Source: Myxococcota bacterium (GTDB taxonomy: Bacteria; Myxococcota; B64-G9). Taken from it: a DNA stretch of 64,000 nucleotides. Every line of letters begins with the position of its first letter. Position 1 is the stretch's first letter. Below are positions 1 to 64,000 of the stretch, piece by piece. Where the stretch lies: positions 157 through 64,156 of the forward strand of contig JBFFBT010000001.1 in NCBI GenBank assembly GCA_041560255.1, read 5' to 3'. The notes below the pieces were generated by a model. It was not told the DNA's origin and made no database searches. It saw only the letters and a list, made by a program, of their open reading frames with translations. The translations under genes were made by a program, and so were the position numbers.

Positions 1-394
1 TCCCCAGCCGACCCCGCATCCCAAGGCGGTCGACTGTCTCAACTGCCACAAGGCCATACATTACCCAGAAAGGGATTGCTTTACCTGTCACCCAGATGGG
101 TGTCCAAGTTGAGGTGGCAAATACACCAGCGCGTGCCGCTGGTAAGCGAAATATCCAATCTCTACATTTTTCTTATTCTTAATATACCAATACGTTCTGA
201 TTTTACCCGCAAACCTGTTGAGCCTCGTCTTTTTGCCGGTTTTCAGGGTGTACAAGACGCCCGAACGAGTATCTTGAGAGAGTGTCGCCGCCTCCGTTTT
301 CGGAAGAAACGGGAGGAGTAATCCATTATTACGGGTTGGTTGGGTTTTGCCTGCAAAGATTGGGTTTTGTTGCGGGAAGTTTACTCTTGAGGGG

Positions 395-1660
395 CTACTT
401 CTTGGCGCCGCCGGTGGCGTGGCCGTGCAGTTTGACTTCGACTTTTTCTTCCAGGGTGTCGTAGTACTCTTTCAGGATGGCCACAACCTCGGGTTTGGAA
501 AATTCCTTGGGTACTGGTTTGCCTTCGCTCATGAGCTTTCTGAGCATGGTTCCGGATAGCAGCAGCCGGGCTCCGCCTTTGTACTGGCCGTTGTCGTCGA
601 TCTCGGCCTTGCTGTCGTGCGGGCAGGTTTTCATCGATGCCATGGCGCCGCACTCGTAGCAGTAGAAGGTCCAATCCAACGGCAGGGGCTTGAGCTCGAG
701 GGCGCCTTTCGGGATTTGGTGGAAGATCTTCTGCGCATCAAACGGGCCGTAGTAGTCGCCCACACCGGCGTGATCCCTTCCGACGATGAGGTGCGAGCAG
801 CCGTAGTTCTGTCTGAACACCGCGTGCAGCAAAGCCTCCCGGGGGCCGGCGTAGCGCATTTCCATCGGATATCCGCCCTGGATGACTCTTTCCTTGCGGA
901 AGTAGTTGTCGACCAATGCCTGGATGGCTCTTACTCGAGTCTCGGCAGGAATGTCGCCGGGCTTCAGTTTGCCTACCAGTTGGTGGATGTAGACGCCGTC
1001 ACAAACCTCGATGGCGATCCAGGCCAGATAGGCGTGGGAGTTGTGCATGGGGTTTCGAAGCTGCAGCGCGGCCACCGTATCCCATCCACGCTCCTCGAAG
1101 ATCTTGCGGGCTTCGGCCGGACGTTGGTAAATTTCTTTAAACATCTCGGGGTAGTACGATTCGGAAAGCACCTTGACGGGTCCTGCCAGGTTCACGTCGG
1201 CCTGCGACATGACTTTTTGTACGCCCGGGTGGTTTTCATCGGTGGTGGTGAACACTTGCTTGCATTCGTGGGCTTTGTCGATGGTGTACTTTTCGGTTAC
1301 TTTCATGGTGCCCATGATGGCTTCGGTTTCGGTATCCCAGAGGGCGACTTCCTCGTTCTCTTTGATCGAGTCGGCCAGCGCCTTGTCGGCCGATAGGGTG
1401 ATGGGGATGGGCCAAAACAGATTGTTCATGGTCGGCATCGCCATGTTGTCGCAGACGCCTTTCCAATCTTTGCTGCCCATGAATCCATCGAGGGGTGTAA
1501 ATGCGCCGATGCCCAACATGATGAGGTCGGAGGCTTCCCGGGTCGTCATGGGAACCTTTTTGAGTTTTTCCGCTCTCTTGAGCTCGTCGGCTCTTTCTTT
1601 TCCTTCGAGCAAAAGGGGTTTGAGCTCTTTGCTGCCGTGCGGGTTTACCAAATTGCTCAT
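395..1660 (-). CDS. sat: sulfate adenylyltransferase (ATP sulfurylase)
   Basis: Protein begins [20 protein letters not shown] and aligns along its length to dissimilatory Sat ([20 protein letters not shown], HxxH region). Strong SD (GGAGGAAAAACC) sits directly upstream of the ATG at 1660. The ORF-track start at 1834 is an upstream in-frame extension without a convincing RBS. Confidence 0.9.
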
Positions 1661-1707
1661 GGTTTTTCCTCCTTCGTTAAGTGATATGGATATGACGTTT
1701 TGTGCTT

Positions 1708-2814
1708 CTACGATTTGATGGTCATCCTCTCGTGAACCATTGCGAGCGTTCGATAGATGAGGTGTGCAAACTTTGAAAATGGAAACGTAACGAACAAGCT
1801 CAATACCGATGTCAAATGTAAGATGTAGATCCAACTGGCGAGCTCGGGATGCATCAGGTAACGTCCGACTTCGGTCAAAACGCCGGTGATCACCACCATC
1901 AAAACCACCGACAGAAAAAAATTGTCGTAGGCCGTGGCGTTGCCGGCGGGTTTATCCTGGCGCAAGCGATTTTGCAGCACCATGAAGCCACCGACCACCA
2001 GAAACACGGCCGCCACGTTGCCGATGATCTTGAACGGATGCCAAAACGGCAAGGGCAATTCTTCCATCAGAATATACATGGCCACAATGATGAAGGCGGA
2101 AGCCACGGCCGCCAACACAAAGCCCCAAAGCAGCGCAAAGTGGCCCCATTTGCGGGATTTGGCCGTGTCACATTTTCCGAAACGCCCGTGAAAAGCAATA
2201 TCCATGAGAACCGGTATCAGGCTGCCGATAAAAGAACCCTGACGGGGTTTGTCACGACCGATTTGGTTCCAGAATTTGATTGCTCCGGCTCCCGCGGTAA
2301 TGAGGATAAACCCGGTTACGCTGAAAAATACCGCATAAATGAGCCAGTGCGGCACCAGGCGATCATACACCAGCGGTGATTCCGGAATGGTCAAACCATT
2401 TACGGCATACAGGGCCGCCACCCAGAAAAGAAAAGGTATGCCCAGAAGAATCGGCCAAGTTGATTTGGCGTTTCCCACCAACTTTCCCAAGAAACCCGGC
2501 ACGGCGAGTCTTTCGACCGCAAGCGAACGCGCTGCTTGGAGGATGTCTCCAGGTCTGGCGTCCCGCGGGCAATGGGTTGTGCAATCGTTACACTGGTGGC
2601 AAAGCCATAATCCGGGATCGGAAGCCATCCGATCCGAAAGCCCCCATTGGGACCAGAGCATTTGGCGTCTCGGAAAAGGTTGTTCTTCAGGGGCGAGCTT
2701 GCAGACACTGCAACAGGTGGCACACTGAAAACACCTTGTCACCGGAGCCCCGCCGCGATCGTGTAATTTTTTCCGCCATTCGGAAGAGGGAACAATTTCA
2801 AGATGCGAGGCCAT
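1708..2814 (-). CDS. qmoC: quinone-interacting membrane-bound oxidoreductase subunit C (HdrC-like ferredoxin fused to HdrE-like heme-b membrane domain)
   Basis: N-terminal CxxCxxC FeS motifs ([22 protein letters not shown]) are followed by about 6 TM helices. It sits immediately downstream of qmoAB. SD is CAGGAGGAAT before the ATG at 2814. Confidence 0.85.
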
Positions 2815-2842
2815 GTATAATTCCTCCTGTTGAGATCACGTA

Positions 2843-5083
2843 TTAGAATCCCTTATACGGGTTGGGACCCACTTGTTCAATGGTTTCGGCGAAAGCATCG
2901 AGCAACTCCGGGATTCTGTGAAACTCGTTGTGTGACAGCTCGTGGACTTGCACGCGCTCGGACTCCAATGTCAACCTGTCCAGGGTCTCCTGCACGTTGG
3001 TCATCCGGGTTTTGGCGAGCTCAGAGCCGCGGATGTAATGGCATTGGTAATCGTCGCCACTCTTGCATCCGATTAAAATGACACCGTCGATGCCCCGGGA
3101 CAACGAATCTGCGATCCATACTGTATTGACCGCGCCCAAACAACGCACCGGGATGATACGAATCCACGGGTTCCATTGCATGCGTCGGCCGGCTGCCTGA
3201 TCGAGCGCGGGGATCGCGTCATTTTCGCATAACAATGCAATCATTCTGGGCTTTTCTTCATCTTCTTCCGGCACTTCGATAGCTTTTATCATACTGGCGA
3301 CGCTGTCGACCGAATACTCAGGGAACGAAATGATGCGCTCCGGACAAGCCCCCAGACAAATGCCGCATCGCCGGCACCGAAGGGGAAAATACTCCGGGGT
3401 GCCTTTCTTGTCTTCGTTGAGTGTCCCGAAGGGGCATTCCTCGGTGCAGCGTTTGCATTGCGTACAGCGCTGCAAAAAGAAACTCGCGATGGAGGTATCG
3501 CCCGCCCGCGGGTGCACCGCCATACCATGGGTGTTGGCTTCGATGCACTGGACGGCTTTCATGGCCGCACCCCAACCGTCTTCGGATGCCTGGGCGGCGT
3601 CCATGGGCGCTCTGAGGGTGCCGGCTGCATAGATACCCGTCCGCCGGGTCTCGTAAGGAAAGCAGATGTAATGCGAGTCCGGAAATGAGTAAGAAAGCAC
3701 TGGCATATCGGGACCTTGCCTGTAATGCAGGTTCAAAATCTCGGTGCCTTCGTGATGGATGTTCTTGGCTTCGATTTTCTTGGCTTCTTCCACCTGGGTG
3801 GCAGATTCGTTTTTGTTGATCCGCACCCGGGCGTCTTGAAGCTCTCGGATGGCTTCTCCGTCGGCTGATACCGGGACCATACCGGTGGCCAGCACCACCA
3901 TGTCGGCCTCCAGGGAGACTTGCTCTCCCAGTAGGCTGTTTTGCATTTGAATCCGTAGCTTGTCGCCGTCCAGGGTCTCGACACTTTCGACTTCGCCGCG
4001 GGTAAACATGCAACCGGTTTTCTCCTGCACACTCGCGTAAAAATGCTCGAGCTGGCCCGGAGCGCGAAAATCCCGGTACATGACGGCGCATTCCACTTGT
4101 GGGTGGCTGGCATGCAGGGTCGCCACTTGCTTGAGTGTAGTTGCACAGCATTCACCGGAGCAATAGCGCAAGTGTTTTTCATCCCGGGAGCCGGCGCATT
4201 GTATAAAAACCACTCTGCCCGGAAGGGGGGTTTTCAGACCTCCCTGAGACATGAGGTCTTCGAGCTCATGCGAAGTGATGACCCGGGGTGATTTTCCGTA
4301 TCCCAAATGAGACAGCTTGTCGGCGTCATAGGGTTTGGCTCCGGTTGCTTGGATGACGGCGCCGGCCTTGAAGTTTTCTTCACCGGAGGCGGTTTGCACC
4401 ACAACATCAAATTGACCCGGTTGACCTTGGATGGATTTGATTTTCGATCCTTTGAAAATCTTGATGGTCTTATGATCTTCGACTTCGGCGACGATGTCAG
4501 CCAGATTGTTGGGATGCGGGCTGTCGTATGGGGGTTTTTCCGGGACCAGGGTTTTGACTCGATTGAGATAACCTCCCAATTTGGCTTGTTTTTCCACCAA
4601 AACCACGGGATGTCCCATGCCTGCTGCAGCCCTGGCGGCTTGTAAACCGGCAAGTCCTGCTCCTACGACCAACACGGTTCGGTCGATGGTCTCTTGGGAT
4701 GCAGCCGGAAGCTCGTTTTTGGCGATACGCGCCAAACCCATCTTGAGGAGATCTTCGGCCAGCATCTGCGTATCTTCGTCGTTGGGTTTGTGGGTCCAGG
4801 CGACTTGTTCCCGCAGGCACACTCTCTCCATCGAGATTTTTAGCGGATTCACTCGAAACTCTTCGGTTTTCTCCCGGTGCGAGCAAGCGGCGATACACAG
4901 ACCGTTCAGGCCGTCGTTTTCGACGGCATTGTGTATTAAATTGATACCTTCCTCAGAGCACAGGCAAGGATGGTTCGCGAAAAACTTCGCGCCGCGTTCC
5001 TTGGCCAGCTCTTCGATGTTTTCGGTATTGATGGCTGCGCCGATCTCACAACCGGTACACAGGAACAATCCAACCTTGTCCAT
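2843..5083 (-). CDS. qmoB: quinone-interacting membrane-bound oxidoreductase subunit B (HdrA-like flavoprotein with MvhD-like C-terminus)
   Basis: Contains an FAD-binding GxGxxG (VLVVGAGLAGLQAARAA), multiple Cys clusters, a C-terminal MvhD-like domain, and an HdrA-type insertion. About 746 aa, typical of QmoB. The start overlaps the qmoA stop (GTGATG). Confidence 0.85.
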   Translation of the reverse strand: MDKVGLFLCTGCEIGAAINTENIEELAKERGAKFFANHPCLCSEEGINLIHNAVENDGLNGLCIAACSHREKTEEFRVNPLKISMERVCLREQVAWTHKPNDEDTQMLAEDLLKMGLARIAKNELPAASQETIDRTVLVVGAGLAGLQAARAAAGMGHPVVLVEKQAKLGGYLNRVKTLVPEKPPYDSPHPNNLADIVAEVEDHKTIKIFKGSKIKSIQGQPGQFDVVVQTASGEENFKAGAVIQATGAKPYDADKLSHLGYGKSPRVITSHELEDLMSQGGLKTPLPGRVVFIQCAGSRDEKHLRYCSGECCATTLKQVATLHASHPQVECAVMYRDFRAPGQLEHFYASVQEKTGCMFTRGEVESVETLDGDKLRIQMQNSLLGEQVSLEADMVVLATGMVPVSADGEAIRELQDARVRINKNESATQVEEAKKIEAKNIHHEGTEILNLHYRQGPDMPVLSYSFPDSHYICFPYETRRTGIYAAGTLRAPMDAAQASEDGWGAAMKAVQCIEANTHGMAVHPRAGDTSIASFFLQRCTQCKRCTEECPFGTLNEDKKGTPEYFPLRCRRCGICLGACPERIISFPEYSVDSVASMIKAIEVPEEDEEKPRMIALLCENDAIPALDQAAGRRMQWNPWIRIIPVRCLGAVNTVWIADSLSRGIDGVILIGCKSGDDYQCHYIRGSELAKTRMTNVQETLDRLTLESERVQVHELSHNEFHRIPELLDAFAETIEQVGPNPYKGF

Positions 5084-6345
5084 CACAAACCTCCTTGAGA
5101 ACCTTGGGCAACACAGGCTTTGGCAGCAGCCCCGGTTGCGTCTCTCACAGATGCGGCCACATCCTCAGGTCTTCTGGTCACGCCCGCGACGAAGATCTTT
5201 TTATCCGGATTGTCCAATCCGAAGCCATCAGAATCTTTTGGAAGATCGAAAACCTTCATATCGTCCTTGAGGTTGGGCACCATGCCGGTAGCCAACACAA
5301 CCAAGTCGGCGTCGGCCTCAATCAATTTTCCGGCTTCGACGTCTTCGACTTTCAACTTGAGAGAGTTGTTTTGGGTCTCGATTGCCCCCACTTTACCTTT
5401 GATCATCTTAACGCCTTCCATACCGGCGACTTTCAACAGCAGGTCTTCATTGCGGCCGGGTGTTCGGCGATCAATGTAATAGATGGTTACTTCGCTTTCG
5501 GGGATTTGCTCGCGTACATACGTGGCTTGTTTGAGAGATGCCAGGCAACATACCCCCGAGCAGTAAGGCAAATGGTTGACGTCCCGGGAGCCTGCGCACT
5601 GCACAAAGGCCACTTTTTTAGGAGGCTGTCCGTCTGAAGGTCTCAGGATTTTTCCTGCGGTGGGTCCCGCTTTGACTGCCAACCTCTCCATGTGGGCGTT
5701 CGATATGACATCCGAGAGCTTTCCCGCTCCCAAGTTGGTGAGGTTTTGGAGCGGATAGGGTTTCCATCCGGTTGCCACGACTACGGCCGAGACCGCCAAA
5801 GTCTCCTCGGTCGGTTGGGCGTTGAGATCCACGGCATTGTACTTGCAAGCACCTGCGACGGCGTCAAGATCGGATTGCGGGCAGGCTGCTTTGTCCAGTA
5901 CATACTGTTTGGGCCAGGCATCCTTGTGGTACAATCTGGCCGCTGGGACTTGGCTTAGACCCAGGTTGACCGGATCAGGCACTTTAGTGGTACACACCTT
6001 TTCGCATTCTCCACAAGCCGTACAGTTGTCGTTGATGTACTGTGGCTTGCGGGTTAATGTTACCTGCCAGCCTTGAGCGTCGGCCGACGCTTTTGTAACT
6101 TGAGTCTGTGTCAGCACGCGAATGCGCGGGTTGCGCTCGATTCTTTTGATGTTGATCTCCATCCCACAGGTGGGAGGGCAGAGCTTGGGGAAGTATTGGA
6201 AGTTGCGCACGACCCGCCCTCCGATGGAAGGCTCGCTTTCGAGCAAGATTACTTCCCGGCCGGCCTCGGCTGCCTCAATAGCGGCGGTAACTCCGGCGAT
6301 GCCCGCGCCCACGACCAAAAGCGGGTGTTTTGCGGTTGCATTCAT
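5083..6345 (-). CDS. qmoA: quinone-interacting membrane-bound oxidoreductase subunit A (HdrA-like flavoprotein)
   Basis: Contains MNATAKHPLLVVGAGIAGVTAAIEAAEAG (FAD GxGxxG) and HdrA-like Cys motifs. About 420 aa. SD is GAGGAGAGAACC before the ATG at 6345. The ORF-track start at 6423 is an unlikely upstream extension. Confidence 0.85.
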   Translation of the reverse strand: MNATAKHPLLVVGAGIAGVTAAIEAAEAGREVILLESEPSIGGRVVRNFQYFPKLCPPTCGMEINIKRIERNPRIRVLTQTQVTKASADAQGWQVTLTRKPQYINDNCTACGECEKVCTTKVPDPVNLGLSQVPAARLYHKDAWPKQYVLDKAACPQSDLDAVAGACKYNAVDLNAQPTEETLAVSAVVVATGWKPYPLQNLTNLGAGKLSDVISNAHMERLAVKAGPTAGKILRPSDGQPPKKVAFVQCAGSRDVNHLPYCSGVCCLASLKQATYVREQIPESEVTIYYIDRRTPGRNEDLLLKVAGMEGVKMIKGKVGAIETQNNSLKLKVEDVEAGKLIEADADLVVLATGMVPNLKDDMKVFDLPKDSDGFGLDNPDKKIFVAGVTRRPEDVAASVRDATGAAAKACVAQGSQGGL

Positions 6346-7151
6346 GGTTCTCTCCTCGTTTTGGTGGAGGCGGGGTTGCGCGCCACCAAAGTGGGTTCTG
6401 CAAATAGGGCGAAACGCAACCAACGAAAGGCAAATTGAAGCAAGGCCGTATCGTCGGTGCGCATTTTTTCAATGATTTCCGGTTCGAGATCAAACCTGTC
6501 CAAAAAACTCGATTCGAAGACAAATTGGCGAAACTTGTCCAAGTTGTAGCAAGCCATATGGAACATTTCGATGCGTTTTGGATCCAGTTGACGCCCGCCG
6601 ATGAACCAGGGATGTGACACGATTTCGGTATATCCGGATTCGATTTCTTCCTGCTCGGGTACTTTCTGGTTGTTACGGTAACTCTCCACCGTCCAAGTCT
6701 GTTTTTCAGCATGACCCCGGCAAAAAGAATCCTGAAAGAGAAAATAGAGCGGTTTGGGGGTTTCACCTGCACGAGCCGGGGGGATCGCCATCCCCAGCGG
6801 ATACATGCGACACGACCAAGGTCTGCTGTCGTAGACCGTGCAGCCGTCTTCGCCGACGAACGGACAGGTTTTTTTCTCGTTGTCGCTCATGCGTAACAGT
6901 ACCACCGGCAAGTGGAGATCTTTGGTAATGGGCATCAGTGTGTGTCGATCCAAAAAGCTGTCGGTGGATAGGCCCACTCGTCTCGATAAGCGCAGCACAT
7001 CCAAGGGAGTCAGAAAGATATTGATGTCCGCACAGCAATCGGTAAAGCAGGGTATTTTAGAATGACATGCAAAACAAAAGGATTCGTCGGGCTTGACTTG
7101 CTTTTTATCTCTCAACGCGTAGGGGAGCGTATTTGGTTTATTATCGGTCAT
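6342..7151 (-). CDS. YkgJ/UPF0153-family CxxCxxCC putative Fe/Zn-binding protein, translationally coupled to qmoA
   Basis: Motif FCFACHSKIPCFTDCC (CxxCx5Cx3CC) is typical of the PF03692 family. There is a 4-bp overlap with the qmoA start. SD-like GAAGGA lies upstream. Confidence 0.6.
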   Translation of the reverse strand: MTDNKPNTLPYALRDKKQVKPDESFCFACHSKIPCFTDCCADINIFLTPLDVLRLSRRVGLSTDSFLDRHTLMPITKDLHLPVVLLRMSDNEKKTCPFVGEDGCTVYDSRPWSCRMYPLGMAIPPARAGETPKPLYFLFQDSFCRGHAEKQTWTVESYRNNQKVPEQEEIESGYTEIVSHPWFIGGRQLDPKRIEMFHMACYNLDKFRQFVFESSFLDRFDLEPEIIEKMRTDDTALLQFAFRWLRFALFAEPTLVARNPASTKTRREP

Positions 7152-7161
7152 GGCGTATCAG

Positions 7162-7452
7162 CTATCCTTCGTCTTCCAGGAGACGGTCAATGATTGCGGT
7201 TTCCGACCATACCGGCAAGGGCGAAGAGCTTTTTGTGTCCGGATTTGTCACCCTGTAACGATAGGACGCTTTGAGCTTGTACTTTTCCCACATCCAATCC
7301 CAGCCTTGTTGGTAATATGAACAGTTGTTGTTGAAACAGGCCCACTGAGGGGTTTGATCCCATCCCGTACCATCCGGCATCTCGAAGGCTTTGAGAGGGT
7401 GATGACAATGTGGGCAAGTAAGATCTACACTATTTGGTTTTAACGTTTGCAT
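7162..7452 (-). CDS. small Trp-rich Cys4 (zinc-ribbon-like) hypothetical protein between aprA and qmoA
   Basis: 96-aa ORF with CPHC ... CFNNNC. Sits in the same orientation between aprA and the YkgJ-like gene. Weak RBS. No family recognised. Confidence 0.45.
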   Translation of the reverse strand: MQTLKPNSVDLTCPHCHHPLKAFEMPDGTGWDQTPQWACFNNNCSYYQQGWDWMWEKYKLKASYRYRVTNPDTKSSSPLPVWSETAIIDRLLEDEG

Positions 7453-7466
7453 CGGCTCAATGTGAA

Positions 7467-7545
7467 CAAACCCCAGACACCCGAAAGGTATCTGGGGTTT
7501 GTTCTGGTGCCTCCATTCAACGAGCGCCTAAAGAGGCGCTGGTTT
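7467..7545 (-). terminator. two stem-loops in the 100-nt aprA-downstream spacer (candidate partial terminator / RNA-stabilising structure)
   Basis: First: 15-bp inverted repeat caaaccccagacacc / ggtatctggggtttg (7467-7501), loop cgaaa. Second: agcgcc-taaaga-ggcgct (7523-7540). No clean U-tract, so partial termination or a processing site is more likely than a strong terminator. Confidence 0.4.
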
Positions 7546-7553
7546 CTCTACAA

Positions 7554-9425
7554 TTAGAAGATCTTCTTGACGGGAATCTTTTTCAGTTCCCATTCTTCGG
7601 TTTTGGGATCGATCCGGCAGTTGACAAACACGTTCCAGTTGTCGTTGTCCATCTTGGGCTTGTCGGAGCGGAAATAGTATCCCGGCCACCGGGTTTCTTC
7701 CCTGTACAGCATCGATCGCACATGGGCTTCGGCCTGATACATGCGGTGTGTGTTTTCCCAGCAGCGCATCAAGTCGTGCAGATCGGTGGCGGCCAATTTT
7801 TGGCTGTCTTCTTTCAACAGGGTCAGAAGCTCCAAGGCTTTTTCGAGGTTTTTCTGAGATGTCGTAAATTGAGCGGTCACACCGCCGGCATACTCGTCCA
7901 TGCACTTTTGCAGCCGCTGCATAAACGGGCGCCACAGGATGTAGTTCGGGTTGACGTCGATCTGGGTGGTCTTGTCTTTGTTTTCTTCGAACGTCTTGAG
8001 CGGCTGTAGAGCTTCTTCCTTGAGCTTTTCGATCTCGGCGCTGTTGTAGTTGTAGTTCGGTTTTTCTTTCAAGATGTAGCGGATGGCTGCCTTGCCTGCG
8101 ATTCGACCTTCGGCGTGGGAGCCGGAGGAGAACTTGTGGCTGGAAGCGCCCGATGCATCGCCGGCGCAGAACATGCCCTTTATGGTGGACATGTTGTCAT
8201 AACCCCAGAAATATTCAGGCGGGGAGATGTCTTCGGAGCCGCTGACCCAAGCGCCCGACGCGCCCGAATGAGAGCCGATGAAATACGGCTCGGCGGCGGC
8301 GATCTCGGAAGCTTTTTCTTCCGGCTGAATATCGCTGGCTGCCCACAGGATGGCTTGGGAGATGGTCATATCCAAGAAATCTTCCCATGCTTCGGCTTCG
8401 AGCTCTTTCAGTTTCTTTTTGGCGGCTTTCTCGTCGCCCGCGCTCTCGGCGATCTTTTTGATGGCTTCTTCGGTGCGCATATAGATGGGAGCTTTGCCTT
8501 CCATCACGTCCAACATCATGAGGTAGTTTCTCAGGTTGGCAGGCACCGGTTTCACCAGGCCGTAAGGGGCCCAGTTTTCGAGCTCGGGCTTGCGGGTTTC
8601 CATGTAGGACTCGCCGAGCGCGTTGGTCGCACGGGATTTGAACAACAAGAACCACGCACCCACCGGACCGTAAGCGTCTTTGAACCGCACCGGAATGAAG
8701 CGGACTTCCTGGCAGGTCATCTCGGCGCCGGCTTTGAGGGTAAAGTAGGCCGAGGCACCCGAGTTGAAAGGAGGATACCATGCACGGCCCGCGCCTTCGC
8801 CGGAAGACCGCGGCTTGAACACGCCGACAGCTCCGCCCATGCTTACCAGGGTGGCTTTCGCTTTGAAAATGTAAAATTTGTTTTCACGGATGGAAAATCC
8901 GATCGCTCCGGAGCACTTGTCGCCATCCAACAAGGGACCGGTGATGAAAACACGCTCATAGATGTTTTCGGTGCCCAACGCGTTTTTGGCCGCTTCGGCA
9001 ACGACGACTTTGTAAGATTCGCCGTTGATCATCAGCTGCCAGCGTCCTTCGTGGACATAGTTGCCTTCTTTGTCTTTCCAGATCGGCAATCCCCATTTCT
9101 CAAACAAGTGAACGGAGGAATCCACGTGCCGGGCGATGTTGGCAACCAAGTCTTCACGGGTGATGCCCATCAAGTCGTTGCGGACATAATCCACATAATC
9201 TTTGATCGTGTTTTCGCCGTCTTTCAACCCAACGTACTGGTTGATAGCCGAGAGTCCCATTGCTACTGCGCCGGAACGATCCATGGCGGCTTTGTCAACC
9301 AACGTAACCTTCAGTCCGTTCTTCTTTGCCCAGTAAGCGGCTTCCCCAGCGGCGCCGCAGGCCGCCATACCGCCACCGAGGATAAGAAGATCAGTTGTGA
9401 CCTCTACGGTTTCGAAGTTAGCCAT
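7554..9425 (-). CDS. aprA: adenylylsulfate (APS) reductase alpha subunit
   Basis: MANFETVEVTTDLLILGGGMAACGAAGEAAYWA (FAD site) shows end-to-end similarity to AprA. Strong SD AAGGGAGGAGACAGAT before the ATG at 9425. The upstream extension to 9455 would overlap aprB. Confidence 0.9.
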   Translation of the reverse strand: MANFETVEVTTDLLILGGGMAACGAAGEAAYWAKKNGLKVTLVDKAAMDRSGAVAMGLSAINQYVGLKDGENTIKDYVDYVRNDLMGITREDLVANIARHVDSSVHLFEKWGLPIWKDKEGNYVHEGRWQLMINGESYKVVVAEAAKNALGTENIYERVFITGPLLDGDKCSGAIGFSIRENKFYIFKAKATLVSMGGAVGVFKPRSSGEGAGRAWYPPFNSGASAYFTLKAGAEMTCQEVRFIPVRFKDAYGPVGAWFLLFKSRATNALGESYMETRKPELENWAPYGLVKPVPANLRNYLMMLDVMEGKAPIYMRTEEAIKKIAESAGDEKAAKKKLKELEAEAWEDFLDMTISQAILWAASDIQPEEKASEIAAAEPYFIGSHSGASGAWVSGSEDISPPEYFWGYDNMSTIKGMFCAGDASGASSHKFSSGSHAEGRIAGKAAIRYILKEKPNYNYNSAEIEKLKEEALQPLKTFEENKDKTTQIDVNPNYILWRPFMQRLQKCMDEYAGGVTAQFTTSQKNLEKALELLTLLKEDSQKLAATDLHDLMRCWENTHRMYQAEAHVRSMLYREETRWPGYYFRSDKPKMDNDNWNVFVNCRIDPKTEEWELKKIPVKKIF

Positions 9426-9439
9426 ATCTGTCTCCTCCC

Positions 9440-9877
9440 TTACTTCTTGGTCCATACTTCAGGTGTTCCACAAGATGCCGGTTCGGTATACAGAGCAGGA
9501 CTGTTGATATCCGGCTCGTTGGCCCAACCGCCCGCAGGCTCCGCTTTGCCTTCCGGGGTTGTACGGATGGGGAACTTGAAGCGTTTCACTTGGCCACTGC
9601 GGAATTTCACCGTCCACATGATGTTGTCGGTCGAGCGCATGGGTACGACGGAAGCGCCCATGGGGACGAAATCGGCGTAACCGCGCACATCGACAGCCTG
9701 GGTCGGGCAAATCTTGACACAGTTGTAGCATTCCCAGCATTGGGAAGGATCGCGGTTGAAAGCCTTCATCTTGTCCTTGTCGAGAACCATCAAATCATTG
9801 GGACAGATGTACTGGCAGGCGGTCTTGTCGAGCGCCTTGCACCCGTCACACTTATCCGGGTTTACAAAACTTGGCAT
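9440..9877 (-). CDS. aprB: adenylylsulfate reductase beta subunit (2x[4Fe-4S])
   Basis: MPSFVNPDKCDGCKALDKTACQYICPNDLM ... CWECYNCVKICP ... KRFKFPIRTTPEG is a textbook AprB. SD is CCAAGGAGGTGACGA. Confidence 0.9.
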   Translation of the reverse strand: MPSFVNPDKCDGCKALDKTACQYICPNDLMVLDKDKMKAFNRDPSQCWECYNCVKICPTQAVDVRGYADFVPMGASVVPMRSTDNIMWTVKFRSGQVKRFKFPIRTTPEGKAEPAGGWANEPDINSPALYTEPASCGTPEVWTKK

Positions 9878-10116
9878 TCGTCACCTCCTTGGCCTATTCG
9901 GCCAATTTGCACGTTGGGGTTGTGTTTCAAAGTTCAACCGTTTGAACGACTTATGAAGCCACTTCATCGGTACCTCTTACTGCCACCCTCTTTTGGGAAA
10001 CCCATGATCCCTCTCTTTGCAGGCGAGCTAAGTTACTCAGCAGTAAAGAAATATGTCAAGGTGAAAATTTAGATGGTGACGATAAATGGATTTGATGGTT
10101 ATTTGGTGGACTGTGG
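9878..10116 (-). promoter_or_regulatory. aprBA leader/promoter region with GTTCAAccgtTTGAAC palindrome (about 9933-9948)
   Basis: 240-bp non-coding region upstream of aprB, downstream of the LysR gene. Contains a 6-4-6 palindrome and AT-rich stretches. Promoter elements were not resolved. Confidence 0.35.
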
Positions 10117-11061
10117 TTATATTTCCAGGCAACCTTTCCAGCGCGAGGCCTGCAGGTGAAGCTCCTCGACAAATGCTGCAGTGGCCCGATTGGTTTCAAA
10201 TTGTTTCCATGTAACCAAAGCGATACGGCGAAACAGCGGCGGACCCACTTCGATGCGTGCAAGCCGGCCGAGCGGTTTGTTTTCCTTCCCACAGGCCACA
10301 TCTGGGCTGGTTACCATGTCGGGTAAAAAGGCGACTCCCAGGCCTACCTGCACCATTTTCTTTACCGTCTCTACATTATCGGTCGAGACGACCGGCTCTA
10401 CGCTCACGCCCATCCGGGCCAAATGCTCTTGGATCAGCTTACCGGTCGGATTCTCGGAGGACAGGGATACAAACTGCAGTCCCTTGAGCTCGCTGGGTCG
10501 GATTCGCTGGCGGCTGAAAAAAGGATGTGATCTTCCGCAGACCAAAGAGACTTTTTCCTCGATGATGTTTTCCTGGCGCAATCTACGGTCCGAGCGCGGA
10601 TTGGCCACCAATGCCATATCGATCCGATCCGAAAGCAGCGCATCGATGATCTCGTTCGAATGACGGTACAAAACCATGGGCCGAATGTCTGTGAACCTTT
10701 CGCGCATGCTCCATAGTATTTGGGGTAAGAAATAGATGCCCACGCTGTTGACGGTACCTATACGGATTTCTCCAGTGACACCGTCGGTCATCTCTTCGAC
10801 CGATCTTCGGGCCTTACGCACCATTTCCATGATATCGCGTGCGTATTGCGCCAATACCCGGCCGGACGAGGTCGCGCTCACTCCACTGGGCCTACGGTTG
10901 AGAAGACAGGTACCCAACTCTTCTTCAAGTTGTTTGATTTGATAGGAAAGCGCCGGTTGGGTTATTCGCAGTCGGGTGGTGGCCCGGTTGAAACCACCCT
11001 CTTCGACTACCGCTAAAAAACAACGTAATTGATGTAATTCCACGTGTCCGTCCTTGTTCAT
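10117..11061 (-). CDS. LysR-family transcriptional regulator
   Basis: N-terminal HTH VELHQLRCFLAVVEEGGFNRATTRLRITQPALSYQIKQLEEELG, followed by a LysR substrate-binding domain. The start is likely the ATG at 11061 (MNKDGH...). ATG 11103 and TTG 11106 are alternatives. Confidence 0.8.
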   Translation of the reverse strand: MNKDGHVELHQLRCFLAVVEEGGFNRATTRLRITQPALSYQIKQLEEELGTCLLNRRPSGVSATSSGRVLAQYARDIMEMVRKARRSVEEMTDGVTGEIRIGTVNSVGIYFLPQILWSMRERFTDIRPMVLYRHSNEIIDALLSDRIDMALVANPRSDRRLRQENIIEEKVSLVCGRSHPFFSRQRIRPSELKGLQFVSLSSENPTGKLIQEHLARMGVSVEPVVSTDNVETVKKMVQVGLGVAFLPDMVTSPDVACGKENKPLGRLARIEVGPPLFRRIALVTWKQFETNRATAAFVEELHLQASRWKGCLEI

Positions 11062-11495
11062 GCATCCGGTTTCGTATACCGGCGGATTAAATCGGTCGCT
11101 CATCAAAGTTATCTATAAGGAGCCACCAAAATAGTTTATACATAACTGCCATAATTTAATGAGTTGTCAAGGAATTTCGGAATCAATTGTAAAAAAGACG
11201 TCTTTTTTTTAAAATATATTTAAATGTTTTTCATTAATATAATTACGACAGAACGGCATTTTTATGAATTCATGAATGTTCTTTCCCCTCGATCTGTGCT
11301 CTTTCGGGACATATCAATTTGGTTTATCCCTATGATATAAATTTTATCTTTGACATCGACCTCTTTAAATGGAATAGATTTGTGCTCACAGCGAGGCCCG
11401 TATATTTGAATTATAAAAAGTGCTTATTTATCAAAGAGTTGCAGTAAACCTTGTTTGTGAAGTCTCATCAAATTGCAGCGGCGAAAGGAGCTATC
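11062..11495. promoter_or_regulatory. AT-rich divergent promoter region between LysR gene and dsrA
   Basis: About 430 bp of low-GC non-coding sequence (runs of A/T, TTTAAATGTTTTTCATTAATATAATTA) lies between divergent genes. It is the expected location of the dsrABD promoter and of LysR autoregulation sites. Confidence 0.5.
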
Positions 11496-12677
11496 ATGGT
11501 CAAGTTGAGAGAAACACCCAAAGTGGATGAATTGCTAAAAGGTCCATGGCCGAGCTTCGTGAAGGAGATTAAAAAAAGTGCGGTATCGAAACCAGCTGCG
11601 AACGATTTGCTCGGCGTGCTGGAACGCTCCTACACTGAAAGAATCGGCCACTGGAAACACGGCGGTATCGTGGGGGTCATGGGATATGGCGGAGGAGTTA
11701 TCGGGCGGTACAACGATCTCCCCGAAGAGTTCCCGGACGTAGCCCATTTTCATACCATCCGAGTCAATCAACCCGCCGGTTGGTTCTACACTTCCGATAC
11801 CATCCGCAAAGTATGCGATATTTGGGATAAGTATGGTTCGGGCATCACCAATATGCATGGATCCACCGGAGATATGGTGCTTTTGGGATGCAATACGGAT
11901 GCCTTGGAGCCGATCTTTTCGGAGCTGACCGCCATCGGATACGACTTGGGCGGATCGGGTTCGGACTTGCGGACCCCCAGCTGTTGCTGTGGCGAGGCCA
12001 GATGCGAGTGGGCATGTTATGACACCATGGCGCTGACCCACGAATTGACGATGCATTTTCAGGATGAGCTCCACCGGCCGGCTTTTCCGTATAAATACAA
12101 AATCAAATCCGCAGGTTGTCCCAACGACTGTGTGGCCTCCATTGCGCGGGCGGATATGTCGATTATCGGAACCTGGCGTGACGGCATCCAGATGGACCAA
12201 GCGGAAGTCGCGAAATACGCATCGGCCGGCGCGTTTGACATGCAGAAGGATGTTGTCGATCGTTGCCCGACCAAGTGCATGAGCTGGGACGGTAAAAAGC
12301 TTGCCATTGACAACGAGAATTGTGTCAAATGTATGCATTGTATCAATGTCATGCCCAAGGCGCTCGCTCCCGGAAAAGACCGCGGTGCAGCGATCCTCAT
12401 CGGAGCCAAGGCTCCCATCATCGGTGGTGCTTTGTTGTCTTCGGTCGTCGTGCCGTTTTTGAAGATCGAAGAGCCTTATGAGGATGTCAAGGAGCTGTGT
12501 GAGGCCATCTGGGATCTTTGGGGTGAGCACGGTAAAAATCGTGAGCGTGTGGGTGAGTTTATTCAGCGCATCGGCATGGGGAACTTCCTCGAGCAAATCG
12601 GCCTGGAGCCGATTCCCGAGATGGTTGTGCATCCTCGCACCAATCCATATATTTTCTTTGAACTCGGAGAGGAATAA
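11496..12677 (+). CDS. dsrA: dissimilatory sulfite reductase alpha subunit
   Basis: [22 protein letters not shown], siroheme/FeS Cys motifs ([20 protein letters not shown]), and the ferredoxin insert [12 protein letters not shown]. Strong SD AAAGGAGCTATC before the ATG at 11496. Confidence 0.92.
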
Positions 12678-12725
12678 CAGAATCGTCATTGAGTAAAACG
12701 ACTCGAATAAACGGAGGATATTCAC

Positions 12726-13808
12726 ATGCCAGTCGCGAAAGACAGAAAAACCGATATCGGCCCCCCTCATTATGAAAATTTCTTGCCGCCGGTCATTAAA
12801 AAGAATTACGGCAAGTGGAAGTACCACGAGATTGTCAAGCCCGGCGTGTTGATGCATGTCGGTGAGTCGGGTGACAAGCTTTGGTCCGTAAGGGCCGCTA
12901 CCCCCAGGCTTGCCAGCATTGAAACCCTGCGTCTTTTTGCGGACATCGCAGATGAGTTTGCAGACGGCTACATGCGCTGGACCAGCCGCAACAATATTGA
13001 GTTTTTGATCTCTGACGGGTCCAAGGTCGATCCGTGTATCGCCAAGCTGAAAAAAGAAGGTTATCCGGTCGGTGGAATCGGTCCGTCCATTACCAACATC
13101 GTGCATACCCAAGGATGGGTTCATTGTCACTCGGCCGCCACCGATGCTTCCGGTGTGGTCAAGGCCATCATGGATGACTTGTTCCCCTATTTCGAGGACA
13201 TGAAACTCCCTGGAAAGCTCCGGATCGCTTTTGCCTGTTGTCTGAATATGTGCGGTGCGGTGCATTGTTCGGACATCGCGGTATTGGGCGTACATCGAAG
13301 GGCTCCCGATATCAAACATGATCTCATGGCGAAGCAGTGCGAGATTCCTTCTACTGTCGCTGCATGTCCGACCGGCGCGATCCGGCCCAAGACAATAGAC
13401 GGGCATCAATCCGTCGAGGTTATTCAAGAGCAGTGCATGTATTGCGCCAACTGCTATACCGTATGTCCGGCCATGACCCTCAACGATCCCAATACGGACG
13501 GAATATCGATTTGGGTGGGTGGCAAGGTCAGCCAGGCACGTCACGAGCCCATGTTCTCCAAGTTGGCTATTCCTTTTATCCCCAACAATCCTCCCCGCTG
13601 GCCCGAAGTGGTCACGGCGGTCAAGAAGATTGTCGAAGTGTATGCCGCCAACGCGCGCCCATTCGAGCGCATGGGTGAATGGATCGAGCGGGTAGGTTGG
13701 CCGAAGTTCTTCGAGCTGACCGATATTCCGTTTACAAAGTATCATATTGATGACTTCACGCATGCAGGAGAGACGTTCAAACGTTCCATCCATTTCCGGC
13801 AGCGGTAG
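12726..13808 (+). CDS. dsrB: dissimilatory sulfite reductase beta subunit
   Basis: [57 protein letters not shown] align closely with DsrB. Confidence 0.92.
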
Positions 13809-13817
13809 GAGAAGGTT

Positions 13818-14051
13818 ATGGAAAGTGTCGAAAAAGTAGCCGAAGCGATGTACCAGATGGTCAAGGAATATCATGGCAAGAAAAACCTCAAGGCTCTCGA
13901 CCTCACCAAAGCCATGATCGAGAAATACGGAGAGGACAACTGCGATAAAAAGTTGTGTAAGCAGGCCATCCGGCAGTTGATCGATTCCGGGCGTTGTACG
14001 TATTCGTATGTTGGTGGAAGCTATATCGTTCTTCCGCCGGACAGCAAGTAA
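13818..14051 (+). CDS. dsrD: DsrD (small winged-helix protein of reductive dsr operons)
   Basis: 77 aa, sited immediately after dsrB. Carries the conserved C-terminal YSY..GG motif (CTYSYVGGSYIVLPP). Confidence 0.85.
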   Translation: MESVEKVAEAMYQMVKEYHGKKNLKALDLTKAMIEKYGEDNCDKKLCKQAIRQLIDSGRCTYSYVGGSYIVLPPDSK

Positions 14052-14064
14052 CGACATAAGTCAT

Positions 14065-14106
14065 CCCGGGGAGGATTACATTTCGAAGATTGTACTCCTC
14101 CCCGGG
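14065..14106 (+). terminator. GC-rich hairpin downstream of dsrD (candidate intra-operon attenuator/terminator)
   Basis: Perfect 11-bp inverted repeat cccggggagga ... tcctccccggg with a 20-nt loop, 14 nt after the dsrD stop. No clear U-tract. Confidence 0.4.
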
Positions 14107-14228
14107 AATTATCATGTAAGAAAAGAACGCGCCGATCTTTTACTCCGGATGGGAGTGGACGGGCTTATCATAAATATAATAATTCGTTTGATGTATGTGA
14201 AGCATTTGGCCGCGAAAGGTGGATTAGC

Positions 14229-15911
14229 ATGGCGCTACTGAAAAAAAAGGCAAGTAAACCTCTAGTGGTAAGAGGGACCGGAGGAGGGGGTGGATCGGTA
14301 TCTTCTCTCCGACCCAACCAGGTCATGAAGGCGGTTCCTTGTGTAACAAACTGTCCCAGCGGCAATCAGATTCGATTGTGGGTCGGTACGATCGCCCAAA
14401 GGGACAAAGCCGGGCTCGGCGAGGAAGAAGCCTACCAGCGTGCCTGGCAGATATTGGTCTCGACCAACCCATTCCCGGCAGTCATGGGCCGGGTGTGCCC
14501 CCATCCGTGTGAGCCGAATTGCAACCGGGAAGCCAAAGACGGGGCCGTAGCCATCAATGCGGTTGAGCGTTTCATCGGGGATTGGGCCATCGAAAAAAAG
14601 CTGTCTTTGAGCAAGCTGCCCGATGTCGAGCCGAAATCCGACTCCATCGGAGTGATCGGGGCAGGACCCGCGGGGCTTTCTTTCGCGTATCAGATGGCGC
14701 GGCGGGGTTATCCGGTTACAGTGTATGAAAAAACCAGCAAGGCCGGCGGAATGTTGTTGTGGGGTATCCCGTTCTACCGCCTGCCGGAAGCTGTGTTGGA
14801 GGCCGAAATTCGGCGTATCCTCGACCTGGGCGTGGAGCTGAAACTGAACACGACGGTGGGCAAGGATATCAAAGTTGCCGATCTCAAAGCCAAGCATAAG
14901 CTGCTTTTCCTCGGGATTGGCGCCGACAAGGGTAGACTCATGCGCATTCCGGGTGAGGAAGGCGGCAATGTATGGACCGGCACGGATTATCTTTTCAGGG
15001 TCAACAACGGCGAAAAGGTGGATGTGGGCAAGCAGGTAGTGGTTATCGGAGGAGGCGACACGGCCATTGACGCCGCGCGCGCGGCTCGCAGAGCCGGGGC
15101 CGAGGTGACCATACTCTATCGTCGTACCCGGGATGAAATGCCCGCCATCGACAGTGAGATCGAAGACGCACTAAAAGAAAAAGTGAAAATCGAGTACCTG
15201 GCGGCTCCCTTGGAAGTGAAACGCTCGGACGGTAAGGTCGCGGCTCTGGTGGTGCAGAAAATGGAGCTCGGAGAACCGGATTCGTCCGGTAGGCGCAGGC
15301 CTGTACCGATTGAAGGCTCCACCTACGAGGTGGCTGCCGATACGATCGTTGCGGCGATTTCACAGGAGCCGAATTGGGATCCGTTGGAAGGTTTACGGCC
15401 CGATGAAAAGTGGCTCAAGGCGGATAAGCATGGCAAGGTGCGTGATGGTTTGTATACGGGTGGAGATGCGTTGACCCTGGGTCTTGCGACCATCGCGATC
15501 GGTCAGGGCAGAGCCGCCGCCGAGGCTGCGCACGCCGAATTGCAAGGTCAGCAGCCGTCGCGCAAGCCCGAGCTTCCGGTCATTACCAAAGATAAGATGC
15601 GTTTGGATCTTTATGATCCCAAAGAGAGAACCAAAAGAGCACACCGGCCGGCCGAGGAGTGGCTTTCCAAACCCAATGACGAAATCGATTTGGGTATCGA
15701 CAACCAGCAGTTTTTGGAAGAAGTCGGGCGTTGTTTCTCTTGCGGCCTGTGTTTTGGGTGTGAACGTTGTTGGATGTTTTGCACGCCGTCCTGTTTCAAA
15801 AAAGTGGATGGCGCGGGTCCGGGAAATTATTACACCATCAAGTTGGATACCTGTGATGGATGTAAAAAGTGCGCGGACGAATGTCCCTGCGGTTTTTTAG
15901 AAATGGTGTAA
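14229..15911 (+). CDS. dsrL: DsrL-like NAD(P)H:acceptor oxidoreductase (GltD-family iron-sulfur flavoprotein with C-terminal 2x[4Fe-4S] ferredoxin domain)
   Basis: N-terminal GltD-type Cys clusters (CVTNCPSGN, CPHPCEPNC), FAD motif VIGAGPAGLSFAY, NAD(P) motif VVVIGGGDTAIDAAR, and a C-terminal CFSCGLCFGCERC ... CDGCKKCADECPC. This domain order matches DsrL and not NfnB/SudA. Good SD. Confidence 0.6.
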   Translation: MALLKKKASKPLVVRGTGGGGGSVSSLRPNQVMKAVPCVTNCPSGNQIRLWVGTIAQRDKAGLGEEEAYQRAWQILVSTNPFPAVMGRVCPHPCEPNCNREAKDGAVAINAVERFIGDWAIEKKLSLSKLPDVEPKSDSIGVIGAGPAGLSFAYQMARRGYPVTVYEKTSKAGGMLLWGIPFYRLPEAVLEAEIRRILDLGVELKLNTTVGKDIKVADLKAKHKLLFLGIGADKGRLMRIPGEEGGNVWTGTDYLFRVNNGEKVDVGKQVVVIGGGDTAIDAARAARRAGAEVTILYRRTRDEMPAIDSEIEDALKEKVKIEYLAAPLEVKRSDGKVAALVVQKMELGEPDSSGRRRPVPIEGSTYEVAADTIVAAISQEPNWDPLEGLRPDEKWLKADKHGKVRDGLYTGGDALTLGLATIAIGQGRAAAEAAHAELQGQQPSRKPELPVITKDKMRLDLYDPKERTKRAHRPAEEWLSKPNDEIDLGIDNQQFLEEVGRCFSCGLCFGCERCWMFCTPSCFKKVDGAGPGNYYTIKLDTCDGCKKCADECPCGFLEMV

Positions 15912-15923
15912 CCATCGGCTTTT

Positions 15924-18020
15924 TTGGGATTGGCGGGCGCATTGCCTAGAGTGGTCATTGCTGCTCTTGCCGGAGACGCCGGCAAGACGTTGGTTAGCCT
16001 GGGTTTGGTGCGGGCTTGGCACAACCGGGGTCAAAAGGTGGCTCCCTATAAGAAGGGACCGGACTATATTGACGCAGCCTGGTTGGGGTCGGCCGCCCAA
16101 TGCCCGGCGTATAACTTGGACAGTTTCATGATGTCCGAGCAAGCCATCTTGGGTTCACTTCAAAGAGCGGAAAAAAAAGCCGCCATTACCGTCATAGAAG
16201 GTAATCGGGGCTTGTTCGATGGGCTGGATGCACAAGGATCGCATTCTACTGCTCAGTTGGCCAAGTTGACCAAAACGCCGCTCGTATTGGTTGTCAATGC
16301 CGCCAAATCCACTCGTACGATTGCCGCATTGGCATTGGGATGCAAATCCATGGATCCCGAGCTTGACATCGCAGGCGTCATCATCAACAACTTGGCGACC
16401 AGGAGACAAGAAGAGATCATTCGGACAAGTTTGCGGGATGCAACCGGCCTGGAAGTGGTCGGATGCATTCCCAAGCTCACGGATCAAAGGCTCTGGAGCC
16501 GCCATTTGGGACTGCTGACCCATTCGGAGCATCCTACTTCGGTTGAAGTACTCGAGCGGTTGGCCGGGATTGCCGAACGCTACTTGGATTTGTCTCAGAT
16601 CCTCAAAGTCGCCCAGGCGGCTCCCGCGCTGTCCGGTATGAATACGCACATGCAGGACGAGCCTACCCAAAGGGATAGCGCTCATGCAGATACGAGTGGG
16701 CTCAAAAGGGTTCGCATCGCGGTGTTGAAGGATCCGGCTTTTTCTTTTTATTATCCTGAAAACCTCGAACAACTCGGCAAACAGGGCGCCGAGCTGGTGT
16801 ATACATCGCCGCTTTCCGACAAGGGATTTCCGGATGTACATGCCGTGTATGCGGGTGGTGGTTTTCCGGAAGTGTATGCCGCAGCCCTTTCGGCCAACCG
16901 GACGTACCGAACCGATCTGAGCGATAGAATCCGCCAGGGGCTGCCTGTATGGGCAGAGTGCGGTGGGTTGATGTACTTGTCCAAATCGTTGGTGGATGCG
17001 GGGGTTGTCTTTCCCATGGTAGGGGCTCTGGGTGTGGTCTGCGAGCAGACGCCCAAACCCAAAGGTCACGGATATGTCAAGCTTCGGGTCGATGGAGAGA
17101 ATCCGTTTTTCCCTGCCGGAACCGAGGTGAAAGGCCACGAGTTTCACTATTCGTTCATACGGGATGGACTCGAAAAAGCCGATACGGCGTTTTTGGTCGA
17201 ACGGGGAGTCGGCTTGGGAAACGGCCGGGATGGTATCGTTGCCGGTAATGTGTTGGCCACCTATACCCATGTTCACGCGCTGGGATTGCCCGAGTGGAGC
17301 CGGGCTCTGGTGGACGCGGCCGAAGGCCGGGGCTGCCTCGAGCAATTCGTAAAGGCGGCATCCGGATCGGCCTTTGGGAAGAGACGCTCCGTGCCCCGGG
17401 CAACCGGACTTACCGAGCATCGCCTCGAGAGGCTGCGAAGCAGTATGGCTCAGAGCGCGGACTTGATTGCCAAGTCCGAAAGAGTACGGTTCCCCTACAC
17501 GGGACCGAAGCTCATTGCGCCGGACGAGGAAGGCGGACCGAGAAATCTGCGCGAGCGAATCGAACGTTTGGTGGAAAAGAATGACGTGGATGGTTTGCGT
17601 GGATTGGTGGCCCGGCAAGCTCGGGCGGTTCGGTATCTGGTGGGGTTTTCATATCAGCGGGATGACGACAAAAGAAAAACAGCGGTCGAGGCGATTGCTC
17701 TGGCCGGCGGTTACCATCCCGATCTGGTGAAAAATATCATCCGCCGTTTGGTATGGGCTATGAACGACGAATCCGGCACCAACGCGCAGACGGCGCCGCA
17801 AGTGCTTCGGGCGGTGTCCGAGAAACATCCTGAGCTTTTGTTGCCGATGGTTCCAGATTTGGTGAGATTATGTGACGACGACAATCTGCGGCCGGGACTT
17901 TTATCTACATTAAAAAACATACAAGACAGTTTCCCCGGCCGGGTTGACGATCAAGTTGGAAATGTGTTGAATCATGATGTGCCAAAAGGAGTGAGCCGTG
18001 AAGCCGGCGATCAAATATAG
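15924..18020 (+). CDS. dsrN: cobyrinic acid a,c-diamide synthase-like siroheme amidase (DsrN) with about 230-aa C-terminal extension of unknown function
   Basis: The CbiA/CobB N-terminal P-loop region (IAALAGDAGKTLVSLGL) and the glutamine amidotransferase domain occupy about residues 1-460. A further roughly 230 aa follow with no recognised family. The start is ambiguous (TTG 15924 or GTG 15951). Confidence 0.7.
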   Translation: MGLAGALPRVVIAALAGDAGKTLVSLGLVRAWHNRGQKVAPYKKGPDYIDAAWLGSAAQCPAYNLDSFMMSEQAILGSLQRAEKKAAITVIEGNRGLFDGLDAQGSHSTAQLAKLTKTPLVLVVNAAKSTRTIAALALGCKSMDPELDIAGVIINNLATRRQEEIIRTSLRDATGLEVVGCIPKLTDQRLWSRHLGLLTHSEHPTSVEVLERLAGIAERYLDLSQILKVAQAAPALSGMNTHMQDEPTQRDSAHADTSGLKRVRIAVLKDPAFSFYYPENLEQLGKQGAELVYTSPLSDKGFPDVHAVYAGGGFPEVYAAALSANRTYRTDLSDRIRQGLPVWAECGGLMYLSKSLVDAGVVFPMVGALGVVCEQTPKPKGHGYVKLRVDGENPFFPAGTEVKGHEFHYSFIRDGLEKADTAFLVERGVGLGNGRDGIVAGNVLATYTHVHALGLPEWSRALVDAAEGRGCLEQFVKAASGSAFGKRRSVPRATGLTEHRLERLRSSMAQSADLIAKSERVRFPYTGPKLIAPDEEGGPRNLRERIERLVEKNDVDGLRGLVARQARAVRYLVGFSYQRDDDKRKTAVEAIALAGGYHPDLVKNIIRRLVWAMNDESGTNAQTAPQVLRAVSEKHPELLLPMVPDLVRLCDDDNLRPGLLSTLKNIQDSFPGRVDDQVGNVLNHDVPKGVSREAGDQI

Positions 18021-18564
18021 TCCTGAAAAAATCAAAGAATTACGCGGTAAAGTAGACGCCGAACCAAATTCGGTCGATGCGCACAACCACCTGGGCCTGG
18101 CTCTCTATCGAAACGGAGCTCTCAAAGAAGCCGCCAAGCTTCTCAGGCGGGCGGTGGAGTTGGACGCGGATTGCGCGGAGGCCTGGGTCAATCTGGGTGG
18201 TATCTTATTGTCTGCCTGGGATTTTCAGGGCTGTGTCGACGCCAATGCCAAAGCCGCCGATCTTCGGCCCGATCTGATGCAGGCGCATTATAACCGGGGG
18301 CTTGGATATATGTACTTGGGTGATGCGGGCAATATGGTTACATGCTTCGAACGGGTGCTTGATCTCGATCCCAAAAACCCTGGTGGTCATTATCATTTAG
18401 CGGTAGCTTTACTTGCGGTCGGCGACTGCGCTTCGGCTCGTGAAAGCCTTGATCGTGCCATGCAGCTGGGTTTCAACCCCGAGCCCGATTTTATCAAAGC
18501 GTTGGAGAAGCATAAAAACAGACAAGATGGTTCAGCGACCATCCCAACAACACACCAATCTTAA
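17998..18564 (+). CDS. TPR-repeat protein
   Basis: TPR-like helical repeats (AHNHLGLALYRNGALKEAAKLLRRAVELD ... AHYNRGLGYMYLGD). GTG start with a good SD. Overlaps the dsrN end by 23 nt. Confidence 0.6.
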   Translation: MKPAIKYSPEKIKELRGKVDAEPNSVDAHNHLGLALYRNGALKEAAKLLRRAVELDADCAEAWVNLGGILLSAWDFQGCVDANAKAADLRPDLMQAHYNRGLGYMYLGDAGNMVTCFERVLDLDPKNPGGHYHLAVALLAVGDCASARESLDRAMQLGFNPEPDFIKALEKHKNRQDGSATIPTTHQS

Positions 18565-18578
18565 GAGGAGGAAGTACT

Positions 18579-18896
18579 ATGGCGCATATAGACGTTGAGG
18601 GTGTACAGATTGAAATCGACGAGGACGGATTCATTCAAGAGCCGGATAAATGGAATCAGGGTGTTGCGGCGGCTTTGGGAAAGGGCGAAGGCGTCGATAA
18701 CTTGACCGACGACCATTGGAAAGTGGTAAATTTCCTTCGCGAGTATTATCTTGAGTTCGGTGTGGCTCCCATGATCCGGAAACTATGCAAATCCACCGGA
18801 TTTAAGCTCAATCAGATTTACGAGCTGTTTCCTTCCGGCCCTGCCAAAGGCGCCTGCAAAGTGGCAGGTTTGCCCAAGCCGACCGGTTGCGTATAA
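18579..18896 (+). CDS. dsrC: DsrC (TusE-like sulfur carrier / sulfite reductase gamma subunit)
   Basis: 105 aa. C-terminal arm ...CKVAGLPKPTGCV carries the two conserved Cys of DsrC. Strong SD AAGAGGAGGAAG. Confidence 0.9.
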   Translation: MAHIDVEGVQIEIDEDGFIQEPDKWNQGVAAALGKGEGVDNLTDDHWKVVNFLREYYLEFGVAPMIRKLCKSTGFKLNQIYELFPSGPAKGACKVAGLPKPTGCV

Positions 18897-19017
18897 CGGC
18901 GATTGGCTTGATCCGGGACGGGATCCAATCCAATACGGGTTTTCATGGGTATAGCCCGATGGAGTATTGATCCAAAGCCGCGGTGTCTTTCGGTTTTTGA
19001 CCGAAAAGGAGCGTGGT

Positions 19018-19575
19018 GTGAGCGGTACAATGGAGTATCGAAAGATCCTAATCGAAAAAAAATCCGCCATCCTCGAACGCTGGCGGAAACTTCTGCTGGA
19101 TACCTATTCTCCCGATGCAGCTTCGTTTTATGGAAGCGTCAAGGACAGATTTGCGAATCCGGTCGGAAGTGTTTTTTCTGATGCTACACAGAAACTGTTC
19201 GACCTGTTGTTGAATGAATCGGATCCCGAGCGGATTTGCGCTTGTCTCGAAGAAATGATCAAGATAAGAGCTGTTCAGGATTTTTCACCTTCCCGGGCGG
19301 TTGGTTTCGTCATTCTGCTCAAGCAGGCCGTTTTGGACGTACTGAACGAGCAGAACAAAGAAGTTGATGTTTTGCATCAATTCATCAAGTTTGGGGCCCT
19401 GATCGATCAAGTGAGCTTATTTGCCTTCGATATATATGTAAGCTGCAGAGAGCGAGTGTACCAGCTGAGGGTGAATGAAGTAAAGAGGAGGGTCTCGAGG
19501 GTCTTGAACTGGACGGAATCAACCGATCCGGGAGGTGATCCGGATCCGAAGCGGGATTGTCTCGAGTCGCAATAA
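19018..19575 (+). CDS. hypothetical protein immediately upstream of dsrM (DsrT-position protein)
   Basis: About 185-aa helical protein with no family recognised by eye. A gene at this position (dsrT) precedes dsrMKJOP in many organisms. The start is ambiguous: GTG 19018 has an SD, with ATG 18967 and ATG 19030 as alternatives. Confidence 0.45.
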   Translation: MSGTMEYRKILIEKKSAILERWRKLLLDTYSPDAASFYGSVKDRFANPVGSVFSDATQKLFDLLLNESDPERICACLEEMIKIRAVQDFSPSRAVGFVILLKQAVLDVLNEQNKEVDVLHQFIKFGALIDQVSLFAFDIYVSCRERVYQLRVNEVKRRVSRVLNWTESTDPGGDPDPKRDCLESQ

Positions 19576-19596
19576 CGATCAGCGAGGTTAGGTCAT

Positions 19597-20589
19597 ATGA
19601 AAGTCGCACTATCATTCATCGCAGTCCTCGGCCTGTTTGCGCTGGCCGTGTTGTTGGTGGAATACGCGGGTGCTCATTGGTTTTTTGGTGTCTTGATCCC
19701 CTACATGGCCATCGTATTGTTTTTGGTTGGTATGGTGCATCGGGTTTTGAGCTGGGCCAAGTCGCCGGTGCCATTTCGAATTCCGACTACTTGCGGCCAG
19801 GAAAAGTCATTGCCTTGGATCAAACAGAATAAACTCGACAATCCTTCCAGCCTGATCGGGGTGATAGGCAGAATGGCATTGGAAGTGTTGTTTTTCCGAT
19901 CTTTGTTTCGCAATACCAAGACGGAGATAAAAGAAGGTCCCCGAGTGGTCCACGGTTCGAACAAGTGGTTGTGGTTGGGTGGATTGGTATTTCACTACAC
20001 TTTTTTGATCATCTTTTTAAGACATCTTAGGTTTTTCACCGAGCCGGTGCCTGGATTTGTAACATTTTTAGAAAGTTTGGACGGCTTTTTCCAAATGGGT
20101 GTACCGGTGTTGTTTTTGACCAGCTTTCTTTTTTTGGCTGCGGTCGGTTATCTGTTTCTCAGACGTGTTCTGTCTCCCCAGCTACGCTACATCACGTTGG
20201 CCAATGACTATTTCCCGTTGTTTTTGCTGTTGGGCATCGGATGCACGGGAGTGTTACTCAGGCACTTTATGAAAACAGATGTTGTCGGCATCAAGGAGCT
20301 CGGCTTGGGGCTCTTGAGCTTCAACCCGGTAGCGCCTGCGGATGTCGACAGCCTATTTTATGGTCACTTGTTTTTGGTTTGTTTGTTGATAGGTTATTTC
20401 CCTTTCGGCAAGCTCGCTCACGCTGCGGGTGTGTTCATGAGCCCTACCCGAAATCTCGCCAACAACAACAGGATGGTTCGCCATGTCAATCCTTGGGATT
20501 ATCCGGTCAAGGTGCACACCTATGAAGAATACGAGGATGATTTCAGAGATAAAATGAAGGCGGCCGGAATCCCGGTGGATAAGGAGTAG
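19597..20589 (+). CDS. dsrM: DsrM (NarI/HdrE-like di-heme b membrane subunit)
   Basis: About 6 TM helices with conserved His. Its position opens the dsrMKJOP block. Confidence 0.8.
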   Translation: MKVALSFIAVLGLFALAVLLVEYAGAHWFFGVLIPYMAIVLFLVGMVHRVLSWAKSPVPFRIPTTCGQEKSLPWIKQNKLDNPSSLIGVIGRMALEVLFFRSLFRNTKTEIKEGPRVVHGSNKWLWLGGLVFHYTFLIIFLRHLRFFTEPVPGFVTFLESLDGFFQMGVPVLFLTSFLFLAAVGYLFLRRVLSPQLRYITLANDYFPLFLLLGIGCTGVLLRHFMKTDVVGIKELGLGLLSFNPVAPADVDSLFYGHLFLVCLLIGYFPFGKLAHAAGVFMSPTRNLANNNRMVRHVNPWDYPVKVHTYEEYEDDFRDKMKAAGIPVDKE

Positions 20590-20591
20590 CC

Positions 20592-22277
20592 ATGACTGAG
20601 GCAAAACCAGATCAGATGGAGTTTTATCAGCACGATCAGATGTCGAAAGTGGATTTTTGTCCTCCCAAGACGGGCTGGATGGATACACCCGCGGATTTCA
20701 GACCCGGCAGTTGGATTTATCCGGGCAAAGCCCGGCATCTCGAGTATCTGGATCTTCCCAACCCAAGAGAATGGTCCCCGACGGATGCAGACTGGAAGCT
20801 GCCTGAAAACTGGAAACAGATCGTTTTGGAAGGCATTCGGGAGAGACTCAGTAAGTTTCGCACCTTTAAGATCTTTATGGATATCTGTGTGCGTTGTGGG
20901 GCGTGCGCCGATAAATGTCATTTCTTCATAGGTGGTGGTGATCCGAAAAACATGCCGGTGCTTCGGGCGGAGCTTTTGCGATCTATTTATCGAAAAGACT
21001 TCACCATGTTGGGCAAGGTTTTCGGCAAGCTCGCGGGTGGAAGAGAGCTGACCTACGATGTCATCAAGGAGTGGTTCTATTATTTCTTTCAGTGCACGGA
21101 GTGCCGCCGTTGCTCGGTGTTTTGCCCTTACGGCATCGATACCGCCGAGATCACCATGATTGGAAGAGAGCTGCTCGGCTTGCTGGGTATCTACGTGAAT
21201 TGGATCATCGAGCCGGTGGCAAACTGCTTCAGAACCGGTAACCACCTCGGCATACAACCCCACGGCCTCAAGGATACTTTGGAGTTTTTTGCCGAAGACA
21301 TCGAGGAATCGACCGGGATCAGCATCGATATACCCATCAACAAAAAGGGTGCCGAAGTATTGTTTGTCACGCCGTCGGGTGATTTCTTGGCGGATCCGGG
21401 TACGTTTACCTGTATGGGGTACATGGCCCTGTTTCATGAAATCGGGTTGGACTACACTTGGAGCACATATGCTTCCGAGGGCGGCAATTTCGGGTTGTTC
21501 ACGTCTCACGAGGTCATCAAAAGGCTCAACGCAAAAATATATGCCGAGGCCAAAAGGTTGGGCGTGAAGTGGATCTTGGGAGGTGAGTGCGGTCACATGT
21601 GGCGCGTATTGCACCAATATATGGATACAGTCAGCGGTCCGGCTGATTTTCTGGAAGTTCCCAAGTCACCCATAACCGGTACGGTGTTCGAAAACGCCAA
21701 GTCGACCAAGATGATACATATCGTCGAGTTTACCGCCGATTTGATCAAACACGGCAAGTTGAAGCTTCGCCCGGAACGCAATGATCACATCAGGGTAACG
21801 TATCATGATTCCTGCAACCCGGCCAGGGCGGCGGGGATTTTGGAAGAGCCGAGGTACATACTCAAAAACGTATGCAACCACTTCTACGAAATGCCAGAAA
21901 ACACCATTCGTGAGCAGACCTTTTGTTGTGGAGGCGGCGCGGGGCTGGGAACCGACGAAAACATGGAAATGCGTCTTCGAGGTGGTCTACCCCGGGGAAA
22001 TGCAGTGAAGTTTGTACAAGACAAGTTCGGGGTCAACCAGTTGGCGGCCATGTGTGCCATCGATCGGGCCACCTTGGTTACCGTGTGTGATTATTGGGCC
22101 CCCGGAGTAGCCGTCACCGGTATTCATGAGTTGGTGGCCAACGCCATGATCATGAAAGGCGAGAAAGAGCGGGAGGTCGACTTCCGCTTGGAGCCGCAAC
22201 CTCATTGGAGCTCCGGAGCGACGCAGGCTGCGGGTGAAAAGAAGAACGGGGCAGCGGAGGACCCTAGCAATGCATGA
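20592..22277 (+). CDS. dsrK: DsrK (HdrD-like catalytic FeS subunit with CCG domains)
   Basis: CVRCGACADKC and CTECRRCSVFCP ferredoxin motifs plus CCG-type Cys motifs (CNPARA..., FCCGGGAG). SD is GGATAAGGAG. Confidence 0.85.
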   Translation: MTEAKPDQMEFYQHDQMSKVDFCPPKTGWMDTPADFRPGSWIYPGKARHLEYLDLPNPREWSPTDADWKLPENWKQIVLEGIRERLSKFRTFKIFMDICVRCGACADKCHFFIGGGDPKNMPVLRAELLRSIYRKDFTMLGKVFGKLAGGRELTYDVIKEWFYYFFQCTECRRCSVFCPYGIDTAEITMIGRELLGLLGIYVNWIIEPVANCFRTGNHLGIQPHGLKDTLEFFAEDIEESTGISIDIPINKKGAEVLFVTPSGDFLADPGTFTCMGYMALFHEIGLDYTWSTYASEGGNFGLFTSHEVIKRLNAKIYAEAKRLGVKWILGGECGHMWRVLHQYMDTVSGPADFLEVPKSPITGTVFENAKSTKMIHIVEFTADLIKHGKLKLRPERNDHIRVTYHDSCNPARAAGILEEPRYILKNVCNHFYEMPENTIREQTFCCGGGAGLGTDENMEMRLRGGLPRGNAVKFVQDKFGVNQLAAMCAIDRATLVTVCDYWAPGVAVTGIHELVANAMIMKGEKEREVDFRLEPQPHWSSGATQAAGEKKNGAAEDPSNA

Positions 22278-22653
22278 TGCTGGCAAAGTGATCCTAGGAC
22301 TGGGCATTTTTCTGGCTTTGGTCACGTTTCCCATTTGGTTTACCGTGGCCACGGGTAACTACGGTTATACTCCCGAGCTTCAAATGCCCGAAGGCTATAC
22401 ACAATGTGTCGAGTCAAAAGAGTACATGACCTCCTGGCACATGGACTTGCTCGATCAATGGCGGGATGAAGTGGTTCGCGAGGGCAAGCGTTACTACGTT
22501 TCGAAAACGTATGGCGATAAGCACGAGATGAGCCTGACCAAAAACTGCATGAAATGTCACAACGACAAGGCGCAATTTTGTGACAAATGCCACAATTATT
22601 TGGGTGTCGAGCCGTATTGTTGGGATTGCCACATCGAGCCCGAAGGGAACTGA
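22270..22653 (+). CDS. dsrJ: DsrJ (periplasmic triheme cytochrome c)
   Basis: Three CxxCH motifs (CMKCH, CDKCH, CWDCH) and an N-terminal TM/signal anchor. Start at ATG 22270 with SD GGAGG. The longer ORF-track start at 22234 overlaps dsrK. Confidence 0.8.
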   Translation: MHDAGKVILGLGIFLALVTFPIWFTVATGNYGYTPELQMPEGYTQCVESKEYMTSWHMDLLDQWRDEVVREGKRYYVSKTYGDKHEMSLTKNCMKCHNDKAQFCDKCHNYLGVEPYCWDCHIEPEGN

Positions 22654-22656
22654 GCC

Positions 22657-23448
22657 ATGGACGACAGCAGAAGAAACTTTCTCAAGGTTGCGGGTTGCTC
22701 ATTGTTGGGGGCTGCCTGGGGTGTGCCTATAGTCCGTGCAGTGAGTAAGAGTTTTACAACCGAGGCGGCGCCCGAAGCATTACGTGCCAAACAATGGGCC
22801 ATGGTGGTGGATTTGAAAAGCTGTGAGCGTGATGACATACGGGCCGCTGCGGCCGAGGCGTGCCACCGTGAGCACAATGTGCCGTCCATCAAAGACGTCG
22901 AAGACGAGGTCAAATGGATCTGGAGTGAGGACTACGCGCATACCTTCCCCACCGAGATGCATACGTATACAGACGTTGCGTTGAGAAAAAAGCCGGTATT
23001 GGTTCTGTGCAATCATTGCGAACGGCCGCCTTGCGTGCGGGTATGTCCAACCCAGGCGACCTGGAGACGAGCGGACGGAATCGTGATGATGGATATGCAT
23101 CGCTGCATTGGATGCCGATATTGCATGGTGGCTTGCCCGTATGGATCCCGCAGCTTCAACTTCAAAGAGCCCTGGAGCACAGAAGAGCGAAAAAAATTGA
23201 GCTCGGATTTTCCAACTCGGTGCAAAGGGGTAGTGGAAAAGTGCAATTTCTGCGCGGAACGGCTGGCTCTTGGAAAACCTCCTGCGTGCGTCGAAGCGGT
23301 CAGACAATTGCCGGACGCCGAAGAAGCTCTCGTTTTCGGCGATTTGGGCGATTCGAGCTCGCAGGTATCCATGTTGCTGCGTACCCGCCACGGCATCCGA
23401 AGAAAACCCAACCTGGGCACCGGTCCCCAGGTGTACTATCTGGTGTGA
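22657..23448 (+). CDS. dsrO: DsrO (periplasmic 4x[4Fe-4S] ferredoxin-like subunit, Tat signal)
   Basis: RRNFLKVAG Tat motif. Multiple CxxCxxCxxxCP motifs (CNHCERPPCVRVCP, CIGCRYCMVACP, CNFCAERL). Confidence 0.85.
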   Translation: MDDSRRNFLKVAGCSLLGAAWGVPIVRAVSKSFTTEAAPEALRAKQWAMVVDLKSCERDDIRAAAAEACHREHNVPSIKDVEDEVKWIWSEDYAHTFPTEMHTYTDVALRKKPVLVLCNHCERPPCVRVCPTQATWRRADGIVMMDMHRCIGCRYCMVACPYGSRSFNFKEPWSTEERKKLSSDFPTRCKGVVEKCNFCAERLALGKPPACVEAVRQLPDAEEALVFGDLGDSSSQVSMLLRTRHGIRRKPNLGTGPQVYYLV

Positions 23449-23455
23449 GGTCATC

Positions 23456-24613
23456 ATGTTGGAGAATGCACTGCGTGGTGGTAAACGATATTGGAGCCTG
23501 CTGGCTCTTTGGTCGGCCCTGATTGTCGTGGGCGTTGTCGCATATTTGGTGCAGTACAATCGCGGGTTGACTGTCACCGGATTGAGCCGGGATGTGCCCT
23601 GGGGTTTTTATATCGCCCAGTTGACATTTCTGGTGGGAGTGGCGGCGTCGGCGGTCATGGTGGTGCTGCCGTATTATCTGCATAACTTCAAAGCCTTCGG
23701 AAAAATGGTCATCTTGGGAGAGTTTTTGGCCATCTCGGCGGTGGTCATGTGCATGTTGTTTGTATTCGTCGATATGGGTCAACCCATGCGGGTGCTCAAT
23801 GTCGTGTTGCATCCAACCCTCAACTCATTGATGTTTTGGGACTTGACGGTGCTTTCCGGTTACCTGCTTCTCAATCTCGTCATAGCTTGGGTGACCTTCG
23901 GCGCCGAGAGAAAATCGATAGCTCCTCCCAAGTGGATCAAGCCTATCATCATATTATCCATTCCTTGGGCGGTAAGCATTCATACCGTGACGGCTTTCTT
24001 GTACTCAGGGTTGGAAGCTCGTCCGTTTTGGATGACCGCCATACTGGCTCCCCGGTTTTTGGCGTCGGCTTTTGCCTCCGGACCCAGCTTGCTCATCATC
24101 CTGGCGCTCATTGTAAGGCGCTACACCAAGTTCGATCCGGGCAAAGAAGCCATTCAGGCCTTGGCCAAGATCGTGACATATGCTATGACGGTGAATATCT
24201 TTTTCGTCATGGTCGAGATGTTTACGGGTTTGTACAGCGATATCCCGGAACACACCCACCATTTTCAGTACCTGTTTTTCGGGCTGCACGGCAAGAACGC
24301 GCTGGTGCCATGGATGTGGACTTCGCAGTTGTTGGCCCTGACGGCAGCCGTTTTGTTGATGTTTCCGGGCGTACGCCGAAATGAAGGTTTCCTGCCGGTG
24401 ATTTGCCTGGCTGTCATTGTCGCCATTTGGATTGAAAAAGGCCTGGGCATGGTCGTCACCGGTTTCATCCCGTCTCCCATGGAGAAAGTCATAGAGTACA
24501 ATCCAACCCTTCTCGAAGGTTTGATTACTGTGGGCGGGTACGGCATCGGATTTTTCATCCTGACCGTGTTGTATAAAATTGCAATATCCATCCGGGAAAA
24601 ACTCGAGCAGTAA
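23456..24613 (+). CDS. dsrP: DsrP (NrfD/PsrC-like integral membrane quinone-interacting subunit)
   Basis: About 10 TM helices. Sits directly after dsrO. The in-frame upstream extension to 23270 lies inside dsrO and is rejected. Confidence 0.8.
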   Translation: MLENALRGGKRYWSLLALWSALIVVGVVAYLVQYNRGLTVTGLSRDVPWGFYIAQLTFLVGVAASAVMVVLPYYLHNFKAFGKMVILGEFLAISAVVMCMLFVFVDMGQPMRVLNVVLHPTLNSLMFWDLTVLSGYLLLNLVIAWVTFGAERKSIAPPKWIKPIIILSIPWAVSIHTVTAFLYSGLEARPFWMTAILAPRFLASAFASGPSLLIILALIVRRYTKFDPGKEAIQALAKIVTYAMTVNIFFVMVEMFTGLYSDIPEHTHHFQYLFFGLHGKNALVPWMWTSQLLALTAAVLLMFPGVRRNEGFLPVICLAVIVAIWIEKGLGMVVTGFIPSPMEKVIEYNPTLLEGLITVGGYGIGFFILTVLYKIAISIREKLEQ

Positions 24614-24662
24614 AAACACCTCCTGTCGGTTTGTACCACACGAAAATTCAGGGAAAGCTATC

Positions 24663-26366
24663 TTGAAAAACGGGGAAAAAAAAGTTGTTATTGTGGGAGC
24701 GTCTGCTGCCGGACTTCGGTGCGCGGCCAGGCTCGTCAGGCTGAACCCCTCTTTCCGGGTAACCGTTGTAGAAAAAAGTGATGTGTATTCTTATGCCGCC
24801 TGCGGTCTTCCGTATGTGTTGTCCGGGGATATCGAAGATATCTTGATGCTACGAAAAAGCAAGGACGGCATGCTGCGAGACAGCGGATACTTCAGCTCGG
24901 TCAAAGGTGTCGAGGTGCTCGCCGGATGGAACGCAACCCGGATCGACAAGCAAAAGAAACAATTGCACATTCAACAACAAACCGATCTTCGCACGCTTGA
25001 CTACGACGGGCTCGTGTTGGCCACCGGAGCGCGGGCCAAACGTCTGCCTGGTTTGCCGGTACATCCGCGGGTTCGTACCTTTCATACGTACGAAGATGTC
25101 CGCCCGTTGACCGAGGATCTGGCCCACGGTCGAATAAAATCAGTAGCCGTCATCGGTGCGGGTCTGGTAGGTCTGGAGCTTACCGAAGCGTTTACGGCCA
25201 TGTGGGGAGCCGAAGTAACCCTGTTGGAGGCCGGCTCGCATCCCTTGCCGTTCAGCGTGGACTGTGAAGTGGGCGGTTTGGTCGGAAAGGTGCTTGCGGA
25301 TCAAGGCGTTGCATGTGTTTTCGATTGCCGGGTCGAGCGTCTCGAGGCTCATGACGGGGGTGTGAGGATCGGTTTACCCACCGGCACGATCGAGGTGGAT
25401 GCCGTGATTGCAGCCTTAGGAGTATCCGCGAATGTGGATTTGGCTGCCGAAGCCGGCATTCGATTGGGCCGAAGCGGTGCGGTTGCGGTGGATTCGGATT
25501 TTCGCACTTCAGAGAACGACATTTGGGCTTGCGGTGATTGCATTGAGCAGGTGCATGCCTTGAGAAAGGATCCGGTTTGTATGCCGCTAGGCTCATTGGC
25601 CAATCGGCAAGGCAGAACCTTGGCCAACCTGCTGTCCGGCAGAAAGGATCGTTTTCCCCCCATCGTGGGTGCGACGGCGGTCAAGATTTTCGATTGGAAT
25701 CTGGCGACAGTTGGAATCAACCGACAGGCGGCCGAGCAAGAAGGCTTACAAACCCGCAGCGCATGGGTGTCTATGCAGGATACTGCCGATTATTGGCCCG
25801 AGGTCAAAAACATATTTATTCAGATGCTTTACTCACCCGAATCCGAAAGGGTGTTGGGAGTGCAGGCAGTGGGTGAAGGCGAGGTCGTAAAGCGCATCGA
25901 CGTGGCTGCTCAATTGTTGGCAAACCAAGCGGTGCTTGAGGATTTTGCCCACATCGAACATGCCTACGCGCCACCCTATGCCCCCGCATTGGAGCCGCTG
26001 GCAGTGGCCGCCATGGCGGCGTTGAACCAGCAAGACGGGGTGGAAGGTTTGTCTCCACTTTGTGACCTGCAAGCGTATGATTTGTTGGATGTCAGGCATG
26101 CATCGGAGGTTGAGAGCATGCCGGTTGGGTCCCAAGCCCCGCCCCTGCACGTGCCCCAACACGAAATCAAAAACCGCATTGCCGAGATTGAAAACGCTCA
26201 TTCTTCGAATGATCGAACCAAACCCTGGATGGTGTTGTGTGCCCGAGGGGCTCGATCGGCCGAAGTTGCGCGTGGACTTGTTGGCAGAGGACTCGAGGCG
26301 TGCTATCTGGGTGGTGGATTGATTTGGCGGCGCTTGGCAAGCAAAGAGTCCGGCGAAGACTCCTAA
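24663..26366 (+). CDS. CoA-disulfide reductase / NAD(P)H persulfide reductase-like flavoprotein fused to C-terminal rhodanese domain
   Basis: Redox-active Cys in SYAACGLPYV, two Rossmann GxGxxG motifs (VVIVGASAAG, VAVIGAGLVG), and a C-terminal rhodanese active-site loop CARGARS. The start is uncertain (TTG 24663 preferred, ATG 24579 overlaps dsrP). Confidence 0.7.
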   Translation: MKNGEKKVVIVGASAAGLRCAARLVRLNPSFRVTVVEKSDVYSYAACGLPYVLSGDIEDILMLRKSKDGMLRDSGYFSSVKGVEVLAGWNATRIDKQKKQLHIQQQTDLRTLDYDGLVLATGARAKRLPGLPVHPRVRTFHTYEDVRPLTEDLAHGRIKSVAVIGAGLVGLELTEAFTAMWGAEVTLLEAGSHPLPFSVDCEVGGLVGKVLADQGVACVFDCRVERLEAHDGGVRIGLPTGTIEVDAVIAALGVSANVDLAAEAGIRLGRSGAVAVDSDFRTSENDIWACGDCIEQVHALRKDPVCMPLGSLANRQGRTLANLLSGRKDRFPPIVGATAVKIFDWNLATVGINRQAAEQEGLQTRSAWVSMQDTADYWPEVKNIFIQMLYSPESERVLGVQAVGEGEVVKRIDVAAQLLANQAVLEDFAHIEHAYAPPYAPALEPLAVAAMAALNQQDGVEGLSPLCDLQAYDLLDVRHASEVESMPVGSQAPPLHVPQHEIKNRIAEIENAHSSNDRTKPWMVLCARGARSAEVARGLVGRGLEACYLGGGLIWRRLASKESGEDS

Positions 26367-26381
26367 AAGACGGGTAAAATC

Positions 26382-28163
26382 ATGTATCCAGTTATGTTGC
26401 AGTTGAAAGGACGCCGCTGCCTGGTGGTGGGTGGAGGAGGCGTCGCGTTGCGTAAGGTGCAAGGGTTGCTCCAAGAAGGCGCGCAAGTGGTGGTGGTATC
26501 GCCGAAGCCGCTCGATACTTTGCTTGCCATGTCGAGTCAGGGTAGGTTGAGGCTCGAACTGCGCACTTATCGTCCCGGCGAGGTGGCGGACTATGTTTTG
26601 GTTTTTGCCGCCACCGACGATCGGGAAGTAAACCAAGCCGTTTATCAAGACGCTGAAGCCCACGGCGTATGGGCCAATGTTGCCGACGATCCTGAGTTGT
26701 GCTCGTTTCATTTGCCTTCGCGGGTGCGCAGGGGCGCTTTGCAGTTGGCTGTCGGCTCAGCCGGGCAGGCTCCGTTCGCCGTAAGAAGAATGCGTCAGAT
26801 GTTGGAACGTAAATTTGGTCCCGAGTGGGCCGAGTGGGCCGATGCGGCCGCCAGGTTTCGAGCTTCGGTCATCAGTGCCGGTCGTCCTCGCGCCGATCAA
26901 GAAGCCATGTACGACGCATTTTTCTCGCAGACCATCGATCCTATGAGTCTCAAGGCGCGTGTGCCCTCGGCGTCTGAAGAAAGAGAGTGGTTGGCTTTGA
27001 CATCCTGTCAATCCGAGTTTGGTGATGATGAGGAAATCTGCCACCAGACCAGCGCATCTCATGACAGTCGGAAAGGATTTGTGTCGTTGGTGGGAGCGGG
27101 TCCGGGAGATCCTGGATTGCTTACGTTGCGGGCTCGACAGAGGTTGATGCGCGCCGATGTGGTGGTGTACGACAATTTGGCTTTGCCGGCGCTGCCGTGT
27201 GATTTGCCGGAAAAAACCGAGCTTCATTGTGTGGGCAAACAGGCCGGTCATCATCCAGTCCCCCAGCACGAAATCAACGCCATGCTGCTTCGGCTTGCAG
27301 ATCAAGGCAAAAGGGTGGTCAGGCTCAAGGGAGGTGACCCGTTTGTGTTCGGTCGGGGAGGCGAAGAAGCCGAGGCTTTGGCCAAGGCGGGTATCGCCTT
27401 TGAAGTGGTGCCGGCGGTGACCGCCGGGGTGGCGGTGCCCAGCTACGCCGGTATCCCCATCACCCACCGGCAGGAAGTGGTCCGAGTGACTTTTGTCACT
27501 GCGCACGAAAGTGAGAAGACCGACGGCCCGCAGGTGCGCTGGGATTTGCTGGGGCAGGATCCCCACGCTACTCTAATAGGCTACATGGGAGTAACCAGCT
27601 TGCCGCAAGTGGTGGAGCGATTGTTGCAGGCCGGCATGGATCCAAATACTCCGGCTGCTATGATTGAAAGGGGCACTACCGCCCACCAACGCTCGGTGAT
27701 ATCCAGTCTGTCCGATCTACCCAATGCGATCAAAAAAGCCGGAATGCGCCCACCGGGACTCTTTGTCATCGGCCCTACCGTCCGGCATGCCGGACGGCTG
27801 GATTGGTATGGCGGCAGACCTCTGGCTGGTCAGCGGCTTGCGATCATGGAGCCGTCCGGAAGCCTGGGCGGGCATCTGGAGGAAAACGGAGCCCAACTGG
27901 TGGAAGTATCCTATCCTTTGAGCCAAGCCGCCCGGGTGGTTATCGGCGCCATGCCTATCACCGGATGCGTGCTTCGGACCGAAAGCGAAGTCGAAGCGCT
28001 CGACGAAGAGCGTATCTCGACGGACTGGGGACCCGATGTCGTGGCATGGTGCCTGAGCAAGGAAGCCGCCGTGCGGGCGCGTGCATTGGGGTGGCCGATC
28101 GTAAAAGAATTTGCTATACTTCCCACACCTGAACAGGTCGTGCTCGCCATGCAATCGGCTTAA
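26382..28163 (+). CDS. multifunctional siroheme synthase (precorrin-2 dehydrogenase/ferrochelatase domain + uroporphyrinogen-III C-methyltransferase + HemD-like C-terminal domain)
   Basis: N-terminal CysG-N/SirC Rossmann (LVVGGGGVALRKVQGLLQEGAQVVVVSP). Central SAM methyltransferase (VGAGPGDPGLLTLRA, GGDPFVFGRGGEE). C-terminal roughly 170 aa is HemD-like. Confidence 0.8.
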   Translation: MYPVMLQLKGRRCLVVGGGGVALRKVQGLLQEGAQVVVVSPKPLDTLLAMSSQGRLRLELRTYRPGEVADYVLVFAATDDREVNQAVYQDAEAHGVWANVADDPELCSFHLPSRVRRGALQLAVGSAGQAPFAVRRMRQMLERKFGPEWAEWADAAARFRASVISAGRPRADQEAMYDAFFSQTIDPMSLKARVPSASEEREWLALTSCQSEFGDDEEICHQTSASHDSRKGFVSLVGAGPGDPGLLTLRARQRLMRADVVVYDNLALPALPCDLPEKTELHCVGKQAGHHPVPQHEINAMLLRLADQGKRVVRLKGGDPFVFGRGGEEAEALAKAGIAFEVVPAVTAGVAVPSYAGIPITHRQEVVRVTFVTAHESEKTDGPQVRWDLLGQDPHATLIGYMGVTSLPQVVERLLQAGMDPNTPAAMIERGTTAHQRSVISSLSDLPNAIKKAGMRPPGLFVIGPTVRHAGRLDWYGGRPLAGQRLAIMEPSGSLGGHLEENGAQLVEVSYPLSQAARVVIGAMPITGCVLRTESEVEALDEERISTDWGPDVVAWCLSKEAAVRARALGWPIVKEFAILPTPEQVVLAMQSA

Positions 28164-28219
28164 TCAAAGCTGGTTGGGGCCGGGCGCCTTTTGGCAAGAA
28201 CATACCAAGGAGTGCAGAC

Positions 28220-30619
28220 ATGAAAAGAGTTTTGCCGGTATTTCTGGCGGGGGTGTTGTCGACGGTTTTTTCTGCTTGCCCTGAGCATTCGAGCACCAGC
28301 TGTCCACTTGGATATTCGGAATGCGGCGATAAATGCGTGGATCTGGACACAGACGCAAAAAACTGCGGCGCCTGTAAAAAAGCTTGCGATACCAGCGAAG
28401 TATGTGTCACTTCGAGCTGTGAGCTGAACTGTCCTCCCGGACTGGAAAAGTGTGATGATTCTTGTGTCAACATACATTATGATCCCAAGCACTGTGGTGC
28501 TTGCAACAAAGCTTGTCAAATGGGCGAAGTGTGTCTGGAAGGATGTGTGGCTTTTTGCGCTCCCGGAGAAACCATTTGTGATGGAGCCTGTGTCAATCTC
28601 GACGATAACCCGAGCTACTGCGGTGACTGCGATACAACCTGTGGGGATGAGCAACTTTGTCGAGACGGAGGTTGTTTCGGATATCCCAACGGTTTTGCCG
28701 CCAAAGACGACTGGGGCGAGATCTGGGATGGGCTGCAACGATCGGCCAAGACCTGGGAAGAGGCCGATAAAACCTGCAAATCTTTGGGAGGCAGGTTGCC
28801 GACAGTGACCGAGCTGTATCGAAACAACGCCGCCACCGGCACCAGCAACATCGCGTCTCCCAGCGATGTCTCTACCTTGTGGACCCTGATCGTCTCGCAC
28901 GTGCAACAGCCAGGCCGGGTTTCTGTAAGCTTGAGCGACGGAAAAATCGAGTACCATCCGGAGTCGGATGCGCTGTCCTTTCGCTGTGTGTGGCCGGATA
29001 TCATCCGGGAGGAGTTTTCGGGCGACGCATGTTACGGCCCTCCGGGGGCCGAGTGTCGTCCCAATGGGTATTTTTGGAACGTGGATGCCTATGACAGACC
29101 GGCTCTGAGCTACCCCGCCGCACAACACGAATGTAACTTTTACTATGCGTCCATCCCCAGAGCGCGGGACTTACAAGAGATCGCCCAAAGAGGCATGGCC
29201 AACCCGACGAATCAGTGGCTTTGGACGTCGAGCGGCAAGTATTGGTACAGCGGTGGGTATGGTGTCGCGGTCGCCAAGGTACAATCCAACCCGCAACCCA
29301 ACTGGGATTATGATCACAACACGAGCAGCGGCAGCTACTCTTGGGGTCATGCTCAAAGAAACTTTCGATGTATTGGAAAAAAATCCAAAGAGATTGGAAA
29401 CCTCCCGTCCGATCCGGCCTGCCAGCATGATGCCTGTTTCACAATAACACAAAGAAGATCCCGCCTGATTGCGGACAACAAAGATCGCCCGGCTGCCGAT
29501 TGGGCCCAGGCGGCCGAGACCTGCCGGAAGCTGGGTGGATCGCTCCCGAGCTTTGACGAAATCGGAGATCTGATCCAAGCGGGCTGGGAAAACGGATCGG
29601 ATGCCTGGATGTGGGCCGGCCAGCCTGTGTATTGGTCTGATGGAACCAATGGTCATTATGGAACCTGGTTGTACAAATGGTCCGGCAAGGGCGGCCTCAA
29701 CTGGTTTCCCATCAATGGAAACGGCGCCTATTTTGCGGGCATCGCGGTAACCCCATCCGCTACCCAGCGAATCTACCGCTGTATATGGCACGAGACCTTT
29801 GAGGATGTATCAGACCCTGGCCAGTGCGGTCCGGGAGAAAACCGTGTGTTTGACGCGGACGGCTTTGCGTGCAAGGCGGTTGTCAAGGGTACTTCGTGCG
29901 ATACGAACGGAGCCAACTGCAAAGCCCATCCGGGAGGCAAGGAGTATCTCGATGCTTGGCATAACGCTTGGGACTTGAGTCATCGCGAGCAAAGGACATA
30001 TCTTGATGCCAAAAAAGTGTGCGAAAGCATCAACGGTCGTTTGCCGACCGCCTCCGAGCTGTCTCGGCTGGTGGCAGCGGAAAACCCGACGGACTATTTA
30101 TGGACCTTGGTGCCTTCTTACCAGGATGATCATCACATTGTGGTGCGACTGTCGGACGGAGGGATATCCGCCACCAACATCTCATCGGATACCAAACATT
30201 ACTTCAGATGTATCTGGCCGGCATCCAAGGGGGATGTCTTCAGCGGTTCCGCCTGTCACGGTGATGCCTTAGCGCCTTGTTTTCAAACCCTTTTGGGTCG
30301 CTACACCGTGGACCAGCAGGATCGCCTCCCGCTACCCAACGCCGCGGCAGCCTGGGAGTGTGCCTTTTACGGAGGTAGGCTTCCGGATATGGACGACTTT
30401 GCAAGCCTGGTGCACGCCGGTGCTCCAAATGGGTCGAACAATTGGCAATGGCTCTCGGTGCCTGCCTACTGGCATTCCGCAAATTGGGGTTTGTTTTTAG
30501 GTCGATGGGAGGGGAAGGGCCTAGAGACTTGGAAGTTTGACTATTCTGGTTGGGGTTCGCTGTGCCAGGAATCAGACAACAGAGCTTTCAGATGTATATA
30601 TTCTGATATGTTGGAGTAA
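28220..30619 (+). CDS. secreted lipoprotein with four myxo-type Cys-rich repeats followed by four C-type lectin-like domains
   Basis: Signal peptide plus lipobox (VFSAC). Repeats CGDKCVDLDTDAKNCGACKKAC and similar. Four copies of the CTLD signature W(E/A)xA...C...GGRLP(T/S)..EL....W......FRC(I/V)W. Confidence 0.7.
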   Translation: MKRVLPVFLAGVLSTVFSACPEHSSTSCPLGYSECGDKCVDLDTDAKNCGACKKACDTSEVCVTSSCELNCPPGLEKCDDSCVNIHYDPKHCGACNKACQMGEVCLEGCVAFCAPGETICDGACVNLDDNPSYCGDCDTTCGDEQLCRDGGCFGYPNGFAAKDDWGEIWDGLQRSAKTWEEADKTCKSLGGRLPTVTELYRNNAATGTSNIASPSDVSTLWTLIVSHVQQPGRVSVSLSDGKIEYHPESDALSFRCVWPDIIREEFSGDACYGPPGAECRPNGYFWNVDAYDRPALSYPAAQHECNFYYASIPRARDLQEIAQRGMANPTNQWLWTSSGKYWYSGGYGVAVAKVQSNPQPNWDYDHNTSSGSYSWGHAQRNFRCIGKKSKEIGNLPSDPACQHDACFTITQRRSRLIADNKDRPAADWAQAAETCRKLGGSLPSFDEIGDLIQAGWENGSDAWMWAGQPVYWSDGTNGHYGTWLYKWSGKGGLNWFPINGNGAYFAGIAVTPSATQRIYRCIWHETFEDVSDPGQCGPGENRVFDADGFACKAVVKGTSCDTNGANCKAHPGGKEYLDAWHNAWDLSHREQRTYLDAKKVCESINGRLPTASELSRLVAAENPTDYLWTLVPSYQDDHHIVVRLSDGGISATNISSDTKHYFRCIWPASKGDVFSGSACHGDALAPCFQTLLGRYTVDQQDRLPLPNAAAAWECAFYGGRLPDMDDFASLVHAGAPNGSNNWQWLSVPAYWHSANWGLFLGRWEGKGLETWKFDYSGWGSLCQESDNRAFRCIYSDMLE

Positions 30620-30723
30620 GGACTTCCTTCTCAAGATGCTTTCGCGTCGTTTTAATGGAGCATAAGATCAAAATCGTCATCCTGGAGATGTGTAGAACCA
30701 GGATCCAGTAATGATCAAACCGC

Positions 30724-31074
30724 TTAGAGAGAGTCGTATAAGTCGTTCCAGAGAGGATTGTTTTTTTCAATCAGAGCGATTTTCCAAGCACGTTTCCAAT
30801 GTTTGAGTTTATTCTCGCGAGCAATGGCATATGATGCGCTTTGGTGCAGTACAAAATACACCAATTTGTGTACAGCATATTTTTTGGTGAATCCATCAGC
30901 TGTACTGTTTCTGTGGTTCCAACATCGTTTGGCCAGATCGGAAGTTACGCCTATGGAAAGAAGCTTTTTCGCCTCATAAGCACCGACGCTGGAATATGTT
31001 CGTTGGAAAATGCAAAATGTGTTGTTGAGGCAGGCAAAGATTATTTGTTTTGCATCAAAAACGACCAGCCTCAT
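30724..31074 (-). CDS. GIY-YIG nuclease superfamily protein (N-terminus possibly disrupted)
   Basis: C-terminal two-thirds matches the small GIY-YIG family (IGVTSDLAKRCWNHRN ... KKYAVHKLVYF ... IARENKLKHWKRAWKIALIE). The N-terminal motif is degenerate and abuts the transposase fragment. Confidence 0.55.
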   Translation of the reverse strand: MRLVVFDAKQIIFACLNNTFCIFQRTYSSVGAYEAKKLLSIGVTSDLAKRCWNHRNSTADGFTKKYAVHKLVYFVLHQSASYAIARENKLKHWKRAWKIALIEKNNPLWNDLYDSL

Positions 31075-31231
31075 AGCCGAAGCAAAGCGCATTCTTGAAA
31101 ACAAGCAAGAAGTGTTGGCTGAGACTGTAGACATCGTAGGCAAATACCAGGTAATTCGACGTCTGTACCTGACCGAAGTAATGGCAAATTATTTACTCGC
31201 CAGTTGCATAAAATGCCGTCATCCTGGATAG
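30841..31231 (+). pseudogene. frameshifted fragment of an ISAs1/IS4-like (H-repeat type) DDE transposase
   Basis: LISTDAGICSLENAKCVVEAGKDYLFCIKNDQP resembles the ...DAMGCQ...I....G.DYLLALKGNQ region of ISAs1-family transposases. Only about 60 aa survive, continuing in another frame (31010-31231). Confidence 0.45.
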
Positions 31232-31565
31232 ATTCTATCCAGGATCCATTGTTAAAATTATAGATTCTGGCTTAAAGCATGCAAGAATGACATTGTTTCC
31301 AAAAGCCACAAAAAGTTAAATCCCGGCTCAATCAAATATATGCACACAGTTTGTTGTAGTCAGCTAATTTCGTGCGCCCTCAATACGTCGTTATATGCAA
31401 CGTTGGGGTATACTCAATACAACAGGGTAAAAATTGGATCTTGTGTCAGAAATACCTTCGAACAATCCAATACCCATATAGAAGGCCTATGAACCCCAAC
31501 CTGGTTGTACGATAGGGATTTTGGTGGGTGGGGCCCCATACTTCAGGAATGACGAGGAGGTTGCC

Positions 31566-33404
31566 ATGGAATACATTTTCAAAAGCATGTTGTGTGGACG
31601 CCTATGTGGTGATTGTTTGGAGCCATTATCGCAAGTGGATGTGCTTTTGTACCGGGTTCGAGACAAGAGACGGGTGGCCGCTTTGGCGACGGCGAATCCG
31701 AAAGAAACTTTTGCCATATTGGACGACAAGGCCGTCAAGGCCAAAGCCGATGCCTTGTTGGCGCAAGCCCGCACAGACGATTCGGGGCGCTGTGAGCTTG
31801 TACTGGGTGAGAACCCTAAATACGAGGGGGAGGCTTTTGAGGTGGATGTGCGGTTGAGCCGGATTGCGGGAGTTGCGAATGATGAGAAAAATTCTTTCAA
31901 ACCGGTTCAGTTTACATTGACCACCCTCCAGCCCCAATGGCGGCAAACCAACCATGGATGGGCGGCGGCCTGGAAGTATTGCCTGCCGCAACGTTTTTGG
32001 TGTGCCATACGGGCTCTTTTCGACGCTTGGGTCATATGTGGAAGGATTGTGGATTGCGAAACCCAGGCGCCGGTTCCGGGGGTGAAAGTCACGGCGTATG
32101 ACGCCGATTGGATTCAGGATGATGTCCTAGGCTCGGCGATGACAGACGGCAACGGGTATTTCAGGATCAATTACCAATCGATCGATTTTCGACAAACGCC
32201 TTTATCTCCTCCGATCTTTTGGGAAATGGTTGGTGGACCGGATGTGTATTTCAAGATCGAGACACTGGGCGGCACGGTCTTGCTGGAAGAACCGCGTTCG
32301 CGAGGACGTCAGGGCGACAGAGAAAACATCGGTCATTGTTTTTGTGTAGGCCTATGCGTCAAAGACGTGGTGGATATATATGAGCAACCACAATTTACGC
32401 ATGTTGGCGATTTCAACATCTCGGCAGACATCGATCCGATCAGTGGACTCACCAACAAGTCCAAAGCCGGCCATGGTGGACCAAATTACGGATTTTTTCA
32501 TTCGCTCAAGCTTCGAGGTTATTGCCCCAAGACATTACCTGCAGATCCTACCAAGCCCATGCATTATCGCTTCTTGTATATCGATCCGGATACCGCTATC
32601 GAAACACCGGTGACCGGAAACCTGGTAGGCGAGGTTGTCTTGGGCGCCAGGATCGTTCCTTGGGATCAATTCGGAGTGGGGGTACAACCGACCTACCAAG
32701 ACATCATCATCAAGGGCACCGGTGCGGTTTCTCCCGCAGACAGTAATCCGACTCCACCGGTCGTACCTCCGGGAACCCCCTGGGGACCAGTCCCTCCCCA
32801 TATTCTCGTGCCTGACATCCAGGGATGGGTCCGGGTCGATCAAAAAGCCTTGGATGGAGGATTTTACGGGTCGCTGCTTCGGATCGTAACCAACAAGATT
32901 TCTTCCTTGATAGGTGGAAACGCACCGGTTCCGGGCGCGGGAAACAATCCGGCCGGGGTTGCGGTAAACGGCAAGATCTTGACCCTGATATATGAGACTG
33001 CAACGGATCCATCCGATCCGACGACCCATAACCGTCAAATGTTACAGGCCAGATTGTTGGTCAACAACTGGATCGAGGTGAGAGAATTAGGGATACAACA
33101 ATTTATCAGCGGCAGCTCGGGCAGTTGCACGCCTTTGTCCACTGACTTGGATATTTTGCACACTGCCGATCATCAATTGTTACATAGTTGGAGCATGAGC
33201 ATCACCAGCGCTGCCGGCATCCCCGGCGGTGCGCCTGTGTTGCCCGGTGGATCGGGTCCCAGAGGTGGGTTCGGCGTCCATCATCTGGATATCTCGAGTT
33301 GGCCGAGTTGTTCCTATCAGTTGCGCCTGCACACACGCCGGGCACTTACCGATGGTGAAATCGATGATGACACGAATGACACTCTGATCACATTTTGTCT
33401 GTAA
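31566..33404 (+). CDS. large hypothetical protein with a carboxypeptidase-regulatory-like (transthyretin-fold) domain
   Basis: Strong SD GACGAGGAGG before the ATG at 31566. Segment GRIVDCETQAPVPGVKVTAYDADW...TDGNGYFRI fits the CarbopepD_reg-like pattern. The rest is Gly/Pro-rich with no recognised family. Confidence 0.5.
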   Translation: MEYIFKSMLCGRLCGDCLEPLSQVDVLLYRVRDKRRVAALATANPKETFAILDDKAVKAKADALLAQARTDDSGRCELVLGENPKYEGEAFEVDVRLSRIAGVANDEKNSFKPVQFTLTTLQPQWRQTNHGWAAAWKYCLPQRFWCAIRALFDAWVICGRIVDCETQAPVPGVKVTAYDADWIQDDVLGSAMTDGNGYFRINYQSIDFRQTPLSPPIFWEMVGGPDVYFKIETLGGTVLLEEPRSRGRQGDRENIGHCFCVGLCVKDVVDIYEQPQFTHVGDFNISADIDPISGLTNKSKAGHGGPNYGFFHSLKLRGYCPKTLPADPTKPMHYRFLYIDPDTAIETPVTGNLVGEVVLGARIVPWDQFGVGVQPTYQDIIIKGTGAVSPADSNPTPPVVPPGTPWGPVPPHILVPDIQGWVRVDQKALDGGFYGSLLRIVTNKISSLIGGNAPVPGAGNNPAGVAVNGKILTLIYETATDPSDPTTHNRQMLQARLLVNNWIEVRELGIQQFISGSSGSCTPLSTDLDILHTADHQLLHSWSMSITSAAGIPGGAPVLPGGSGPRGGFGVHHLDISSWPSCSYQLRLHTRRALTDGEIDDDTNDTLITFCL

Positions 33405-33581
33405 GCTCGAGAGAGATTTTCTTACTTGTCTCCAATGCCTCTACATCGTGGCTCATGCAGTCGTGTGCGAACTGAAAATCGAGTAAATATGAGCTTGTCC
33501 CCCGTGCGCGCGAAGCGCAGGTGGTTTCGAGAGTCTTCCAATCAGATCCATCGGATTTCTCCCACATGCATCTATCTCGGA

Positions 33582-36443
33582 TCAATTTCTGAGTTGCTCG
33601 ATCTGGTTTTGGATTTTGATGGTCCAGTCGGTTTGACCGGTCGAGCCTGCCAAGCGCAGAGCTTTTTCAAAATGCATGCCGGCTTTGGAACGATCGCCCT
33701 GGACCATCAATGCCCGGGCCAGATTGTAATGGGCGAGCATGGCCTCGGGCGCCAGTTGGACTGCTTGGGTCAGGTGAAAAACAGCCCTGTCGGTTTGTTG
33801 TTTTTCAAGTTGGATGACTCCCAGGTTGATGTGTGCGTCGATGTTGTCCGGATCGAGCTGGATGGTTTTTTCGAAATAGTCCAGGGCTTCATCGAGTTTT
33901 CCCCGGCCGGCTAGGACAAATCCCATCTGAAGGTTGATCTCGGGATCCCAGTCGTTCCATGAGAGGGCTTGGGAGAGCAGGGTTATGTCTTTTGTGGTGA
34001 CGGAACGCTGGAACAAATAGGTCGCCATGATCTCGCCCAAGTTGTGTTTTCGAATTTCCTCGGCTTTGTTCAGGTCGTTCTCATCGATTTCTTGGAGGCT
34101 GCCGGCTTGCAAGGGGCTCAAGTGCCGATGGATGATTGCCAGGATGTCTTGAGGAGATCGGATTTGTTGGTGTCTTGCGGTGGCATACTCGAGGGATGGA
34201 AGCGTATCGGTGTAGATGGTTGCCCCGCGTGTCATCTCGGCAAGCTTTTGACTGTTGCTCAAGAAACCGGCTAGGACGACATGGGGTTGGTTGAGCCAAA
34301 ACCTCGGCCCGCCCCAGTATGCGTACTTCAGATCTTCGAAAACGGCTCGGTTTTCATCCAGCAGTCCGAGCCGGTTTTTTGTCAAAACGGGTTCCCGATC
34401 GACCGATCCCATCAACAAAAGCTCGTAGGTGTTATAATACAACACGCTTTTTGGAAATACCTCGAGAAAGCTCGCGATGACGTTTTGAAATTGTTGGGGA
34501 TCGAGAAATCCGATGGGTACAAATTGCGCAACCATACCGGCCGGGGCGAGCTTGGTTCGGATGTTTCGATAAAAATCTATGGTGTAGAAAGAACTCAAGC
34601 CGGGTCTGAACACCTGGCCGACCTCGATAGATATGATGTCGTAGGTTTTGTCGGTGTGGCTGAGGTAATTTCGGCCGTCTTCGATGATGAAGTGCGCCCT
34701 CGGATCTTGCATCCATCTGGAATCAAAATGTCTTTCGAGCAAAACCAGCAACTCCCGTTCAATCTCGATGCAGTCCAATCTCTCGATGGGATAGAGTAGA
34801 AACCGGCTGGCGGTCTGTCCGACTCCCAAACCCACCACCGCGATATTCTTGGGATTGGAATGCAAAAGCATGGGAATATGGGCCGCCATGATTTGGTGGC
34901 TCTTGCGATCCTGTCCTTGCCAGAGTCGATCGATTTTGAGTAATGTTTGGTTGCCGGCGCGTACCACCGCGAGGTGGGAGCGCAGGCCTTCACGAAATTC
35001 GACCAGATTTCCTTCTGCGGCCAGATAATCTTTGGGAAGTTGGGTATCCAGGATCGAAGGTATGAAATACCAACACAACGCACATGCCGCCAGGACCGGG
35101 ATCTTTCGTATCAATCGGGTGTCTCGATCCAACCACAACCAGGCGATGGCGCCTATGGCGACGCTCATGCCGGTGGAGAGCAACAAGGATGCCTGCAGGC
35201 CCAGTCCCGGAACCACCAAAAAGCCCAAAAGGAGCGAGCCGAGGATGCCGCCCAGAGTGTTGATGGCGGTCATTTTTCCGACCTGGACTCCGGCGAGCTT
35301 GGGAGTATCCAAAACCATGCGGATGGCCAGTGGATAGGACATGCCGGAAAGCAGCGAGGGTACCAATAAAACAGCGAGAAATATCTTGATTTGACTTGCG
35401 GCCTGTTGGGTGTCGGTAAGATCTTTCCAACTGTCGGCCGGCAGAAGCAAGACAATTAATATGCTCATCCCGGTCAGAAGGTGCACGGAGCCGAACAACA
35501 GTGCCCGCCGTCGGGTGCGATCTGTAAATATAGCCGCTATCAAACTGCCTACAACGATGCCGATGAGTGTAATGGCCAGGGTCAATGTGTAGGTAAAAAC
35601 CGTGTTATGGATGATAAGGGAAAAAAACCGGGTCCAAATGATTTCGTTGCCCAAAGCCACAAATCCAGATAGAAAAAACAATATCCCGACCAAAAAAATC
35701 CGGGTGTGCTGATGCCTTTGGTCGAGCCGATCGAGTTGCTTTTTCAGGTGGATCTTTGGGGATGGATTTTCCGATATTGTTGGTGTCCGCAGGTTGGTTT
35801 GGATCCGAAGAACAGCCAGACCGATCAATATATTTACGGCTCCACCCAACCAAATGGTTTGATCGACTCCGATGGTCGGTATCAAAAAATAACCACAAAA
35901 CAGACAGCCGATCGCAGCGCCGAATGTATTGATGCCGTAAAGTAGGCCCACGGAAAATGTGATTTTGGATTCCTGTCTCACGTATTGTTTGCAAAACAAA
36001 GGTAAGGTGCCTCCCATCAGCAGACAAGGCGGCAGGAGCAATCCGGCCACAATCACCAGGCGGCCGATCGAAAGCAGCTCGAAGTGGTTTTCGAGCCAGG
36101 GATAAAATAAACCAAACAGACCTTCGCCCAAATCGAAACCGATTGGGTTTACCAAGGCCAAGCCGCCCACCAAGATCTCCAACCACGCATAGACTTTGAG
36201 AGGGCGGGTGATTTTTTGGGAGTAGTTGCCGAAAATATAGCTGCCGAGGGCCAGTCCGCCGAAAAAGACCGCCAACACGGTGCTGATGGCTAATGTGGTC
36301 GATCCCAAGGATACCGAAGCTTTACGGATCCAGCAGATCTCGTAAACCAGCCCGACGAAACCAGAGAGAAAAAAACAGCAAACAGCCAATATATCTTGTT
36401 TTTTTAGAATGTTAAGCATGGGATTGGGGGTTGATTTCGACAT
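33582..36443 (-). CDS. polytopic membrane protein fused to spermidine/spermine synthase-like domain and C-terminal TPR repeats
   Basis: About 12 N-terminal TM helices, a central aminopropyltransferase-like fold (VVGLGVGQTASRF ... DIISIEV), and C-terminal TPRs (AHINLGVIQLEKQQTDRAVFHLTQAVQL). Confidence 0.65.
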   Translation of the reverse strand: MSKSTPNPMLNILKKQDILAVCCFFLSGFVGLVYEICWIRKASVSLGSTTLAISTVLAVFFGGLALGSYIFGNYSQKITRPLKVYAWLEILVGGLALVNPIGFDLGEGLFGLFYPWLENHFELLSIGRLVIVAGLLLPPCLLMGGTLPLFCKQYVRQESKITFSVGLLYGINTFGAAIGCLFCGYFLIPTIGVDQTIWLGGAVNILIGLAVLRIQTNLRTPTISENPSPKIHLKKQLDRLDQRHQHTRIFLVGILFFLSGFVALGNEIIWTRFFSLIIHNTVFTYTLTLAITLIGIVVGSLIAAIFTDRTRRRALLFGSVHLLTGMSILIVLLLPADSWKDLTDTQQAASQIKIFLAVLLVPSLLSGMSYPLAIRMVLDTPKLAGVQVGKMTAINTLGGILGSLLLGFLVVPGLGLQASLLLSTGMSVAIGAIAWLWLDRDTRLIRKIPVLAACALCWYFIPSILDTQLPKDYLAAEGNLVEFREGLRSHLAVVRAGNQTLLKIDRLWQGQDRKSHQIMAAHIPMLLHSNPKNIAVVGLGVGQTASRFLLYPIERLDCIEIERELLVLLERHFDSRWMQDPRAHFIIEDGRNYLSHTDKTYDIISIEVGQVFRPGLSSFYTIDFYRNIRTKLAPAGMVAQFVPIGFLDPQQFQNVIASFLEVFPKSVLYYNTYELLLMGSVDREPVLTKNRLGLLDENRAVFEDLKYAYWGGPRFWLNQPHVVLAGFLSNSQKLAEMTRGATIYTDTLPSLEYATARHQQIRSPQDILAIIHRHLSPLQAGSLQEIDENDLNKAEEIRKHNLGEIMATYLFQRSVTTKDITLLSQALSWNDWDPEINLQMGFVLAGRGKLDEALDYFEKTIQLDPDNIDAHINLGVIQLEKQQTDRAVFHLTQAVQLAPEAMLAHYNLARALMVQGDRSKAGMHFEKALRLAGSTGQTDWTIKIQNQIEQLRN

Positions 36444-36563
36444 GGGGCCATATCCTACGATCTGGATGAATAAAAATCCATACGAATATGGCGACTACCC
36501 CCGGTATCATGAAAAAGTCGCTCGATACGAAAATCGGTTTGTCTTTGCGATCTGGCCTGAAAA

Positions 36564-37988
36564 TCAACGGATCCGATCTCTTTTATCTTTGTAGTGCTCG
36601 GGATACAGTTGGGATGCGCATTGCGGGCAGAGCGTATGGGTGAAGGTGGCCTTCGAGTGGTTTTGGATGTATTTTTCCACTTGTTCCCAGTTGCCTTTTT
36701 CGTCACGAATCTTGAAACATTGCGCGCAAATGGGTAGCAGACCCTGCAGGGTTTTGATATTGGCTAAGGCTTCTTGGAGCCTATCGATGAGGCTTCTGCG
36801 TTCATGTTCTCTGCGCAGGCGCTTGGAAATATCGTAACCGATGGAAAGCAGTCCGATGGTGTTTCCATCGGTATCCTTGAGGGCTTTTTCCCACCATTCG
36901 ATGTGCAGCTTGCGTCCGTCTTTACATCGGATCTCGTTGACATTGCCTTGATTTTGGATGTTCGACAATGCGTTTGTGAATCTTGTTATGACCTTCAAGG
37001 TGTCTTGGTGAGGTAGAAATGTATCGAACCAATTTCGGCCGATGATTTCATCGGCTCGGTATCCGGTTAGGTTTTCGAAAAACGGATTCACTTTGATGAT
37101 TCGGCCGATCTTATCCAATACCAAGATGATGGTTTGGGCGGTTTCTATAATGCCGTCTGCAAAATCTTTTTGTCTTTTGTAAGACTGCTCGCTGGATTTC
37201 AGTTCGCGCAGCAACAAGCCGTAAGGCTTTTCGAGCGCCGTGGTAACAATGGCTTTGTAGAGAAAGTAAAACGACAGTATCTTCAATCCGTGACCGATGT
37301 AATTGACCGGATCGAATACCGATACGTACAGAGTTACGGCAAACTCGGAGAAGATGGTCATGGTTATCGACAGGATCAACCATTTTTGTACATCTTTTTC
37401 AAACAACGTGGGTTTCTTTCCAAGGGCGAAGATCGAATACAGCAACAAAGCACAAATACAATACTCGGTCAGTCTCTTGAAAGTGGTGATACCGGATGTG
37501 GGGTTATAGGCTTCGGGAAAAATTTCAAACGGCCAAACCATGAAACCCAGAAACCCGGACAAGATCAAGTAGGCCGAAAACAAAAGTGTGACGTTGATTT
37601 TCCGTCCGGCCAGAAGGGCGGCAGTGAAAAACGTGAGGCCTTCCAGCGCGCGCGCAAGCAGCCAAAACTGGATGGATTGATTGAATTCGAGCTCTCCTTT
37701 AAAAGGGCTCATGTCTTTATGCGACAGGGTGTGTAAAAGATCGAAGACCGCGATAAAAAGACAAGCAATGCCGATTTGCTTGAGAAAATGATTTTCAATG
37801 AACTTTCGAGTGTTCCACACTATGACGAATATGCTGCATGCTACAATGATCGAGAAGAACTCTGCGATGGTATGAAGCAGGAAGTGATTGTCGGCTGCAA
37901 AGATCAGCAGGATGGATGCAGTCAACAAGCCTGCCAGCAGAGGAAAATACCTGCCGGATTGATCCAAGCTTTTCATTCGGGCCCCCAT
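36564..37988 (-). CDS. 7TM-receptor / PAS sensor protein with Cys-rich C-terminal LPICAxC...CPxC module (no kinase or cyclase output domain)
   Basis: N-terminal about 7 TM helices, a PAS domain (ILVLDKIGRIIKVNPFFENLTGYRADEIIGRNWFDTF), and a conserved C-terminal GLLPICAQCFKIRDEKGNWEQVEKYIQNH....HTLCPQC. Confidence 0.6.
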   Translation of the reverse strand: MGARMKSLDQSGRYFPLLAGLLTASILLIFAADNHFLLHTIAEFFSIIVACSIFVIVWNTRKFIENHFLKQIGIACLFIAVFDLLHTLSHKDMSPFKGELEFNQSIQFWLLARALEGLTFFTAALLAGRKINVTLLFSAYLILSGFLGFMVWPFEIFPEAYNPTSGITTFKRLTEYCICALLLYSIFALGKKPTLFEKDVQKWLILSITMTIFSEFAVTLYVSVFDPVNYIGHGLKILSFYFLYKAIVTTALEKPYGLLLRELKSSEQSYKRQKDFADGIIETAQTIILVLDKIGRIIKVNPFFENLTGYRADEIIGRNWFDTFLPHQDTLKVITRFTNALSNIQNQGNVNEIRCKDGRKLHIEWWEKALKDTDGNTIGLLSIGYDISKRLRREHERRSLIDRLQEALANIKTLQGLLPICAQCFKIRDEKGNWEQVEKYIQNHSKATFTHTLCPQCASQLYPEHYKDKRDRIR

Positions 37989-38199
37989 GACATCGGGTTG
38001 CTTTCCCCCCCGGTCCGAAGCATTGGTCGTATATGCGGTCTGCCGGCCATGTTTTGTTCGATCGATGCGGTGTATTAAGAAAAAAACCGCTCGACCGACA
38101 GGACATCGCGCCAGCTCAACCCCCGTGTTTTAACTGACCGTGCTTACCAGTGTAACTAGAAATCTTAGAAAAAGCAACTTGTTGGGGCGAAAAACGATC

Positions 38200-39729
38200 T
38201 CATTGATTTTGCAGATTGCCGACTTCGGATTCGACCGCATCGAGGATTTGTGCGGATTGGACGACCTCTTTCATCTTGGTGTGATCGGGGTACAAGGGCC
38301 GGTCCTCGCCCAAGTGCTCGACATGTTCTCTTACGATTTTATGGGCGACGGAGACACCCCGGCCATGCTCGAATTCGCGGAAGTCCAATGCTTGGGCCGC
38401 ACCCATGAACTCAATTCCCATTACACCATAGGCGTTGTCCAGAATTTGGTGGTTTTTGATCGAAGTGTTCATTCCCATCGAAACGAAATCTTCTTGGTCG
38501 GCGGCGGCCGGTATGGATTGAATGGAAGCGGGCGCCGACAGGATGCGTTGTTCGACGATGAGAGAGTCGGCCGTGTACTGTGACAACATCATGCCCGAAA
38601 ACATTCCGGCGCCTTTGGTCAAAAAAGACGGCAATCCCACACTCAAAGCCGGATTGGTCAAGCGGTTGAAGCGCCGCTCAGACAATACACATACCATGGT
38701 CACGGCAGCGCCGACCATGTCCATCGGTAGGCTGACCGGAGTGCCTTGAAAATTGGCACCGGTGAGCGTGAGCCTATCTTCGGGGATGAAGATGGGATTG
38801 TCACCGACTCCGTTGAGCTCACATTCGACTTGCCGAACGGCGTGGGCGACCGCATCGTGGGCGGCGCCGATGACTTGCGGACTCGATCGCATGGAGTAGG
38901 CATCCTGCACCTTGATCTTGAGCTTTCCAGTCTCGAGATCGGAACCCCGAATGCAGGCCATGATGGAGTTGGCGCTGCGTAACGCGCCCGGGAAACCCCG
39001 TACCCGGTGAAGCCGCGGATCATACGGTTTGAGATTGGCCAGCAAAGCTTCCAGGGTCATGGCGCAGGCAATTTCGGCTTGTTTGAGAAATCTGTTGATA
39101 TCATACAGTTGGATGGCCGCCATAGCGGTGAGCAAATTGGATCCGTTGATGGCCGCCAAGCCATCTCTGGCCTTGAGGCCGGGTATGGGGATGCCGGCTT
39201 TTTCCATGGCGGCGCGGCCGGGCAGACGTTGACCGTTCAGGTAGGCTTCGCCTTCACCCATCAATAAAAGCGCGATTTGCGACATCGGGGCCAGATCGCC
39301 GCAGGCACCGACCGATCCTTTTTGACATACTACCGGAGTCACTCCCCGGTTGAGCATCTCGATTAAAGTCAGAGTAATTTCGGGCCGGCAACCCGACATA
39401 CCGTGGGCATGGACATTGATCCGGCCGAGCATGGCGCCGCGTACGTACTCGATGGGCGCCGGATCGCCGATTCCGGCGGCATGGTTGTAAATCAAGTATT
39501 TCTGAAATTGTTCTACTTGTTCGTCGTTCAAAACAACTTCCGAAAACTCGCCGATGCCGGTATTGACCCCGTACATAATTTCGCGAGCTTGGATTTTCTC
39601 CTCCAACATAGAACGACATATCTTGATGCGTTCATGGGCGTTGGGATCGAGCTCGACTTTCTCATTATGTCTCGCGACGGCCACCAGCTTTTCGATGCTC
39701 AAACCCGAACTATTTATGACGATTGTCAT
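38200..39729 (-). CDS. histidine/aromatic amino acid ammonia-lyase family (MIO-dependent) enzyme with Ala-Cys-Gly in place of the canonical Ala-Ser-Gly triad
   Basis: Full-length HAL/PAL-family similarity (GVNTGIGEF, NGSNLLTAMAA, GSVGACGDLAPMSQ). The triad residue is Cys. Confidence 0.75.
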   Translation of the reverse strand: MTIVINSSGLSIEKLVAVARHNEKVELDPNAHERIKICRSMLEEKIQAREIMYGVNTGIGEFSEVVLNDEQVEQFQKYLIYNHAAGIGDPAPIEYVRGAMLGRINVHAHGMSGCRPEITLTLIEMLNRGVTPVVCQKGSVGACGDLAPMSQIALLLMGEGEAYLNGQRLPGRAAMEKAGIPIPGLKARDGLAAINGSNLLTAMAAIQLYDINRFLKQAEIACAMTLEALLANLKPYDPRLHRVRGFPGALRSANSIMACIRGSDLETGKLKIKVQDAYSMRSSPQVIGAAHDAVAHAVRQVECELNGVGDNPIFIPEDRLTLTGANFQGTPVSLPMDMVGAAVTMVCVLSERRFNRLTNPALSVGLPSFLTKGAGMFSGMMLSQYTADSLIVEQRILSAPASIQSIPAAADQEDFVSMGMNTSIKNHQILDNAYGVMGIEFMGAAQALDFREFEHGRGVSVAHKIVREHVEHLGEDRPLYPDHTKMKEVVQSAQILDAVESEVGNLQNQ

Positions 39730-39898
39730 GTCAATGCTCCTTTTGGGGGTAAAAGATCAAAAACCGTTCGTATCGAGTTTGGTCAAGATCCAAGCTTGAA
39801 GTCTTTCGGGTTTCGACCAAAGTTTTTCGGTTTCGGCCTGCATGCCGTCATGATCGTTGGGGTAATGAAACGAATGAATAGAAACGGACGAACGCTTA

Positions 39899-40804
39899 CT
39901 ACTGAAAAGCTTTTCGGTAGGCAGAAGGGCTTGTTCCGTAACGTTTTGAAAAACTGATGGAAAATTGAGACAGAGTCGAAAACCCACATTGCAGCGCAAT
40001 ATCTGTAACCGATTGGGTTGCAGATTGGAGAAGTTTTCTGGCGCGTTCGAGGCGAACCGACAAGAGATACTGCAGAGGGGAGCGACCCAGCTCTTTACGA
40101 AACACCCGGGTGAAATTGGATCGGGACATATGCGCGCATTTTGCCAGGAGTCGAACAGATAGATCCCGGTCGAAATGGGCGTGAATGAGTTCGACCGCCC
40201 GGTTAATCTCCTGCCGGATGGTCTCGCGCTGGTGGGTTTGCTTGAGTCCCAGCATTTTTCGAATGATTTCATGGGTGATTTTTGTAGCCAACGACTCCAG
40301 GACCACTTGTCGGGCGGGTAGTTGGCATTCGAACTCATTCATGAAATCTTTGAGCAAAGCGATCATGCGGGTGTCGAAGGCGAAGGAAACATTTCGAAAG
40401 TTGGAGTCGGATCTGTGATAGTACTGCCATTGCCGCTCAAAAAACTCTTTGTCGATGAAAACCGCGATGTAGCGAAAAATTGAATCGGTGCGCAGTTGAT
40501 GATGTCGTACTCCCGGGTAGAGAGCGTAAAAATTACCCCGTTTGGTGTGAATGGTTTGGTTTTCGATCCTCAATTTGCCTCTATCATCCAAGGCAAAGTC
40601 GAATGAATAGGCTGGATGGGCGTGGAGATGTTTCAATCCCGCCATGCAGGGACCCACCACGGGTACGAGCAGTCCAATGGGATAAGACACGTAACAATCG
40701 ACAAACCGGAGCTGATCCGTATGCACCTCTCCCATCAGTTTTTGGGCTTCCTGCAACCAGCAAGAGCGATTCGACATCGGCGTATGGGTGAGACCTTCCA
40801 ACAT
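39899..40804 (-). CDS. AraC-family transcriptional regulator
   Basis: C-terminal dual HTH (LSVRLLAKCAHMSRSNFTRVFRKELGRSPLQYLLSVRLERARKLL ... DIALQCGFSTLSQFSISFSKRYGTSPSAYR). The start is uncertain (40804 or ATG 40777). Confidence 0.75.
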   Translation of the reverse strand: MLEGLTHTPMSNRSCWLQEAQKLMGEVHTDQLRFVDCYVSYPIGLLVPVVGPCMAGLKHLHAHPAYSFDFALDDRGKLRIENQTIHTKRGNFYALYPGVRHHQLRTDSIFRYIAVFIDKEFFERQWQYYHRSDSNFRNVSFAFDTRMIALLKDFMNEFECQLPARQVVLESLATKITHEIIRKMLGLKQTHQRETIRQEINRAVELIHAHFDRDLSVRLLAKCAHMSRSNFTRVFRKELGRSPLQYLLSVRLERARKLLQSATQSVTDIALQCGFSTLSQFSISFSKRYGTSPSAYRKAFQ

Positions 40805-40990
40805 AAGAATTGAAAATACCTAAAAACCCGACTTTCTGTAAAGCCCCAAAATGCAGGCCGGCAACAAATTCAGCTTTGATGTGTATATTGAAATATGGTC
40901 GAATACACCTGATGTGTCGGGAAAACTTCAATACATCATACGGTTTGCCGTGTTGGAGTGAACGGGCCTGCCGGGACGGAAACGGACGGT

Positions 40991-43900
40991 TTATTGTACA
41001 GTGATGTCGTCGAAAGCCATACCGTCGGTATTGATCCCATAATTGTCGGTTTGTTGAAACTTGACCACGAAAGTATGGGTAAACTCGAGGTCGAATTGAC
41101 TTGCCAGTTGTTGTAGATCGAGCGAAATCTCCGTCCAGGTGGAGCCGGCGCCTACAAGATTATATACTTTGAAAAAGGTCGCACCGCCATTGTTCGAAAT
41201 AAATACGCCGTCTTCAGCATGATTTTCGTCGTTGAACTCCTTCCACCAAAACTTGAGTTGTGCTTGGGTATGATCACTGAGATCGAGCCGCAACCAGGCT
41301 TCATTGATCGAGTAGGTGCCCTTGGAGCCGTCGTCCATGGTCAGATGATACGTGCCGGACTTAGGTGTAAAAGACGGGGTGACTTGGATCCGGCCGAATG
41401 CGGTGGAGCTTTTTGTCGACCAGTATGAATCCAAAGATCCACTTTCAAATCCGGTGCTGTAGGGTAACTTCGCGTAGTGTTCGGGTGCAGGCTGCGGTAC
41501 GGTTACGCTGAGGTCATCGAAAGCCATACCGTCGGTATTGATCCCGTAGTTGTCGGTTTGTTGAAATTGTACCACGAACGTGGCATTGAGCTTGAGGCCG
41601 TTTTCATGAGCCAGTTGATCCAAGTCGAGAGCGATCTCTTTCCAACTCGAGTTTCCCGCCGTAAGGCTGTAAACTTTCGTGAAGGTATTCCCTCCGTTGT
41701 CCGAGATGAATACACCGTCTTCAGCATGACTTTCGTCGTTGAACTCCTTCCACCAAAACGTAAGATCCACTTGTGCCTGGTTGGAAAGATCGAGATACAG
41801 CCTGGCCTGGTTGATGGAATAAGTGCCTTTGGATCCATCGTCCATGGTCAAGTGGTAGGCGCCGCTTTTGGGGCCGTGGTTGGTTGTAAGCAGGACTCGT
41901 CCAAATTGTGTGTCGCTATGTGTTTTCCAGTGCTTGTCCAGAGTGCCGCTCTCAAATCCGGTGGAGTAGGGTATCTTTGCATATGGATTATACGGTACGG
42001 CATGCACCGTCGGGGATGCTTTCGATTCTTCTTGGCTGGAATTCAGTGCGGTAACGTAATAATAATATGATGTGTCGTTGTTCAATCCATTATCCGTATG
42101 GGTGCTTTGGATGACATTTGCGATCGTCGTATAGGGGCCGCCCGGCGCCAAGCCGCGGTATACTTTGTATCCACTCAGGTCTGGCTCTGAGTTGTCCGCC
42201 CAATCCAAACGAATCATGCGGTCGCCGGCCTCGGCTGCCAACTCGGCCGGGGGCTCCGGCGGATTGCTGGTATCAGGATCGCCTCCCGAGACCACCAAGG
42301 CATAATCGGCATCCAGAGAAGGAGTTTCAATATGACCATCTTGAACAATTTCGTCACCCAGCACTTGAATGCGCCAGCTGCCGGATTCGGGGTTTTGGAT
42401 GAAAATATTCTCCACCGTATCGATGGTGTTCGGGTTGCCTGCGGGGCGGGACCAATTTCCTTCGAGCAATCCATGGTTGCCCCAATACACGACGCCGCTC
42501 GGGCTGATGGCTTTCAGCGTCAGATCGTTGATCCGGTGTTGGGCCGCGGATGGGACGCCCGGAGGATCGGCATACACTAAAGTAGCCCTAAGTGGTTGAT
42601 CTCCATGTGTAATAATCGTGTAAGTGTGGACTTGTAAAGGCTCGAGCACGGCGCTTTCATTAATAAGTATCGGAAACCTCCATCCATGTGTCTGGGCGGT
42701 TTCATAGAGGGTCTTTATGTCGGGCACACCCCATCCTTGGTGAGTGCGGGTAAGGTTGTGTTCGGTTCCGCTGAAAGCATAACGATACGCCGAATGAATC
42801 ATGAGCGCCTTGGCCGTGGTAAAATGGGGGCGAAAATCGAAAACGTCTCTACCTTTTCCAGGTCCTCCGTCGAAAATTCCGTCGGCCCACATTTGAAACA
42901 ACAAACCGAACATTCCCGCGGTTGCCGGGGTCGCGCCGCTGGTGCCGCCGAAATTCGCGTAGCGGCTGTCACCGGTATCGTCCGTAGTCCAAATCGTTCC
43001 GTGTTGGTTGGACAAATCGGGTTTGATGCGGCCGTCTTCCGCCGGTCCGATGCTTGCGGATTTCCAGTAATCGTTTGAACGATCACGATCGTCGCTGCCG
43101 TTGTGGATGCCGCCGATCGATACGGCATTTTTGGCCCAGGCTTCCGGGCGGGATCTTCGGGTTCCTTCGTTGCTTTGTGATTGGGTGTAGAGCAAATCCA
43201 GCTCGAAAAGGATTTGATCGATCTCGGCCGAAACAGTCGTATAGCTGGTGGTTTGGGTATGACCCCAACTGGATGTTTGAAATACGCCTCTATGGGGTCC
43301 TTTGGGGTTTACCAATTCGGATGCCTGGGTGTATCTGTCGGTTCTTCCTCCATATTCTTTCAGCTCGATGTACCGGGACGCAAACAAGGGCTGCTCGGCG
43401 TCCGGCAAGAGGCCCCGGGCGGTGGGATCTCCTGTGCCGTTTCCGAATACGATACCATATACCGGAGTTCCGTGGTTGAAGTCCGAGGGGTTGTTCTTTG
43501 TATGGAAAAGCGGGGGGTTTTTCTGAAAATCTTGGTGGGTGTCCCTAAGTCCATCGTCGAAAACCTGACCACGGACGCCTTGGCCTGAGTAACCGGCCAC
43601 GGTTTCGACAAAGTTTGCGCCTTGGAGATCTCGGATATCATCTATGTCATGGCCGGTATCGGTCCAAAGCTCGATATACAGAACTTGGGGGTTTTTGGAA
43701 AGCACAGCCAAAAGCTCCACATCCATTGAAGCCGAAAGCACACGAGTCGGGCCCAGGCAATGCACCTTACCGCCCCGCTCAGTGATTTGGTTTGCAATTG
43801 TGTCCTGCATCCCGTTTTTCAACACCATGATGTTGTATTTTTGTAGGTTTCTAGGTTTTTGCTCTAAAACTTCTTCCAGGCCGTCTTCCAAACGATACAT

Positions 43901-44404
43901 CGGTTCGTACAATCCGACCCAACGGACAAATTCCAGGCGTTCGACGTTTTGCTTGACATACGGGTTCATCAAGACAATCAGGGCTTGATCGGGTAAAGGA
44001 ACTCCAACCTCTGCACCCAACGACGTGAGCCTCTCTTGGTATTGCGCCAAGGCTTGGGTGTAAAATTGCACAATGTAGGCTCTTTTCCCCAGGCTGGTTT
44101 GGGTGGCATGCCGAAGGTGAACCGGGGCTGTAGGTACAGTAACCAGCGGATCGAAAACCGCTTTTTTCAATCTTATTTCATTTCGTTGGGGAAATCTACG
44201 GCTGAATTGCACGCCATCCAGGCTGATTTGGTACGTCGCGTCCGCATGCAAAATGATCCGAACGTCGGATCCGGCAATTTGTATCGATTTGTCGACACCG
44301 AGCCCGCCGCCGGATCCGTATGAGCAAGAGTCAAATAATATTGAGGGGATAAGTAGGAGTACGCCGATTGCAATAGTCTTCATCCTTGTGCTCTGTTTTC
44401 TCAC
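40991..44404 (-). CDS. secreted subtilisin-like (S8) peptidase with fibronectin-III-like region and two tandemly duplicated about 150-aa C-terminal domains
   Basis: Signal peptide. S8 triad motifs (VFDDGL, NHGTPVYG, GGTSGATP). Two C-terminal repeats (PYSTGFESG.LD..W.T.S.T.FGR...T.....KSG.YHLTMDDGSKGTYSIN...DGMAFDD) are about 70% identical, with near-identical DNA at about 41003 and 41513. Confidence 0.7.
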   Translation of the reverse strand: MRKQSTRMKTIAIGVLLLIPSILFDSCSYGSGGGLGVDKSIQIAGSDVRIILHADATYQISLDGVQFSRRFPQRNEIRLKKAVFDPLVTVPTAPVHLRHATQTSLGKRAYIVQFYTQALAQYQERLTSLGAEVGVPLPDQALIVLMNPYVKQNVERLEFVRWVGLYEPMYRLEDGLEEVLEQKPRNLQKYNIMVLKNGMQDTIANQITERGGKVHCLGPTRVLSASMDVELLAVLSKNPQVLYIELWTDTGHDIDDIRDLQGANFVETVAGYSGQGVRGQVFDDGLRDTHQDFQKNPPLFHTKNNPSDFNHGTPVYGIVFGNGTGDPTARGLLPDAEQPLFASRYIELKEYGGRTDRYTQASELVNPKGPHRGVFQTSSWGHTQTTSYTTVSAEIDQILFELDLLYTQSQSNEGTRRSRPEAWAKNAVSIGGIHNGSDDRDRSNDYWKSASIGPAEDGRIKPDLSNQHGTIWTTDDTGDSRYANFGGTSGATPATAGMFGLLFQMWADGIFDGGPGKGRDVFDFRPHFTTAKALMIHSAYRYAFSGTEHNLTRTHQGWGVPDIKTLYETAQTHGWRFPILINESAVLEPLQVHTYTIITHGDQPLRATLVYADPPGVPSAAQHRINDLTLKAISPSGVVYWGNHGLLEGNWSRPAGNPNTIDTVENIFIQNPESGSWRIQVLGDEIVQDGHIETPSLDADYALVVSGGDPDTSNPPEPPAELAAEAGDRMIRLDWADNSEPDLSGYKVYRGLAPGGPYTTIANVIQSTHTDNGLNNDTSYYYYVTALNSSQEESKASPTVHAVPYNPYAKIPYSTGFESGTLDKHWKTHSDTQFGRVLLTTNHGPKSGAYHLTMDDGSKGTYSINQARLYLDLSNQAQVDLTFWWKEFNDESHAEDGVFISDNGGNTFTKVYSLTAGNSSWKEIALDLDQLAHENGLKLNATFVVQFQQTDNYGINTDGMAFDDLSVTVPQPAPEHYAKLPYSTGFESGSLDSYWSTKSSTAFGRIQVTPSFTPKSGTYHLTMDDGSKGTYSINEAWLRLDLSDHTQAQLKFWWKEFNDENHAEDGVFISNNGGATFFKVYNLVGAGSTWTEISLDLQQLASQFDLEFTHTFVVKFQQTDNYGINTDGMAFDDITVQ

Positions 44405-44696
44405 CCCCCTGGTTTCTAAGGCCGCGGTTCGGCGAATTTGACTTTTCCCGATAAGTTGTCAATCAAACTCCGAAGTATTCGCCGATACGCATGAATCTAA
44501 AATAGAAATCAACCACTGTTTTGAGAAGCAATCCTTGCTGTGAAAAACAGCCATACACGCAGTGGTTGTATCTTACACTTTACTAACCGAGAGCCGTTCA
44601 TATATATTCCCTGGTTTGGAAAACAGCTATGGATGTACATGCTGCTTTGGCGCCGGTTTTTGGGATCATCATCGCCCGCGATGCTGCCAGAGCCGG

Positions 44697-44924
44697 CTAT
44701 ATGATATGGATTGATGCGTACTCCACATTGGCTTGAATTAAAATGTTTTCAATGGTTTGGGCTTGATCACCGTCGATCCGGGCGCATACGCCGCAGTCCG
44801 AGCTCAAATGGCGGGGTACGGGTATCAATCTGCAGACGAGTTGTTGATCTTTCAGTACTTTTTCAGCCCTGAACGCATGGTTGCTGGTATGGAATAAGAT
44901 AACTGTATAGGTTGCTGCGTTCAT
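44697..44924 (-). CDS. DUF3343-family small protein (putative sulfur/selenium-metabolism accessory)
   Basis: 75 aa. Pattern VILFHTSNHAFRAEKVLKDQQLVCRLIPVPRHLSSDCGVCARI is typical of DUF3343 proteins found next to cysteine desulfurases. 4-bp overlap with the upstream gene. Confidence 0.55.
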   Translation of the reverse strand: MNAATYTVILFHTSNHAFRAEKVLKDQQLVCRLIPVPRHLSSDCGVCARIDGDQAQTIENILIQANVEYASIHII

Positions 44925-46093
44925 GGTTTGATGCGCGTCAGGTTTGCGACCGCCCGGAGGGCGGTTTCGATGTGATCCATGGTTGTAAACATGCCGGGTG
45001 CAAATCTGACCGTACCTTTGGGGTAGGTACCGATGGTGCGATGGGCCGAGGGCGCACAGTGTAACCCGACCCGGCAGCAGATCTTGTATTGGGTATCCAG
45101 CAAATACCCGGCTTCAGATGGCTGCATGTTGTTGAGGTTGAAGGAGAGTGTCGTGGTCTGCCGATCACTGCGGCCGGGGCCGTAGACGGTTACTCCGTCC
45201 GTGGTTGCCAGGCCGTCTATCAATATTTGGGTCAGTTTTTGGTGGTGTCGGCGGATTTTTGCGACATCCTTTTCTCGAATCCAGTCCACCGCGGCGCAAA
45301 GTCCTGCCAAACCCACTGCATTGAGGGTGCCGCTTTCAAATGCATCCGGTAGATGGCCGGGTTGTTCTTCGCTGGCCGAGTTGCTGCCGGTGCCCCCGCG
45401 TTTCAAGGGTCGCATTGACGTCGCATCGACCCTGTCGCCGATGAGAAGACCGCCGGTTCCAGTCGGGCCGAGGAGCGATTTATGACCGGTAAAGGCCAGG
45501 AGATCGATTTTGTCTGATTTCATATCGATGGGTACGCAGCCGGCGCTTGCGGCCGCATCGACCAGAAAGAGCAGATCGTGCTCTCTGGCGATTCGTCCGA
45601 TCTGTGCAATGGGTTGCAGGGTGCCGACGATGTTGGATGCGTGGCTGGTCGCAATGAGTTTCGTGTTGGGGAGAATTTGCTTTTGAATGTCGGTTGGATC
45701 CACCAATCCGGTTGGATCGCAGGTTACCACACTCAACCTGACGCCGTGATGTTCAAGCCGGCGCAGCGGGCGCATGACGGCGTTGTGCTCCATCGAAGTA
45801 GTGATGATATGATCTCCGGGGTCAACAAGTCCCAGCAGGGCCAAGTTGAGGGCTTCGGTGGCATTGGGTCCGAAAACCACCTTGAGTGGGTCGTCGGCTC
45901 CAAATAGTGTGCATAATGACTCACGGGTTGCGTTGATGATTCGACCTGCCTGGATGGATAGATGGTGGCCCGAACGGCCGGGATTGGCTCCAACGTTGGT
46001 GAGGAAATTCAACATGGCGGATGGAACACACTCGGGTTTGGGCCATGAGGTGGCTGCGTTATCCAGATAAATGCTTTCGGGTTGGTGATGCAT
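44921..46093 (-). CDS. cysteine desulfurase-family aminotransferase class V (PLP-dependent)
   Basis: IYLDNAATSWPKP, the PLP lysine loop FTGHKSLLGPTG, and a C-terminal Cys loop. Confidence 0.75.
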   Translation of the reverse strand: MHHQPESIYLDNAATSWPKPECVPSAMLNFLTNVGANPGRSGHHLSIQAGRIINATRESLCTLFGADDPLKVVFGPNATEALNLALLGLVDPGDHIITTSMEHNAVMRPLRRLEHHGVRLSVVTCDPTGLVDPTDIQKQILPNTKLIATSHASNIVGTLQPIAQIGRIAREHDLLFLVDAAASAGCVPIDMKSDKIDLLAFTGHKSLLGPTGTGGLLIGDRVDATSMRPLKRGGTGSNSASEEQPGHLPDAFESGTLNAVGLAGLCAAVDWIREKDVAKIRRHHQKLTQILIDGLATTDGVTVYGPGRSDRQTTTLSFNLNNMQPSEAGYLLDTQYKICCRVGLHCAPSAHRTIGTYPKGTVRFAPGMFTTMDHIETALRAVANLTRIKP

Positions 46094-46114
46094 CGGACTA
46101 TCTCACGATCAGCT

Positions 46115-46330
46115 CTAAGCTTTTTTTATCATCATCCTATACTCTTCGCCGGCGGGTTGGATCTCGGTTGTAAATCCCAGCGTCTTCGCAATCCGGGTGA
46201 TGTTTTCGCACGCTGTGCCGGAGTCCGCGAGGACTTCGATGACCTCCTCGGGCTCGAGGTTCTCAAGTATGCGTCGCACCTGCAAAACGGGTTCAGGACA
46301 GGCAAGACCGCGAACATCGATGGTTGGCAT
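46115..46330 (-). CDS. TusA-like sulfurtransferase
   Basis: 71 aa. IDVRGLACPEPVLQVRRIL contains the CPxP active-site motif of TusA/YeeD/YedF. Confidence 0.8.
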   Translation of the reverse strand: MPTIDVRGLACPEPVLQVRRILENLEPEEVIEVLADSGTACENITRIAKTLGFTTEIQPAGEEYRMMIKKA

Positions 46331-46351
46331 GGATTGGATGCTCCTTGTGGG

Positions 46352-47452
46352 CTATGTTCTCTGACGCATTGTGGCGCCGACCATTACGCAAAACACGAGA
46401 CCGATGATGACCCCGATCTGTCCGAACAAACCCGGACCGCCTGTTTGGAGTACTCCGGAGCTCAGGCTGTCCGGTACCGCTGCCAGGGTGAAGTTGTGTG
46501 CAAAGGCCGCGCCGGTTATCATTCCCATGACGAATATCGCCGCGTCCTGATCACCTTCACCGGATAAAAACAGTTGCCTGCCCGGACAACCCCCGGCGAG
46601 GATAAATGCCAGACCCGCAAGCACCATCCCGAGGAAATTCCAGATATGATTGCTGTGGGCCACGGGTTGGAGCGTAAAACCAGGTTCGATGCGACCCAGC
46701 GCGAGATTGGCCGACAGCGTTGCCACGATCATGGCTCCAACCCCATAAAGCAGATGAAAATCTTTTAAAAGAACCGCATCCCGGATCGAGCCCATGGTGC
46801 AAAAACGGGAACGCTGGGCTACGAAACCCACCAACAATCCCACCGCCGATGAGATCCATACCGAAGCATGCATCGCGCCGGGCCCTTTGGTGCTTTCAAA
46901 CAGAAAAGTCGGTTTGATAAAAACCAAAAACATTAAACCCAACATCAACGCAGGCATGAGAAATCCCGAGGCTTTGGGGGTTTTCCACGAGCGCCCGAGG
47001 GTGTAGCCGCGTTTGAGAAACCAGCAGCCCGCAGCAATGCCCGCGGTCAGACCCACAAGGCCTAAAACGGCGTTCAGATCACCGCCTGCCAGACGAAGCA
47101 GTGCTCTCCAAGGGCATCCGAGAAACGTAAGCGCTCCAATCATGGAAAATCCACCCAGGACAAAACGGACCAAAGGTTGTGAGCCTCCTCGAGCGCGAAA
47201 CTCGCCAAAGAAAATTGCAGCCGCCATCGCTCCCAAGACAAATCCGGGTATCTCGGGTCGCAGGTATTGAACCACCTCCGTGCGATGCAATCCCAGTGCG
47301 CCGGCGATATCTCTTTCGAAGCACGCCACACACACCCCCATATTGGGAGGATTGCCCAGAATGGGTAAAATGCCTGCGAGCAAACCGATGATGCCGCCTG
47401 AAAATACGATGCCCCGGCGGGAAGCAAAAAAACCAGCGATGCTGACTTTCAT
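46352..47452 (-). CDS. YeeE/YedE-family membrane protein (thiosulfate/selenium transporter-like)
   Basis: About 10 TM helices with conserved Cys-containing loops (GVCVACF, GGCPGRQLF). Paired with the TusA-like gene as in yeeE-yeeD units. Confidence 0.7.
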   Translation of the reverse strand: MKVSIAGFFASRRGIVFSGGIIGLLAGILPILGNPPNMGVCVACFERDIAGALGLHRTEVVQYLRPEIPGFVLGAMAAAIFFGEFRARGGSQPLVRFVLGGFSMIGALTFLGCPWRALLRLAGGDLNAVLGLVGLTAGIAAGCWFLKRGYTLGRSWKTPKASGFLMPALMLGLMFLVFIKPTFLFESTKGPGAMHASVWISSAVGLLVGFVAQRSRFCTMGSIRDAVLLKDFHLLYGVGAMIVATLSANLALGRIEPGFTLQPVAHSNHIWNFLGMVLAGLAFILAGGCPGRQLFLSGEGDQDAAIFVMGMITGAAFAHNFTLAAVPDSLSSGVLQTGGPGLFGQIGVIIGLVFCVMVGATMRQRT

Positions 47453-47562
47453 CTCAACTCCTATAAAGATCTCATCGATCCGCCTGCACTATCCGTCACA
47501 GGCGCAAGACACATAGTATGCACCGATGGAATGTATAGGCAACCACATTTTTGGTAATTTTT

Positions 47563-47713
47563 GGTAACCGTTCACCCGGGGAAGCGGTGACTCATTCGAT
47601 TTCTGCGAGACTCTTAGAGTTTACAAGCTATGAAAAATCGATTACTTGTAAACCCTGCTCCGACAAGTCCTCGTAATCTCAAGAGCCATCACTTCCCCAG
47701 GTGAACGGTTACC
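47563..47713. repeat. 22-bp imperfect inverted repeats (GGTAACCGTTCACCCGGGGAAG / CTTCCCCAGGTGAACGGTTACC) flanking about 107 bp with a nested 9-bp inverted repeat (GTTTACAAG / CTTGTAAAC): MITE-like or structured leader element
   Basis: The element lies in the divergent intergenic region between the YeeE and CapA-like genes. Only one copy occurs in this window. Confidence 0.45.
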
Positions 47714-47752
47714 GATGTGGTATTTTTTGGATTTGTGAGTATAGTGTAGGTC

Positions 47753-50149
47753 TTGGAGCTTTCGATGAGTCTGGTTGAAAAAAAAAGATCCTTTTGGTCA
47801 AAGCTGCTTATTGTGGTCATGAGCCTGGTGGTTGCGGCTTGTTCGGGCGAACCCTCATCCGACGATGACGGGCAGGAGCCCTCTCATCTGCTTGCCTGTC
47901 TGTCCGAATACCACAAGATCGATCTGCACGCGGAAGCAAGCTTGCAGGCCGAGTTGTCGTTCGAGCCCATCCAGAGCGAAAATGATGAGGTATGCTGCGG
48001 CACAGTTGGTTGTCTGTCCCAGATCGAACAGGAGTTTGAGCGCTGGCGACAAGAACCCGTCTCTCTCCTGGGTCAGGTGGTGGACGAGCAGGGCAGAGTG
48101 GTTGCAAATGCGCGTGTATCCATCGCAGATGTAGAGGTAACCACCGATTTTAAAGGGGTTTTTCATGTCACCGTTCCTTCTCGCAAGAATCGGTGGCTGC
48201 GTATCGAAGCCGACGGTTTTCGGTCCCTTCTGCTAGGCGTGCATTTGACCGGAAGCCCTTTTGCGCAATTGCTGCAGTTGGGCCCTTTTGTGTTGCATCG
48301 AAACCATCTGGCGCCCAAAAAATTGTTGTTTGCCGGTGACTTTATGATGGGTCGCAGGTATATGGATCCCCAGGGTCTTTTTGACGAGTTTGAGATTCCG
48401 GTCGATGATCCCTCTGCCTGGATACAGCCTTCAAATCCCGCGCTGGGAAGCCGGAGGGTGGTCTCTTTTGTAAAACCAATATTTGATGCGGCGGATTGGG
48501 CCACCGTCAACCTGGAGACGACCGTGACGCAGCGACCCACCACTCCGGATATGGAGAAAAAACATATTTATTTTACGTTGCCCGGATCTTTGGCTGGATT
48601 GCAGGAGCTGAAAATCAGCCATGTCGGTATGGCCAACAACCATGTTTGTGACTATCAATCCATGGGGTTTCGCGATACTCTCGAGCATTTGAACGGGGCC
48701 GGCATTGCATACTACGGCGCCGGTATGGACAGAATCTCTGCTTTTGGTGCCAGGTATGTAAATGTAGGAGATACATCGCTGGCATTGCTGGCGATGACTT
48801 CGGTGGGACCTGGAGATACGACTTCGTGCGCGGCCGCGGATGATGGTTTTGGGGCAGCGGATTTGAGCGATCTCGATTCGGTTCGAAAGGCCATAGCGCA
48901 TCAACGGCAGGCCGGTCACCTTCCGATTGTGCAACTGCATACCGGGTGGGAGTATACCTATGAGCCGCCTGAAAGCTCGTTGAAGTACATGCATGCCGCG
49001 GCCGACAGCGGGGCCGGTCTGGTGGTTGCGCATCATCCCCACATGGCCCAGGGTTTTTCGATCTATAACGATGTGTTGTTGATGTATTCATTGGGTAATT
49101 TCGTTTTTGATCAGTATCGCAATGAAACCATGTTGTCTTTTGCCGCCGAGGTGAGGTTGAAATCCGGGGTTGTATCGGGAGTGGAAATCATTCCGGTCTT
49201 TGTCGAAGATTACGCTCCCCGGGTGGTTGCCGGTCCGTTGGGTGCGCGTCTCATCAGGCGGCTGGCCGAGTTTTCCGATCCTCCCGGGATTGCGTTGACC
49301 CAGCGCGCCGGACGGGGATGGCTCGATCTTGATCCCTCCATGTCCAAAGCGGTTTCACGCAAGGTGGTATTTCCCGTCAATATCGGATCGGACGGATGGA
49401 GTATCATTGATTTACGAGGTATCGCCGGTCCGGCCGAAAGCCTCGTCAAGATCAATGCGGATCATGCCGGCATCAAGGTGAGAACGGGTCGCGATTTGCT
49501 TCATTTCGGAGATTTTGAAGATAATGATATCGATGAAGATCTTCTCGAGCTGTCTCGCTGGGAGCTTGTAGGCGGCAGTCGCCCTTGCACGTTCGGGATG
49601 CGTGGCGCGGGTGCCTTGTGTCTGCAAACCGATGGCGGCGGCTCTCATGTCTATGCGTCTTCGGCCGATCTGTATGATCAAGTACGCTTGCTTGCTTTTG
49701 CGGATGCTTCGGATCAATTGACGCTCTTTGGGTATTTGCAGGCCACCTGTGCTGATTCGACCAAAGCGCATGTATCGCTGCTTCGGCAGGACGGGAGTGT
49801 TGCCCGCAAGCGTACGTATGAACTGGTTCGAGCCGGTACGCATCCCTGGATTCCTTTTGCCCGGGACATCGATCTCGGGATAGACGACTACGGCCTCGTG
49901 GAAGGCGTCAAAATCGGTTTTCGGTATACCGCTTCTCAGCCCGTGTCGACCGGAAGGGTCGTTCTAGATGATATTGCGGTCATATCTTGGGACGGCAACG
50001 AGCAGGTGGATCCAAAGACAGTGCAATTTGCCGGACAACATGCCAAAGATTTTTTGCGGGTCTCCGGTCCGATCGGATCTCACGAGTTGGAGTTGCATTT
50101 TGATCATTATCCGGCTGCCGTTTGTATGCCGACCGGGCGGATGGATTGA
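47753..50149 (+). CDS. lipoprotein with CapA/PgsA-type metallophosphatase (poly-gamma-glutamate capsule synthesis-like) domain
   Basis: Lipobox (LVVAAC). N-terminal CarbopepD_reg-like region. CapA motifs (LLFAGDFMMGRR, VNLETTVT, ANNHVCDY, YYGAG, LGNFVFDQ). Confidence 0.65.
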   Translation: MELSMSLVEKKRSFWSKLLIVVMSLVVAACSGEPSSDDDGQEPSHLLACLSEYHKIDLHAEASLQAELSFEPIQSENDEVCCGTVGCLSQIEQEFERWRQEPVSLLGQVVDEQGRVVANARVSIADVEVTTDFKGVFHVTVPSRKNRWLRIEADGFRSLLLGVHLTGSPFAQLLQLGPFVLHRNHLAPKKLLFAGDFMMGRRYMDPQGLFDEFEIPVDDPSAWIQPSNPALGSRRVVSFVKPIFDAADWATVNLETTVTQRPTTPDMEKKHIYFTLPGSLAGLQELKISHVGMANNHVCDYQSMGFRDTLEHLNGAGIAYYGAGMDRISAFGARYVNVGDTSLALLAMTSVGPGDTTSCAAADDGFGAADLSDLDSVRKAIAHQRQAGHLPIVQLHTGWEYTYEPPESSLKYMHAAADSGAGLVVAHHPHMAQGFSIYNDVLLMYSLGNFVFDQYRNETMLSFAAEVRLKSGVVSGVEIIPVFVEDYAPRVVAGPLGARLIRRLAEFSDPPGIALTQRAGRGWLDLDPSMSKAVSRKVVFPVNIGSDGWSIIDLRGIAGPAESLVKINADHAGIKVRTGRDLLHFGDFEDNDIDEDLLELSRWELVGGSRPCTFGMRGAGALCLQTDGGGSHVYASSADLYDQVRLLAFADASDQLTLFGYLQATCADSTKAHVSLLRQDGSVARKRTYELVRAGTHPWIPFARDIDLGIDDYGLVEGVKIGFRYTASQPVSTGRVVLDDIAVISWDGNEQVDPKTVQFAGQHAKDFLRVSGPIGSHELELHFDHYPAAVCMPTGRMD

Positions 50150-50300
50150 TACGAGAAATATCCCCTATGTCTGAGATGATTTCGTAAAGAGTTATGCTGA
50201 TCCCGACACCGGCCGGGTGGCATACCTCGAAACCGACGGGATCTATGGCGACAAAAAGATATTTGTCATGAGCATAATACGAGTTTGGGAGCGATGGAAA

Positions 50301-50660
50301 CTATTGTTCGTCCAACCAGCGGGCAATGGCCCTTTCGGTCTTGAAGGGCAGTTGCTCAAATTTGGCGGCCACCCCGGTTTTACCCTCTGCGGATGTCAAA
50401 CGGATGACCCGGCAATCTACCGACAGATAATCTCTTCTGGTTTCAGGATCGAGATTGATGATCAATTCGTCTCCCATCCTGACGGACTTGTCGGTGATGA
50501 AGTAGCATCCTCCGATGCCCAGGTTGCCTGGTTGGATTTCGCTCCATCCATCCGGATGCATGATGTGAAACTGAGTCTCGTAACGGGGTGATTCTCTGCG
50601 GTCCGGAATTTTGGATGCATAACCCGTCTCGATTTCTCCAATTTGGTTTTCCAACTTCAT
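50301..50660 (-). CDS. PilZ-domain c-di-GMP binding protein
   Basis: RRESPRY (RxxxR) and NLGIGGCYF (D/NxSxxG-like) motifs. SD is AAAAGGGGGAAG. Confidence 0.6.
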   Translation of the reverse strand: MKLENQIGEIETGYASKIPDRRESPRYETQFHIMHPDGWSEIQPGNLGIGGCYFITDKSVRMGDELIINLDPETRRDYLSVDCRVIRLTSAEGKTGVAAKFEQLPFKTERAIARWLDEQ

Positions 50661-50913
50661 TTCACTTTCTTCCCCCTTTTTGGTCTTCCAGCGCCAACTG
50701 CCTCTATGATTATCGTGACAGTCGCGTTTATATCGTTTCTTCCCGCAGCACGTTTTTTTTGCCCCCCCGGGCCGGATGCTTCAGGTCAATTCGAAATACA
50801 TGGTTGTTCGAAGTTGCTTGACTGAATTATAGCACGATCGGTAAAAAAAAAGCACAAGTCTTTTTTATTTTCTCGATTTTTTGCTTGCGTCCGGATGCGC
50901 GAGGAGAGCGAAA

Positions 50914-53547
50914 ATGAAAAACCAAACCTATAGAAAAGCGAGAGCCACACTTGGCTTTCTGGCCTTGGTGGCATTTGTGTATGTGGGGGTTCAAATTCTT
51001 GTGGCATACCAGTATGCGGTGCTCTCGGTCCAAACCGAGCAGCAGTTTGAAAATATCGAGACCGAGTCGATCGAAGAACGCAAGAAGCTCGAGGAGGCCA
51101 TTGCTCTGAAGATCGAGAACAACCGCAAGAAGTTTTTTTGGGCAACCTTCATATCCAACATCAGCGCCACCATCGGTATATTGGCGGCATTCGCTGGTAT
51201 TTGGATGGGATTCAGGCAATACCTTCAAGCCCAAGAGAAACATCAGCACGAGCAGGCTCGGGAGAGACGCGATCGGATCGCTACGGATTTGTCGGATTTG
51301 TGGCGGTCGGTCGCTAGTGAAAAACCGGCCGAGCGGGCTGGATGTGTCGCTCGGCTTCAGGATTTGTTGTCGGAGGATAAGGTTGAGTTTCATAAACGGG
51401 CAGTCTCGACTTTAGCCTTGATGGCGCGTATGCACAGGCAGGATGAAGCCTTGCAGGATACGTTGGTGCCGGTGGTGGAGGAATGCGTTCGAAAGTTGCC
51501 GTCCGAGGTGGTTACTTCGGTGTCTTGGCAGCGCACCCGTTTGTATCGAACGAATTTTTCCGGGGCGGTTTTGACGGGCATGGATTTCCGAGACGCTTTT
51601 TTGGAAGAAGCCGATTTTTCCCGCGCGGATTTACGCCGAGCGCGGTTTGACGCCGCTAGACTCAACGGAGCCAATTTCGATTATGCCGTATTGGATGGAG
51701 CGGTGCTCAAGCATGCCGATCTGGCTGGTGCTAGCTTCTGCAATGCAAGCTTGGTAGGGGCGGATATCGGCGATGTGATGCTTCTGGATGCGGATTTCTC
51801 CCAGGCTGATCTGAGGGGGACGGAAAAGAGTTGGGCCGATCTGGACATTACCCAGGCGAAAAACTGGCGTTCGGCCGGAATAGAATCCAAAATGCGGCAG
51901 GATCTGATTGAATCCTATGGGATGGGCCCTCAAAAACCGCGGGTTCTTATGATCATGTGGGAGATGGAGCCGGTTGTGTCGGGGGGAGGTTGGACGGCAG
52001 TGTATCATTTGGTAAAGCAGCTGAGCCGGCATGGAGCTGATTTGACCCTGATCATACCCTGGATGGACTCTCCGATTTCTCGAAGCATCTTCGGTAACGA
52101 GGTCAAGCTTGTGGCCGTGGGGATCGATGCTCAAGAACCGATAGCGACTCAGTATGCCGGTTGCCCGGCCGAGAGATACGGCGGCGGATCACCCATTTAC
52201 GCGGGATTGGATTACGCATCCGGATATGGGAGCGGCAGGTATACGACATCCAAGACCTTATCGGCGACCGATTTGGTCAATCGATTTACCGAAAAAGCGC
52301 TTGCATGGCTCCAAGCTGAAAGACCTCGGTTTGATGTGATTCACGCCCATGATTGGCTGTCGTTTCCTGCCGCCGGATTGATGGCCGAACGTTTGAAAAT
52401 ACCCTGGGTGGCGCACTTTCATTCCATTGAAGCGGATCGAAGAAAAATACCCACCGATTGGATTGCACGAATCGAAGCCCAGGCATGCCGGAATGCAAAC
52501 ACTGTGGTCGCTGTAAGTCGGGTGACTCGTGACAGGTTGGTGTCAATCTACGGCGCATCCGTCGAGGATGTCGTGGTGGTACCCAACTGTTTGTCGGATC
52601 AGCCGGCAACCTGGGAGCGTATCAATAATCCGGATCCCGGCTGGGTGGTTTTTGTGGGCAGAAGATGTTGGCAAAAGGGATCTGACTTGTTCATTCATAT
52701 TGCCAGAGCGGTCCAACGCATGAGGCCGCAGACCAGATTTGCCATGTTTGGAAAGGACGCTTCTGGTGAGGGCTTCTTATATGATCACGGTGCGGGCCGC
52801 AGCGGCCGGCTCGCAAGCACTCCGGAGTTGGTGCATGCCACCCACATCCGGCAACCCGATCTGTATCTCGAGCCGTTCGGACAGGATGAAATGAGCCAGG
52901 GTGTGCAGATGATCTCCCAAATACGAGCGATCGAGTATCAACCTCCGGGAATGATATCCCAAATTGATTTCCCTGAGGGCATGGATGAGCAATCCGCCAA
53001 ATGGTTGTTGCTCTCCATGGGAGCTGCGTTGTTTGAGCAGGGCCCGCAGAGTGGTTTTACCCATATGGCTGTCTTGCAGGATCATGGCAGAGGTAGACCT
53101 CCCGTGTGGGGATTTTTGGTGTATGCCCCTGCCTTGAGACAGTTGCCTGGAAAGCATTTTGAGGAGCCGATATCCGTCCATCCGTTCACGCCTTGGCCCG
53201 CGAGAAAATCGGTATTCAGCAATGCTTCGATCCTGGTGGCCCCGTCGCGGCACGAGCCTTTCGGCATGCAGGTGTTGGAGGCCATGCAACAAGGCGTGCC
53301 GGTCATGGTCAGTCAAAACGCCGGAGTCTGCGAAGTCGCAAAGTCGGTCATTTGCATCGATCCTTTAGACGTATCTCAAACCGCCGAAAAAATCGTCGGA
53401 TTGCTCGCAGATGCCGATGCTTGGCAGAAACAAGTCCGAGTGCAGCGGGCGGAAATCGCGGGTTACGCGGATAGGGGGTATGAAAAGATCATGATGGATG
53501 TGTGGCTCGAGCCTGGGAGTAAAGTAGGGGATGCAGGTCTCCCTTGA
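50914..53547 (+). CDS. membrane-anchored pentapeptide-repeat protein fused to a GT-B glycosyltransferase (glycogen/starch synthase-like)
   Basis: N-terminal TM helix plus coiled-coil. Tandem pentapeptide repeats follow (ADFSRADLRRARFDAARLNGANFDYAVLDGAVLKHADLAGASF...). The GT-B domain has SGGGWTAVYHL and an EPFGMQVLEAMQQGVPV signature. SD is GAGGAGAGCGAAA before the ATG at 50914. Confidence 0.7.
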   Translation: MKNQTYRKARATLGFLALVAFVYVGVQILVAYQYAVLSVQTEQQFENIETESIEERKKLEEAIALKIENNRKKFFWATFISNISATIGILAAFAGIWMGFRQYLQAQEKHQHEQARERRDRIATDLSDLWRSVASEKPAERAGCVARLQDLLSEDKVEFHKRAVSTLALMARMHRQDEALQDTLVPVVEECVRKLPSEVVTSVSWQRTRLYRTNFSGAVLTGMDFRDAFLEEADFSRADLRRARFDAARLNGANFDYAVLDGAVLKHADLAGASFCNASLVGADIGDVMLLDADFSQADLRGTEKSWADLDITQAKNWRSAGIESKMRQDLIESYGMGPQKPRVLMIMWEMEPVVSGGGWTAVYHLVKQLSRHGADLTLIIPWMDSPISRSIFGNEVKLVAVGIDAQEPIATQYAGCPAERYGGGSPIYAGLDYASGYGSGRYTTSKTLSATDLVNRFTEKALAWLQAERPRFDVIHAHDWLSFPAAGLMAERLKIPWVAHFHSIEADRRKIPTDWIARIEAQACRNANTVVAVSRVTRDRLVSIYGASVEDVVVVPNCLSDQPATWERINNPDPGWVVFVGRRCWQKGSDLFIHIARAVQRMRPQTRFAMFGKDASGEGFLYDHGAGRSGRLASTPELVHATHIRQPDLYLEPFGQDEMSQGVQMISQIRAIEYQPPGMISQIDFPEGMDEQSAKWLLLSMGAALFEQGPQSGFTHMAVLQDHGRGRPPVWGFLVYAPALRQLPGKHFEEPISVHPFTPWPARKSVFSNASILVAPSRHEPFGMQVLEAMQQGVPVMVSQNAGVCEVAKSVICIDPLDVSQTAEKIVGLLADADAWQKQVRVQRAEIAGYADRGYEKIMMDVWLEPGSKVGDAGLP

Positions 53548-53704
53548 TCTCAATTTGGGGTTGATTCCCGCGGGACTTTCTCTACAATAGGCAGATCGGC
53601 GGCAGGGAATGCATGAAATGCCGCATGGTATGATGGAGAAGGAGCCCACCCTGCCTACAAGAAACTTCGCGCATGCAAGGAGCGCATCATCAAAAGGAGG
53701 AGTC

Positions 53705-54244
53705 ATGAAACCGGTTTTGGGCATGTTGTGCGTATGCGGTATGTTGTTGATTGGATTCTCGGCTTGTAAACGTTCGGATACCGAATCCAAACCCCAAGAG
53801 ACCACCCAAAAAGAGACGGCGGTGAAATCCGAGCCGACTGATGAAGCCGATCAACTCGAAGCGGACAAACCTGCCGCCATACCGGCCCCTTCGGATGTAG
53901 CTGCCATCCCCGAGGATGCCGAGCGCACCGACTCGGGTATTGGATCAAAAGTTTTGGAAAAAGGCAGTGGAGGTAAACATCCGACCGCAACGAGCCGAGT
54001 CAAGGTTCACTATTCGGGCTGGACCACCGATGGAAAGATGTTCGACAGTTCGGTGATGCGGGGTCAACCAGCGGTATTTCCTTTGGATCGCGTAATCCCT
54101 GGATGGACCGAGGGGGTTCAATTGATGGTGACGGGGGAAAAACGCAGGTTTTGGATTCCCGAGGAGCTGGCTTACAAGGGACGCCCGGGAGCTCCTGCAG
54201 GAATGCTGGTTTTCGATGTGGAGCTGATCGAAATCCTTGAATGA
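53705..54244 (+). CDS. FKBP-type peptidyl-prolyl cis-trans isomerase lipoprotein
   Basis: Lipobox GFSAC. C-terminal FKBP domain (VKVHYSGWTTDGKMFDSS ... FPLDRVIPGWTEGVQLM ... LVFDVELIEI). Strong SD AAAAGGAGGAGTC. Confidence 0.85.
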   Translation: MKPVLGMLCVCGMLLIGFSACKRSDTESKPQETTQKETAVKSEPTDEADQLEADKPAAIPAPSDVAAIPEDAERTDSGIGSKVLEKGSGGKHPTATSRVKVHYSGWTTDGKMFDSSVMRGQPAVFPLDRVIPGWTEGVQLMVTGEKRRFWIPEELAYKGRPGAPAGMLVFDVELIEILE

Positions 54245-54546
54245 TCCGAGCTTCGAATCCCTGAGCTGGAATTGACTTTTTTTCCTTCAGCGGTTTGATT
54301 CCGCGTCAATCTCGCAAAATACGGTTTGTGAAGGCCGATTTCAAATTTTAGTCGGAAAGTTTGTGGGGATCTTCCCTACAGTTTTATATATACTGTTATT
54401 ATTGAAAAATATTGGGATATGTTTATCAAAAATCGTGATTCAATTGGTACAGTTTCATTTAAAATGTGATATAAGCACAGTTTGCCGGGAAGAACAGTCG
54501 TCCGGGGAGTCATGCCAGGGTTGAATTGGATGATACAGGGGAAAGT

Positions 54547-54855
54547 ATGAAAGAGGTCGATCTTGCCAATATTAAAACGGAGCTGACGGAAGCCAAGGTA
54601 GCCATCAATCAAGTGGGTAACGCTTTGACGGTGGCGGCTGAGAGAATTCATGAGATACAGCAAGAATTGTACGAACGACGCGTGAATCAACGCTACCAAG
54701 ATGGAGAAATTGCTGATTTGACCCGAAGGGTCGTGCTTGTAGAAAAGCAGATTTCTCATCTCGTCAATCAACTGGAAAAACTCATGAGCCAAAAAGAGTA
54801 TGGCGCATCGCTGGTTGCTTTTGAAGAATCTCTCGAAGATCCGGACAACTTTTAA
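54547..54855 (+). CDS. small coiled-coil hypothetical protein
   Basis: About 100-aa helical/heptad-rich sequence. Preceded by an AT-rich promoter-like region (54245-54525). No family recognised. Confidence 0.4.
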   Translation: MKEVDLANIKTELTEAKVAINQVGNALTVAAERIHEIQQELYERRVNQRYQDGEIADLTRRVVLVEKQISHLVNQLEKLMSQKEYGASLVAFEESLEDPDNF

Positions 54856-54900
54856 GATCGTGATGATGATACCTGGCTGGTCGAGATCGAAGTTGCCGTG

Positions 54901-55590
54901 ATGGAACAAGTGGAGCTGGTTTCTCTGTTTCTTTTGGGCCTAATTGGAACGGGTCATTGTTTGGGCATGTGTGGACCTCTCGTGTTGGCCTTGCCTGTAA
55001 GATCGGGTAAAATCAGCGGACATGTATTTTATCATCTGGGACGCATCTGCACCTACCTGCTCACCGGCTCACTGCTGGGAACTGTCGGATCGGGACTCAA
55101 AGAGGCTGCCTCGTCACAAAGCTTTCAAGCGCCGACGGGTTTTTTATGGGCTCAGATGGTTTTATCCCTGTTGGCTTCATCGGTTATGCTCGGCTTCGGC
55201 CTCATTCGGTTGGGAGTGGTGGCTGAACCTGCTTGGATGTCCGGCGCCACCCCTGCCAAGCTGCCGGGATTTGCCCGGATTCAAAAGAAGGTCTGGGTGG
55301 AAAGACGGGAGCGTGCCATCTTTTGGTTTGGTGTGTTGCTGGGTTTTCTGCCCTGCGGTCTTTCGTGGGGTGTCTTTGCCAAGAGTTTGGCGACCGGAAG
55401 CGTTTTTTGGGGGGCCATGGCGGCGCTTGCGTTCGGTTTGGGCACGTTGCCGGGATTGTTGCTTCTTGGCGGCGGACTTGGAAGCTGGATGCAGCGATAC
55501 CGGGCTTGGTCGGATCTTGTGTCCGGCCTCATGATGGTGGGCATGTCGATATCGACCGCCATGCAGGCAATCCGGCCTTGGTTGCAGTGA
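54901..55590 (+). CDS. DsbD_2/CcdA-like polytopic membrane protein with HCxxMCGP motif
   Basis: GTGHCLGMCGPLVLALP in the first TM helix and a second Cys pair (FLPCGLSWG). Six TM helices. Confidence 0.55.
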   Translation: MEQVELVSLFLLGLIGTGHCLGMCGPLVLALPVRSGKISGHVFYHLGRICTYLLTGSLLGTVGSGLKEAASSQSFQAPTGFLWAQMVLSLLASSVMLGFGLIRLGVVAEPAWMSGATPAKLPGFARIQKKVWVERRERAIFWFGVLLGFLPCGLSWGVFAKSLATGSVFWGAMAALAFGLGTLPGLLLLGGGLGSWMQRYRAWSDLVSGLMMVGMSISTAMQAIRPWLQ

Positions 55591-55783
55591 GATCATATTT
55601 ATCGCGGCAGGGTGTTTTCGTTCTCTTGACTCATTTGCTCGTGCCAGATACACTTTGTTAGGCAGGTGGTGGATCATACAGTAGATATCTTTTTGGCGCT
55701 GCAGGCATTCTGCAAAGCGCCGAAAGGGAAGCTGTTGTATAAACTTAAGAATAGGCCCTAACAACCCGCAGGGAGTGTGCGAC

Positions 55784-56443
55784 ATGGACTTAGTAGGTTT
55801 TATTGGGCAGTTCAATCCATTTTCTCGAAGCGGTGTTTGGATGTTTCTCATTTTGTTGGTGTCGGTTTTTACCTTGACCCTGATCATCGAAAGAGCCTAT
55901 GCGCTTTGGTTTCGCTTTCGGATAGACGCGCCGCAAATATTGGGGCGGGTTTTGTCTTTTGTGGACGCGAACAACTACAGCCGGGCTATCGAAGTGTGCA
56001 ACGCCCAAAAGGATCACCCGGTGTATACAGTGCTCAAATCCGGTTTACTCAAGGCCAACCGGTCGGATTTGGAGATACGCAGAGCCCTCGAGCACACCAC
56101 CATGAAGATCGGCCCGCAAGTGCAAAAGCGTACGCACTATTTGGCCACATTGGCGAACGTGGCCACACTTTTGGGTCTTTTGGGCACCATATTCGGTCTG
56201 ATTATGGCATTTGAAGGCTTGGAAATGGCTTCCGCCGCCAAGAAGCAGGAGGTCTTGGCCAGAGGTATTTCGCTGGCCATGCAGACCACGGCATTCGGAC
56301 TCATTGTAGCCATCCCGACCAGTATTGCGCATGCGGTGCTCAGCTCGAAGCAAAATGCGTTGATGGATACCATAGAAGACAGCGCCATGACCTTGTTTTC
56401 TCATCTGTCATCGAAAAACCGCATGGGCGCCATCAATCAGTAA
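55784..56443 (+). CDS. MotA/TolQ/ExbB-family proton channel (AglR-like)
   Basis: Three TM helices with the conserved C-terminal helix pair (LATLANVATLLGLLGTIFGLIMAF ... AMQTTAFGLIVAIP). SD is GGGAG before the ATG at 55784. Confidence 0.8.
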   Translation: MDLVGFIGQFNPFSRSGVWMFLILLVSVFTLTLIIERAYALWFRFRIDAPQILGRVLSFVDANNYSRAIEVCNAQKDHPVYTVLKSGLLKANRSDLEIRRALEHTTMKIGPQVQKRTHYLATLANVATLLGLLGTIFGLIMAFEGLEMASAAKKQEVLARGISLAMQTTAFGLIVAIPTSIAHAVLSSKQNALMDTIEDSAMTLFSHLSSKNRMGAINQ

Positions 56444-56596
56444 ACCGGGAGTCCGCCGGGTTGACCAAACTCCATTGCAGGCTTTATGTTTTGTCATGGA
56501 GGCCTAGATGAATTTTTATGTTGTACAACTGATGATGTGGTTTGCGTTATTTGAGTACATATCGTTTTGAAGCGGTGACGAGTTGGGAGACCGAGC

Positions 56597-57112
56597 ATGC
56601 GTAGAAGAGTGTCGGATTCTGGTCCCGTGCAGCTGAACATGGTGCCTGTCATGAACCTGTTTTTGGCTATGATTCCGTTTCTACTCATGTGCGCTGCGTT
56701 TTTTCAAGTATCGGTGATAAATGCCTCGGTGCCGGCGCTTTCCGAAGGTGAGGAAAAAGAAGATCAACCGGGCGCCGAAGAAGATCGAAAAATAACCCTC
56801 AACCTGCAAATCACCAAGCAAGGTTTCAGTTTGACTGCATCGGGTGATCTTTCGGAAGAAGAGCTCAAGAAAATCGGCGGAGTTATTGCCAAGCAAGGGG
56901 ATGAATACGACTTTGAAAAACTGTCCGATCATGTGAAGAAGGTGCACGATAAGTACAAAAAGAGCGACACCATTATCATACTGCCCGAGAAGGACATACT
57001 CTACGATACGATTGTCAAGTCCATGGATGCAACCCGCGAGCGCGTATTGGACAAGCGTCAGGATGTGAGAGAGTATCTGTTTACCAACGCAGTGGTGTCG
57101 TCGATTCTTTGA
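56597..57112 (+). CDS. ExbD/TolR-family protein (AglQ/AglS-like) 1
   Basis: LNMVPVMNLFLAMIPFLLMCAAFF single TM anchor, followed by a periplasmic domain. Confidence 0.75.
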   Translation: MRRRVSDSGPVQLNMVPVMNLFLAMIPFLLMCAAFFQVSVINASVPALSEGEEKEDQPGAEEDRKITLNLQITKQGFSLTASGDLSEEELKKIGGVIAKQGDEYDFEKLSDHVKKVHDKYKKSDTIIILPEKDILYDTIVKSMDATRERVLDKRQDVREYLFTNAVVSSIL

Positions 57113-57299
57113 TGGTGGTCCGATCTTTGGCTGAAAGCGGTTGTTTTCCTATGGAGGCCAGGGTGGAAGTCTTTGAGAAACAAGTGATTATAGAACAATA
57201 GAGGTGGTCATACGAGCTTTGGGTAGGCGGACTACATTGGATTGAAGCCCTTTATCGGGTTGTGACGAAACGGGCCCTAAGACCGGCGGGAATACCAAG

Positions 57300-57785
57300 A
57301 TGCGAAGAGCGGCACGGCACAGTCAGCAACATATGAATCTCAATCTAACCTCCATGATGGACATGTTCACCATTATTTTGGTGTTCTTGTTGTTCAGCTT
57401 TTCAAATCAGGATCAAAACCTGAAGTTGGATCCGGACATCATGCTGCCCGATTCGTCTGCGATGATTGAGTTCAAGTGGGCCATCAATATATATCTGTCG
57501 GAAACCGAATTGAAAGTCGAGGGAGCCACCCTTGCCAAAGTCAGGGATGGTAAGTTGACCGATGTCAAGGTGGACCAGGAGAAAAAACGAGTATTGCCTT
57601 TGTACAATCTTTTGAAGAAATATCGTGAGACCGAATCACAGGAAAAAACCAATCCCACTGCGGACGAAACCGTCATCAGCTTTCAAGCGGACAAAAAGTT
57701 GCCCTTTGACGTTATCGATTTTGTCATGAAAACTGCTGCGCAGGCAGGATATCCCAACTTTCGCTTCGTGGTGTTGAAAAAGTGA
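57300..57785 (+). CDS. ExbD/TolR-family protein (AglQ/AglS-like) 2
   Basis: NLTSMMDMFTIILVFLLFSF anchor. A second paralog follows the first. Confidence 0.7.
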   Translation: MRRAARHSQQHMNLNLTSMMDMFTIILVFLLFSFSNQDQNLKLDPDIMLPDSSAMIEFKWAINIYLSETELKVEGATLAKVRDGKLTDVKVDQEKKRVLPLYNLLKKYRETESQEKTNPTADETVISFQADKKLPFDVIDFVMKTAAQAGYPNFRFVVLKK

Positions 57786-57795
57786 AAGGAGGTGG

Positions 57796-58248
57796 GTGTT
57801 GATGTTGGTCCTATCTGGTTTGTTGGTGGCAGCCCTTTTGGCGGGTCATGGAGATACGGACAAGCGTGTTTCGGATTTTGGTCCGCGGGGTGAGAAAGTA
57901 TTTTCAAAGATATGTGTAAAGGACGGTATTCGAGTCGCGCGAAAGCGAGTTCGCTCGAAGAAGAAGCCTCGGACTCGAGCCGTAAGGGCCAGAAAATCTA
58001 CTCCCAAGCCTACTGCCCGTCCGACGCCTGTGCCTACATCCCAATCCGGTGAGTTGAACGTTCCTTTGGGATCGAGCCTGGGTCGAACAACCCGGATCGA
58101 GTTCGATGCGCAACTCATCAAGGGTCAAACCACCAAGGCCGGCGAGGTTCAGATTTTGGAGCGTAAGGATGTGGCGCTTACGAGTATGGTGAAAAGAAGA
58201 ACCAGTTTTCGAGAGGAAATCATTCAAACCGTTTTCCCCGATAAATAA
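57796..58248 (+). CDS. membrane-anchored basic/Pro-rich protein (possible TonB/TolA-like energy-transducer partner)
   Basis: N-terminal TM helix, a Lys/Arg/Pro-rich spacer (KKKPRTRAVRARKSTPKPTARPTPVPT), and a small C-terminal domain. The assignment rests on context after the ExbB-ExbD-ExbD genes only. Confidence 0.35.
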   Translation: MLMLVLSGLLVAALLAGHGDTDKRVSDFGPRGEKVFSKICVKDGIRVARKRVRSKKKPRTRAVRARKSTPKPTARPTPVPTSQSGELNVPLGSSLGRTTRIEFDAQLIKGQTTKAGEVQILERKDVALTSMVKRRTSFREEIIQTVFPDK

Positions 58249-58286
58249 GTAGTGGTTGGATAAAAGTTGCATGGCAGGGAGAAATC

Positions 58287-60728
58287 ATGTCGGCCAAGAC
58301 GTCCAGCAACGATGAAAATGCGGTATTGCAGGTTTTTATATTTAAAGAGGGGCAATTTTGGGGCAGCGAATGTTATGCCCAAAATATCATTGTGGTCGGC
58401 AGAAGCTCGGACATCGATCTTGAGCTCGATGAGGATGTTATCTCGCGCAAACATGCTCGGTTGACGATTGAAGATGATGCCATTCGGGTAGAAGACCTGG
58501 ACAGCGCAAACGGAACCTATGTCAACGGCGAGCCGGTGCATGACTGTAAAATAAGCAGCTTGGATGAAGTGTCCATCGGCTCTTTCAACTTGAAATTCAA
58601 ATTGCTCGGAAAGCGCAAATCCAAGCCGAAATTTGACGAGCACACCGTGGTATCCGGGAAGAAGCTGGTTGTGGACGAAGAGTTTACCGAGGTTGTATCT
58701 CCCGAAGAGCTGATGCAGGAGCAGAAAAAATCCAAACAGGCCGAGGAACATAGATTACCTCCGAAAGAATCAGAGTCTCCAATCGGTAGGTTTTTTGGAA
58801 AAAAAGACAAGAGCTCGAAATCCCGCAGGGAGGATTCGTCCAAACCTAGGCCGCAATCCGAACCCAAGCTGCCCGCATTACCCGACGAGAAGGATCCGGC
58901 TATACGACAGAAAGTTGCAAAATCCCAAACGTCACCACCTACATTGCCGGTCGAGCGCATCGAAGCCTTGCCGGTTGTGCCGGCAGAACCGCCCCAACTG
59001 GTATCCCCTTCGGGTACCCGGCAAATCCGCAGGCAGACTGAAGAAGCACCTCTCAAGGTGGAACGTCGCAGCGTGAAATCCGAGGAGTCGGGTTCCGATT
59101 TGAGCCCACCCGGCGGTGCGCAAGCTTCCAGGCAAGCCGGATTGGCCGAGATTCTTTTCGATAAGCATGCTTTAAAGCCGGATGTAACGGGCCGTGAAAT
59201 GGACGCCGATGCTTGGATCGAAGCCGCGGAAGATGATGATGAGGTGTTGGTCGAAGAGTATCAAAAAGACTTTGTAGAGCCTTTTTCTTTGTTGAACAAC
59301 CTTATTCGGGAAAACTTCTCCAAGCCGCATGTAGCCGTGGAAGATGCAATGGTTGTCGAGGTCATCAGTTACAATCGGGACAAGTGTGTATTGGGATATG
59401 ACCAAGTATCGCGAGGGAGCCGTTTCCGGACCGGAAATCCCAAGAAGGAGTTGGCACGCTTCAAACGCTCGGGTGATTGCAGGGTGATCATTACGGATGA
59501 AATGACCGGAGGCATTGTTGCAGGGGGTCGAACCATTAAAGTCGATGATGTCAAGACGCATGACAATCGGATTTCGAAACGGAGAGCCGATCGATATGCA
59601 TATCATTTGAGTCGGGGTGACTATGCCAATATCATTTTGAAAGACGGTGGGGGATATTTCATTCGGTTTACTCAGCCTCCCCGTATTCCGAAACCGGCGC
59701 GGAAGTGGAAACTGGATCCGTTTTCTCTCAAAATCCTCGGCTCGGTTTTTCTGGCCCATTGGATCATGATCGTGATTTTGGGATTGTTCAGCAAGCAAGT
59801 GGTGGCTGCCAACCAGACGGATATTGATCGGTTTGTGAAGTTTGCCGTGAAAGATCTCGCGCTGGAAGTGCAGGAAGAAGAGCCCGAGATCCCTCTGGAT
59901 CAATTGCCGGAGCCCGAAAAACCCGCAGTGGCACCTACGCCCCAAGAAGCGCCGAAGGAGATCAAGGAAGAACCACCCAAACCTTCAAAAGAAGTGAAAA
60001 AGACCCCGCCTCGGTCCAAACGCAGAAACAACCGATCACGACAGCGGGGCGATGGCGGAGGCGGCGCCGACAAGTCGTCCGGCGATGGAGGCGGCGGTGT
60101 GGGCATGATGGCTGCATTGGGTAACCTGTCGCAGAGAAAATCCTCTCAAAATATCGTAGCTGCGGTATCCAACATCGATGCAGTCCGTTCGCCCGGAGGG
60201 CGTTCTCGCTACAAGCTGTCAGGCGTCGTCACCAAGCTTCCGACCTCCAATGTCGTTGTATCCCAGGGCCATGGCGTGGGTGTGAAGGCGGGGGTGGACT
60301 TGTTGCGGGGTGGAAAGGGTCGCGGCGGTTTGGCCGGCTTGGGGCCTGGAGCCATCGGCGGCGGAAAAGCAGGAAAGCGGGCCGTGGGAGGAGTGGTGTT
60401 CGAGGCTCCCAAAAGGCGTATGACGGTGCGGGGTCATCTGAGTCGAGAAGCCATCGCCGAAGTTGTCAAGAAACACCTTCGAGAGATCCAATATTGTTAT
60501 GAAAAAAACCTGCTTCTCAATCCCAAGCTGGCCGGCAAGCTCATCATGGAGTGGACCATCACAACTTCGGGTGCGGTGAGCCTGGTGAAGACGGCCCAAA
60601 GCTCCATGAATTCTCCGGCGGTCGCTTTGTGTATCAGCGGTAAAATTAAACAATGGAAGTTTCCCCAACCCAAAGGTGGTATCGTTGTGGTGACGTATCC
60701 GTTCATTTTCAACTCCATCGGTTTTTGA
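58287..60728 (+). CDS. FHA-domain protein with central TM segment and AgmX/PglI-type TonB-C-like C-terminal domain (GltG/NfsG-like)
   Basis: N-terminal FHA (IIVVGRSSDIDLELDEDVISRKHARLTIEDDAIRVEDLDSANGTYVNGEPV). A TM helix at about residue 500. Gly-rich linker. C-terminal EIQYCYEKNLLLNPKLAGKLIMEWTITTSGAV ... CISGKIKQWKFPQPKGGIVVVTYPFIF matches the AgmX/PglI C-terminal domain pattern. Confidence 0.65.
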   Translation: MSAKTSSNDENAVLQVFIFKEGQFWGSECYAQNIIVVGRSSDIDLELDEDVISRKHARLTIEDDAIRVEDLDSANGTYVNGEPVHDCKISSLDEVSIGSFNLKFKLLGKRKSKPKFDEHTVVSGKKLVVDEEFTEVVSPEELMQEQKKSKQAEEHRLPPKESESPIGRFFGKKDKSSKSRREDSSKPRPQSEPKLPALPDEKDPAIRQKVAKSQTSPPTLPVERIEALPVVPAEPPQLVSPSGTRQIRRQTEEAPLKVERRSVKSEESGSDLSPPGGAQASRQAGLAEILFDKHALKPDVTGREMDADAWIEAAEDDDEVLVEEYQKDFVEPFSLLNNLIRENFSKPHVAVEDAMVVEVISYNRDKCVLGYDQVSRGSRFRTGNPKKELARFKRSGDCRVIITDEMTGGIVAGGRTIKVDDVKTHDNRISKRRADRYAYHLSRGDYANIILKDGGGYFIRFTQPPRIPKPARKWKLDPFSLKILGSVFLAHWIMIVILGLFSKQVVAANQTDIDRFVKFAVKDLALEVQEEEPEIPLDQLPEPEKPAVAPTPQEAPKEIKEEPPKPSKEVKKTPPRSKRRNNRSRQRGDGGGGADKSSGDGGGGVGMMAALGNLSQRKSSQNIVAAVSNIDAVRSPGGRSRYKLSGVVTKLPTSNVVVSQGHGVGVKAGVDLLRGGKGRGGLAGLGPGAIGGGKAGKRAVGGVVFEAPKRRMTVRGHLSREAIAEVVKKHLREIQYCYEKNLLLNPKLAGKLIMEWTITTSGAVSLVKTAQSSMNSPAVALCISGKIKQWKFPQPKGGIVVVTYPFIFNSIGF

Positions 60729-60756
60729 TGGGATACTTTGAGAGAGGGAGGTCCAG

Positions 60757-61443
60757 GTGAGTCCTGTTACCAAGGGCAAGTCCCGATATATATTGGCGCT
60801 GGTTGTTTTTTTGGGATGGTTGGAAGTTTGTCCGGCCTATGCCGAGCAATCCGGTCAGGATTATGGAAAGGTCTACGCCATCCAAGAAAAGCCGTTCATC
60901 ATGAACCATGAAATCAGCTTGTCCATGGCGTTTTTACCCTTGGATGCCTTCTACAAATACATGGTTGTCTCCGGACACTATACCGCGCATTTTGATGATT
61001 TTTGGGCTTGGGAGGTGGTGCATTTGTCCTGGGCCACTTTGGCTCTCGATACGGGATTGAAAAAAGAGCTCAATGACCGATGGGGTATTACCGCCATGGA
61101 TACGCCCCGGCTCGAGTATTTTCTCGACAGCAACCTGATGATCAAACCCTTGACCGGTAAAATGGTTCTTTTTGATGATTGGCTCATCAACATGGAGAGC
61201 TTTGTTTTGGTGGGATTGGGCGCCCAGCGGTTTGAGTCGGGGGCTTGGTATCCTGCCATGGATGCAGGGATTGGAATGCGGGTTTTTATGAGTAATACGT
61301 TGTCTATCCGGGTCGAAGCGCGCGAGTATGTCTACATGGCGGATTCGAAAGTCGACAGTGTTTTGTATTTTGGAGCTTCGCTCTGCTACAACGCTTTTGC
61401 CGGCGAGCAGCGTTTGGGCGAGAGGTTGGAGGTTGGACCATGA
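60757..61443 (+). CDS. outer-membrane beta-barrel protein (GltA/GltB / NfsA/NfsB-like), paralog 1
   Basis: Signal peptide, alternating beta-strand pattern, and a C-terminal aromatic residue. GTG start with SD GGGAGG. Confidence 0.55.
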   Translation: MSPVTKGKSRYILALVVFLGWLEVCPAYAEQSGQDYGKVYAIQEKPFIMNHEISLSMAFLPLDAFYKYMVVSGHYTAHFDDFWAWEVVHLSWATLALDTGLKKELNDRWGITAMDTPRLEYFLDSNLMIKPLTGKMVLFDDWLINMESFVLVGLGAQRFESGAWYPAMDAGIGMRVFMSNTLSIRVEAREYVYMADSKVDSVLYFGASLCYNAFAGEQRLGERLEVGP

Positions 61444-62132
61444 GATCGTCGACTCGGCTGGCTGCCGGAGTGGTGATGTTGATCGGGTGGCTGGGCTCCC
61501 TTGTGACCGCATCCGCCGAGGATCAAGACACCTATCGGGAGGAAAGCGCTTACGGACCCATTCAGGAACATATCTATAAGATGGATCATGAGATATCCAT
61601 CGGATGGGCCTATTTGCCGTTGGATCCTTACTACAAGGGTTACGGAGCTCAATTGGCGTATACCATCCATTTCAATCCGTTCATCGCGCTCGAGTTGTTT
61701 CGAGTGGGTTGGTCATACAACGTGGATACGGAGCTCAAAACCAAAATCATCGATACCGCCCCCGAGGTTTCCTTGGCCGAGTTTCCTGCGGTGGTGTTTT
61801 TTGAAAACACGAATCTATTATTCAAGCTGTTTTACGGTAAGCAATCATTTACCAACCGCACGGTGGTGCATTTTGAAATTTTTGCCACCCTGGGTGCGGC
61901 CTTTCTTTTCCGTAATCCCTATCCGATTTGGGAGGGCGACTTGGACAATGCCCGCTACGAATTTGGGGTCAACGGCGGATTTGGAGTCAGGTTTTGGTTC
62001 AACCCGACTTGGTCGATTCGTATCGATTTGCGCGATACGGTAACCTTGCTTTCTTTGAATCAGGGCGTCGACGATGAAAGCTGGTTGGATAACTCGGCCA
62101 TGATCGGCTTGTCTCTGGCATTCAACCTATGA
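61440..62132 (+). CDS. outer-membrane beta-barrel protein (GltA/GltB / NfsA/NfsB-like), paralog 2
   Basis: Paralogous to the preceding ORF (shared YKMDHEIS.GWAYLPLD.YYK and ...GVNGGFG.RFW.....IR.D motifs). 4-bp ATGA overlap with paralog 1. Confidence 0.55.
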   Translation: MRSSTRLAAGVVMLIGWLGSLVTASAEDQDTYREESAYGPIQEHIYKMDHEISIGWAYLPLDPYYKGYGAQLAYTIHFNPFIALELFRVGWSYNVDTELKTKIIDTAPEVSLAEFPAVVFFENTNLLFKLFYGKQSFTNRTVVHFEIFATLGAAFLFRNPYPIWEGDLDNARYEFGVNGGFGVRFWFNPTWSIRIDLRDTVTLLSLNQGVDDESWLDNSAMIGLSLAFNL

Positions 62133-62144
62133 GGTGATAGCACG

Positions 62145-63701
62145 ATGGGCTCTCAAACGGTGAAATCGTTGGTGGCCGTGGCGATCCTGCTGGTTATGGG
62201 TATTGACGGATCATCAGAGGCGCGCAGGCGAAAAATCATAAGCCGACCCGAGATCGTCGAAACGCAGGATTCGAAGCAAAACGAGCCGGGCGCCGTCAGC
62301 GATATCCAAGGAATTGGGCGGGGTGATACCGCGGTGGGACCGCAGATCTTCGATCGGGGTGTGGAGCTGTTTTACCAGAACAACCATATCAATGCGGCCG
62401 CGTTTCTGTGGGCTTACATGGTGGGCAACCCGCCCGGGGCCGACAGATACGAGTATGCCGAGTTTTTCTTCGCTCGTTGTATGGAGGCGCTGGGATTCAC
62501 CCAGGCGGCCATGGAGTATTATTTCAATGTGGCCAAAAACCGCACCAGTCCGGAATTGTTGCCGGATGCCTTACAGTCCATAGAAAATCTCAGCCGCCGG
62601 GTGCCGATCGATCAGGAAATGATCTATATGGATCTGATCTATGACTCAACGTTTGGGTATCTCAGCGGAGAATTGACGGATTTTGTCGAGTATATTAAAG
62701 GTTGGCTGGATTACCGCAACGGCTCCATCAAATGGGGGCAACGTCATTTCAGCCATATACGACCCGGATCATACTATGATTATAAAGCCAAATATGTGCA
62801 GGCCGTCTACGAGTTGGTCAAGCACAATGACGAAGAAGCGCTGAAATCTTTCGAACAAATCCTCGCGTCGGATGTCGAGCAAACCGATGTGATCAATGCA
62901 TCCCGTCAAAGTATTGCACGGCTTTTGTTCGAGCAGCGCAAATATGAGAAAGCCTATGAAATGTATGAGACCATCGATGCGCCGATTGAAAAACAGGCTT
63001 CGGTGTTTCTCGAAGAAGCTTGGACCAAATATTTCCAGAAGGACTACCGACGGTCCATGGGATTGTTGTATGCGCTCGAAGCGCCGGCGTTTTATCGATA
63101 TTTCAATCCCGAAAAATTTCTCATCAAGGCATTGATCTACCAAAATTTGTGTCATTACAATGTCGCAAAAGACGCTGTTGCGGAGTTTCGCGACGAGTAT
63201 TCCGAGGCAATCGCTTCGATTTATGATCGACTGGATTTGACGCATAATAGCGTCATCTTGGACGCCGCATTGCAGGATCCCTCCATAAAGGAATTGGAGC
63301 AGTTTCAATCCAGATTGGTTACCGAGCTGGGTCGATTGGATGACTTTGAAAAATATTGGATCCAAAATCGCATGCTCGAACATCTCAAAAGAATATACGA
63401 GCTGAAGAGACAACAGGTCGATCAGGCAATCCGGGCACGAATTGAGCCGGCCGTGAGGAAAGTCGCTGAGAGGCTTCTCGAGTACGAAGAACAGATGAAC
63501 ATTCTCGAGTACGAGATAGGTTTGTCCATTTACAAGCGAATTAAAGGAGCTCCTTCCATTGCAACGAAAGAAAAACAAACCATTCCATACTCCGACAAGC
63601 GGGTATACTACGAATTCGATGGTGAGTTTTGGAGCGATGAGCTGCACGACTTGCGGTTTTTCATCGAAGATCGCTGCTTTGGCGAAGAACGTTGGGAGTA
63701 G
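62145..63701 (+). CDS. TPR-like helical repeat protein with signal peptide (GltC/GltE/NfsC-like candidate)
   Basis: N-terminal signal sequence followed by TPR-like repeats throughout. Confidence 0.5.
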   Translation: MGSQTVKSLVAVAILLVMGIDGSSEARRRKIISRPEIVETQDSKQNEPGAVSDIQGIGRGDTAVGPQIFDRGVELFYQNNHINAAAFLWAYMVGNPPGADRYEYAEFFFARCMEALGFTQAAMEYYFNVAKNRTSPELLPDALQSIENLSRRVPIDQEMIYMDLIYDSTFGYLSGELTDFVEYIKGWLDYRNGSIKWGQRHFSHIRPGSYYDYKAKYVQAVYELVKHNDEEALKSFEQILASDVEQTDVINASRQSIARLLFEQRKYEKAYEMYETIDAPIEKQASVFLEEAWTKYFQKDYRRSMGLLYALEAPAFYRYFNPEKFLIKALIYQNLCHYNVAKDAVAEFRDEYSEAIASIYDRLDLTHNSVILDAALQDPSIKELEQFQSRLVTELGRLDDFEKYWIQNRMLEHLKRIYELKRQQVDQAIRARIEPAVRKVAERLLEYEEQMNILEYEIGLSIYKRIKGAPSIATKEKQTIPYSDKRVYYEFDGEFWSDELHDLRFFIEDRCFGEERWE

Positions 63702-63719
63702 GAACAGGTTGGGAAAACC

Positions 63720-64000
63720 ATGAGAACCATACATCATAAAATCGTTGTTGGTATGTTTTTGGTGATCGTATCCCCTTTGGCTTGGAGTTTTTCACTGGTC
63801 GATCAAGCTCAGGAACAAGCCGAATTTGTCGAGGGTCTCAAGCGGGACATCATCAAGGTAGATCACACCATCAATGTGACCAAGGAGCACATTAAAAAGT
63901 CGAAAGGCGCTGTATTTTTACCGGATATCATATTTCGATTGGCGGAGCTGTATGTAGAAAAGTCCCGATTGGTATATTATCTGGCAGTAGAAACCCAAGG
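63720..64000 (+). CDS. partial ORF (5' end only), signal-anchored, TPR-like
   Basis: Start at ATG 63720. N-terminal hydrophobic segment (IVVGMFLVIVSPLAW). Runs off the window end. Confidence 0.35.
   Translation, partial: MRTIHHKIVVGMFLVIVSPLAWSFSLVDQAQEQAEFVEGLKRDIIKVDHTINVTKEHIKKSKGAVFLPDIIFRLAELYVEKSRLVYYLAVETQ

Follow-up and report, generated by a model that had tools for sequence, protein, structure and literature searches.

Why does an APS-reduction gene cluster hold two small cysteine-rich genes between aprA and qmoA, and do their products belong to the pathway? We saw this arrangement on the minus strand of the window, a 64,000-nt stretch of DNA from a Myxococcota bacterium, where the gene order is aprB, aprA, S96, Ykg, qmoA, qmoB, qmoC, sat. 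The first two genes encode the subunits of APS reductase: aprB (9440..9877) the beta subunit of 145 aa (PF12139 APS-reductase_C, 123.6 bits, plus Fer4 domains) and aprA (7554..9455) the alpha subunit (TIGR02061, 906 bits against a cut-off of 641.75), 633 aa when read from its first ATG; translation more likely starts at the second one, at 9425. Then follow S96 (7162..7452), an ORF for an acidic, Trp-rich protein of 96 aa with four cysteines, and Ykg (6342..7151), encoding a 269-aa YkgJ-family protein (PF03692, 30 bits against a gathering score of 23). The subunits of Qmo, the presumed electron-donor complex of APS reductase, are QmoA (5083..6345; 420 aa, HdrA-like, with Pfam and NCBIfam matches), QmoB (2843..5086; 747 aa, PF02662 FlpD at 134.7 bits with HdrA-like and Fer4 domains) and the membrane subunit QmoC (1708..2814; 368 aa, NF038018 qmoC equivalog, 399.5 bits against a cut-off of 300). 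The last gene, sat (395..1660), encodes an ATP sulfurylase of 421 aa (PF01747, 275.6 bits, and PF14306).

The aprA-S96 spacer is 101 nt long and the S96-Ykg spacer 10 nt. The TGA of Ykg overlaps the ATG of qmoA (ATGA, spacing -4), the qmoB start overlaps the qmoA stop by 4 nt (spacing -4), and 28 nt separate qmoB from qmoC; the qmoC-sat spacer of 47 nt carries the GAAGGAGG ribosome-binding site of sat. The coordinates and features given by the sequence-only reading, including the Ykg stop overlapping the qmoA start and sat lying 47 bp past qmoC, all held when we re-examined the window. A LysR-type regulator gene (10117..11106, minus strand; PF00126 and PF03466), upstream of aprB and divergent from dsrA, presumably controls the apr-qmo-sat cluster; dsrA, dsrB and dsrD (11496..14051) lie on the plus strand, divergent from the whole LysR-apr-qmo-sat unit.

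In its six shared genes the window agrees in order, strand and domains (AprA and AprB, a pair of HdrA-like Qmo flavoproteins, QmoC, Sat) with the canonical (sat-)aprBA-qmoABC cluster of model sulfate reducers such as Desulfovibrio and of green sulfur bacteria such as Chlorobaculum (PMC3333476, PMC2211403). The window differs from it in the two extra conserved genes between aprA and qmoA, with Ykg predicted from the overlap to be translationally coupled to qmoA.

A survey of synteny around qmoA, suggested together with the sequence-only reading, came out strongly positive. Relatives of Ykg turned up in at least 571 species-representative genomes; we inspected the 80 loci closest to the query, all carried by MAGs. 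Ykg is followed immediately by qmoA in 77 of these 80 loci, and the ATGA overlap is retained in most; aprA lies upstream of Ykg in 75/80, S96 between the two in 70/80, and sat downstream of qmo in 63/80. The LysR gene is equally placed in 25/80 loci, and a divergent dsrA is found in 30/80. Identity among related loci was 67–89% for aprB, 73–85% for aprA and 64–85% for the DsrA/B/D regions. The apr-S96-Ykg-qmo arrangement appeared on independent metagenome contigs as well. Database relatives numbered 32 for S96 (46–68% identity) and 1712 for Ykg; a profile search with S96 gave 246 clusters at 50% identity. Many other genomes thus have the two ORFs, and neither was assigned to an unrelated family by profile searches. 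In many phyla S96 and Ykg have been inherited along with apr and qmo. The layout, described earlier as non-canonical and as bearing inserted genes, is so only against model sulfate reducers; for uncultured bacteria of a very large clade it is the rule.

The two proteins very probably work in the Apr-Qmo pathway in some capacity. One could argue that they are hitchhikers with no part in APS reduction, which an ancestor fixed between aprA and qmoA and which have stayed with the cluster since, as every functional argument rests on association, loss of S96 occurs, and one locus (L006) has 4.6 kb of unrelated genes between S96 and Ykg. We consider this very improbable, since the position is retained under many phylum labels and through four or more different cluster layouts, the Ykg/qmoA stop-start overlap is conserved, a diverged Ykg paralog stands again ahead of a second qmoAB, and purifying selection on S96 and Ykg equals that on the Qmo subunits. 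Median pairwise dN was 0.278 for both Ykg and QmoA, 0.30 for QmoB, 0.36 for S96 and 0.39 for QmoC; S96 and Ykg are real, conserved genes, about as tightly constrained as the Qmo subunits. Correlation of their pairwise-distance matrices with the AprA and QmoA/B/C matrices gave r = 0.62–0.74. Also, the link of Ykg to apr or qmo outlasts rearrangement: it is kept in a Ykg-qmoABC locus without aprBA (L008), in the sat-aprBA-S96-Ykg-qmoC-dsrABD loci without qmoAB (L094/L095) and in the loci of the paralog, Ykg2. S96 is missing with no substitute ORF in 9 of 79 related loci having room for it; therefore, it is not indispensable.

Is the cluster a single operon, as had been proposed? This is uncertain, for two very stable stem-loops (7464..7540, minus strand) lie inside the aprA-S96 spacer. 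The first is a GC-rich 7-bp hairpin (7540–7523), the second a perfect 19-bp hairpin (7504–7464) ending 11 nt ahead of the S96 start codon. The minimum free energy of the spacer is -49.6 kcal/mol (z = -6.13; 0 of 200 shuffles equally stable), and the aprA 3′ spacer is similarly structured (z < -2) in 66 of 72 related loci, including loci that lack S96. Folding of the qmoC-sat spacer did not exceed that of shuffled controls (z = +1.37). The stem-loops are probably an attenuator or an mRNA-stabilising 3′ structure for aprBA. Given their strength here and their recurrence in 66/72 loci, the ‘one operon’ is probably a case of attenuated read-through rather than of uniform co-transcription. Transcription would begin upstream of aprB and only a fraction of transcripts would pass the hairpins; AprBA would then be made in excess, with S96, Ykg, QmoABC and Sat at lower levels, and the Ykg-QmoA translational coupling would fix the ratio of these two proteins.

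The 96-aa protein is indeed a Trp-rich Cys4 protein: the ORF encodes six Trp (6.2%) and cysteines C13, C16, C39 and C44, in a C-x2-C-x22-C-x4-C pattern, after which come a conserved helix and a beta-hairpin (GWDWMWExY..KASYRYRV). The four-cysteine motif is best read as a zinc ribbon. The family alignment has 21 invariant positions, CPHC and CFNxxC among them, and the predicted structure has an AF2 pLDDT of 84.7. A search of S96 against Pfam gave no match at E<=0.01, and a looser cut-off gave sub-threshold matches alone.

One such match brings in a further possibility, that S96 is no structural partner but a small zinc-finger transcription factor of the Ogr/Delta type acting on qmo-sat or on the whole cluster, with Ykg still an accessory protein. 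The cysteine spacing of S96 agrees with that of Ogr/Delta proteins, PF04606 is matched at E <= 1 by 27 of 29 family members (best 2e-8), and S96 lies directly downstream of a terminator-like structure. Nevertheless, the S96 of the window scores 15.8 bits against PF04606, below the gathering score of 26.3; a comparison with 50,697 phage records gave no match, nor did PHROG give an annotated one; and the cluster already has its LysR regulator. The most conserved region of S96 is the Trp-rich helix and hairpin rather than the finger. The family is acidic throughout (medians: pI 5.1, net charge -4, Trp 5.9%), a character better suited to contact with proteins than with DNA. A regulatory role is, on balance, distinctly unlikely. 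The S96 domain also occurs in methyltransferase-S96 fusions, in neighbourhoods unrelated to sulfur metabolism, which indicates that it is a generic module.

Ykg carries the YkgJ/UPF0153 CxxCx5Cx3CC motif as it had been written (C26xxC29x5C35x3C39C40); C26, however, varies within the family and stands outside the conserved set, the eight invariant cysteines being C29, C35, C39, C40, C96, C104, C114 and C144. Its predicted structure has a pLDDT of 84.5 (AF2) and a pTM of 0.83. In a search of NCBIfam, a library that includes a FliB model, Ykg gave nothing at E <= 0.01. FliB, the flagellin lysine-N-methyltransferase of Salmonella (Wang et al. 2021, PMC8598068), is the sole characterised PF03692 protein; its motif binds an O2-sensitive [4Fe-4S] cluster. 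Both proteins have the PF03692 domain and eight conserved cysteines, and the N-terminal C-x4-C-x3-CC of FliB corresponds to the C-x5-C-x3-CC of Ykg; their genomic contexts differ entirely, and similarity is not detectable beyond the domain. By its likeness to FliB (PMC8598068) Ykg is probably an Fe-S protein.

This likeness could be taken further: Ykg might be a FliB-like, [4Fe-4S]/SAM-dependent modifier, e.g. a lysine methylase, acting on a Qmo subunit, AprA or AprB; S96 would then be its targeting or activating zinc-ribbon partner, as Trm112 is for methyltransferases. We think this unlikely, as Ykg matched no NCBIfam model at E <= 0.01, its resemblance to FliB is confined to the Pfam domain, the fusions of a methyltransferase with S96 lie in non-sulfur neighbourhoods, and the structural matches fell below significance.

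Ykg2 is 33–37% identical to Ykg and lies directly upstream of a second, diverged qmoAB-hdrD (L037, L049, L090, L091). The nearest Ykg homologs of cultured Oceanidesulfovibrio, Desulforudis and Thiovibrio are 35–42% identical to Ykg2 and have unrelated neighbourhoods. The CCG domain of HdrB/HdrD (PF02754) is another Cys-rich Fe-S module, with a non-cubane [4Fe-4S] cluster, that partners HdrA-like flavoproteins. Ykg was tried as such a CCG protein and rejected (profile-comparison probability 0.2%; Ykg2 coexists with HdrD). Since the HdrD that follows Ykg2-qmoA2B2 already bears CCG clusters, Ykg is no replacement for it and does not simply fill the place of a missing Fe-S subunit.

We characterized the locus, as its best explanation, as a lineage-specific form of the APS-reduction module, AprBA-S96-Ykg-QmoABC-Sat, with S96 and Ykg as lineage-specific accessory proteins, dedicated to the Apr-Qmo interface, whose function we infer. 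The accessory-factor role first suggested for them is thus partly supported, and through synteny it is the best supported of the readings. As the layout recurs in hundreds of uncultured species, both are promising candidates for parts of the electron pathway that are unexplained. In the work of Ramos et al. 2012 (PMC3333476), contact with AprAB was traced to QmoA among the Qmo subunits, and no electron transfer between purified QmoABC and AprAB was detected; the authors proposed a missing third partner and remarked that the model organisms they surveyed have no partner genes co-localised with the cluster. Our reading of Ykg and S96, if true, bears on that question.

More specifically, we propose that S96 and Ykg are stoichiometric redox or adaptor subunits at the AprBA-Qmo interface, a proposal that we hold tentatively, at somewhat less than an even chance. 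The C29-x5-C35-x3-C39C40 motif of Ykg would hold at least one [4Fe-4S] cluster, like the CX4CX3CC of FliB, and the remaining four cysteines may form a second metal site. Ykg would dock at the QmoA/QmoB flavoprotein part and give electrons on their way between Qmo and AprB an additional iron-sulfur relay or entry point; S96 would be a non-catalytic adaptor steadying this contact, dispensable in some lineages. QmoA itself aligns to the HdrA core alone (240.8 bits; QmoA residues 8–413 to HdrA 142–560), and thus lacks the HdrA terminal regions. On the other side, model sulfate reducers function without S96 and Ykg, and FliB is an enzyme, no electron carrier.

Synteny and Ykg-qmoA coupling would suit equally well a dedicated maturation or repair factor: Ykg, perhaps with S96, could install or repair the Fe-S or flavin cofactors of QmoA, QmoB or AprBA. 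Ykg keeps to aprBA in the absence of qmoAB and to qmoABC in the absence of aprBA, as would be expected of a factor with several clients. Such a factor might be an adaptation of facultatively aerobic Acidobacteriota, Myxococcota, Planctomycetota and Gemmatimonadota that guard an oxygen-sensitive pathway: Ykg carriers are labelled mostly with phyla known for aerobes, an acidobacterium with the APS-reduction pathway alternates between O2 respiration and sulfate reduction (PMC10564751), and the clusters of strictly anaerobic model sulfate reducers have neither gene. The oxygen link, though, is drawn from taxon labels alone, the ATGA overlap and a substitution rate equal to that of QmoA are more typical of complex subunits, and searches of Pfam, NCBIfam and the PDB gave no likeness to known Fe-S or flavin assembly families. 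We consider a maturation factor doubtful, well short of an even chance.

The two genes have partial parallels among known genes. DVU0851, reportedly the promoter-distal gene of the qmoABC operon in D. vulgaris (Zane et al. 2010), encodes a hypothetical protein; it is conserved and uncharacterised too, but lies after qmoC and not before qmoA. A precedent is AprM of the Apr lineage I sulfur oxidisers (PMC2211403), a lineage-specific accessory in the apr locus, always co-transcribed with aprBA and linked to the choice of the AprB redox partner. AprM is membrane-integral and replaces Qmo, whereas S96 and Ykg occur alongside Qmo; a Pfam search gave no membrane-protein domain for either.

Our literature search found no functional study of S96 or Ykg; the genes have probably been drawn before. 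Locus tags of the peatland Acidobacteria MAGs SbA2 and SbA3 (Hausmann et al. 2018, PMC6018796, Fig. 2) leave two to three genes between aprA and qmoA, and such genes were drawn or mentioned as conserved unknowns there and by Thiel 2019 (PMC6338057). The layout of ‘Ca. Thermonerobacter thiotrophicus’ (PMC6338057, Fig. 5) agrees with that of L094/L095, where the two genes are homologs of S96 and Ykg; judging from position and from the acidobacterial loci in our survey, the unknown genes of SbA and Thermonerobacter would be S96 and Ykg. Neither study assigns the genes to families, nor gives their breadth or a function. The window also shares with acidobacterial MAGs (PMC6018796) the co-occurrence of dsrL and dsrD.

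Eight tightly spaced open reading frames were called on the reverse strand of the window between 9877 and 395, and for the six known genes the profile matches were unambiguous: aprB (9877-9440; PF12139, 123.6 bits), aprA (9455-7554; aprA equivalog TIGR02061, 906 bits versus a cut-off of 641.75), qmoA (6345-5083; HdrA-like matches), qmoB (5086-2843; HdrA-like matches and FlpD), qmoC, encoding an HdrC/HdrE-like membrane subunit (2814-1708; NF038018, 399.5 bits versus 300), and sat (1660-395; PF01747 and PF14306). Judging by these matches, aprB and aprA are the genes of dissimilatory APS reductase; the true start of aprA is probably the second ATG, at 9425. The window qmoA is not the immediate neighbour of aprA, as two genes of the same strand lie between them: S96 (7452-7162), a 96-aa ORF without a Pfam match above threshold, and Ykg (7151-6342), a 269-aa ORF matching PF03692 (CxxCxxCC) over residues 31-119 (30 bits versus a gathering score of 23). 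Spacers of 101 nt (aprA-S96), 10 nt (S96-Ykg), 28 nt (qmoB-qmoC) and 47 nt (qmoC-sat) separate the genes; Ykg and qmoA share an ATGA stop/start overlap, and qmoA and qmoB overlap by 4 nt. The sequence-only reading had claimed such an operon, with two Cys-rich genes set between aprBA and qmoABC-sat; its gene order, strand and features agree with the ORF calls and profile matches, and its spacings and stop-start overlap are borne out by the sequence.

The aprBA and qmoABC genes of model sulfate reducers and of green sulfur bacteria are neighbours (PMC3333476; PMC2211403). The arrangement in the window is not a peculiarity of this genome: with each GTDB species represented by a single genome, at least 571 genomes proved to encode a Ykg relative. 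We compared the best 80 of these at least 571 loci, the closest relatives of the query, with the window proteins by tblastn. Among the 80 loci, qmoA directly follows Ykg in 77, aprA is upstream of Ykg in 75 (four of the five exceptions being cut by a contig end), S96 is situated between aprA and Ykg in 70 and sat downstream in 63, while a divergent dsrA is found upstream in 30. Seen from the known genes, aprA and qmoA are separated by both S96 and Ykg in 70 of 80 loci and by Ykg in 79, the exception being locus L008. Thus the survey of small-ORF homologs beside qmoA, proposed as a check on the claim, came out positive. Most loci retain the overlap of the Ykg stop with the qmoA start, and independent metagenome contigs show identical gene order.

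All 80 loci come from MAGs, with labels including Acidobacteriota, Myxococcota/Polyangia, Planctomycetota, Gemmatimonadota, NC10, Riflebacteria and Eisenbacteria; no cultured carrier of an apr-linked Ykg was present among the 80 inspected. The top Ykg matches among those listed were in MAGs labelled Polyangia, Myxococcota or Riflebacteria (66-67% identity). Homologs in the cultured genera Oceanidesulfovibrio, Desulforudis and Thiovibrio are 35-42% identical to Ykg2, a diverged paralog of Ykg, and sit in unrelated neighbourhoods; therefore, the apr/qmo-linked Ykg proteins make a specialised branch of a wider family. S96 and Ykg are real, widespread genes, and the cluster containing them is the standard form that the APS-reduction module takes across a very large clade, most of it uncultured.

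In a word-indexed protein database Ykg had 1712 relatives, named 'YkgJ family cysteine cluster protein' at NCBI, and S96 had 32 (46-68% identity); searched as a profile against 1.84 billion cluster representatives, S96 gave 246 clusters at E ≤ 1e-3. Gene finders often mis-call or shorten S96, which leaves it largely invisible in protein databases, and this under-annotation probably explains the disparity between the two database counts. We saw deposited S96 gene calls (P0001; L086, 1432-1563) that are too short: one, with 72 aa, begins at Met25 and thereby lacks the first CPHC pair, and another has 43 aa.

Four layouts were seen beyond the common one. Eight loci have aprBA-Ykg-qmoABC without S96; together with L008 they account for the 9 of 79 loci with room for S96 in which it is missing, and the spacer of S96-less loci holds no alternative ORF while retaining a terminator-like hairpin. 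In L008 (4198-13433) Ykg-qmoABC stands alone, with neither aprBA nor S96 within 8 kb and with GroES/GroEL, a HAD hydrolase and a lipoprotein-like ORF upstream. Four loci (L037, L049, L090 and L091) have the order aprBA-S96-Ykg1-sat-Ykg2-qmoA2-qmoB2-hdrD; here Ykg2, full-length and 33-37% identical, is directly upstream of a second qmoA-qmoB whose products are only ∼46% identical to the window QmoAB, and the third subunit is HdrD-like with two CCG domains (Ykg2-qmoAB-hdrD regions: L037, 9171-13439; L049, 10100-15604; L090, 7001-12446; L091, 1563-7016). Finally, L094/L095 (1103-10282) have sat-aprBA-S96-Ykg-qmoC-dsrABD, with qmoAB absent from the locus (identity to the window: S96 38%, Ykg 46%). 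Judging from these layouts, Ykg accompanies qmo where qmo is separated from apr, remains beside aprBA and S96 where qmoAB is elsewhere, and is duplicated where a second Qmo type is present. Such rearrangements fit better with a role of Ykg at the Apr-Qmo interface than with a role involving a single partner. In one Polyangia MAG (L006, 3373-8001) we also observed ∼4.6 kb of unrelated genes between S96 and Ykg, among them a thioredoxin-like protein, an FGE-sulfatase fragment and several ORFs without family match.

The median pairwise dN of Ykg, 0.278, equals that of QmoA, and the value for S96, 0.36, falls between QmoB (0.30) and QmoC (0.39); S96 and Ykg also correlate with the Apr and Qmo proteins in their pairwise distance matrices (r = 0.62-0.74). 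With matching dN and correlated matrices, the S96/Ykg/Apr/Qmo block evolves as a unit. The dN/dS ratios were 0.14-0.39 and, as dS is near saturation, serve for gene-to-gene comparison only. One could speculate that S96 and Ykg are hitchhiking genes with no part in APS reduction; next to the synteny and the shared evolution of the block, we consider this highly improbable.

The 101-nt aprA-S96 spacer contains two hairpins (7464-7540, reverse strand), one with a perfect 19-bp stem, and folds with a minimum free energy of -49.6 kcal/mol (z = -6.1). Since the second hairpin ends 11 nt from the S96 start codon, no space for a promoter is left before S96; a sigma-70 scan found no promoter-like site between aprA and S96, and its sole find upstream of aprB was a perfect -35 hexamer lacking a good -10. 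Of 72 related loci, 66 have a significantly structured spacer at this point, S96-less loci among them. Between qmoC and sat, by contrast, the spacer shows no structure and has a strong ribosome-binding site. An Rfam search of the window matched no known RNA family. A single promoter upstream of aprB is the most economical explanation, with attenuated read-through or with 3′ stabilisation of an abundant aprBA message. The stem-loops are likely to be an attenuator or an mRNA-stabilising element setting the AprBA:Qmo ratio, so that the qmo-side genes downstream of them would be made at a lower level than AprBA.

Eight cysteines of Ykg are invariant in 31 sequences (C29, C35, C39, C40, C96, C104, C114 and C144). 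The N-terminal spacing is C-x5-C-x3-CC as opposed to the C-x2-C-x2-CC of the family name; of the CxxCx5Cx3CC motif read earlier from the sequence, C29, C35, C39 and C40 proved invariant, while C26 is variable in the family and is no conserved part of it. The AlphaFold2 model (pLDDT 84.5, pTM 0.83) has a Cys-rich mixed alpha/beta N-terminal half and a helical C-terminal half. Only one PF03692 protein has been characterised, FliB, which methylates lysines of Salmonella flagellin; it has eight conserved cysteines, and its N-terminal CX4CX3CC binds an oxygen-sensitive [4Fe-4S] cluster (PMC8598068). By analogy with FliB, Ykg probably binds at least one [4Fe-4S] cluster. One could go further and suppose that Ykg is a FliB-like modifying enzyme, sharing with FliB the Cys-rich domain; however, the likeness between the two is confined to PF03692, full-length similarity being absent, and the NCBIfam library, which holds a FliB model, had no model matching Ykg at E ≤ 0.01 (nor one matching S96), so that this alternative appears improbable. 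A CCG (HdrB-type) domain, making Ykg a substitute for HdrB, was considered and rejected: hhalign gave a probability of 0.2% against the HdrD of L049, PF02754 did not match, and Ykg2 coexists with HdrD.

In S96, 21 positions are invariant, including CPHC and CFNxxC, the best-conserved stretch being GWDWMWExY..KASYRYRV. In the model (pLDDT 84.7) a helix and a beta-hairpin come after a zinc ribbon. The four cysteines, invariant in the family, are arranged as C13-x2-C16-x22-C39-x4-C44, which is the canonical spacing of the Ogr/Delta finger, and 27 of 29 family members match PF04606 (Ogr/Delta) weakly at E ≤ 1 (best 2e-8). S96 might thus be a regulator; yet the window protein scores 15.8 bits with PF04606, below the gathering score of 26.3, no meaningful phage homolog was found in PHROGs or by tblastn against phages, and the family is acidic (median pI 5.1, net charge -4), which speaks against DNA binding. 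We regard the regulator alternative as distinctly improbable. To go by composition, the acidity and the Trp content (5.9%) are more in keeping with an adaptor that binds protein than with an activator that binds DNA. In distant proteins of its family, the S96 domain occurs in fusion with a class I SAM methyltransferase or a HisKA fragment. The methyltransferase fusions (∼350 aa; L098 and L101-L104, e.g. L098, 6001-7062) look like an uncharacterised methyltransferase family with a modular zinc ribbon. The fusions are real, but no sulfur-metabolism genes occur in their neighbourhoods; hence the S96 domain is a generic module, and a methyltransferase link was dropped as having little bearing on the apr-linked clade.

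The electron route to APS reductase is one of the puzzles of dissimilatory sulfate reduction. Ramos et al. 2012 found that contact with AprAB is made by QmoA, detected no electron transfer with purified QmoABC and AprAB, proposed a missing third partner and electron confurcation, and remarked that partner genes do not co-localise with the cluster (PMC3333476). No Qmo structure was present in the PDB copy searched; QmoA aligns to HdrA residues 142-560 of ∼650 only and so is without the HdrA terminal regions. Two or three genes separate aprA and qmoA in the locus tags of Hausmann et al. 2018 (PMC6018796), and Thiel et al. 2019 placed 'two conserved hypothetical genes' between aprA and qmoC in 'Ca. 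Thermonerobacter thiotrophicus' (PMC6338057), an arrangement matching L094/L095. By their position, the genes in both reports are probably S96 and Ykg. In the literature searched 'YkgJ' was never combined with sulfate reduction, nor were the two families named or a function for these genes proposed.

The sequence-only reading had taken the inserted proteins for assembly or electron-transfer accessory factors, which is reasonable. That they act in the Apr-Qmo pathway at all we hold to be very probable. Synteny, conservation and one distant characterised homolog give best support to Ykg and S96 as accessory proteins at the Apr-Qmo interface, where Ykg would be an iron-sulfur protein produced in a fixed ratio with QmoA and S96 a dispensable zinc-ribbon adaptor; the specific subunit or relay reading is possible, with somewhat less than an even chance. 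A dedicated maturation or repair factor, which the synteny and translational coupling would fit as well, seems rather unlikely. In the fullest form of the proposal, which we judge unlikely as a whole, Ykg, assisted by S96, would be the long-sought 'third partner' of QmoABC-AprBA among the sulfate reducers and sulfur oxidisers of a major clade, most of it uncultured: an extra iron-sulfur module on QmoA bridging to AprB or admitting a second low-potential donor, enabling menaquinol-driven APS reduction (confurcation) or its reversal, and encoded in the cluster, unlike in model organisms. Two conserved, tightly coupled, Cys-rich proteins between aprA and qmoA in hundreds of species offer something concrete and clonable that may be the missing component, or else a dedicated maturation system, and thereby a candidate for filling a long-standing gap in sulfate-reduction bioenergetics. 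The carriers are uncultured; they belong to Acidobacteriota, Myxococcota, Planctomycetota and other groups, which now account for a large share of the known dsrAB-bearing diversity and may use the pathway both ways.

Upstream of aprB the window has a gene for a LysR-type regulator (11106-10117, reverse strand), with dsrA, dsrB and dsrD divergent; this gene thus lies between dsrABD and aprBA, and 25 of the 80 related loci have a LysR-type gene in the equivalent place. The adjacent spacer (11107-11495) is AT-rich (35% GC) and is a probable divergent promoter region. Downstream of dsrD, on the forward strand (14229-24613), we observed a dsrL-like gene (Pyr_redox_2 and Fer4_20), a dsrN-like amidase gene and DsrM/K/O/P-family matches. 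The window has both dsrD and a dsrL-like gene; DsrL together with DsrD is reported for peatland Acidobacteria, which may operate the pathway in both directions. Further along, a 799-aa ORF (28220-30619, forward strand) matches Cys-rich extracellular domains typical of eukaryotes (Stig1, Xlink, C-type lectin), which is unusual on a bacterial contig.

Follow-up and report, generated by a model that had tools for sequence, protein, structure and literature searches.

Does the long array of dsr genes in the DNA of an uncultured Myxococcota-affiliated bacterium serve the reduction of sulfate, the reduction of other sulfur compounds only, or sulfur oxidation? We addressed this question in a contig stretch of 64,000 nucleotides (hereafter the window). 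Every gene listed in the original prediction was found, in the order claimed and on the plus strand (Table 1). Fifteen genes follow one another at 11496-28163, encoding DsrA, DsrB, a 77-aa protein at the DsrD position, DsrL, DsrN, a TPR protein, DsrC, DsrT, DsrMKJOP, a CoA-disulfide-reductase/rhodanese (CoADR-rhodanese) fusion and a long CysG; the gaps between them range from -23 to 177 bp, and they are probably co-transcribed. The beginning of the array had been placed at 11062, which falls within a divergent LysR gene; the ATG of dsrA is at 11496, just after an AAAGGAG.

The dsr array forms one half of a larger island. The other half, comprising aprBA, qmoABC-like genes and sat, lies upstream on the minus strand (395-9877) in divergent orientation, with the LysR regulator between aprBA and dsrA. 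The whole sulfate-reduction island spans ~28 kb (395-28163) and consists of two divergent transcription units flanking this regulator. In the presumed promoter/operator region between LysR and dsrA, a promoter scan gave nothing above the shuffle expectation. The signal of a terminator scan was not above background.

Table 1. Features of the island, the profile or other support for each, and related loci (L and P numbers) with a counterpart.
Feature	Position	Strand	Support	Counterparts
sat (sulfate adenylyltransferase)	395-1834	-	NF003166 486 bits (cut-off 387); Pfam ATP-sulfurylase, PUA_2	
QmoC-like	1708-2814	-	Pfam Fer4_8 (Fe-S), Nitrate_red_gam (NarI-like membrane domain)	
QmoB-like, HdrA-like flavoprotein, C-terminal MvhD/FlpD domain	2843-5086	-	Pfam FlpD 135 bits, Pyr_redox_2, Fer4; NCBIfam HdrA2-like under cut-off	L001-L009
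QmoA-like, HdrA-like flavoprotein	5083-6423	-	NCBIfam HdrA2-like 317 bits, under cut-off	conserved in relatives
CxxCxxCC-domain protein	6342-7151	-	Pfam PF03692 30 bits; between aprA and qmoA	L005, L006, L007, L010
Conserved 96-aa protein	7162-7452	-		L001, L002, L004, L006, L007, L009, L010
aprA (APS reductase alpha subunit)	7554-9455	-	TIGR02061 906 bits (cut-off 642)	
aprB (APS reductase beta subunit)	9440-9877	-	TIGR02060 210 bits (cut-off 136)	
LysR-family regulator	10117-11106	-	Pfam HTH_1, LysR_substrate; divergent from dsrA	L001-L011, L029, L032, L035, L036 (equivalent position)
Divergent intergenic region, AT-rich, 389 bp	11107-11495	.	presumed promoter and operator	
dsrA, reductive bacterial type	11496-12677	+	TIGR02064 585 bits (cut-off 393)	
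dsrB	12726-13808	+	TIGR02066 519 bits (cut-off 342)	
Divergent DsrD-like winged-helix protein, 77 aa	13818-14051	+	position, predicted fold, intermediate homologues	
dsrL, type 2 (reductive, 2C-like)	14229-15911	+	NF009410 547 bits (cut-off 516)	
dsrN fused to HEAT/ARM-like DVU0298-family domain	15951-18020	+	CobB NF002204 415 bits (cut-off 254); NF045662 50-54 bits (cut-off 75)	fused in L004, L007, P0357, P0370
TPR protein, 188 aa	17998-18564	+	Pfam TPR_11, TPR_2, others; 23-nt overlap with dsrN-HEAT ORF	L001-L011, L015, L029, L032, L035-L040 (equivalent position)
dsrC	18579-18896	+	PF04358 130 bits; TIGR03342 123 bits (cut-off 54)	
dsrT (RsbRD_N-domain protein)	19030-19575	+	PF14361 67 bits; directly upstream of dsrM	position conserved in relatives
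dsrM	19597-20589	+	NF038037 529 bits (cut-off 300)	
dsrK	20592-22277	+	NF045796 729 bits (cut-off 400)	
dsrJ (triheme cytochrome c)	22270-22653	+	NF038038 160 bits (cut-off 100)	
dsrO	22657-23448	+	NF045797 293 bits (cut-off 200)	
dsrP	23456-24613	+	NF045798 461 bits (cut-off 350)	
CoA-disulfide-reductase/rhodanese fusion	24663-26366	+	Npsr/CoAPR-like persulfide reductase candidate	L001, L007, L008, L010
cysG-type siroheme synthase	26382-28163	+	NF007922 442 bits (cut-off 400)	C-terminal extension in L011, L017, L033

Curated equivalog models were passed by Sat, AprA, AprB, DsrA, DsrB, DsrM, DsrK, DsrJ, DsrO, DsrP and CysG. In the NCBIfam search none of the Qmo subunits passed a dedicated family model; their names denote architecture, joined by position for the putative QmoC. 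The 96-aa protein matched no family in the Pfam and NCBIfam searches, and its copies in related loci, found at the equivalent position, are 48-59% identical. The coordinates of sat are those of the ORF, whose real start probably lies further in.

Because sat, aprBA and the qmoABC-like genes lie directly upstream of the dsr array, a complete sulfate-to-sulfide pathway is encoded. We read the region as the dissimilatory sulfate-reduction island of its host, two divergent units around a LysR regulator, with a probability of about 0.7. The sulfate reducer of the original prediction is thereby narrowed to one with the full pathway, and its option of mere sulfur-compound reduction becomes very unlikely. 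The latter would make the host a reducer of sulfite, thiosulfate, sulfur or organosulfonates only, as is Desulfurella amilsii, with sulfate-activation genes unrelated to the dsr array. The organism in which DsrL-2 was characterised does indeed reduce thiosulfate and sulfur (PMC7596348), and the CoADR-rhodanese could serve sulfur or polysulfide reduction, but this is very improbable given that only the LysR gene stands between the sulfate-activation genes and dsrA and that more than ten related contigs share the apr-LysR-dsr junction.

Judged by its sequence, the window DsrAB is of the reductive type. DsrA, in which the CX5C and CX3C motifs are present, shares 59-61% identity with reductive enzymes of known biochemistry (61% with both A. 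fulgidus 3MM5 and D. vulgaris 2V4J) vs. 48% with the oxidative-type DsrA of locus L028, whose cluster carries dsrEFH and which served as the oxidative reference. In a neighbour-joining tree rooted with the DsrB paralogue and including one oxidative-type sequence, all 200 bootstraps placed DsrA among the reductive references; the branching with oxidative-type rDsrAB that had been named beforehand as a refutation of the prediction did not occur.

The neighbouring DsrL is of type 2. Its residues 297-299 are YRR, Arg28 replaces the Cys of the L028 DsrL-1A, the DsrL-1A insertions are absent, and the C-terminus bears two CX2CX2CX3C motifs. According to Loffler et al. 2020 (PMC7596348), the YRR, the Arg and the lack of the DsrL-1A insertions go with NADPH-dependent DsrL-2 accompanying reductive DsrAB. 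For DsrAB, this type implies that electron input is linked to NAD(P)H, and the YRR motif predicts specificity for NADPH. By description, the protein resembles D. amilsii DsrL-2, an NADPH:acceptor oxidoreductase, in its NfnB/GltD-like core, C-terminal two-cluster ferredoxin domain, YRR and short linkers, whereas the window host additionally encodes the sulfate-activation genes. The predicted dsrL gene passed its profile, and its predicted co-occurrence with dsrD was borne out insofar as a gene at the DsrD position stands alongside it.

The identity of that gene required a more indirect argument. The 77-aa protein has no Pfam or NCBIfam match of its own and, as a single sequence or as a profile, does not match PF08679 or the PDB sequences, so that the dsrD call failed the profile searches, one of the outcomes named beforehand as a refutation. 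Its relatives, however, reach PF08679 (27.3 bits for P0244, cut-off 24.2), and the gene is conserved after dsrB in every locus covering that position; its counterpart in the Acidobacteria locus L017 shares 69% identity with it. The AF2 model (pLDDT 92) shows three helices and a beta-hairpin, its fold matches being generic winged helix-turn-helix proteins. An hhalign comparison with a D. vulgaris DsrD sequence gave E 0.0095 over 29 columns. Like D. vulgaris DsrD (1UCR; PF08679; 78 aa), the protein follows dsrB and has a winged-helix fold, and it carries YSYVGGSY (Y-x-x-x-G-[SG]-[ST]) at the site where Desulfobacterota DsrD has YWSSGSTT, but a significant direct sequence match is missing, profiles included. 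Intermediate homologues, predicted fold and position, taken transitively, argue for a divergent DsrD.

It should be kept in mind that organisms with reductive-type DsrAB are capable of sulfide oxidation or disproportionation as well, and that a sequence carries no information on direction. The same genes might work mainly in reverse or in disproportionation, such that the oxidation of sulfide, sulfur or thiosulfate would run via DsrC/DsrMKJOP, DsrAB, AprBA-Qmo and Sat, with DsrL-2 passing electrons to NADP+ and with the rhodanese-containing enzyme and a nearby YeeE/TusA module supplying sulfane sulfur. Among established sulfur oxidisers, too, DsrL-2 is found alongside oxidative DsrAB (Loffler et al. 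2020, PMC7596348), and for Acidobacteria with an equal gene set the same possibility was brought up by Hausmann et al. 2018. A CoADR-rhodanese gene lies within the cluster, and the stretch 44921-47452 encodes a YeeE-like transporter, a cysteine-desulfurase-like protein and a TusA-like protein with an RGLACPEP motif. We nevertheless consider this reading unlikely: DsrA falls among reductive enzymes, dsrB is followed by a DsrD-family gene while DsrD is missing from sulfur oxidisers with oxidative rDsrAB, dsrT is present and dsrEFH were not found within the window, the DsrL Arg substitution is that of DsrL-2 accompanying reductive DsrAB, and, as proposed by Diao et al. (PMC10591310), DsrL-2C beside reductive dsrAB marks a reductive metabolism. 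The Allochromatium-type oxidative cluster dsrABEFHCMKLJOPN, here L028, likewise unites DsrAB, C, MKJOP, L and N within a single array, but it has dsrEFH, lacks dsrD and dsrT, and encodes a type 1A DsrL with two insertions and no YRR; its proteins are only 24-48% identical to those of the window.

DsrC keeps both C-terminal cysteines (tail ...CKVAGLPKPTGCV), and its nearest PDB entries are the Desulfomicrobium and Desulfovibrio DsrC; DsrK has two CX2CX2CX3C motifs and one CCG, and DsrJ three CXXCH motifs. From the established roles of the protein families we infer the following pathway for a sulfate-reducing host. Sat would convert sulfate to APS, and AprBA would reduce APS to sulfite with electrons from the QmoABC-like module. 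Sulfite would be reduced by DsrAB at the siroheme-[4Fe-4S], with a trisulfide formed on the two C-terminal DsrC cysteines; the DsrD-like protein may act as an allosteric activator of DsrAB, and electrons may flow from NADPH via DsrL-2 to DsrAB. DsrMKJOP, with dsrT ahead of it, would then link the quinone pool to reduction of the DsrC trisulfide at DsrK and release of sulfide. The siroheme would be made by CysG and amidated by DsrN.

The dsrN call was confirmed by the CobB model, and the ORF turned out to carry an extra C-terminal domain of the DVU0298 family. The DsrN part, a siroheme a,c-diamide synthase homologue, covers residues ~8-466 and the HEAT/ARM-like domain residues ~546-682 (about 17560-17970) of an ORF of 689-698 aa, whose NF045662 match stays under the cut-off. 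The AF2 model of the added domain is an all-helical solenoid (pLDDT 87) with HEAT/ARM fold matches. This domain and the TPR protein probably serve as scaffolds for cofactor hand-over to DsrAB or for enzyme assembly. In most relatives DsrN and the HEAT-like protein are encoded by separate genes; in seven loci the HEAT-like gene and the end of dsrN, stop included, share 4 bp. The separation, together with a source that is apparently a metagenome-derived contig, its proteins being known from no records other than a 64,610-bp NCBI contig and a Logan run assembly, might suggest that an error of assembly or sequencing produced the fusion, or even made the cluster contiguous. Such an origin is hardly credible, as the fused protein of 689 aa appears in both the NCBI and the Logan record, fusions recur in four further loci, gene order is identical across many independent assemblies, and cluster and window are close in GC content (0.537 and 0.523).

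The persulfide-reductase-like gene predicted after dsrP proved to be a CoADR-rhodanese that aligns over its full length with the solved fusions 6PFZ (E 7e-94), 8A56, 3ICR and 3NTA. It is collinear with Shewanella loihica Npsr (3NTA), Enterococcus CoAPR (8A56) and A. fulgidus NoxA-3 (6PFZ), and, like them, retains both catalytic cysteines (Cys47 in CGLPY, Cys526 in the rhodanese CARGARS). It differs from them in its location within a dsr operon and in being a predicted enzyme that scores under the CoADR equivalog cut-off. Probably, it catalyses the NAD(P)H-dependent reduction of persulfide or polysulfide. The gene is present in some relatives only. CysG has a C-terminal extension of ~125 aa with no Pfam match. 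One MXAN_6577-like neighbour gene in the window lends some support to the Myxococcota affiliation.

The array had been called unusually complete and its electron-input route atypical, which does not hold. Its layout is conserved gene for gene, divergent apr-LysR-dsr junction included, in about 20 public MAG contigs, and this recurrence in independent contigs shows that the order is no chance pattern. According to Neukirchen et al. 2023 (PMC10504309), several bacterial lineages encode DsrABDNCTMKJOP consecutively in a single cluster; the window has the same order in a single array, with dsrT beside dsrM, but with dsrL after dsrD and with extra HEAT-like, TPR and CoADR-rhodanese genes and a cysG at the end. 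The dsrABD-dsrL-2 arrangement was described by Loffler et al. 2020 (PMC7596348) and Diao et al. 2023 (PMC10591310), the latter reporting that Myxococcota MAGs encode the full Dsr set together with dsrD and dsrL-2. There is no difference in kind from these DsrL-2C clusters (Acidobacteriota SbA MAGs, Myxococcota, Kapabacteria and others), in which reductive dsrAB, dsrD and a YRR-bearing dsrL-2 occur with dsrN, dsrC, dsrT and dsrMKJOP, and whose sulfate-reducing members also hold sat, aprBA and qmoABC. Contiguous dsr clusters, dsrABD-dsrL-2 and Dsr-carrying Myxococcota are all already published, and the island is a good example of a known arrangement rather than a discovery. Compared with the DsrL-2C clusters, the clade of the window sometimes has the CoADR-rhodanese after dsrP, DsrN and the HEAT-like domain form one protein in the window, and a pair of HEAT-like and TPR genes is added, always between dsrN and dsrC; this pair is possibly the sole new element.

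The ORF listing and the profile scans clearly showed 15 back-to-back genes on the + strand at 11496-28163, which confirms both the order and the identities of the genes in the dsr array of the original prediction. Its start at 11062 was misplaced: this position falls inside the adjoining divergent gene, and dsrA starts at 11496. Neighbouring genes of the array are spaced by -23 to 177 bp, and a Shine-Dalgarno-like sequence precedes most of the starts. The curated NCBIfam cut-offs were exceeded by DsrA, DsrB, DsrM, DsrK, DsrJ, DsrO, DsrP, CysG and the DsrN part of the dsrN ORF, with all five subunits of DsrMKJOP lying above equivalog cut-offs. DsrJ bears three CXXCH motifs, i.e., three haem c sites; DsrK, for which no sequence relatives were found in the PDB, has one CCG motif and two ferredoxin-type motifs; and the DsrC tail, CKVAGLPKPTGCV, keeps both functional cysteines of the C-terminal arm. 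The DsrN part (NF002204, 415 bits) comprises GATase_3, CbiA and AAA_26 domains, whence a siroheme-amidating role is predicted. An RsbRD_N-type gene lies immediately 5′ of dsrM, and its designation as dsrT relies on PF14361 and on this position rather than on a dedicated DsrT model. A scan of the window for promoters and terminators gave counts within the shuffle expectation, and hence no evidence for operon boundaries. An 840-aa ORF runs antisense to dsrA, dsrB and the DsrD-like gene (11535-14057, - strand); most likely, it is a shadow ORF produced by the strong bias of the coding strand.

Coordinates of the sulfur-metabolism genes and the adjoining regulator gene in the window
Feature	Position	Strand	Match or remark
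sat	395-1834	-	NF003166 486 bits, cut-off 387
aprA	7554-9455	-	TIGR02061 906 bits, cut-off 642
aprB	9440-9877	-	TIGR02060 210 bits, cut-off 136
LysR-family regulator	10117-11106	-	between aprB and dsrA
dsrA	11496-12677	+	TIGR02064 585 bits, cut-off 393
dsrB	12726-13808	+	TIGR02066 519 bits, cut-off 342
77-aa ORF in the DsrD position	13818-14051	+	starts 9 bp after dsrB
dsrL-like	14229-15911	+	NF009410 547 bits
dsrN ORF, 689-698 aa	15951-18020	+	residues 1 to ~466 are DsrN/CobB
TPR protein	17998-18564	+	
dsrC	18579-18896	+	PF04358 130 bits
dsrT-position gene (RsbRD_N protein)	19030-19575	+	PF14361 67 bits; ends 21 bp before dsrM
dsrM, dsrK, dsrJ, dsrO, dsrP	19597-24613	+	529, 729, 160, 293, 461 bits
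CoA-disulfide-reductase-like gene	24663-26366	+	
cysG, 593 aa	26382-28163	+	NF007922 442 bits, cut-off 400
Class-V aminotransferase or cysteine-desulfurase-like gene	44921-46093	-	
TusA-like protein, 71 aa	46115-46330	-	RGLACPEP motif
YeeE/YedE-type 'Sulf_transp' membrane protein	46352-47452	-	

Upstream of the array, Sat, AprA and AprB all scored above equivalog cut-offs, and the minus strand between aprA and sat carries two small conserved genes followed by QmoA-, QmoB- and QmoC-like genes. This Qmo-like set near aprBA consists of two HdrA-like flavoproteins, one of them with an MvhD/FlpD domain, and an Fe-S/NarI-like membrane protein (HdrC/HdrE-like) in the place of QmoC; the names express a fit of architecture, the libraries used containing no Qmo-specific model and two extra genes separating aprA from qmoA. 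Of the extra genes (6342-7452, - strand), one encodes a CxxCxxCC-domain protein and the other a protein of 96 aa, for which no family match was found; the related loci L001-L010 have both genes in the same place. With sat, aprBA and the Qmo-like genes upstream, the whole sulfate-to-sulfide pathway is predicted to be encoded in ~28 kb of the window. The earlier choice between a sulfate reducer, a disproportionator and a sulfur-compound reducer is thereby narrowed to an organism that would at least handle sulfate and APS. A LysR-family gene and an AT-rich spacer of 389 bp part aprB from dsrA. For the regulator, the best-scoring model is 'selenium metabolism-associated LysR', with a score of 160 bits that stays below the cut-off of 250. 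Since its position between apr and dsr is kept in more than 10 related loci, it is a candidate controller of both divergent units.

The DsrA of the window is 61% identical to the reductive enzymes of A. fulgidus (3MM5) and D. vulgaris (2V4J) and 59% identical to that of Desulfomicrobium (2XSJ), vs. 48% for the DsrA of the oxidative-type reference locus L028. Both siroheme-[4Fe-4S] motifs are present, CX5C as CCGEARC (residue 164) and CX3C as CPNDC (residue 208). L028 was the sole oxidative-type reference in a neighbour-joining tree rooted with the DsrB paralogues; in all 200 bootstraps it fell outside the clade that unites the window protein with its relatives and with the three reductive enzymes of known structure. 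The reference cluster has the order dsrAB-dsrEFH-dsrC-MK-L-JOP-N, with DsrE, DsrF and DsrH confirmed by Pfam; no dsrEFH homologue was found within the window. The window DsrC scored 126-128 bits with Desulfovibrio/Desulfomicrobium DsrC vs. 104 bits with that of A. vinosum. Every line of evidence agrees and points to a DsrAB of the reductive bacterial type, as far as the primary structure can tell, so that the reductive assignment withstood the comparison with the oxidative type on which the original prediction had made it depend. L028 itself, a Pseudomonadota MAG locus (JAYZEZ010000004, 1768-13704) bearing a classical oxidative-type dsrABEFHCMKLJOPN cluster with DsrL-1A, was picked up in the DsrL scan at 33% identity.

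The DsrL protein has an NfnB/GltD-like architecture (Fer4_20, Pyr_redox_2 and Fer4_21) with an N-terminal Fe-S part and a C-terminal ferredoxin part for two [4Fe-4S] clusters; its only sequence relatives in the PDB are NfnB-like cores. DsrL-2 proteins are distinguished by the YRR motif for NADP(H) specificity and by the lack of two insertions, each ~30 residues long, that DsrL-1A has; where the host's DsrAB is reductive, they also bear an Arg in place of the fourth Cys that binds the distal N-terminal cluster (Loffler et al. 2020, PMC7596348). In the window protein, YRR is found at residues 297-299 and is absent from the DsrL-1A of L028; in the alignment, both ~30-aa insertions (in the substrate-binding and linker domains) are confined to L028. 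Arg28 (SSLR28P) stands opposite a Cys of L028 (SHKCP), the match to the NfnB numbering being inferred. Given these features and two C-terminal CX2CX2CX3C motifs (residues 508 and 542), the protein is typed by sequence as DsrL-2, of the kind termed 2C by Diao et al. 2023 (PMC10591310), who proposed DsrL-2C beside reductive dsrAB as a marker of reductive metabolism. The D. amilsii DsrL-2 is the only enzyme for which NADPH specificity and the passing of electrons to DsrAB have been demonstrated (PMC7596348).

The gene named dsrD in the original prediction failed as a profile match, which under the refuting condition set there speaks against the name, and held as a position and a fold. The 77-aa ORF gave no Pfam or NCBIfam match (Pfam even at E<=10), so that PF08679 was not recovered, and the solved D. 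vulgaris DsrD (1UCR) was found neither by phmmer against the PDB nor with the homologue profiles A1 and A3 (14 or 40 homologues). It was also missing from the top 50 PDB matches when the AF2 model was searched with Foldseek, which returned generic winged-helix domains. An hhalign comparison with a D. vulgaris DsrD sequence, to which we attach little weight, gave only E 0.35 and E 0.0095. The model itself (pLDDT 92) has three helices and a beta-hairpin (H-H-H-beta-beta), and its best PDB fold matches are winged-helix domains, including Z-alpha. Winged-helix is the fold class reported for DsrD, an allosteric activator of DsrAB (Ferreira et al. 2022). The gene is located directly 3′ of dsrB in all related loci spanning that position, with 49-88% identity. 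PF08679 was matched by 5 of 40 representative homologues from an exhaustive phmmer set, among them P0244 (27.3 bits vs. a gathering threshold of 24.2), although this database protein is linked to the window protein at E 8.5e-4 and 24% identity. The stretch YSYVGGSY sits where the Desulfobacterota DsrD has YWSSGSTT. The copy in the Acidobacteria locus L017 is 69% identical, and the equivalent Acidobacteria protein has been named DsrD (Hausmann et al. 2018). From the conservation next to dsrB, the winged-helix model, the PF08679-matching homologues including P0244 and the YSYVGGSY stretch, we conclude that the ~80-aa winged-helix protein following dsrB is a putative divergent DsrD with a predicted DsrAB-activating role.

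The branch of this protein comprises about 2,000 database clusters. None of the 120 best matches listed carries a Pfam domain, and the source names, where given, are mostly 'hypothetical protein'. Pfam-based annotation thus overlooks this DsrD branch, and generic pipelines would therefore score its hosts as lacking the marker of reductive metabolism. Residues ~46-74 of the DsrD-like protein are also matched, up to 12 times over in repeated stretches, by four very long proteins (P0139, P0231, P0238 and P0241; 991-2461 aa), perhaps only because a repeat unit happens to look like the ...Y-x-Y-x-G-G-S... segment.

Taken together, the gene content is best read as a reductive sulfate-respiration island with an extra NADPH input: NADPH would feed DsrAB through DsrL-2, alongside the membrane route via DsrMKJOP and DsrC. 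In the chief alternative, which is less probable, this gene set works in reverse or in disproportionation; the rhodanese enzyme lends it a little support, as does a sulfur-uptake/trafficking module of three adjacent genes (YeeE/TusA/cysteine-desulfurase-like; 44921-47452, - strand) lying 18 kb downstream of the array. The reductive DsrAB, the DsrD-family gene, dsrT and the Arg-type DsrL-2 favour reduction instead, and so does the absence of dsrEFH from the window. The island provides a clean and complete reference locus for the 'DsrD plus DsrL-2' form of dissimilatory sulfate reduction in a Myxococcota-like lineage that is uncultured. One contig carries ~25 genes, which reach from the activation of sulfate to the supply of siroheme, along with the regulator and the presumed promoter region. 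It may serve for annotation, for the design of DsrABL-2/DsrD expression constructs and for the reading of environmental dsrAB surveys.

The scan of a genome collection with DsrL gave 31 loci, and the closest relatives (63-72% DsrL identity) belong to MAGs labelled Myxococcota, Myxococcales or Deltaproteobacteria. As mapped by tblastn, L001-L010 and L029 share the order dsrA-B-D-L-N-(HEAT)-TPR-C-T-M-K-J-O-P followed by CoADR and/or cysG, several unclassified bacteria have a simpler dsrABDLN-C-T-MKJOP order, and one Acidobacteria MAG has dsrABDL-C-MKJOP-cysG. The upstream qmoBA-aprAB / LysR / dsrA junction is kept in L001-L010, L011, L035 and L036. The HEAT-like protein led to more contigs of the same layout (L032, L033, L035, L036, L038-L040), some labelled Planctomycetota or Acidobacteriota. 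An assembly artefact is unlikely, the same order being present in many independent contigs. Consecutive DsrABDNCTMKJOP clusters are known in several bacterial lineages (Neukirchen et al. 2023, PMC10504309), dsrABD-dsrL-2 arrangements have already been described (Loffler et al. 2020, PMC7596348), and a full Dsr set together with dsrD and dsrL-2 has been reported from Myxococcota MAGs (Diao et al. 2023, PMC10591310). Because related contigs share the order and the literature reports all three elements, the cluster is typical of its clade and not exceptional, and the array can no longer be called 'unusually complete'. In other words, the finding is real and its outline was read correctly, but its class has been described before: the combination of genes, their contiguous layout and the phylum have all appeared in print, and the current understanding is unchanged. 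What remains new is the annotation gap for this DsrD branch and a DsrN-associated pair of HEAT-like and TPR proteins.

The C-terminal part of the dsrN ORF matches NF045662 (DVU0298 family) with 50-54 bits, below the cut-off of 75. Since this model is matched at E<=1e-3 by 44 of 44 aligned homologues, the domain is assigned by sequence to a subfamily related to the DVU0298 family rather than to its passing members; a profile search with the alignment did not reach the Desulfovibrio DVU0298 proteins. The domain is predicted to be an all-helical HEAT/ARM-like solenoid (pLDDT 87) whose fold matches are generic repeat proteins only. In most relatives it is a separate gene of 150-170 aa, and in seven loci there is a 4-bp overlap between its start and the dsrN stop. 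Fusions to DsrN occur in the window, in L004 and L007 and in the database proteins P0357 and P0370; the 689-aa fused product is recorded in NCBI and in one Logan assembly. In most loci a TPR or TPR-like gene follows, L033 and L034 being without it. The 4-bp overlaps and the fusions form a Rosetta-stone pattern, which suggests a physical partnership of the pair with DsrN, possibly as a DsrN-bound scaffold handing siro(haem)amide to DsrAB or chaperoning DsrAB assembly. Cofactor hand-over or DsrAB maturation would thus be a reasonable guess as to the role, and it is a tentative, rather doubtful proposal that the two proteins between dsrN and dsrC are dedicated, undescribed Dsr accessory factors. 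If true, the pair would count as part of the clade's core machinery for reductive Dsr and not of the DsrL route: L038 has the pair without dsrL, and the pair is therefore independent of DsrL. This locus (JGI 3300033148 contig, 1776-12456) has the order dsrABD-N-HEAT-(TPR-like)-C-T-MKJOP. In the Dsr literature examined we found no description of the pair, and for Acidobacteria clusters only unnamed 'syntenic genes of unknown function' are mentioned (Hausmann et al. 2018). A literature mention of DVU0298 was set aside as uninformative, being an apparent locus-tag slip for a CO dehydrogenase gene. Conserved beside dsrN, the pair merits an experimental look.

The CoADR-like protein is matched over residues 3-549 by 6PFZ (E 7e-94) and resembles end to end the CoADR-rhodanese fusions, among them 8A56, a CoA-persulfide reductase, and 3NTA, which is Npsr. 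It has the two catalytic cysteines, Cys47 in CGLPY and Cys526 in CARGARS; the Pfam Rhodanese match is just E 0.088. As only some relatives carry the gene, it is an accessory of the cluster. CysG combines NAD_binding_7 and TP_methylase domains, i.e., precorrin-2 dehydrogenase/ferrochelatase and uroporphyrinogen-III methyltransferase. Its C-terminal extension of ~125 residues (27789-28163, + strand) is kept in L011, L017 and L033 at 43-45% identity and gave no Pfam match at E<=10; by the look of its sequence alone, it is loosely like one half of uroporphyrinogen-III synthase, and we do not claim a HemD-like half-domain. Directly after cysG (28220-30619, + strand) lies the gene for a secreted-looking protein of 799 aa. 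Its N-terminus is rich in cysteine and MXAN_6577-like (NF041328, 115 bits), and it has C-type-lectin/Link-like segments in several copies; the protein is unrelated to sulfur metabolism and fits a myxobacterial host.

Follow-up and report, generated by a model that had tools for sequence, protein, structure and literature searches.

A DsrL-2-type iron-sulfur flavoprotein, predicted to carry electrons from NADPH to sulfite reductase, encoded downstream of dsrAB in a contiguous sulfur gene island

Identification of a DsrL-2-type protein

The window analyzed here is a stretch of 64,000 nucleotides of bacterial DNA, and its sequence indicates that the ORF at 14229 to 15911 encodes a genuine DsrL-2-type iron-sulfur flavoprotein, a predicted electron carrier from NADPH to sulfite reductase. 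The protein very probably belongs to DsrL-2C in the nomenclature of Diao 2023, the subgroup that accompanies reductive DsrAB and DsrD, and as such would deliver electrons from NADPH to DsrAB. For reductive sulfur metabolism, no direct link between pyridine nucleotides and dissimilatory sulfite reductase other than DsrL-2 is known, and its presence guides the reading of sulfur physiology across many uncultured phyla. Both Tan 2019 and Loeffler 2020 reported the dsrABDL-2 arrangement; Diao 2023 gave the name DsrL-2C to the DsrL-2 of reductive systems and took it, where it neighbors reductive dsrAB, as a sign of reductive metabolism. The dsrABD-dsrL-2 unit has been described between 2018 and 2023, including in Myxococcota metagenome-assembled genomes (MAGs), and because the protein class, the NADPH specificity, and the gene order are already in that literature, the present locus leaves the general picture unchanged. 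It contributes one more clean example, in which sat, qmoABC, aprBA, dsrABD, dsrL-2, dsrN, dsrC, dsrT, and dsrMKJOP lie in a single island, and it supports the published residue signatures, especially Arg versus Cys at the position of NfnB C42, which tracks reductive versus oxidative DsrAB.

Overall domain organization

The dsrL-2 ORF starts with ATG, and an SD-like sequence (AAAGGTGGA) lies 7 nt 5' of the start codon. Pfam models place Fer4_20 at residues 35 to 124, Pyr_redox_2 at residues 140 to 427 with an embedded Pyr_redox/NAD(P) fold at residues 270 to 320, and Fer4_21 at residues 508 to 559, which bears out the domain order of the original prediction (GltD-like cysteine clusters, FAD and NAD(P) folds, and a C-terminal 2x[4Fe-4S] ferredoxin domain). 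That this order differs from that of NfnB/SudA also held, as NfnB (4ylf_B) aligns to residues 37 to 441 only and thus lacks the linker and the ferredoxin domain. The FAD/NADP region carries GAGPAG at residues 144 to 149 and GGGDTA at residues 274 to 279; the predicted structural model has a pTM of 0.84, with pLDDT values mostly above 88 across this region.

All 17 cysteines are confined to the two Fe-S regions, namely, C38, C42, C90, C94, and C98 at the N terminus and the remainder between residues 502 and 554. The N-terminal part is a two-cluster Fe-S domain, but it is not fully GltD-like: its ligand positions are occupied by five cysteines and Glu113, and the two other distal-cluster positions are occupied by Ser25 and Arg28. 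In the C-terminal ferredoxin domain, 10 of the 12 cysteines (C502, C505, C508, C511, C514, C518, C542, C545, C548, and C552) are invariant in 32 homologues; they include the canonical motif C542-x2-C545-x2-C548-x3-C552-P and the eight conserved cysteines expected of DsrL. The NAD segment comprises 83 residues, versus 113 in an insertion-bearing homologue (P0128), and the linker comprises ~62 residues (440 to Cys502), versus 82 to 98 in some long-linker members of the family. The protein has neither the ~32-aa NAD(P) insertion nor the ~30-aa linker extension, both of which are DsrL-1A traits.

Table 1. Features of the dsrL-2 locus in window coordinates (the dsrL-2 coordinates include the stop codon)
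Feature	Position	Strand	Size or residues	Basis
sat	395..1834	-		NCBIfam match
qmoC	1708..2814	-		NCBIfam match
qmoB	2843..5086	-		NCBIfam match
qmoA	5083..6423	-		NCBIfam match
CxxCxxCC protein	6342..7151	-		CxxCxxCC Pfam match
aprA	7554..9455	-		NCBIfam match
aprB	9440..9877	-		NCBIfam match
dsrA, reductive bacterial type	11451..12677	+		TIGR02064, 585 bits
dsrB	12726..13808	+		TIGR02066, 519.5 bits
Divergent dsrD-like winged-helix protein	13818..14051	+	77 aa	Fold, size, position, published usage
GC-rich hairpin	14064..14107	+	12-bp outer and 4-bp inner stem, just after dsrD stop	Sequence and fold
dsrL-2 (DsrL-2C type)	14229..15911	+	560 aa, ~60.9 kDa	ORF, NF009410/PRK12771 above cut-off, Pfam domains, diagnostic residues, tree
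N-terminal two-[4Fe-4S] domain	14301..14600	+	Residues 25-124	Alignment to NfnB 4ylf_B, 32 homologues
FAD domain with embedded NADP domain	14637..15551	+	Residues 137-441	Pyr_redox_2/Pyr_redox matches; NfnB, NfnI, GltD alignments
YRR NADP(H) 2'-phosphate-binding motif (predicted)	15117..15125	+	Y297-R298-R299	Aligns with NfnB YRR, invariant in alignment
Linker, short form	15552..15719	+	Residues 442-497	NfnB homology stops at 441
C-terminal 2x[4Fe-4S] ferredoxin domain	15720..15908	+	Residues 498-560	Fer4_21 508-559; 12 Cys, 10 invariant
dsrN (sirohaem amidase homologue) fused to DVU0298-family C-terminal part	15924..18020	+		PRK01077/cobB 414.7 bits; NF045662 at residues 546-682
TPR protein	17998..18564	+		TPR families; syntenic TPR gene in closest relative
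dsrC, both C-terminal cysteines (…ACKVAGLPKPTGCV)	18579..18896	+		PF04358, TIGR03342
dsrT	18967..19575	+		RsbRD_N
dsrM	19597..20589	+		NF038037
dsrK	20592..22277	+		NF045796
dsrJ	22234..22653	+		Position and weak haem-motif-like matches only
dsrO	22657..23448	+		NF045797
dsrP	~23456..24613	+		NF045798

Diagnostic residues of the Fe-S and NADP(H) sites

Residues were mapped by alignment to Thermotoga maritima NfnB (4ylf_B, 468 aa) and 32 homologues; a further, fast alignment was unreliable at the N terminus, where the motifs were read directly by regular expressions. In this mapping, C38, C42, C90, C94, C98, and E113 are equivalent to NfnB C47, C51, C90, C96, C100, and E117, whereas the positions of NfnB Cys39 and Cys42 are taken by Ser25 and Arg28. 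The assignment of Ser25 requires a 5-residue insertion relative to NfnB, which is common to P0128 and a reference protein of Loeffler 2020 (L041). All of these residues, together with Y297-R298-R299, are invariant in the 32 homologues. According to Loeffler 2020, DsrL proteins have Ser or Thr at NfnB Cys39 and keep C47, C51, C90, C96, C100, and E117, and an Arg at NfnB C42 distinguishes the DsrL-2 proteins whose partner is reductive DsrAB. By analogy with that work, S25, R28, C38, and C98 are the predicted ligands of the distal cluster, and C42, C90, C94, and E113 are those of the proximal cluster. C502 and C505, rather than S25 and R28, might complete the distal cluster; their RCxxC sequence resembles the N-terminal RC39xxC42 of NfnB, but the local HMMER match (0.2 bits) falls short of significance.

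A check on L041, a DsrL-2 from Nitrospirae RBG_19FT_COMBO_42_15 that is paired with oxidative rDsrA, confirmed the mapping; L041 reads S-W-K-C-P with spacing identical to that of S-S-L-R-P in the window protein, and its cysteine at the Arg28 position is as published. Among the matches listed, all S-x-x-R-P proteins (~30 loci in named genomes) follow dsrA-dsrB-dsrD, and the Ser/Arg signature is confined to dsrABD-linked proteins. Inspection of the second Rossmann fold, which the original prediction had proposed as a check of cofactor specificity, identified Y297-R298-R299, a motif for NADP(H) that NfnB and all DsrL-2 proteins share. Since Loeffler 2020 connected YRR with the exclusive use of NADP(H) by Desulfurella amilsii DsrL-2, the predicted cofactor partner is NADPH specifically; the proposed link from NAD(P)H to sulfite reductase agrees with the DsrL-2 signatures and is narrowed to that extent. 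Loeffler 2020 further requires that a dsrL gene not be immediately linked to genes for pyruvate/ketoisovalerate:ferredoxin oxidoreductase; no such gene adjoins dsrL-2, which is flanked by the dsrD-like ORF and dsrN. At the sequence level, the window protein carries all of the features published for DsrL and DsrL-2 (Loeffler 2020).

Genomic context

The gene order is dsrA-dsrB-dsrD-dsrL-2-dsrN-TPR-dsrC-dsrT-dsrMKJOP, adjoining sat-qmoCBA-aprAB (Table 1). Hallmark genes of Myxococcota are present on the contig, and the host is probably an uncultured Myxococcota bacterium. The dsrL-2 gene starts 420 nt 3' of dsrB, and dsrA and dsrB lie 1.5 to 2.8 kb upstream on the same strand. The true start of dsrA is probably the ATG at 11496, giving 393 aa, the length called in an independent assembly. 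The best PDB matches of DsrA are the DsrA proteins of Archaeoglobus fulgidus and Desulfovibrio vulgaris, and in a DsrA tree it lies outside the rDsrA clade (96/100 support); judged from its sequence, DsrA is not of the oxidative type. Downstream, dsrN begins 12 nt after dsrL-2; its fusion to the DVU0298-family part is called as a 689-aa protein in an independent assembly as well, while the two parts are separate genes in the closest relative (L001). Matches to the neighboring DsrB and DsrC occur only in short Logan contigs of run SRR29257342, and a search for contigs encoding the DsrL-2 protein itself gave no record. The window holds a single dsrA, a single dsrB, and a single dsrL. No dsrEFH, sox, or second rdsrAB was identified among the scanned ORFs of the 64-kb window (smaller ORFs lay outside the screen), and no nfnA/sudB or gltB partner gene occurs near dsrL-2.

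The original prediction placed dsrL directly after dsrABD, and dsrA and dsrB are indeed upstream; the dsrD label, however, comes from fold and synteny, not from sequence. Pfam gave no significant match of the 77-aa ORF to DsrD. Of 18 orthologues, 3 matched PF08679 below significance (best E value, 0.032), and PF08679 was absent from the top 25 families in a search with 121 orthologues. A profile search of the PDB yielded no significant link to canonical DsrD, nor did an hhalign comparison with the verified 1ucr sequence (E values of 0.12 and 0.39). What speaks for the DsrD label is confined to the fold, size, and position of the ORF and to usage in the literature. Just downstream lies the GC-rich hairpin; of 262 tiled 60-nt segments, none folds more stably, and at 16 of 28 related loci a counterpart ranks within the top 5%. 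It is probably an mRNA 3' stabilizer or a partial terminator between dsrABD and dsrL. A scan of the dsr region for promoter and terminator consensus sequences gave nothing above the shuffle expectation.

Family models and phylogeny

The best NCBIfam match of the protein is PRK12771, which covers its full length with 547.5 bits against a cut-off of 516. The GltD/NfnB/AegA/YgfK models all score far under their own cut-offs (TIGR01316, 294.1 versus 471.75 bits; TIGR01318, 235.1 versus 482.95; TIGR01317, 165.1 versus 447.7). A neighbor-joining tree (100 bootstraps, NfnB as the outgroup) places the protein in three nested clades with bootstrap values of 94, 100, and 97; nearly all members of the 100/100 and 97/100 clades follow dsrA-dsrB-dsrD, and NfnB is a distant outgroup. 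The deep nodes reach only 29 to 48/100, too little to establish all DsrL, or all DsrL-2C, as monophyletic, and the tree was built without the sequences of D. amilsii DsrL-2, Allochromatium vinosum DsrL-1A, and Chlorobaculum tepidum DsrL-1B, so that it contains no named DsrL-1. Together with Ser25/Arg28 and YRR, these clades uphold the proposed DsrL-2-like identity, and the placement within NfnB/SudA or GltD that would have spoken against it was not found.

Relatives at 72%, 68%, and 61% identity are all encoded directly after dsrA-dsrB-dsrD. Among the matches listed, the dsrD-dsrL-dsrN position is kept in MAGs labeled as Myxococcota, Acidobacteriota, Gemmatimonadota, Ignavibacteria, Zixibacteria, Actinomycetota, and Planctomycetota, and the DsrA tree is congruent with the DsrL tree near the tips. 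Beside the subclade of the window protein (89/100), a group of five proteins with 53 to 55% identity to it (L009, L012, L014, P0121, and P0122) has no dsr neighbors and lacks both Ser and Arg. Therefore, similarity alone does not guarantee a role in the Dsr system, and given this close paralogous clade, DsrL is better called from signature residues and context.

Proposed electron transfer and alternative readings

In the proposed mechanism, NADPH would bind the second Rossmann fold, where YRR would hold the 2'-phosphate, and would reduce the FAD; electrons would then leave the FAD singly, through the pair of [4Fe-4S] clusters at the N terminus, through the tethered two-cluster ferredoxin domain at the C terminus, or through both, and pass to DsrAB, at which sulfite would be reduced together with DsrC, and DsrMKJOP would recycle the DsrC trisulfide. 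The predicted cofactor content, NADPH specificity, DsrAB contact, and direction of electron flow follow from the kinetics of D. amilsii DsrL-2 and the rDsrAB-DsrL complex of A. vinosum. In the present locus, the sole pointers to a functional and physical partnership with DsrAB are the conserved synteny and the congruent DsrA and DsrL trees.

Two alternatives concern the identity of the protein. Its core shares 34 to 39% identity and the fold of NfnB, NfnI, and GltD, and its homologues are often auto-annotated as "glutamate synthase"; an NfnB/SudA-type or GltD protein is nevertheless rejected, with hardly any probability left to it, on the family-model scores, the end of the NfnB alignment at residue 441 (with an extension of 120 aa beyond), and the tree, and the replacement of two NfnB cysteine ligands by Ser and Arg and the missing partner gene argue in the same direction. 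A generic PRK12771-type NADPH:acceptor (ferredoxin-type) oxidoreductase, located in the dsr cluster by coincidence and serving no specific Dsr role, would be in keeping with the very large size of this family (3,881 representatives at an E value of ≤1e-30) and with its many members of the same domain order outside any dsr context, including the GSWR group and the L012 group above. We regard it as very unlikely, as the position between dsrD and dsrN is kept across the MAG groups named above and the Ser/Arg signature occurs only in dsrABD-linked proteins (both among the matches listed), and the DsrA and DsrL trees agree near their tips.

The other two alternatives accept a DsrL-2 protein and differ in its electron flow. 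During sulfur or sulfide oxidation or disproportionation, electrons could run in reverse, from DsrAB through DsrL-2 to NADP+, and the island would then encode a "disguised" pathway of oxidation or disproportionation instead of sulfate respiration. D. amilsii DsrL-2 catalyzes both directions (kcat/KM of 4200 for NADP+ reduction versus 870 s-1 mM-1), sulfur disproportionation occurs in D. amilsii itself, the sat, apr, and qmo steps could in principle run either way, and Loeffler 2020, Hausmann 2018, and Ferreira 2022 state that the direction is not assignable from these genes. Reverse flow is still unlikely here, although it deserves more weight than the other alternatives: DsrA does not belong to the oxidative type, a gene for a DsrD-like activator is present, neither dsrEFH nor sox nor a second rdsrAB was identified among the scanned ORFs of the window (smaller ones lay outside the screen), Arg28 marks the DsrL-2 proteins that go with reductive DsrA, and the setting is the one that Diao 2023 reads as reductive. 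A more speculative scheme is electron bifurcation, with NADPH donating at the FAD, one electron going to DsrAB/sulfite and the other reaching ferredoxin through low-potential Fe-S clusters, or confurcation in the opposite sense. The closest solved folds over the full length, linker and C-terminal Fe-S domain included, are the NfnB-like modules of the bifurcating Nfn-ABC (9bov_A), StnABC (8oh5_C), and NfnABC (9n5u_A) complexes, with TMq values of 0.77 to 0.79, and NfnB carries the bifurcating FAD. In addition, the clusters of A. vinosum DsrL have very low potentials (-330 and -390 mV), and Loeffler 2020 called their role "enigmatic," NADH-to-sulfite transfer not needing them. The unusual distal cluster, with its predicted Ser25 and Arg28 ligands, would then tune the low-potential branch, and exergonic NADPH-dependent sulfite/DsrC reduction would be coupled to ferredoxin reduction. 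If true, this would represent an unrecognized energy-coupling site in the sulfate/sulfite respiration of many uncultured dsrABD-L lineages. However, experimental hints are absent, a gene for ferredoxin or a second acceptor is not conserved in the cluster, shared descent alone may account for the similarity, and no mention of the idea turned up in the literature that could be searched, so that we consider bifurcation improbable and favor transfer from NADPH to DsrAB by DsrL-2C.

Comparison with known systems

The window protein resembles DsrL-2C (Diao 2023; model, D. amilsii DsrL-2 of Loeffler 2020) in domain order, in Ser/Arg at C39/C42, in YRR, in the short NAD(P) segment and linker, and in its position after dsrA-dsrB-dsrD; no tested property differs, the D. 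amilsii protein being compared by description only. What sets the locus apart is that dsrL-2 lies inside one contiguous sat-qmo-apr/dsr island and is followed by the dsrN-DVU0298 fusion and the TPR gene. The oxidative-context reference L041 shares 47% identity, the architecture, YRR, the N-terminal spacing, and a C terminus of the CP(C/S)xYIEM type, but it has Cys at the Arg28 position, follows rdsrAB without dsrD, and belongs to a different clade in the DsrL tree as well as in the DsrA tree. DsrL-1A and DsrL-1B (A. vinosum and C. tepidum), compared by description, have the same overall architecture and a presumed partnership with DsrAB; per Loeffler 2020, DsrL-1 lacks YRR, uses NAD(H), and has Cys at C42, and DsrL-1A additionally carries the insertion and the longer linker that are missing here.

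NfnB, the NfnI large subunit, SudA, and GltD have in common with the window protein the N-terminal Fe-S domain and the FAD/NADPH core (TM, ~0.65) with the YRR NADPH site. Unlike the 560-aa window protein, they comprise ~460 to 490 aa and end after the FAD domain with neither linker nor C-terminal ferredoxin, have an all-Cys distal cluster, and need a partner (NfnA/SudB or GltB). The NfnB-like modules in the large subunits of Nfn-ABC and StnABC are the best solved matches (E value, 3e-96; TMq, 0.79) and, unlike NfnB, align through the linker into the Fe-S region. They differ from the window protein in size (~950 to 1180 aa), in fusion to formate dehydrogenase-like or Fe-S domains, in belonging to three-subunit transhydrogenase-type complexes, and in having no dsr context.

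In favor of the assignment, several homologues with 60 to 71% identity carry the JGI label "dissimilatory sulfite reductase flavoprotein subunit." Of practical value is that standard pipelines give uninformative names to DsrL-2 ("NAD(P)-binding protein" or, often for homologues, "glutamate synthase") and to the adjacent DsrD-like ORF ("hypothetical protein").

Gene content of the dsr island

Judged by its gene content, the window holds a complete sulfate-reduction island with a single dsrA, dsrB, and dsrL. Short contigs of run SRR29257342 encode identical copies of DsrB and DsrC, and the independent assembly of that run also calls a 689-aa product for the fused dsrN, which makes a genuine fusion probable; L001, the closest relative, has the dsrN and DVU0298-family parts as two genes (467 and 152 aa). 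The flavoprotein and CysG genes directly after dsrP suggest that cofactor supply, and perhaps thiol/persulfide redox chemistry too, is co-located with the dsr genes. Myxococcota-typical genes lie downstream and indicate that the island is located in a Myxococcota-type genome, consistent with the closest homologues being labelled "Myxococcota bacterium" or "Deltaproteobacteria bacterium".

Coordinates of features in the window and in the DsrL-2 candidate (aa, residues of the candidate)
Feature	Position	Strand	Remarks
sat, qmoC, qmoB, qmoA, CxxCxxCC protein, aprA, aprB		-	followed by LysR-type regulator
dsrA, dsrB, 77-aa ORF, dsrL-2 candidate, dsrN, TPR protein		+
dsrC, dsrT, dsrM, K, J, O, P		+	3' of TPR gene; DsrC has both C-terminal cysteines
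77-aa ORF	13818-14051	+	at dsrD position
dsrD-dsrL gap	14052-14228
Hairpin	14064-14107		with inner 4-bp stem
dsrL-2 candidate	14229-15911	+	ATG start, 560 aa (ORF listing)
N-terminal segment	14229-14300 (aa 1-24)
Fer4_20	aa 35-124		N-terminal two-cluster domain, DPD/GltD/NfnB type (Pfam)
Pyr_redox_2	aa 140-427		Pfam
Second Rossmann fold	aa 270-320		inside Pyr_redox_2 (Pfam)
Linker end	15690-15746 (aa 488-506)
Fer4_21	aa 508-559		dicluster domain (Pfam)
dsrN	15924-18020	+	fused to DVU0298-family part
CoA-disulfide-reductase/NADH-oxidase-like flavoprotein (595 aa), then full-length CysG (sirohaem synthase)	24579-28163		directly 3' of dsrP
MXAN_6577-like Cys-rich protein; GltG-like adventurous-gliding protein with AgmX/PglI C-terminal domain	28220-30619; 58287-60728		Myxococcota hallmark genes
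YedE-family putative selenium/sulfur transporter, adjoining cysteine desulfurase/selenocysteine-lyase-like gene	44921-47452	-

Domain order and diagnostic residues

The candidate gene has a Shine-Dalgarno-like AAAGGTGGA 7 nt 5' of its ATG, and its product matches NF009410/PRK12771 over the full length (547.5 bits; NCBIfam cut-off, 516). The Pfam domains stand in the predicted order with a C-terminal ferredoxin, and all 17 cysteines fall within the two Fe-S regions. The alignment with Thermotoga maritima NfnB (PDB 4ylf_B, 468 aa) covers only residues 37 to 441 of the candidate, so the linker and C-terminal ferredoxin are additions relative to NfnB, which lacks this ferredoxin as had been claimed. 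Among other NCBIfam identities considered, NfnB/NADPH-glutamate synthase was rejected (TIGR01316, 294 against a cut-off of 472), as were GltD, AegA, YgfT, and YgfK, whose models all score far under their cut-offs.

DsrL has been defined as a protein of four-part domain order whose gene is complete, comes from a dsrAB-containing organism, and is not linked to PFOR/VOR genes; NfnB C47, C51, C90, C96, C100, and E117 are conserved, and the position of NfnB Cys39 is Ser or Thr in every DsrL (Loeffler et al. 2020, PMC7596348). At the position of Cys42, DsrL-1 keeps Cys, as does DsrL-2 with oxidative-type DsrA (rDsrA), and DsrL-2 with reductive DsrA has Arg, a Leu variant also being known; the YRR motif of DsrL-2 confers NADP(H) specificity, and DsrL-1A has an insertion of about 32 aa and a longer linker (PMC7596348). 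In the HMMER alignment, C38, C42, C90, C94, C98, and E113 of the candidate correspond to the six conserved residues in that order, and Y297-R298-R299 aligns with YRR, so the second Rossmann fold, where the original prediction had sought the choice between NADH and NADPH, carries the NADP(H)-type motif. S25-S-L-R28-P29 and eight further residues precede C38, and S25, R28, P29, the listed ligands, YRR, and ten C-terminal cysteines are invariant among 32 homologues (59 to 100% identity).

Because S25 and R28 can be equated with NfnB Cys39 and Cys42 only through a five-residue insertion, the assignment was checked separately on Nitrospirae RBG_19FT_COMBO_42_15 (L041), a named reference in which oxidative rDsrA accompanies DsrL-2 (Loeffler et al. 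2020, PMC7596348). In the DsrL-2 of this organism, S-W-K-C-P is followed after eight residues by C-x3-C-P, with spacing identical to the candidate but Cys in place of Arg28, matching the publication. One family protein, P0131, has Leu there (S-T-Q-L-P). Both the NAD(P) segment, at 83 residues, and the linker, at 62, are of the short type. With residues, motif, segment lengths, and named reference in agreement, the candidate is, at the level of sequence, a DsrL in all defining characters and a DsrL-2 of reductive systems.

Synteny and phylogeny

The order aprBA, LysR, dsrABD-L-N…C-T-MKJOP, or else dsrABD-x-L, recurs around homologues at 72%, 68%, and 61% identity. All ORFs of the 80 named-genome loci among the matches listed were searched with the Dsr proteins of the window. 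Proteins of the S-x-x-R-P type almost always lie 3' of dsrA-dsrB-dsrD (DsrA, 600 to 755 bits against the window DsrA), S-W-K-C-P proteins follow dsrAB without dsrD (430 to 485 bits), and dsr genes are absent beside proteins with a PorD-like GSWR…P N terminus and beside long fusion proteins. A Thermoleophilia MAG (B_ACT_02, L029, 1717-10517) carries tandem dsrABD-dsrL of the S-x-x-R-P type and then a second dsrAB-dsrL of the Cys type, rDsrA-like, a double set resembling those described for other Actinomycetota MAGs.

In a neighbor-joining tree (90 sequences, 538 columns, NfnB and NfnI as outgroup, 100 bootstraps), the candidate pairs with the L001 protein (94) within a 5-member clade (100) nested in a 21-member clade (97), whose members, one offshoot apart, are all dsrABD-linked; the S-W-K-C-P clade comes next, followed by non-dsr groups. 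Deeper nodes are weak (29 to 48), so monophyly is not claimed for all DsrL. In the DsrA tree, the L041-anchored rDsrA clade is found in 96 of 100 replicates and the window DsrA lies outside it, beside L001; among solved structures, the window DsrA is closest to the reductive DsrA of A. fulgidus and D. vulgaris. Sequence, synteny, and the tree placement among dsrABD-linked proteins support the predicted DsrL-2-like identity.

Beside the candidate's subclade (89/100) stands another, 53 to 55% identical to it (L009, L012, and L014, match ~6001-7610 in each; P0121 and P0122), with no dsr genes within 6 kb and no equivalents of Ser25 and Arg28; L012 has FHA and cNMP-binding genes as neighbours. This is apparently a DsrL-2C-derived paralogue taken into another role, and a trap for similarity-based dsrL calls.

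DsrL encoded alongside reductive dsrAB was reported in 2018, the dsrABDL-2 arrangement and its biochemistry were published in 2019-2020, and in 2023 the subgroup of reductive systems received the name DsrL-2C, with a listing of Myxococcota MAGs that carry dsrD and dsrL-2 (Diao et al. 2023). The candidate, whose nearest database protein is 84% identical, is a further example of DsrL-2C, a protein class and gene arrangement already published.

The dsrD position and the intergenic hairpin

The 77-aa ORF occupies the dsrD position as predicted, but a sequence link to DsrD was not found. It has no Pfam DsrD match; 3 of its 18 syntenic orthologues touch PF08679 (E at least 0.032), which is not one of the 25 best-ranked families with 121 homologues, and profile comparison with a DsrD sequence (verified, 78/78 identical to PDB 1ucr_A) was not significant (E, 0.12 and 0.39). 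The family has about 7,300 members; the top 120 listed with any source name are "hypothetical protein", apart from one misnamed protease subunit. The 121-sequence alignment shows two invariant cysteines, Cys47 and Cys60, and a wing motif Y-x-Y-x-G-G-S; canonical D. vulgaris DsrD has an equivalent of neither cysteine.

A perfect GC-rich hairpin, CCCGGGGAGGA…TCCTCCCCGGG, begins 13 nt 3' of the dsrD stop, and no T-run follows it. It ranks first in stability among 262 tiled 60-nt windows (8001-24000), and hairpins of similar strength and other sequence lie 3' of dsrD in 16 of 28 related loci (within the top 5% of each locus's windows, where chance would give about 1.4 loci). The window's hairpin probably serves as a 3' stabiliser or partial terminator separating dsrABD expression from dsrL-dsrN-dsrC.

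Predicted function

D. amilsii DsrL-2 is strictly NADP(H)-dependent (KM, 124 µM for NADPH), and a more reduced NADPH pool has been argued to be necessary to drive sulfite reduction (Loeffler et al. 2020, PMC7596348). By analogy, the candidate is predicted to oxidise NADPH at its FAD and to pass electrons through its Fe-S clusters to DsrAB, where sulfite would be reduced with DsrC. That it instead runs in reverse, during disproportionation or oxidation, seems to us unlikely. A bifurcating role is given some room because, in the predicted structure (pTM, 0.84), the best whole-length likeness is to the NfnB-like modules of bifurcating Nfn-ABC and StnABC (TMq, 0.77 to 0.79), whereas NfnB and GltD match the core only, and because the low-potential clusters of DsrL are as yet unexplained; we nevertheless regard such a module as very improbable, and NADPH-dependent electron delivery to DsrAB as the preferred reading.

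Terminal segments of the protein

Residues 1 to 24 read M-[AG]-L-L-K-K, then a Lys-rich and a Gly/Ser-rich stretch; M1, L3, and L4 are invariant among the 32 homologues, and the segment is predicted to be disordered (pLDDT <50). The extreme N terminus may be a docking peptide. The linker end, …QQFLEEVGRC502FSC505G, looks like the N-terminal …EALEEAQRC39LQC42P of NfnB, a segment missing from DsrL's own N terminus; the HMMER match of residues 488 to 506 to it is not significant (0.2 bits). There are 12 cysteines in the C-terminal region against 8 ligand positions, and C502 and C505 may be candidate ligands for the N-terminal distal cluster.
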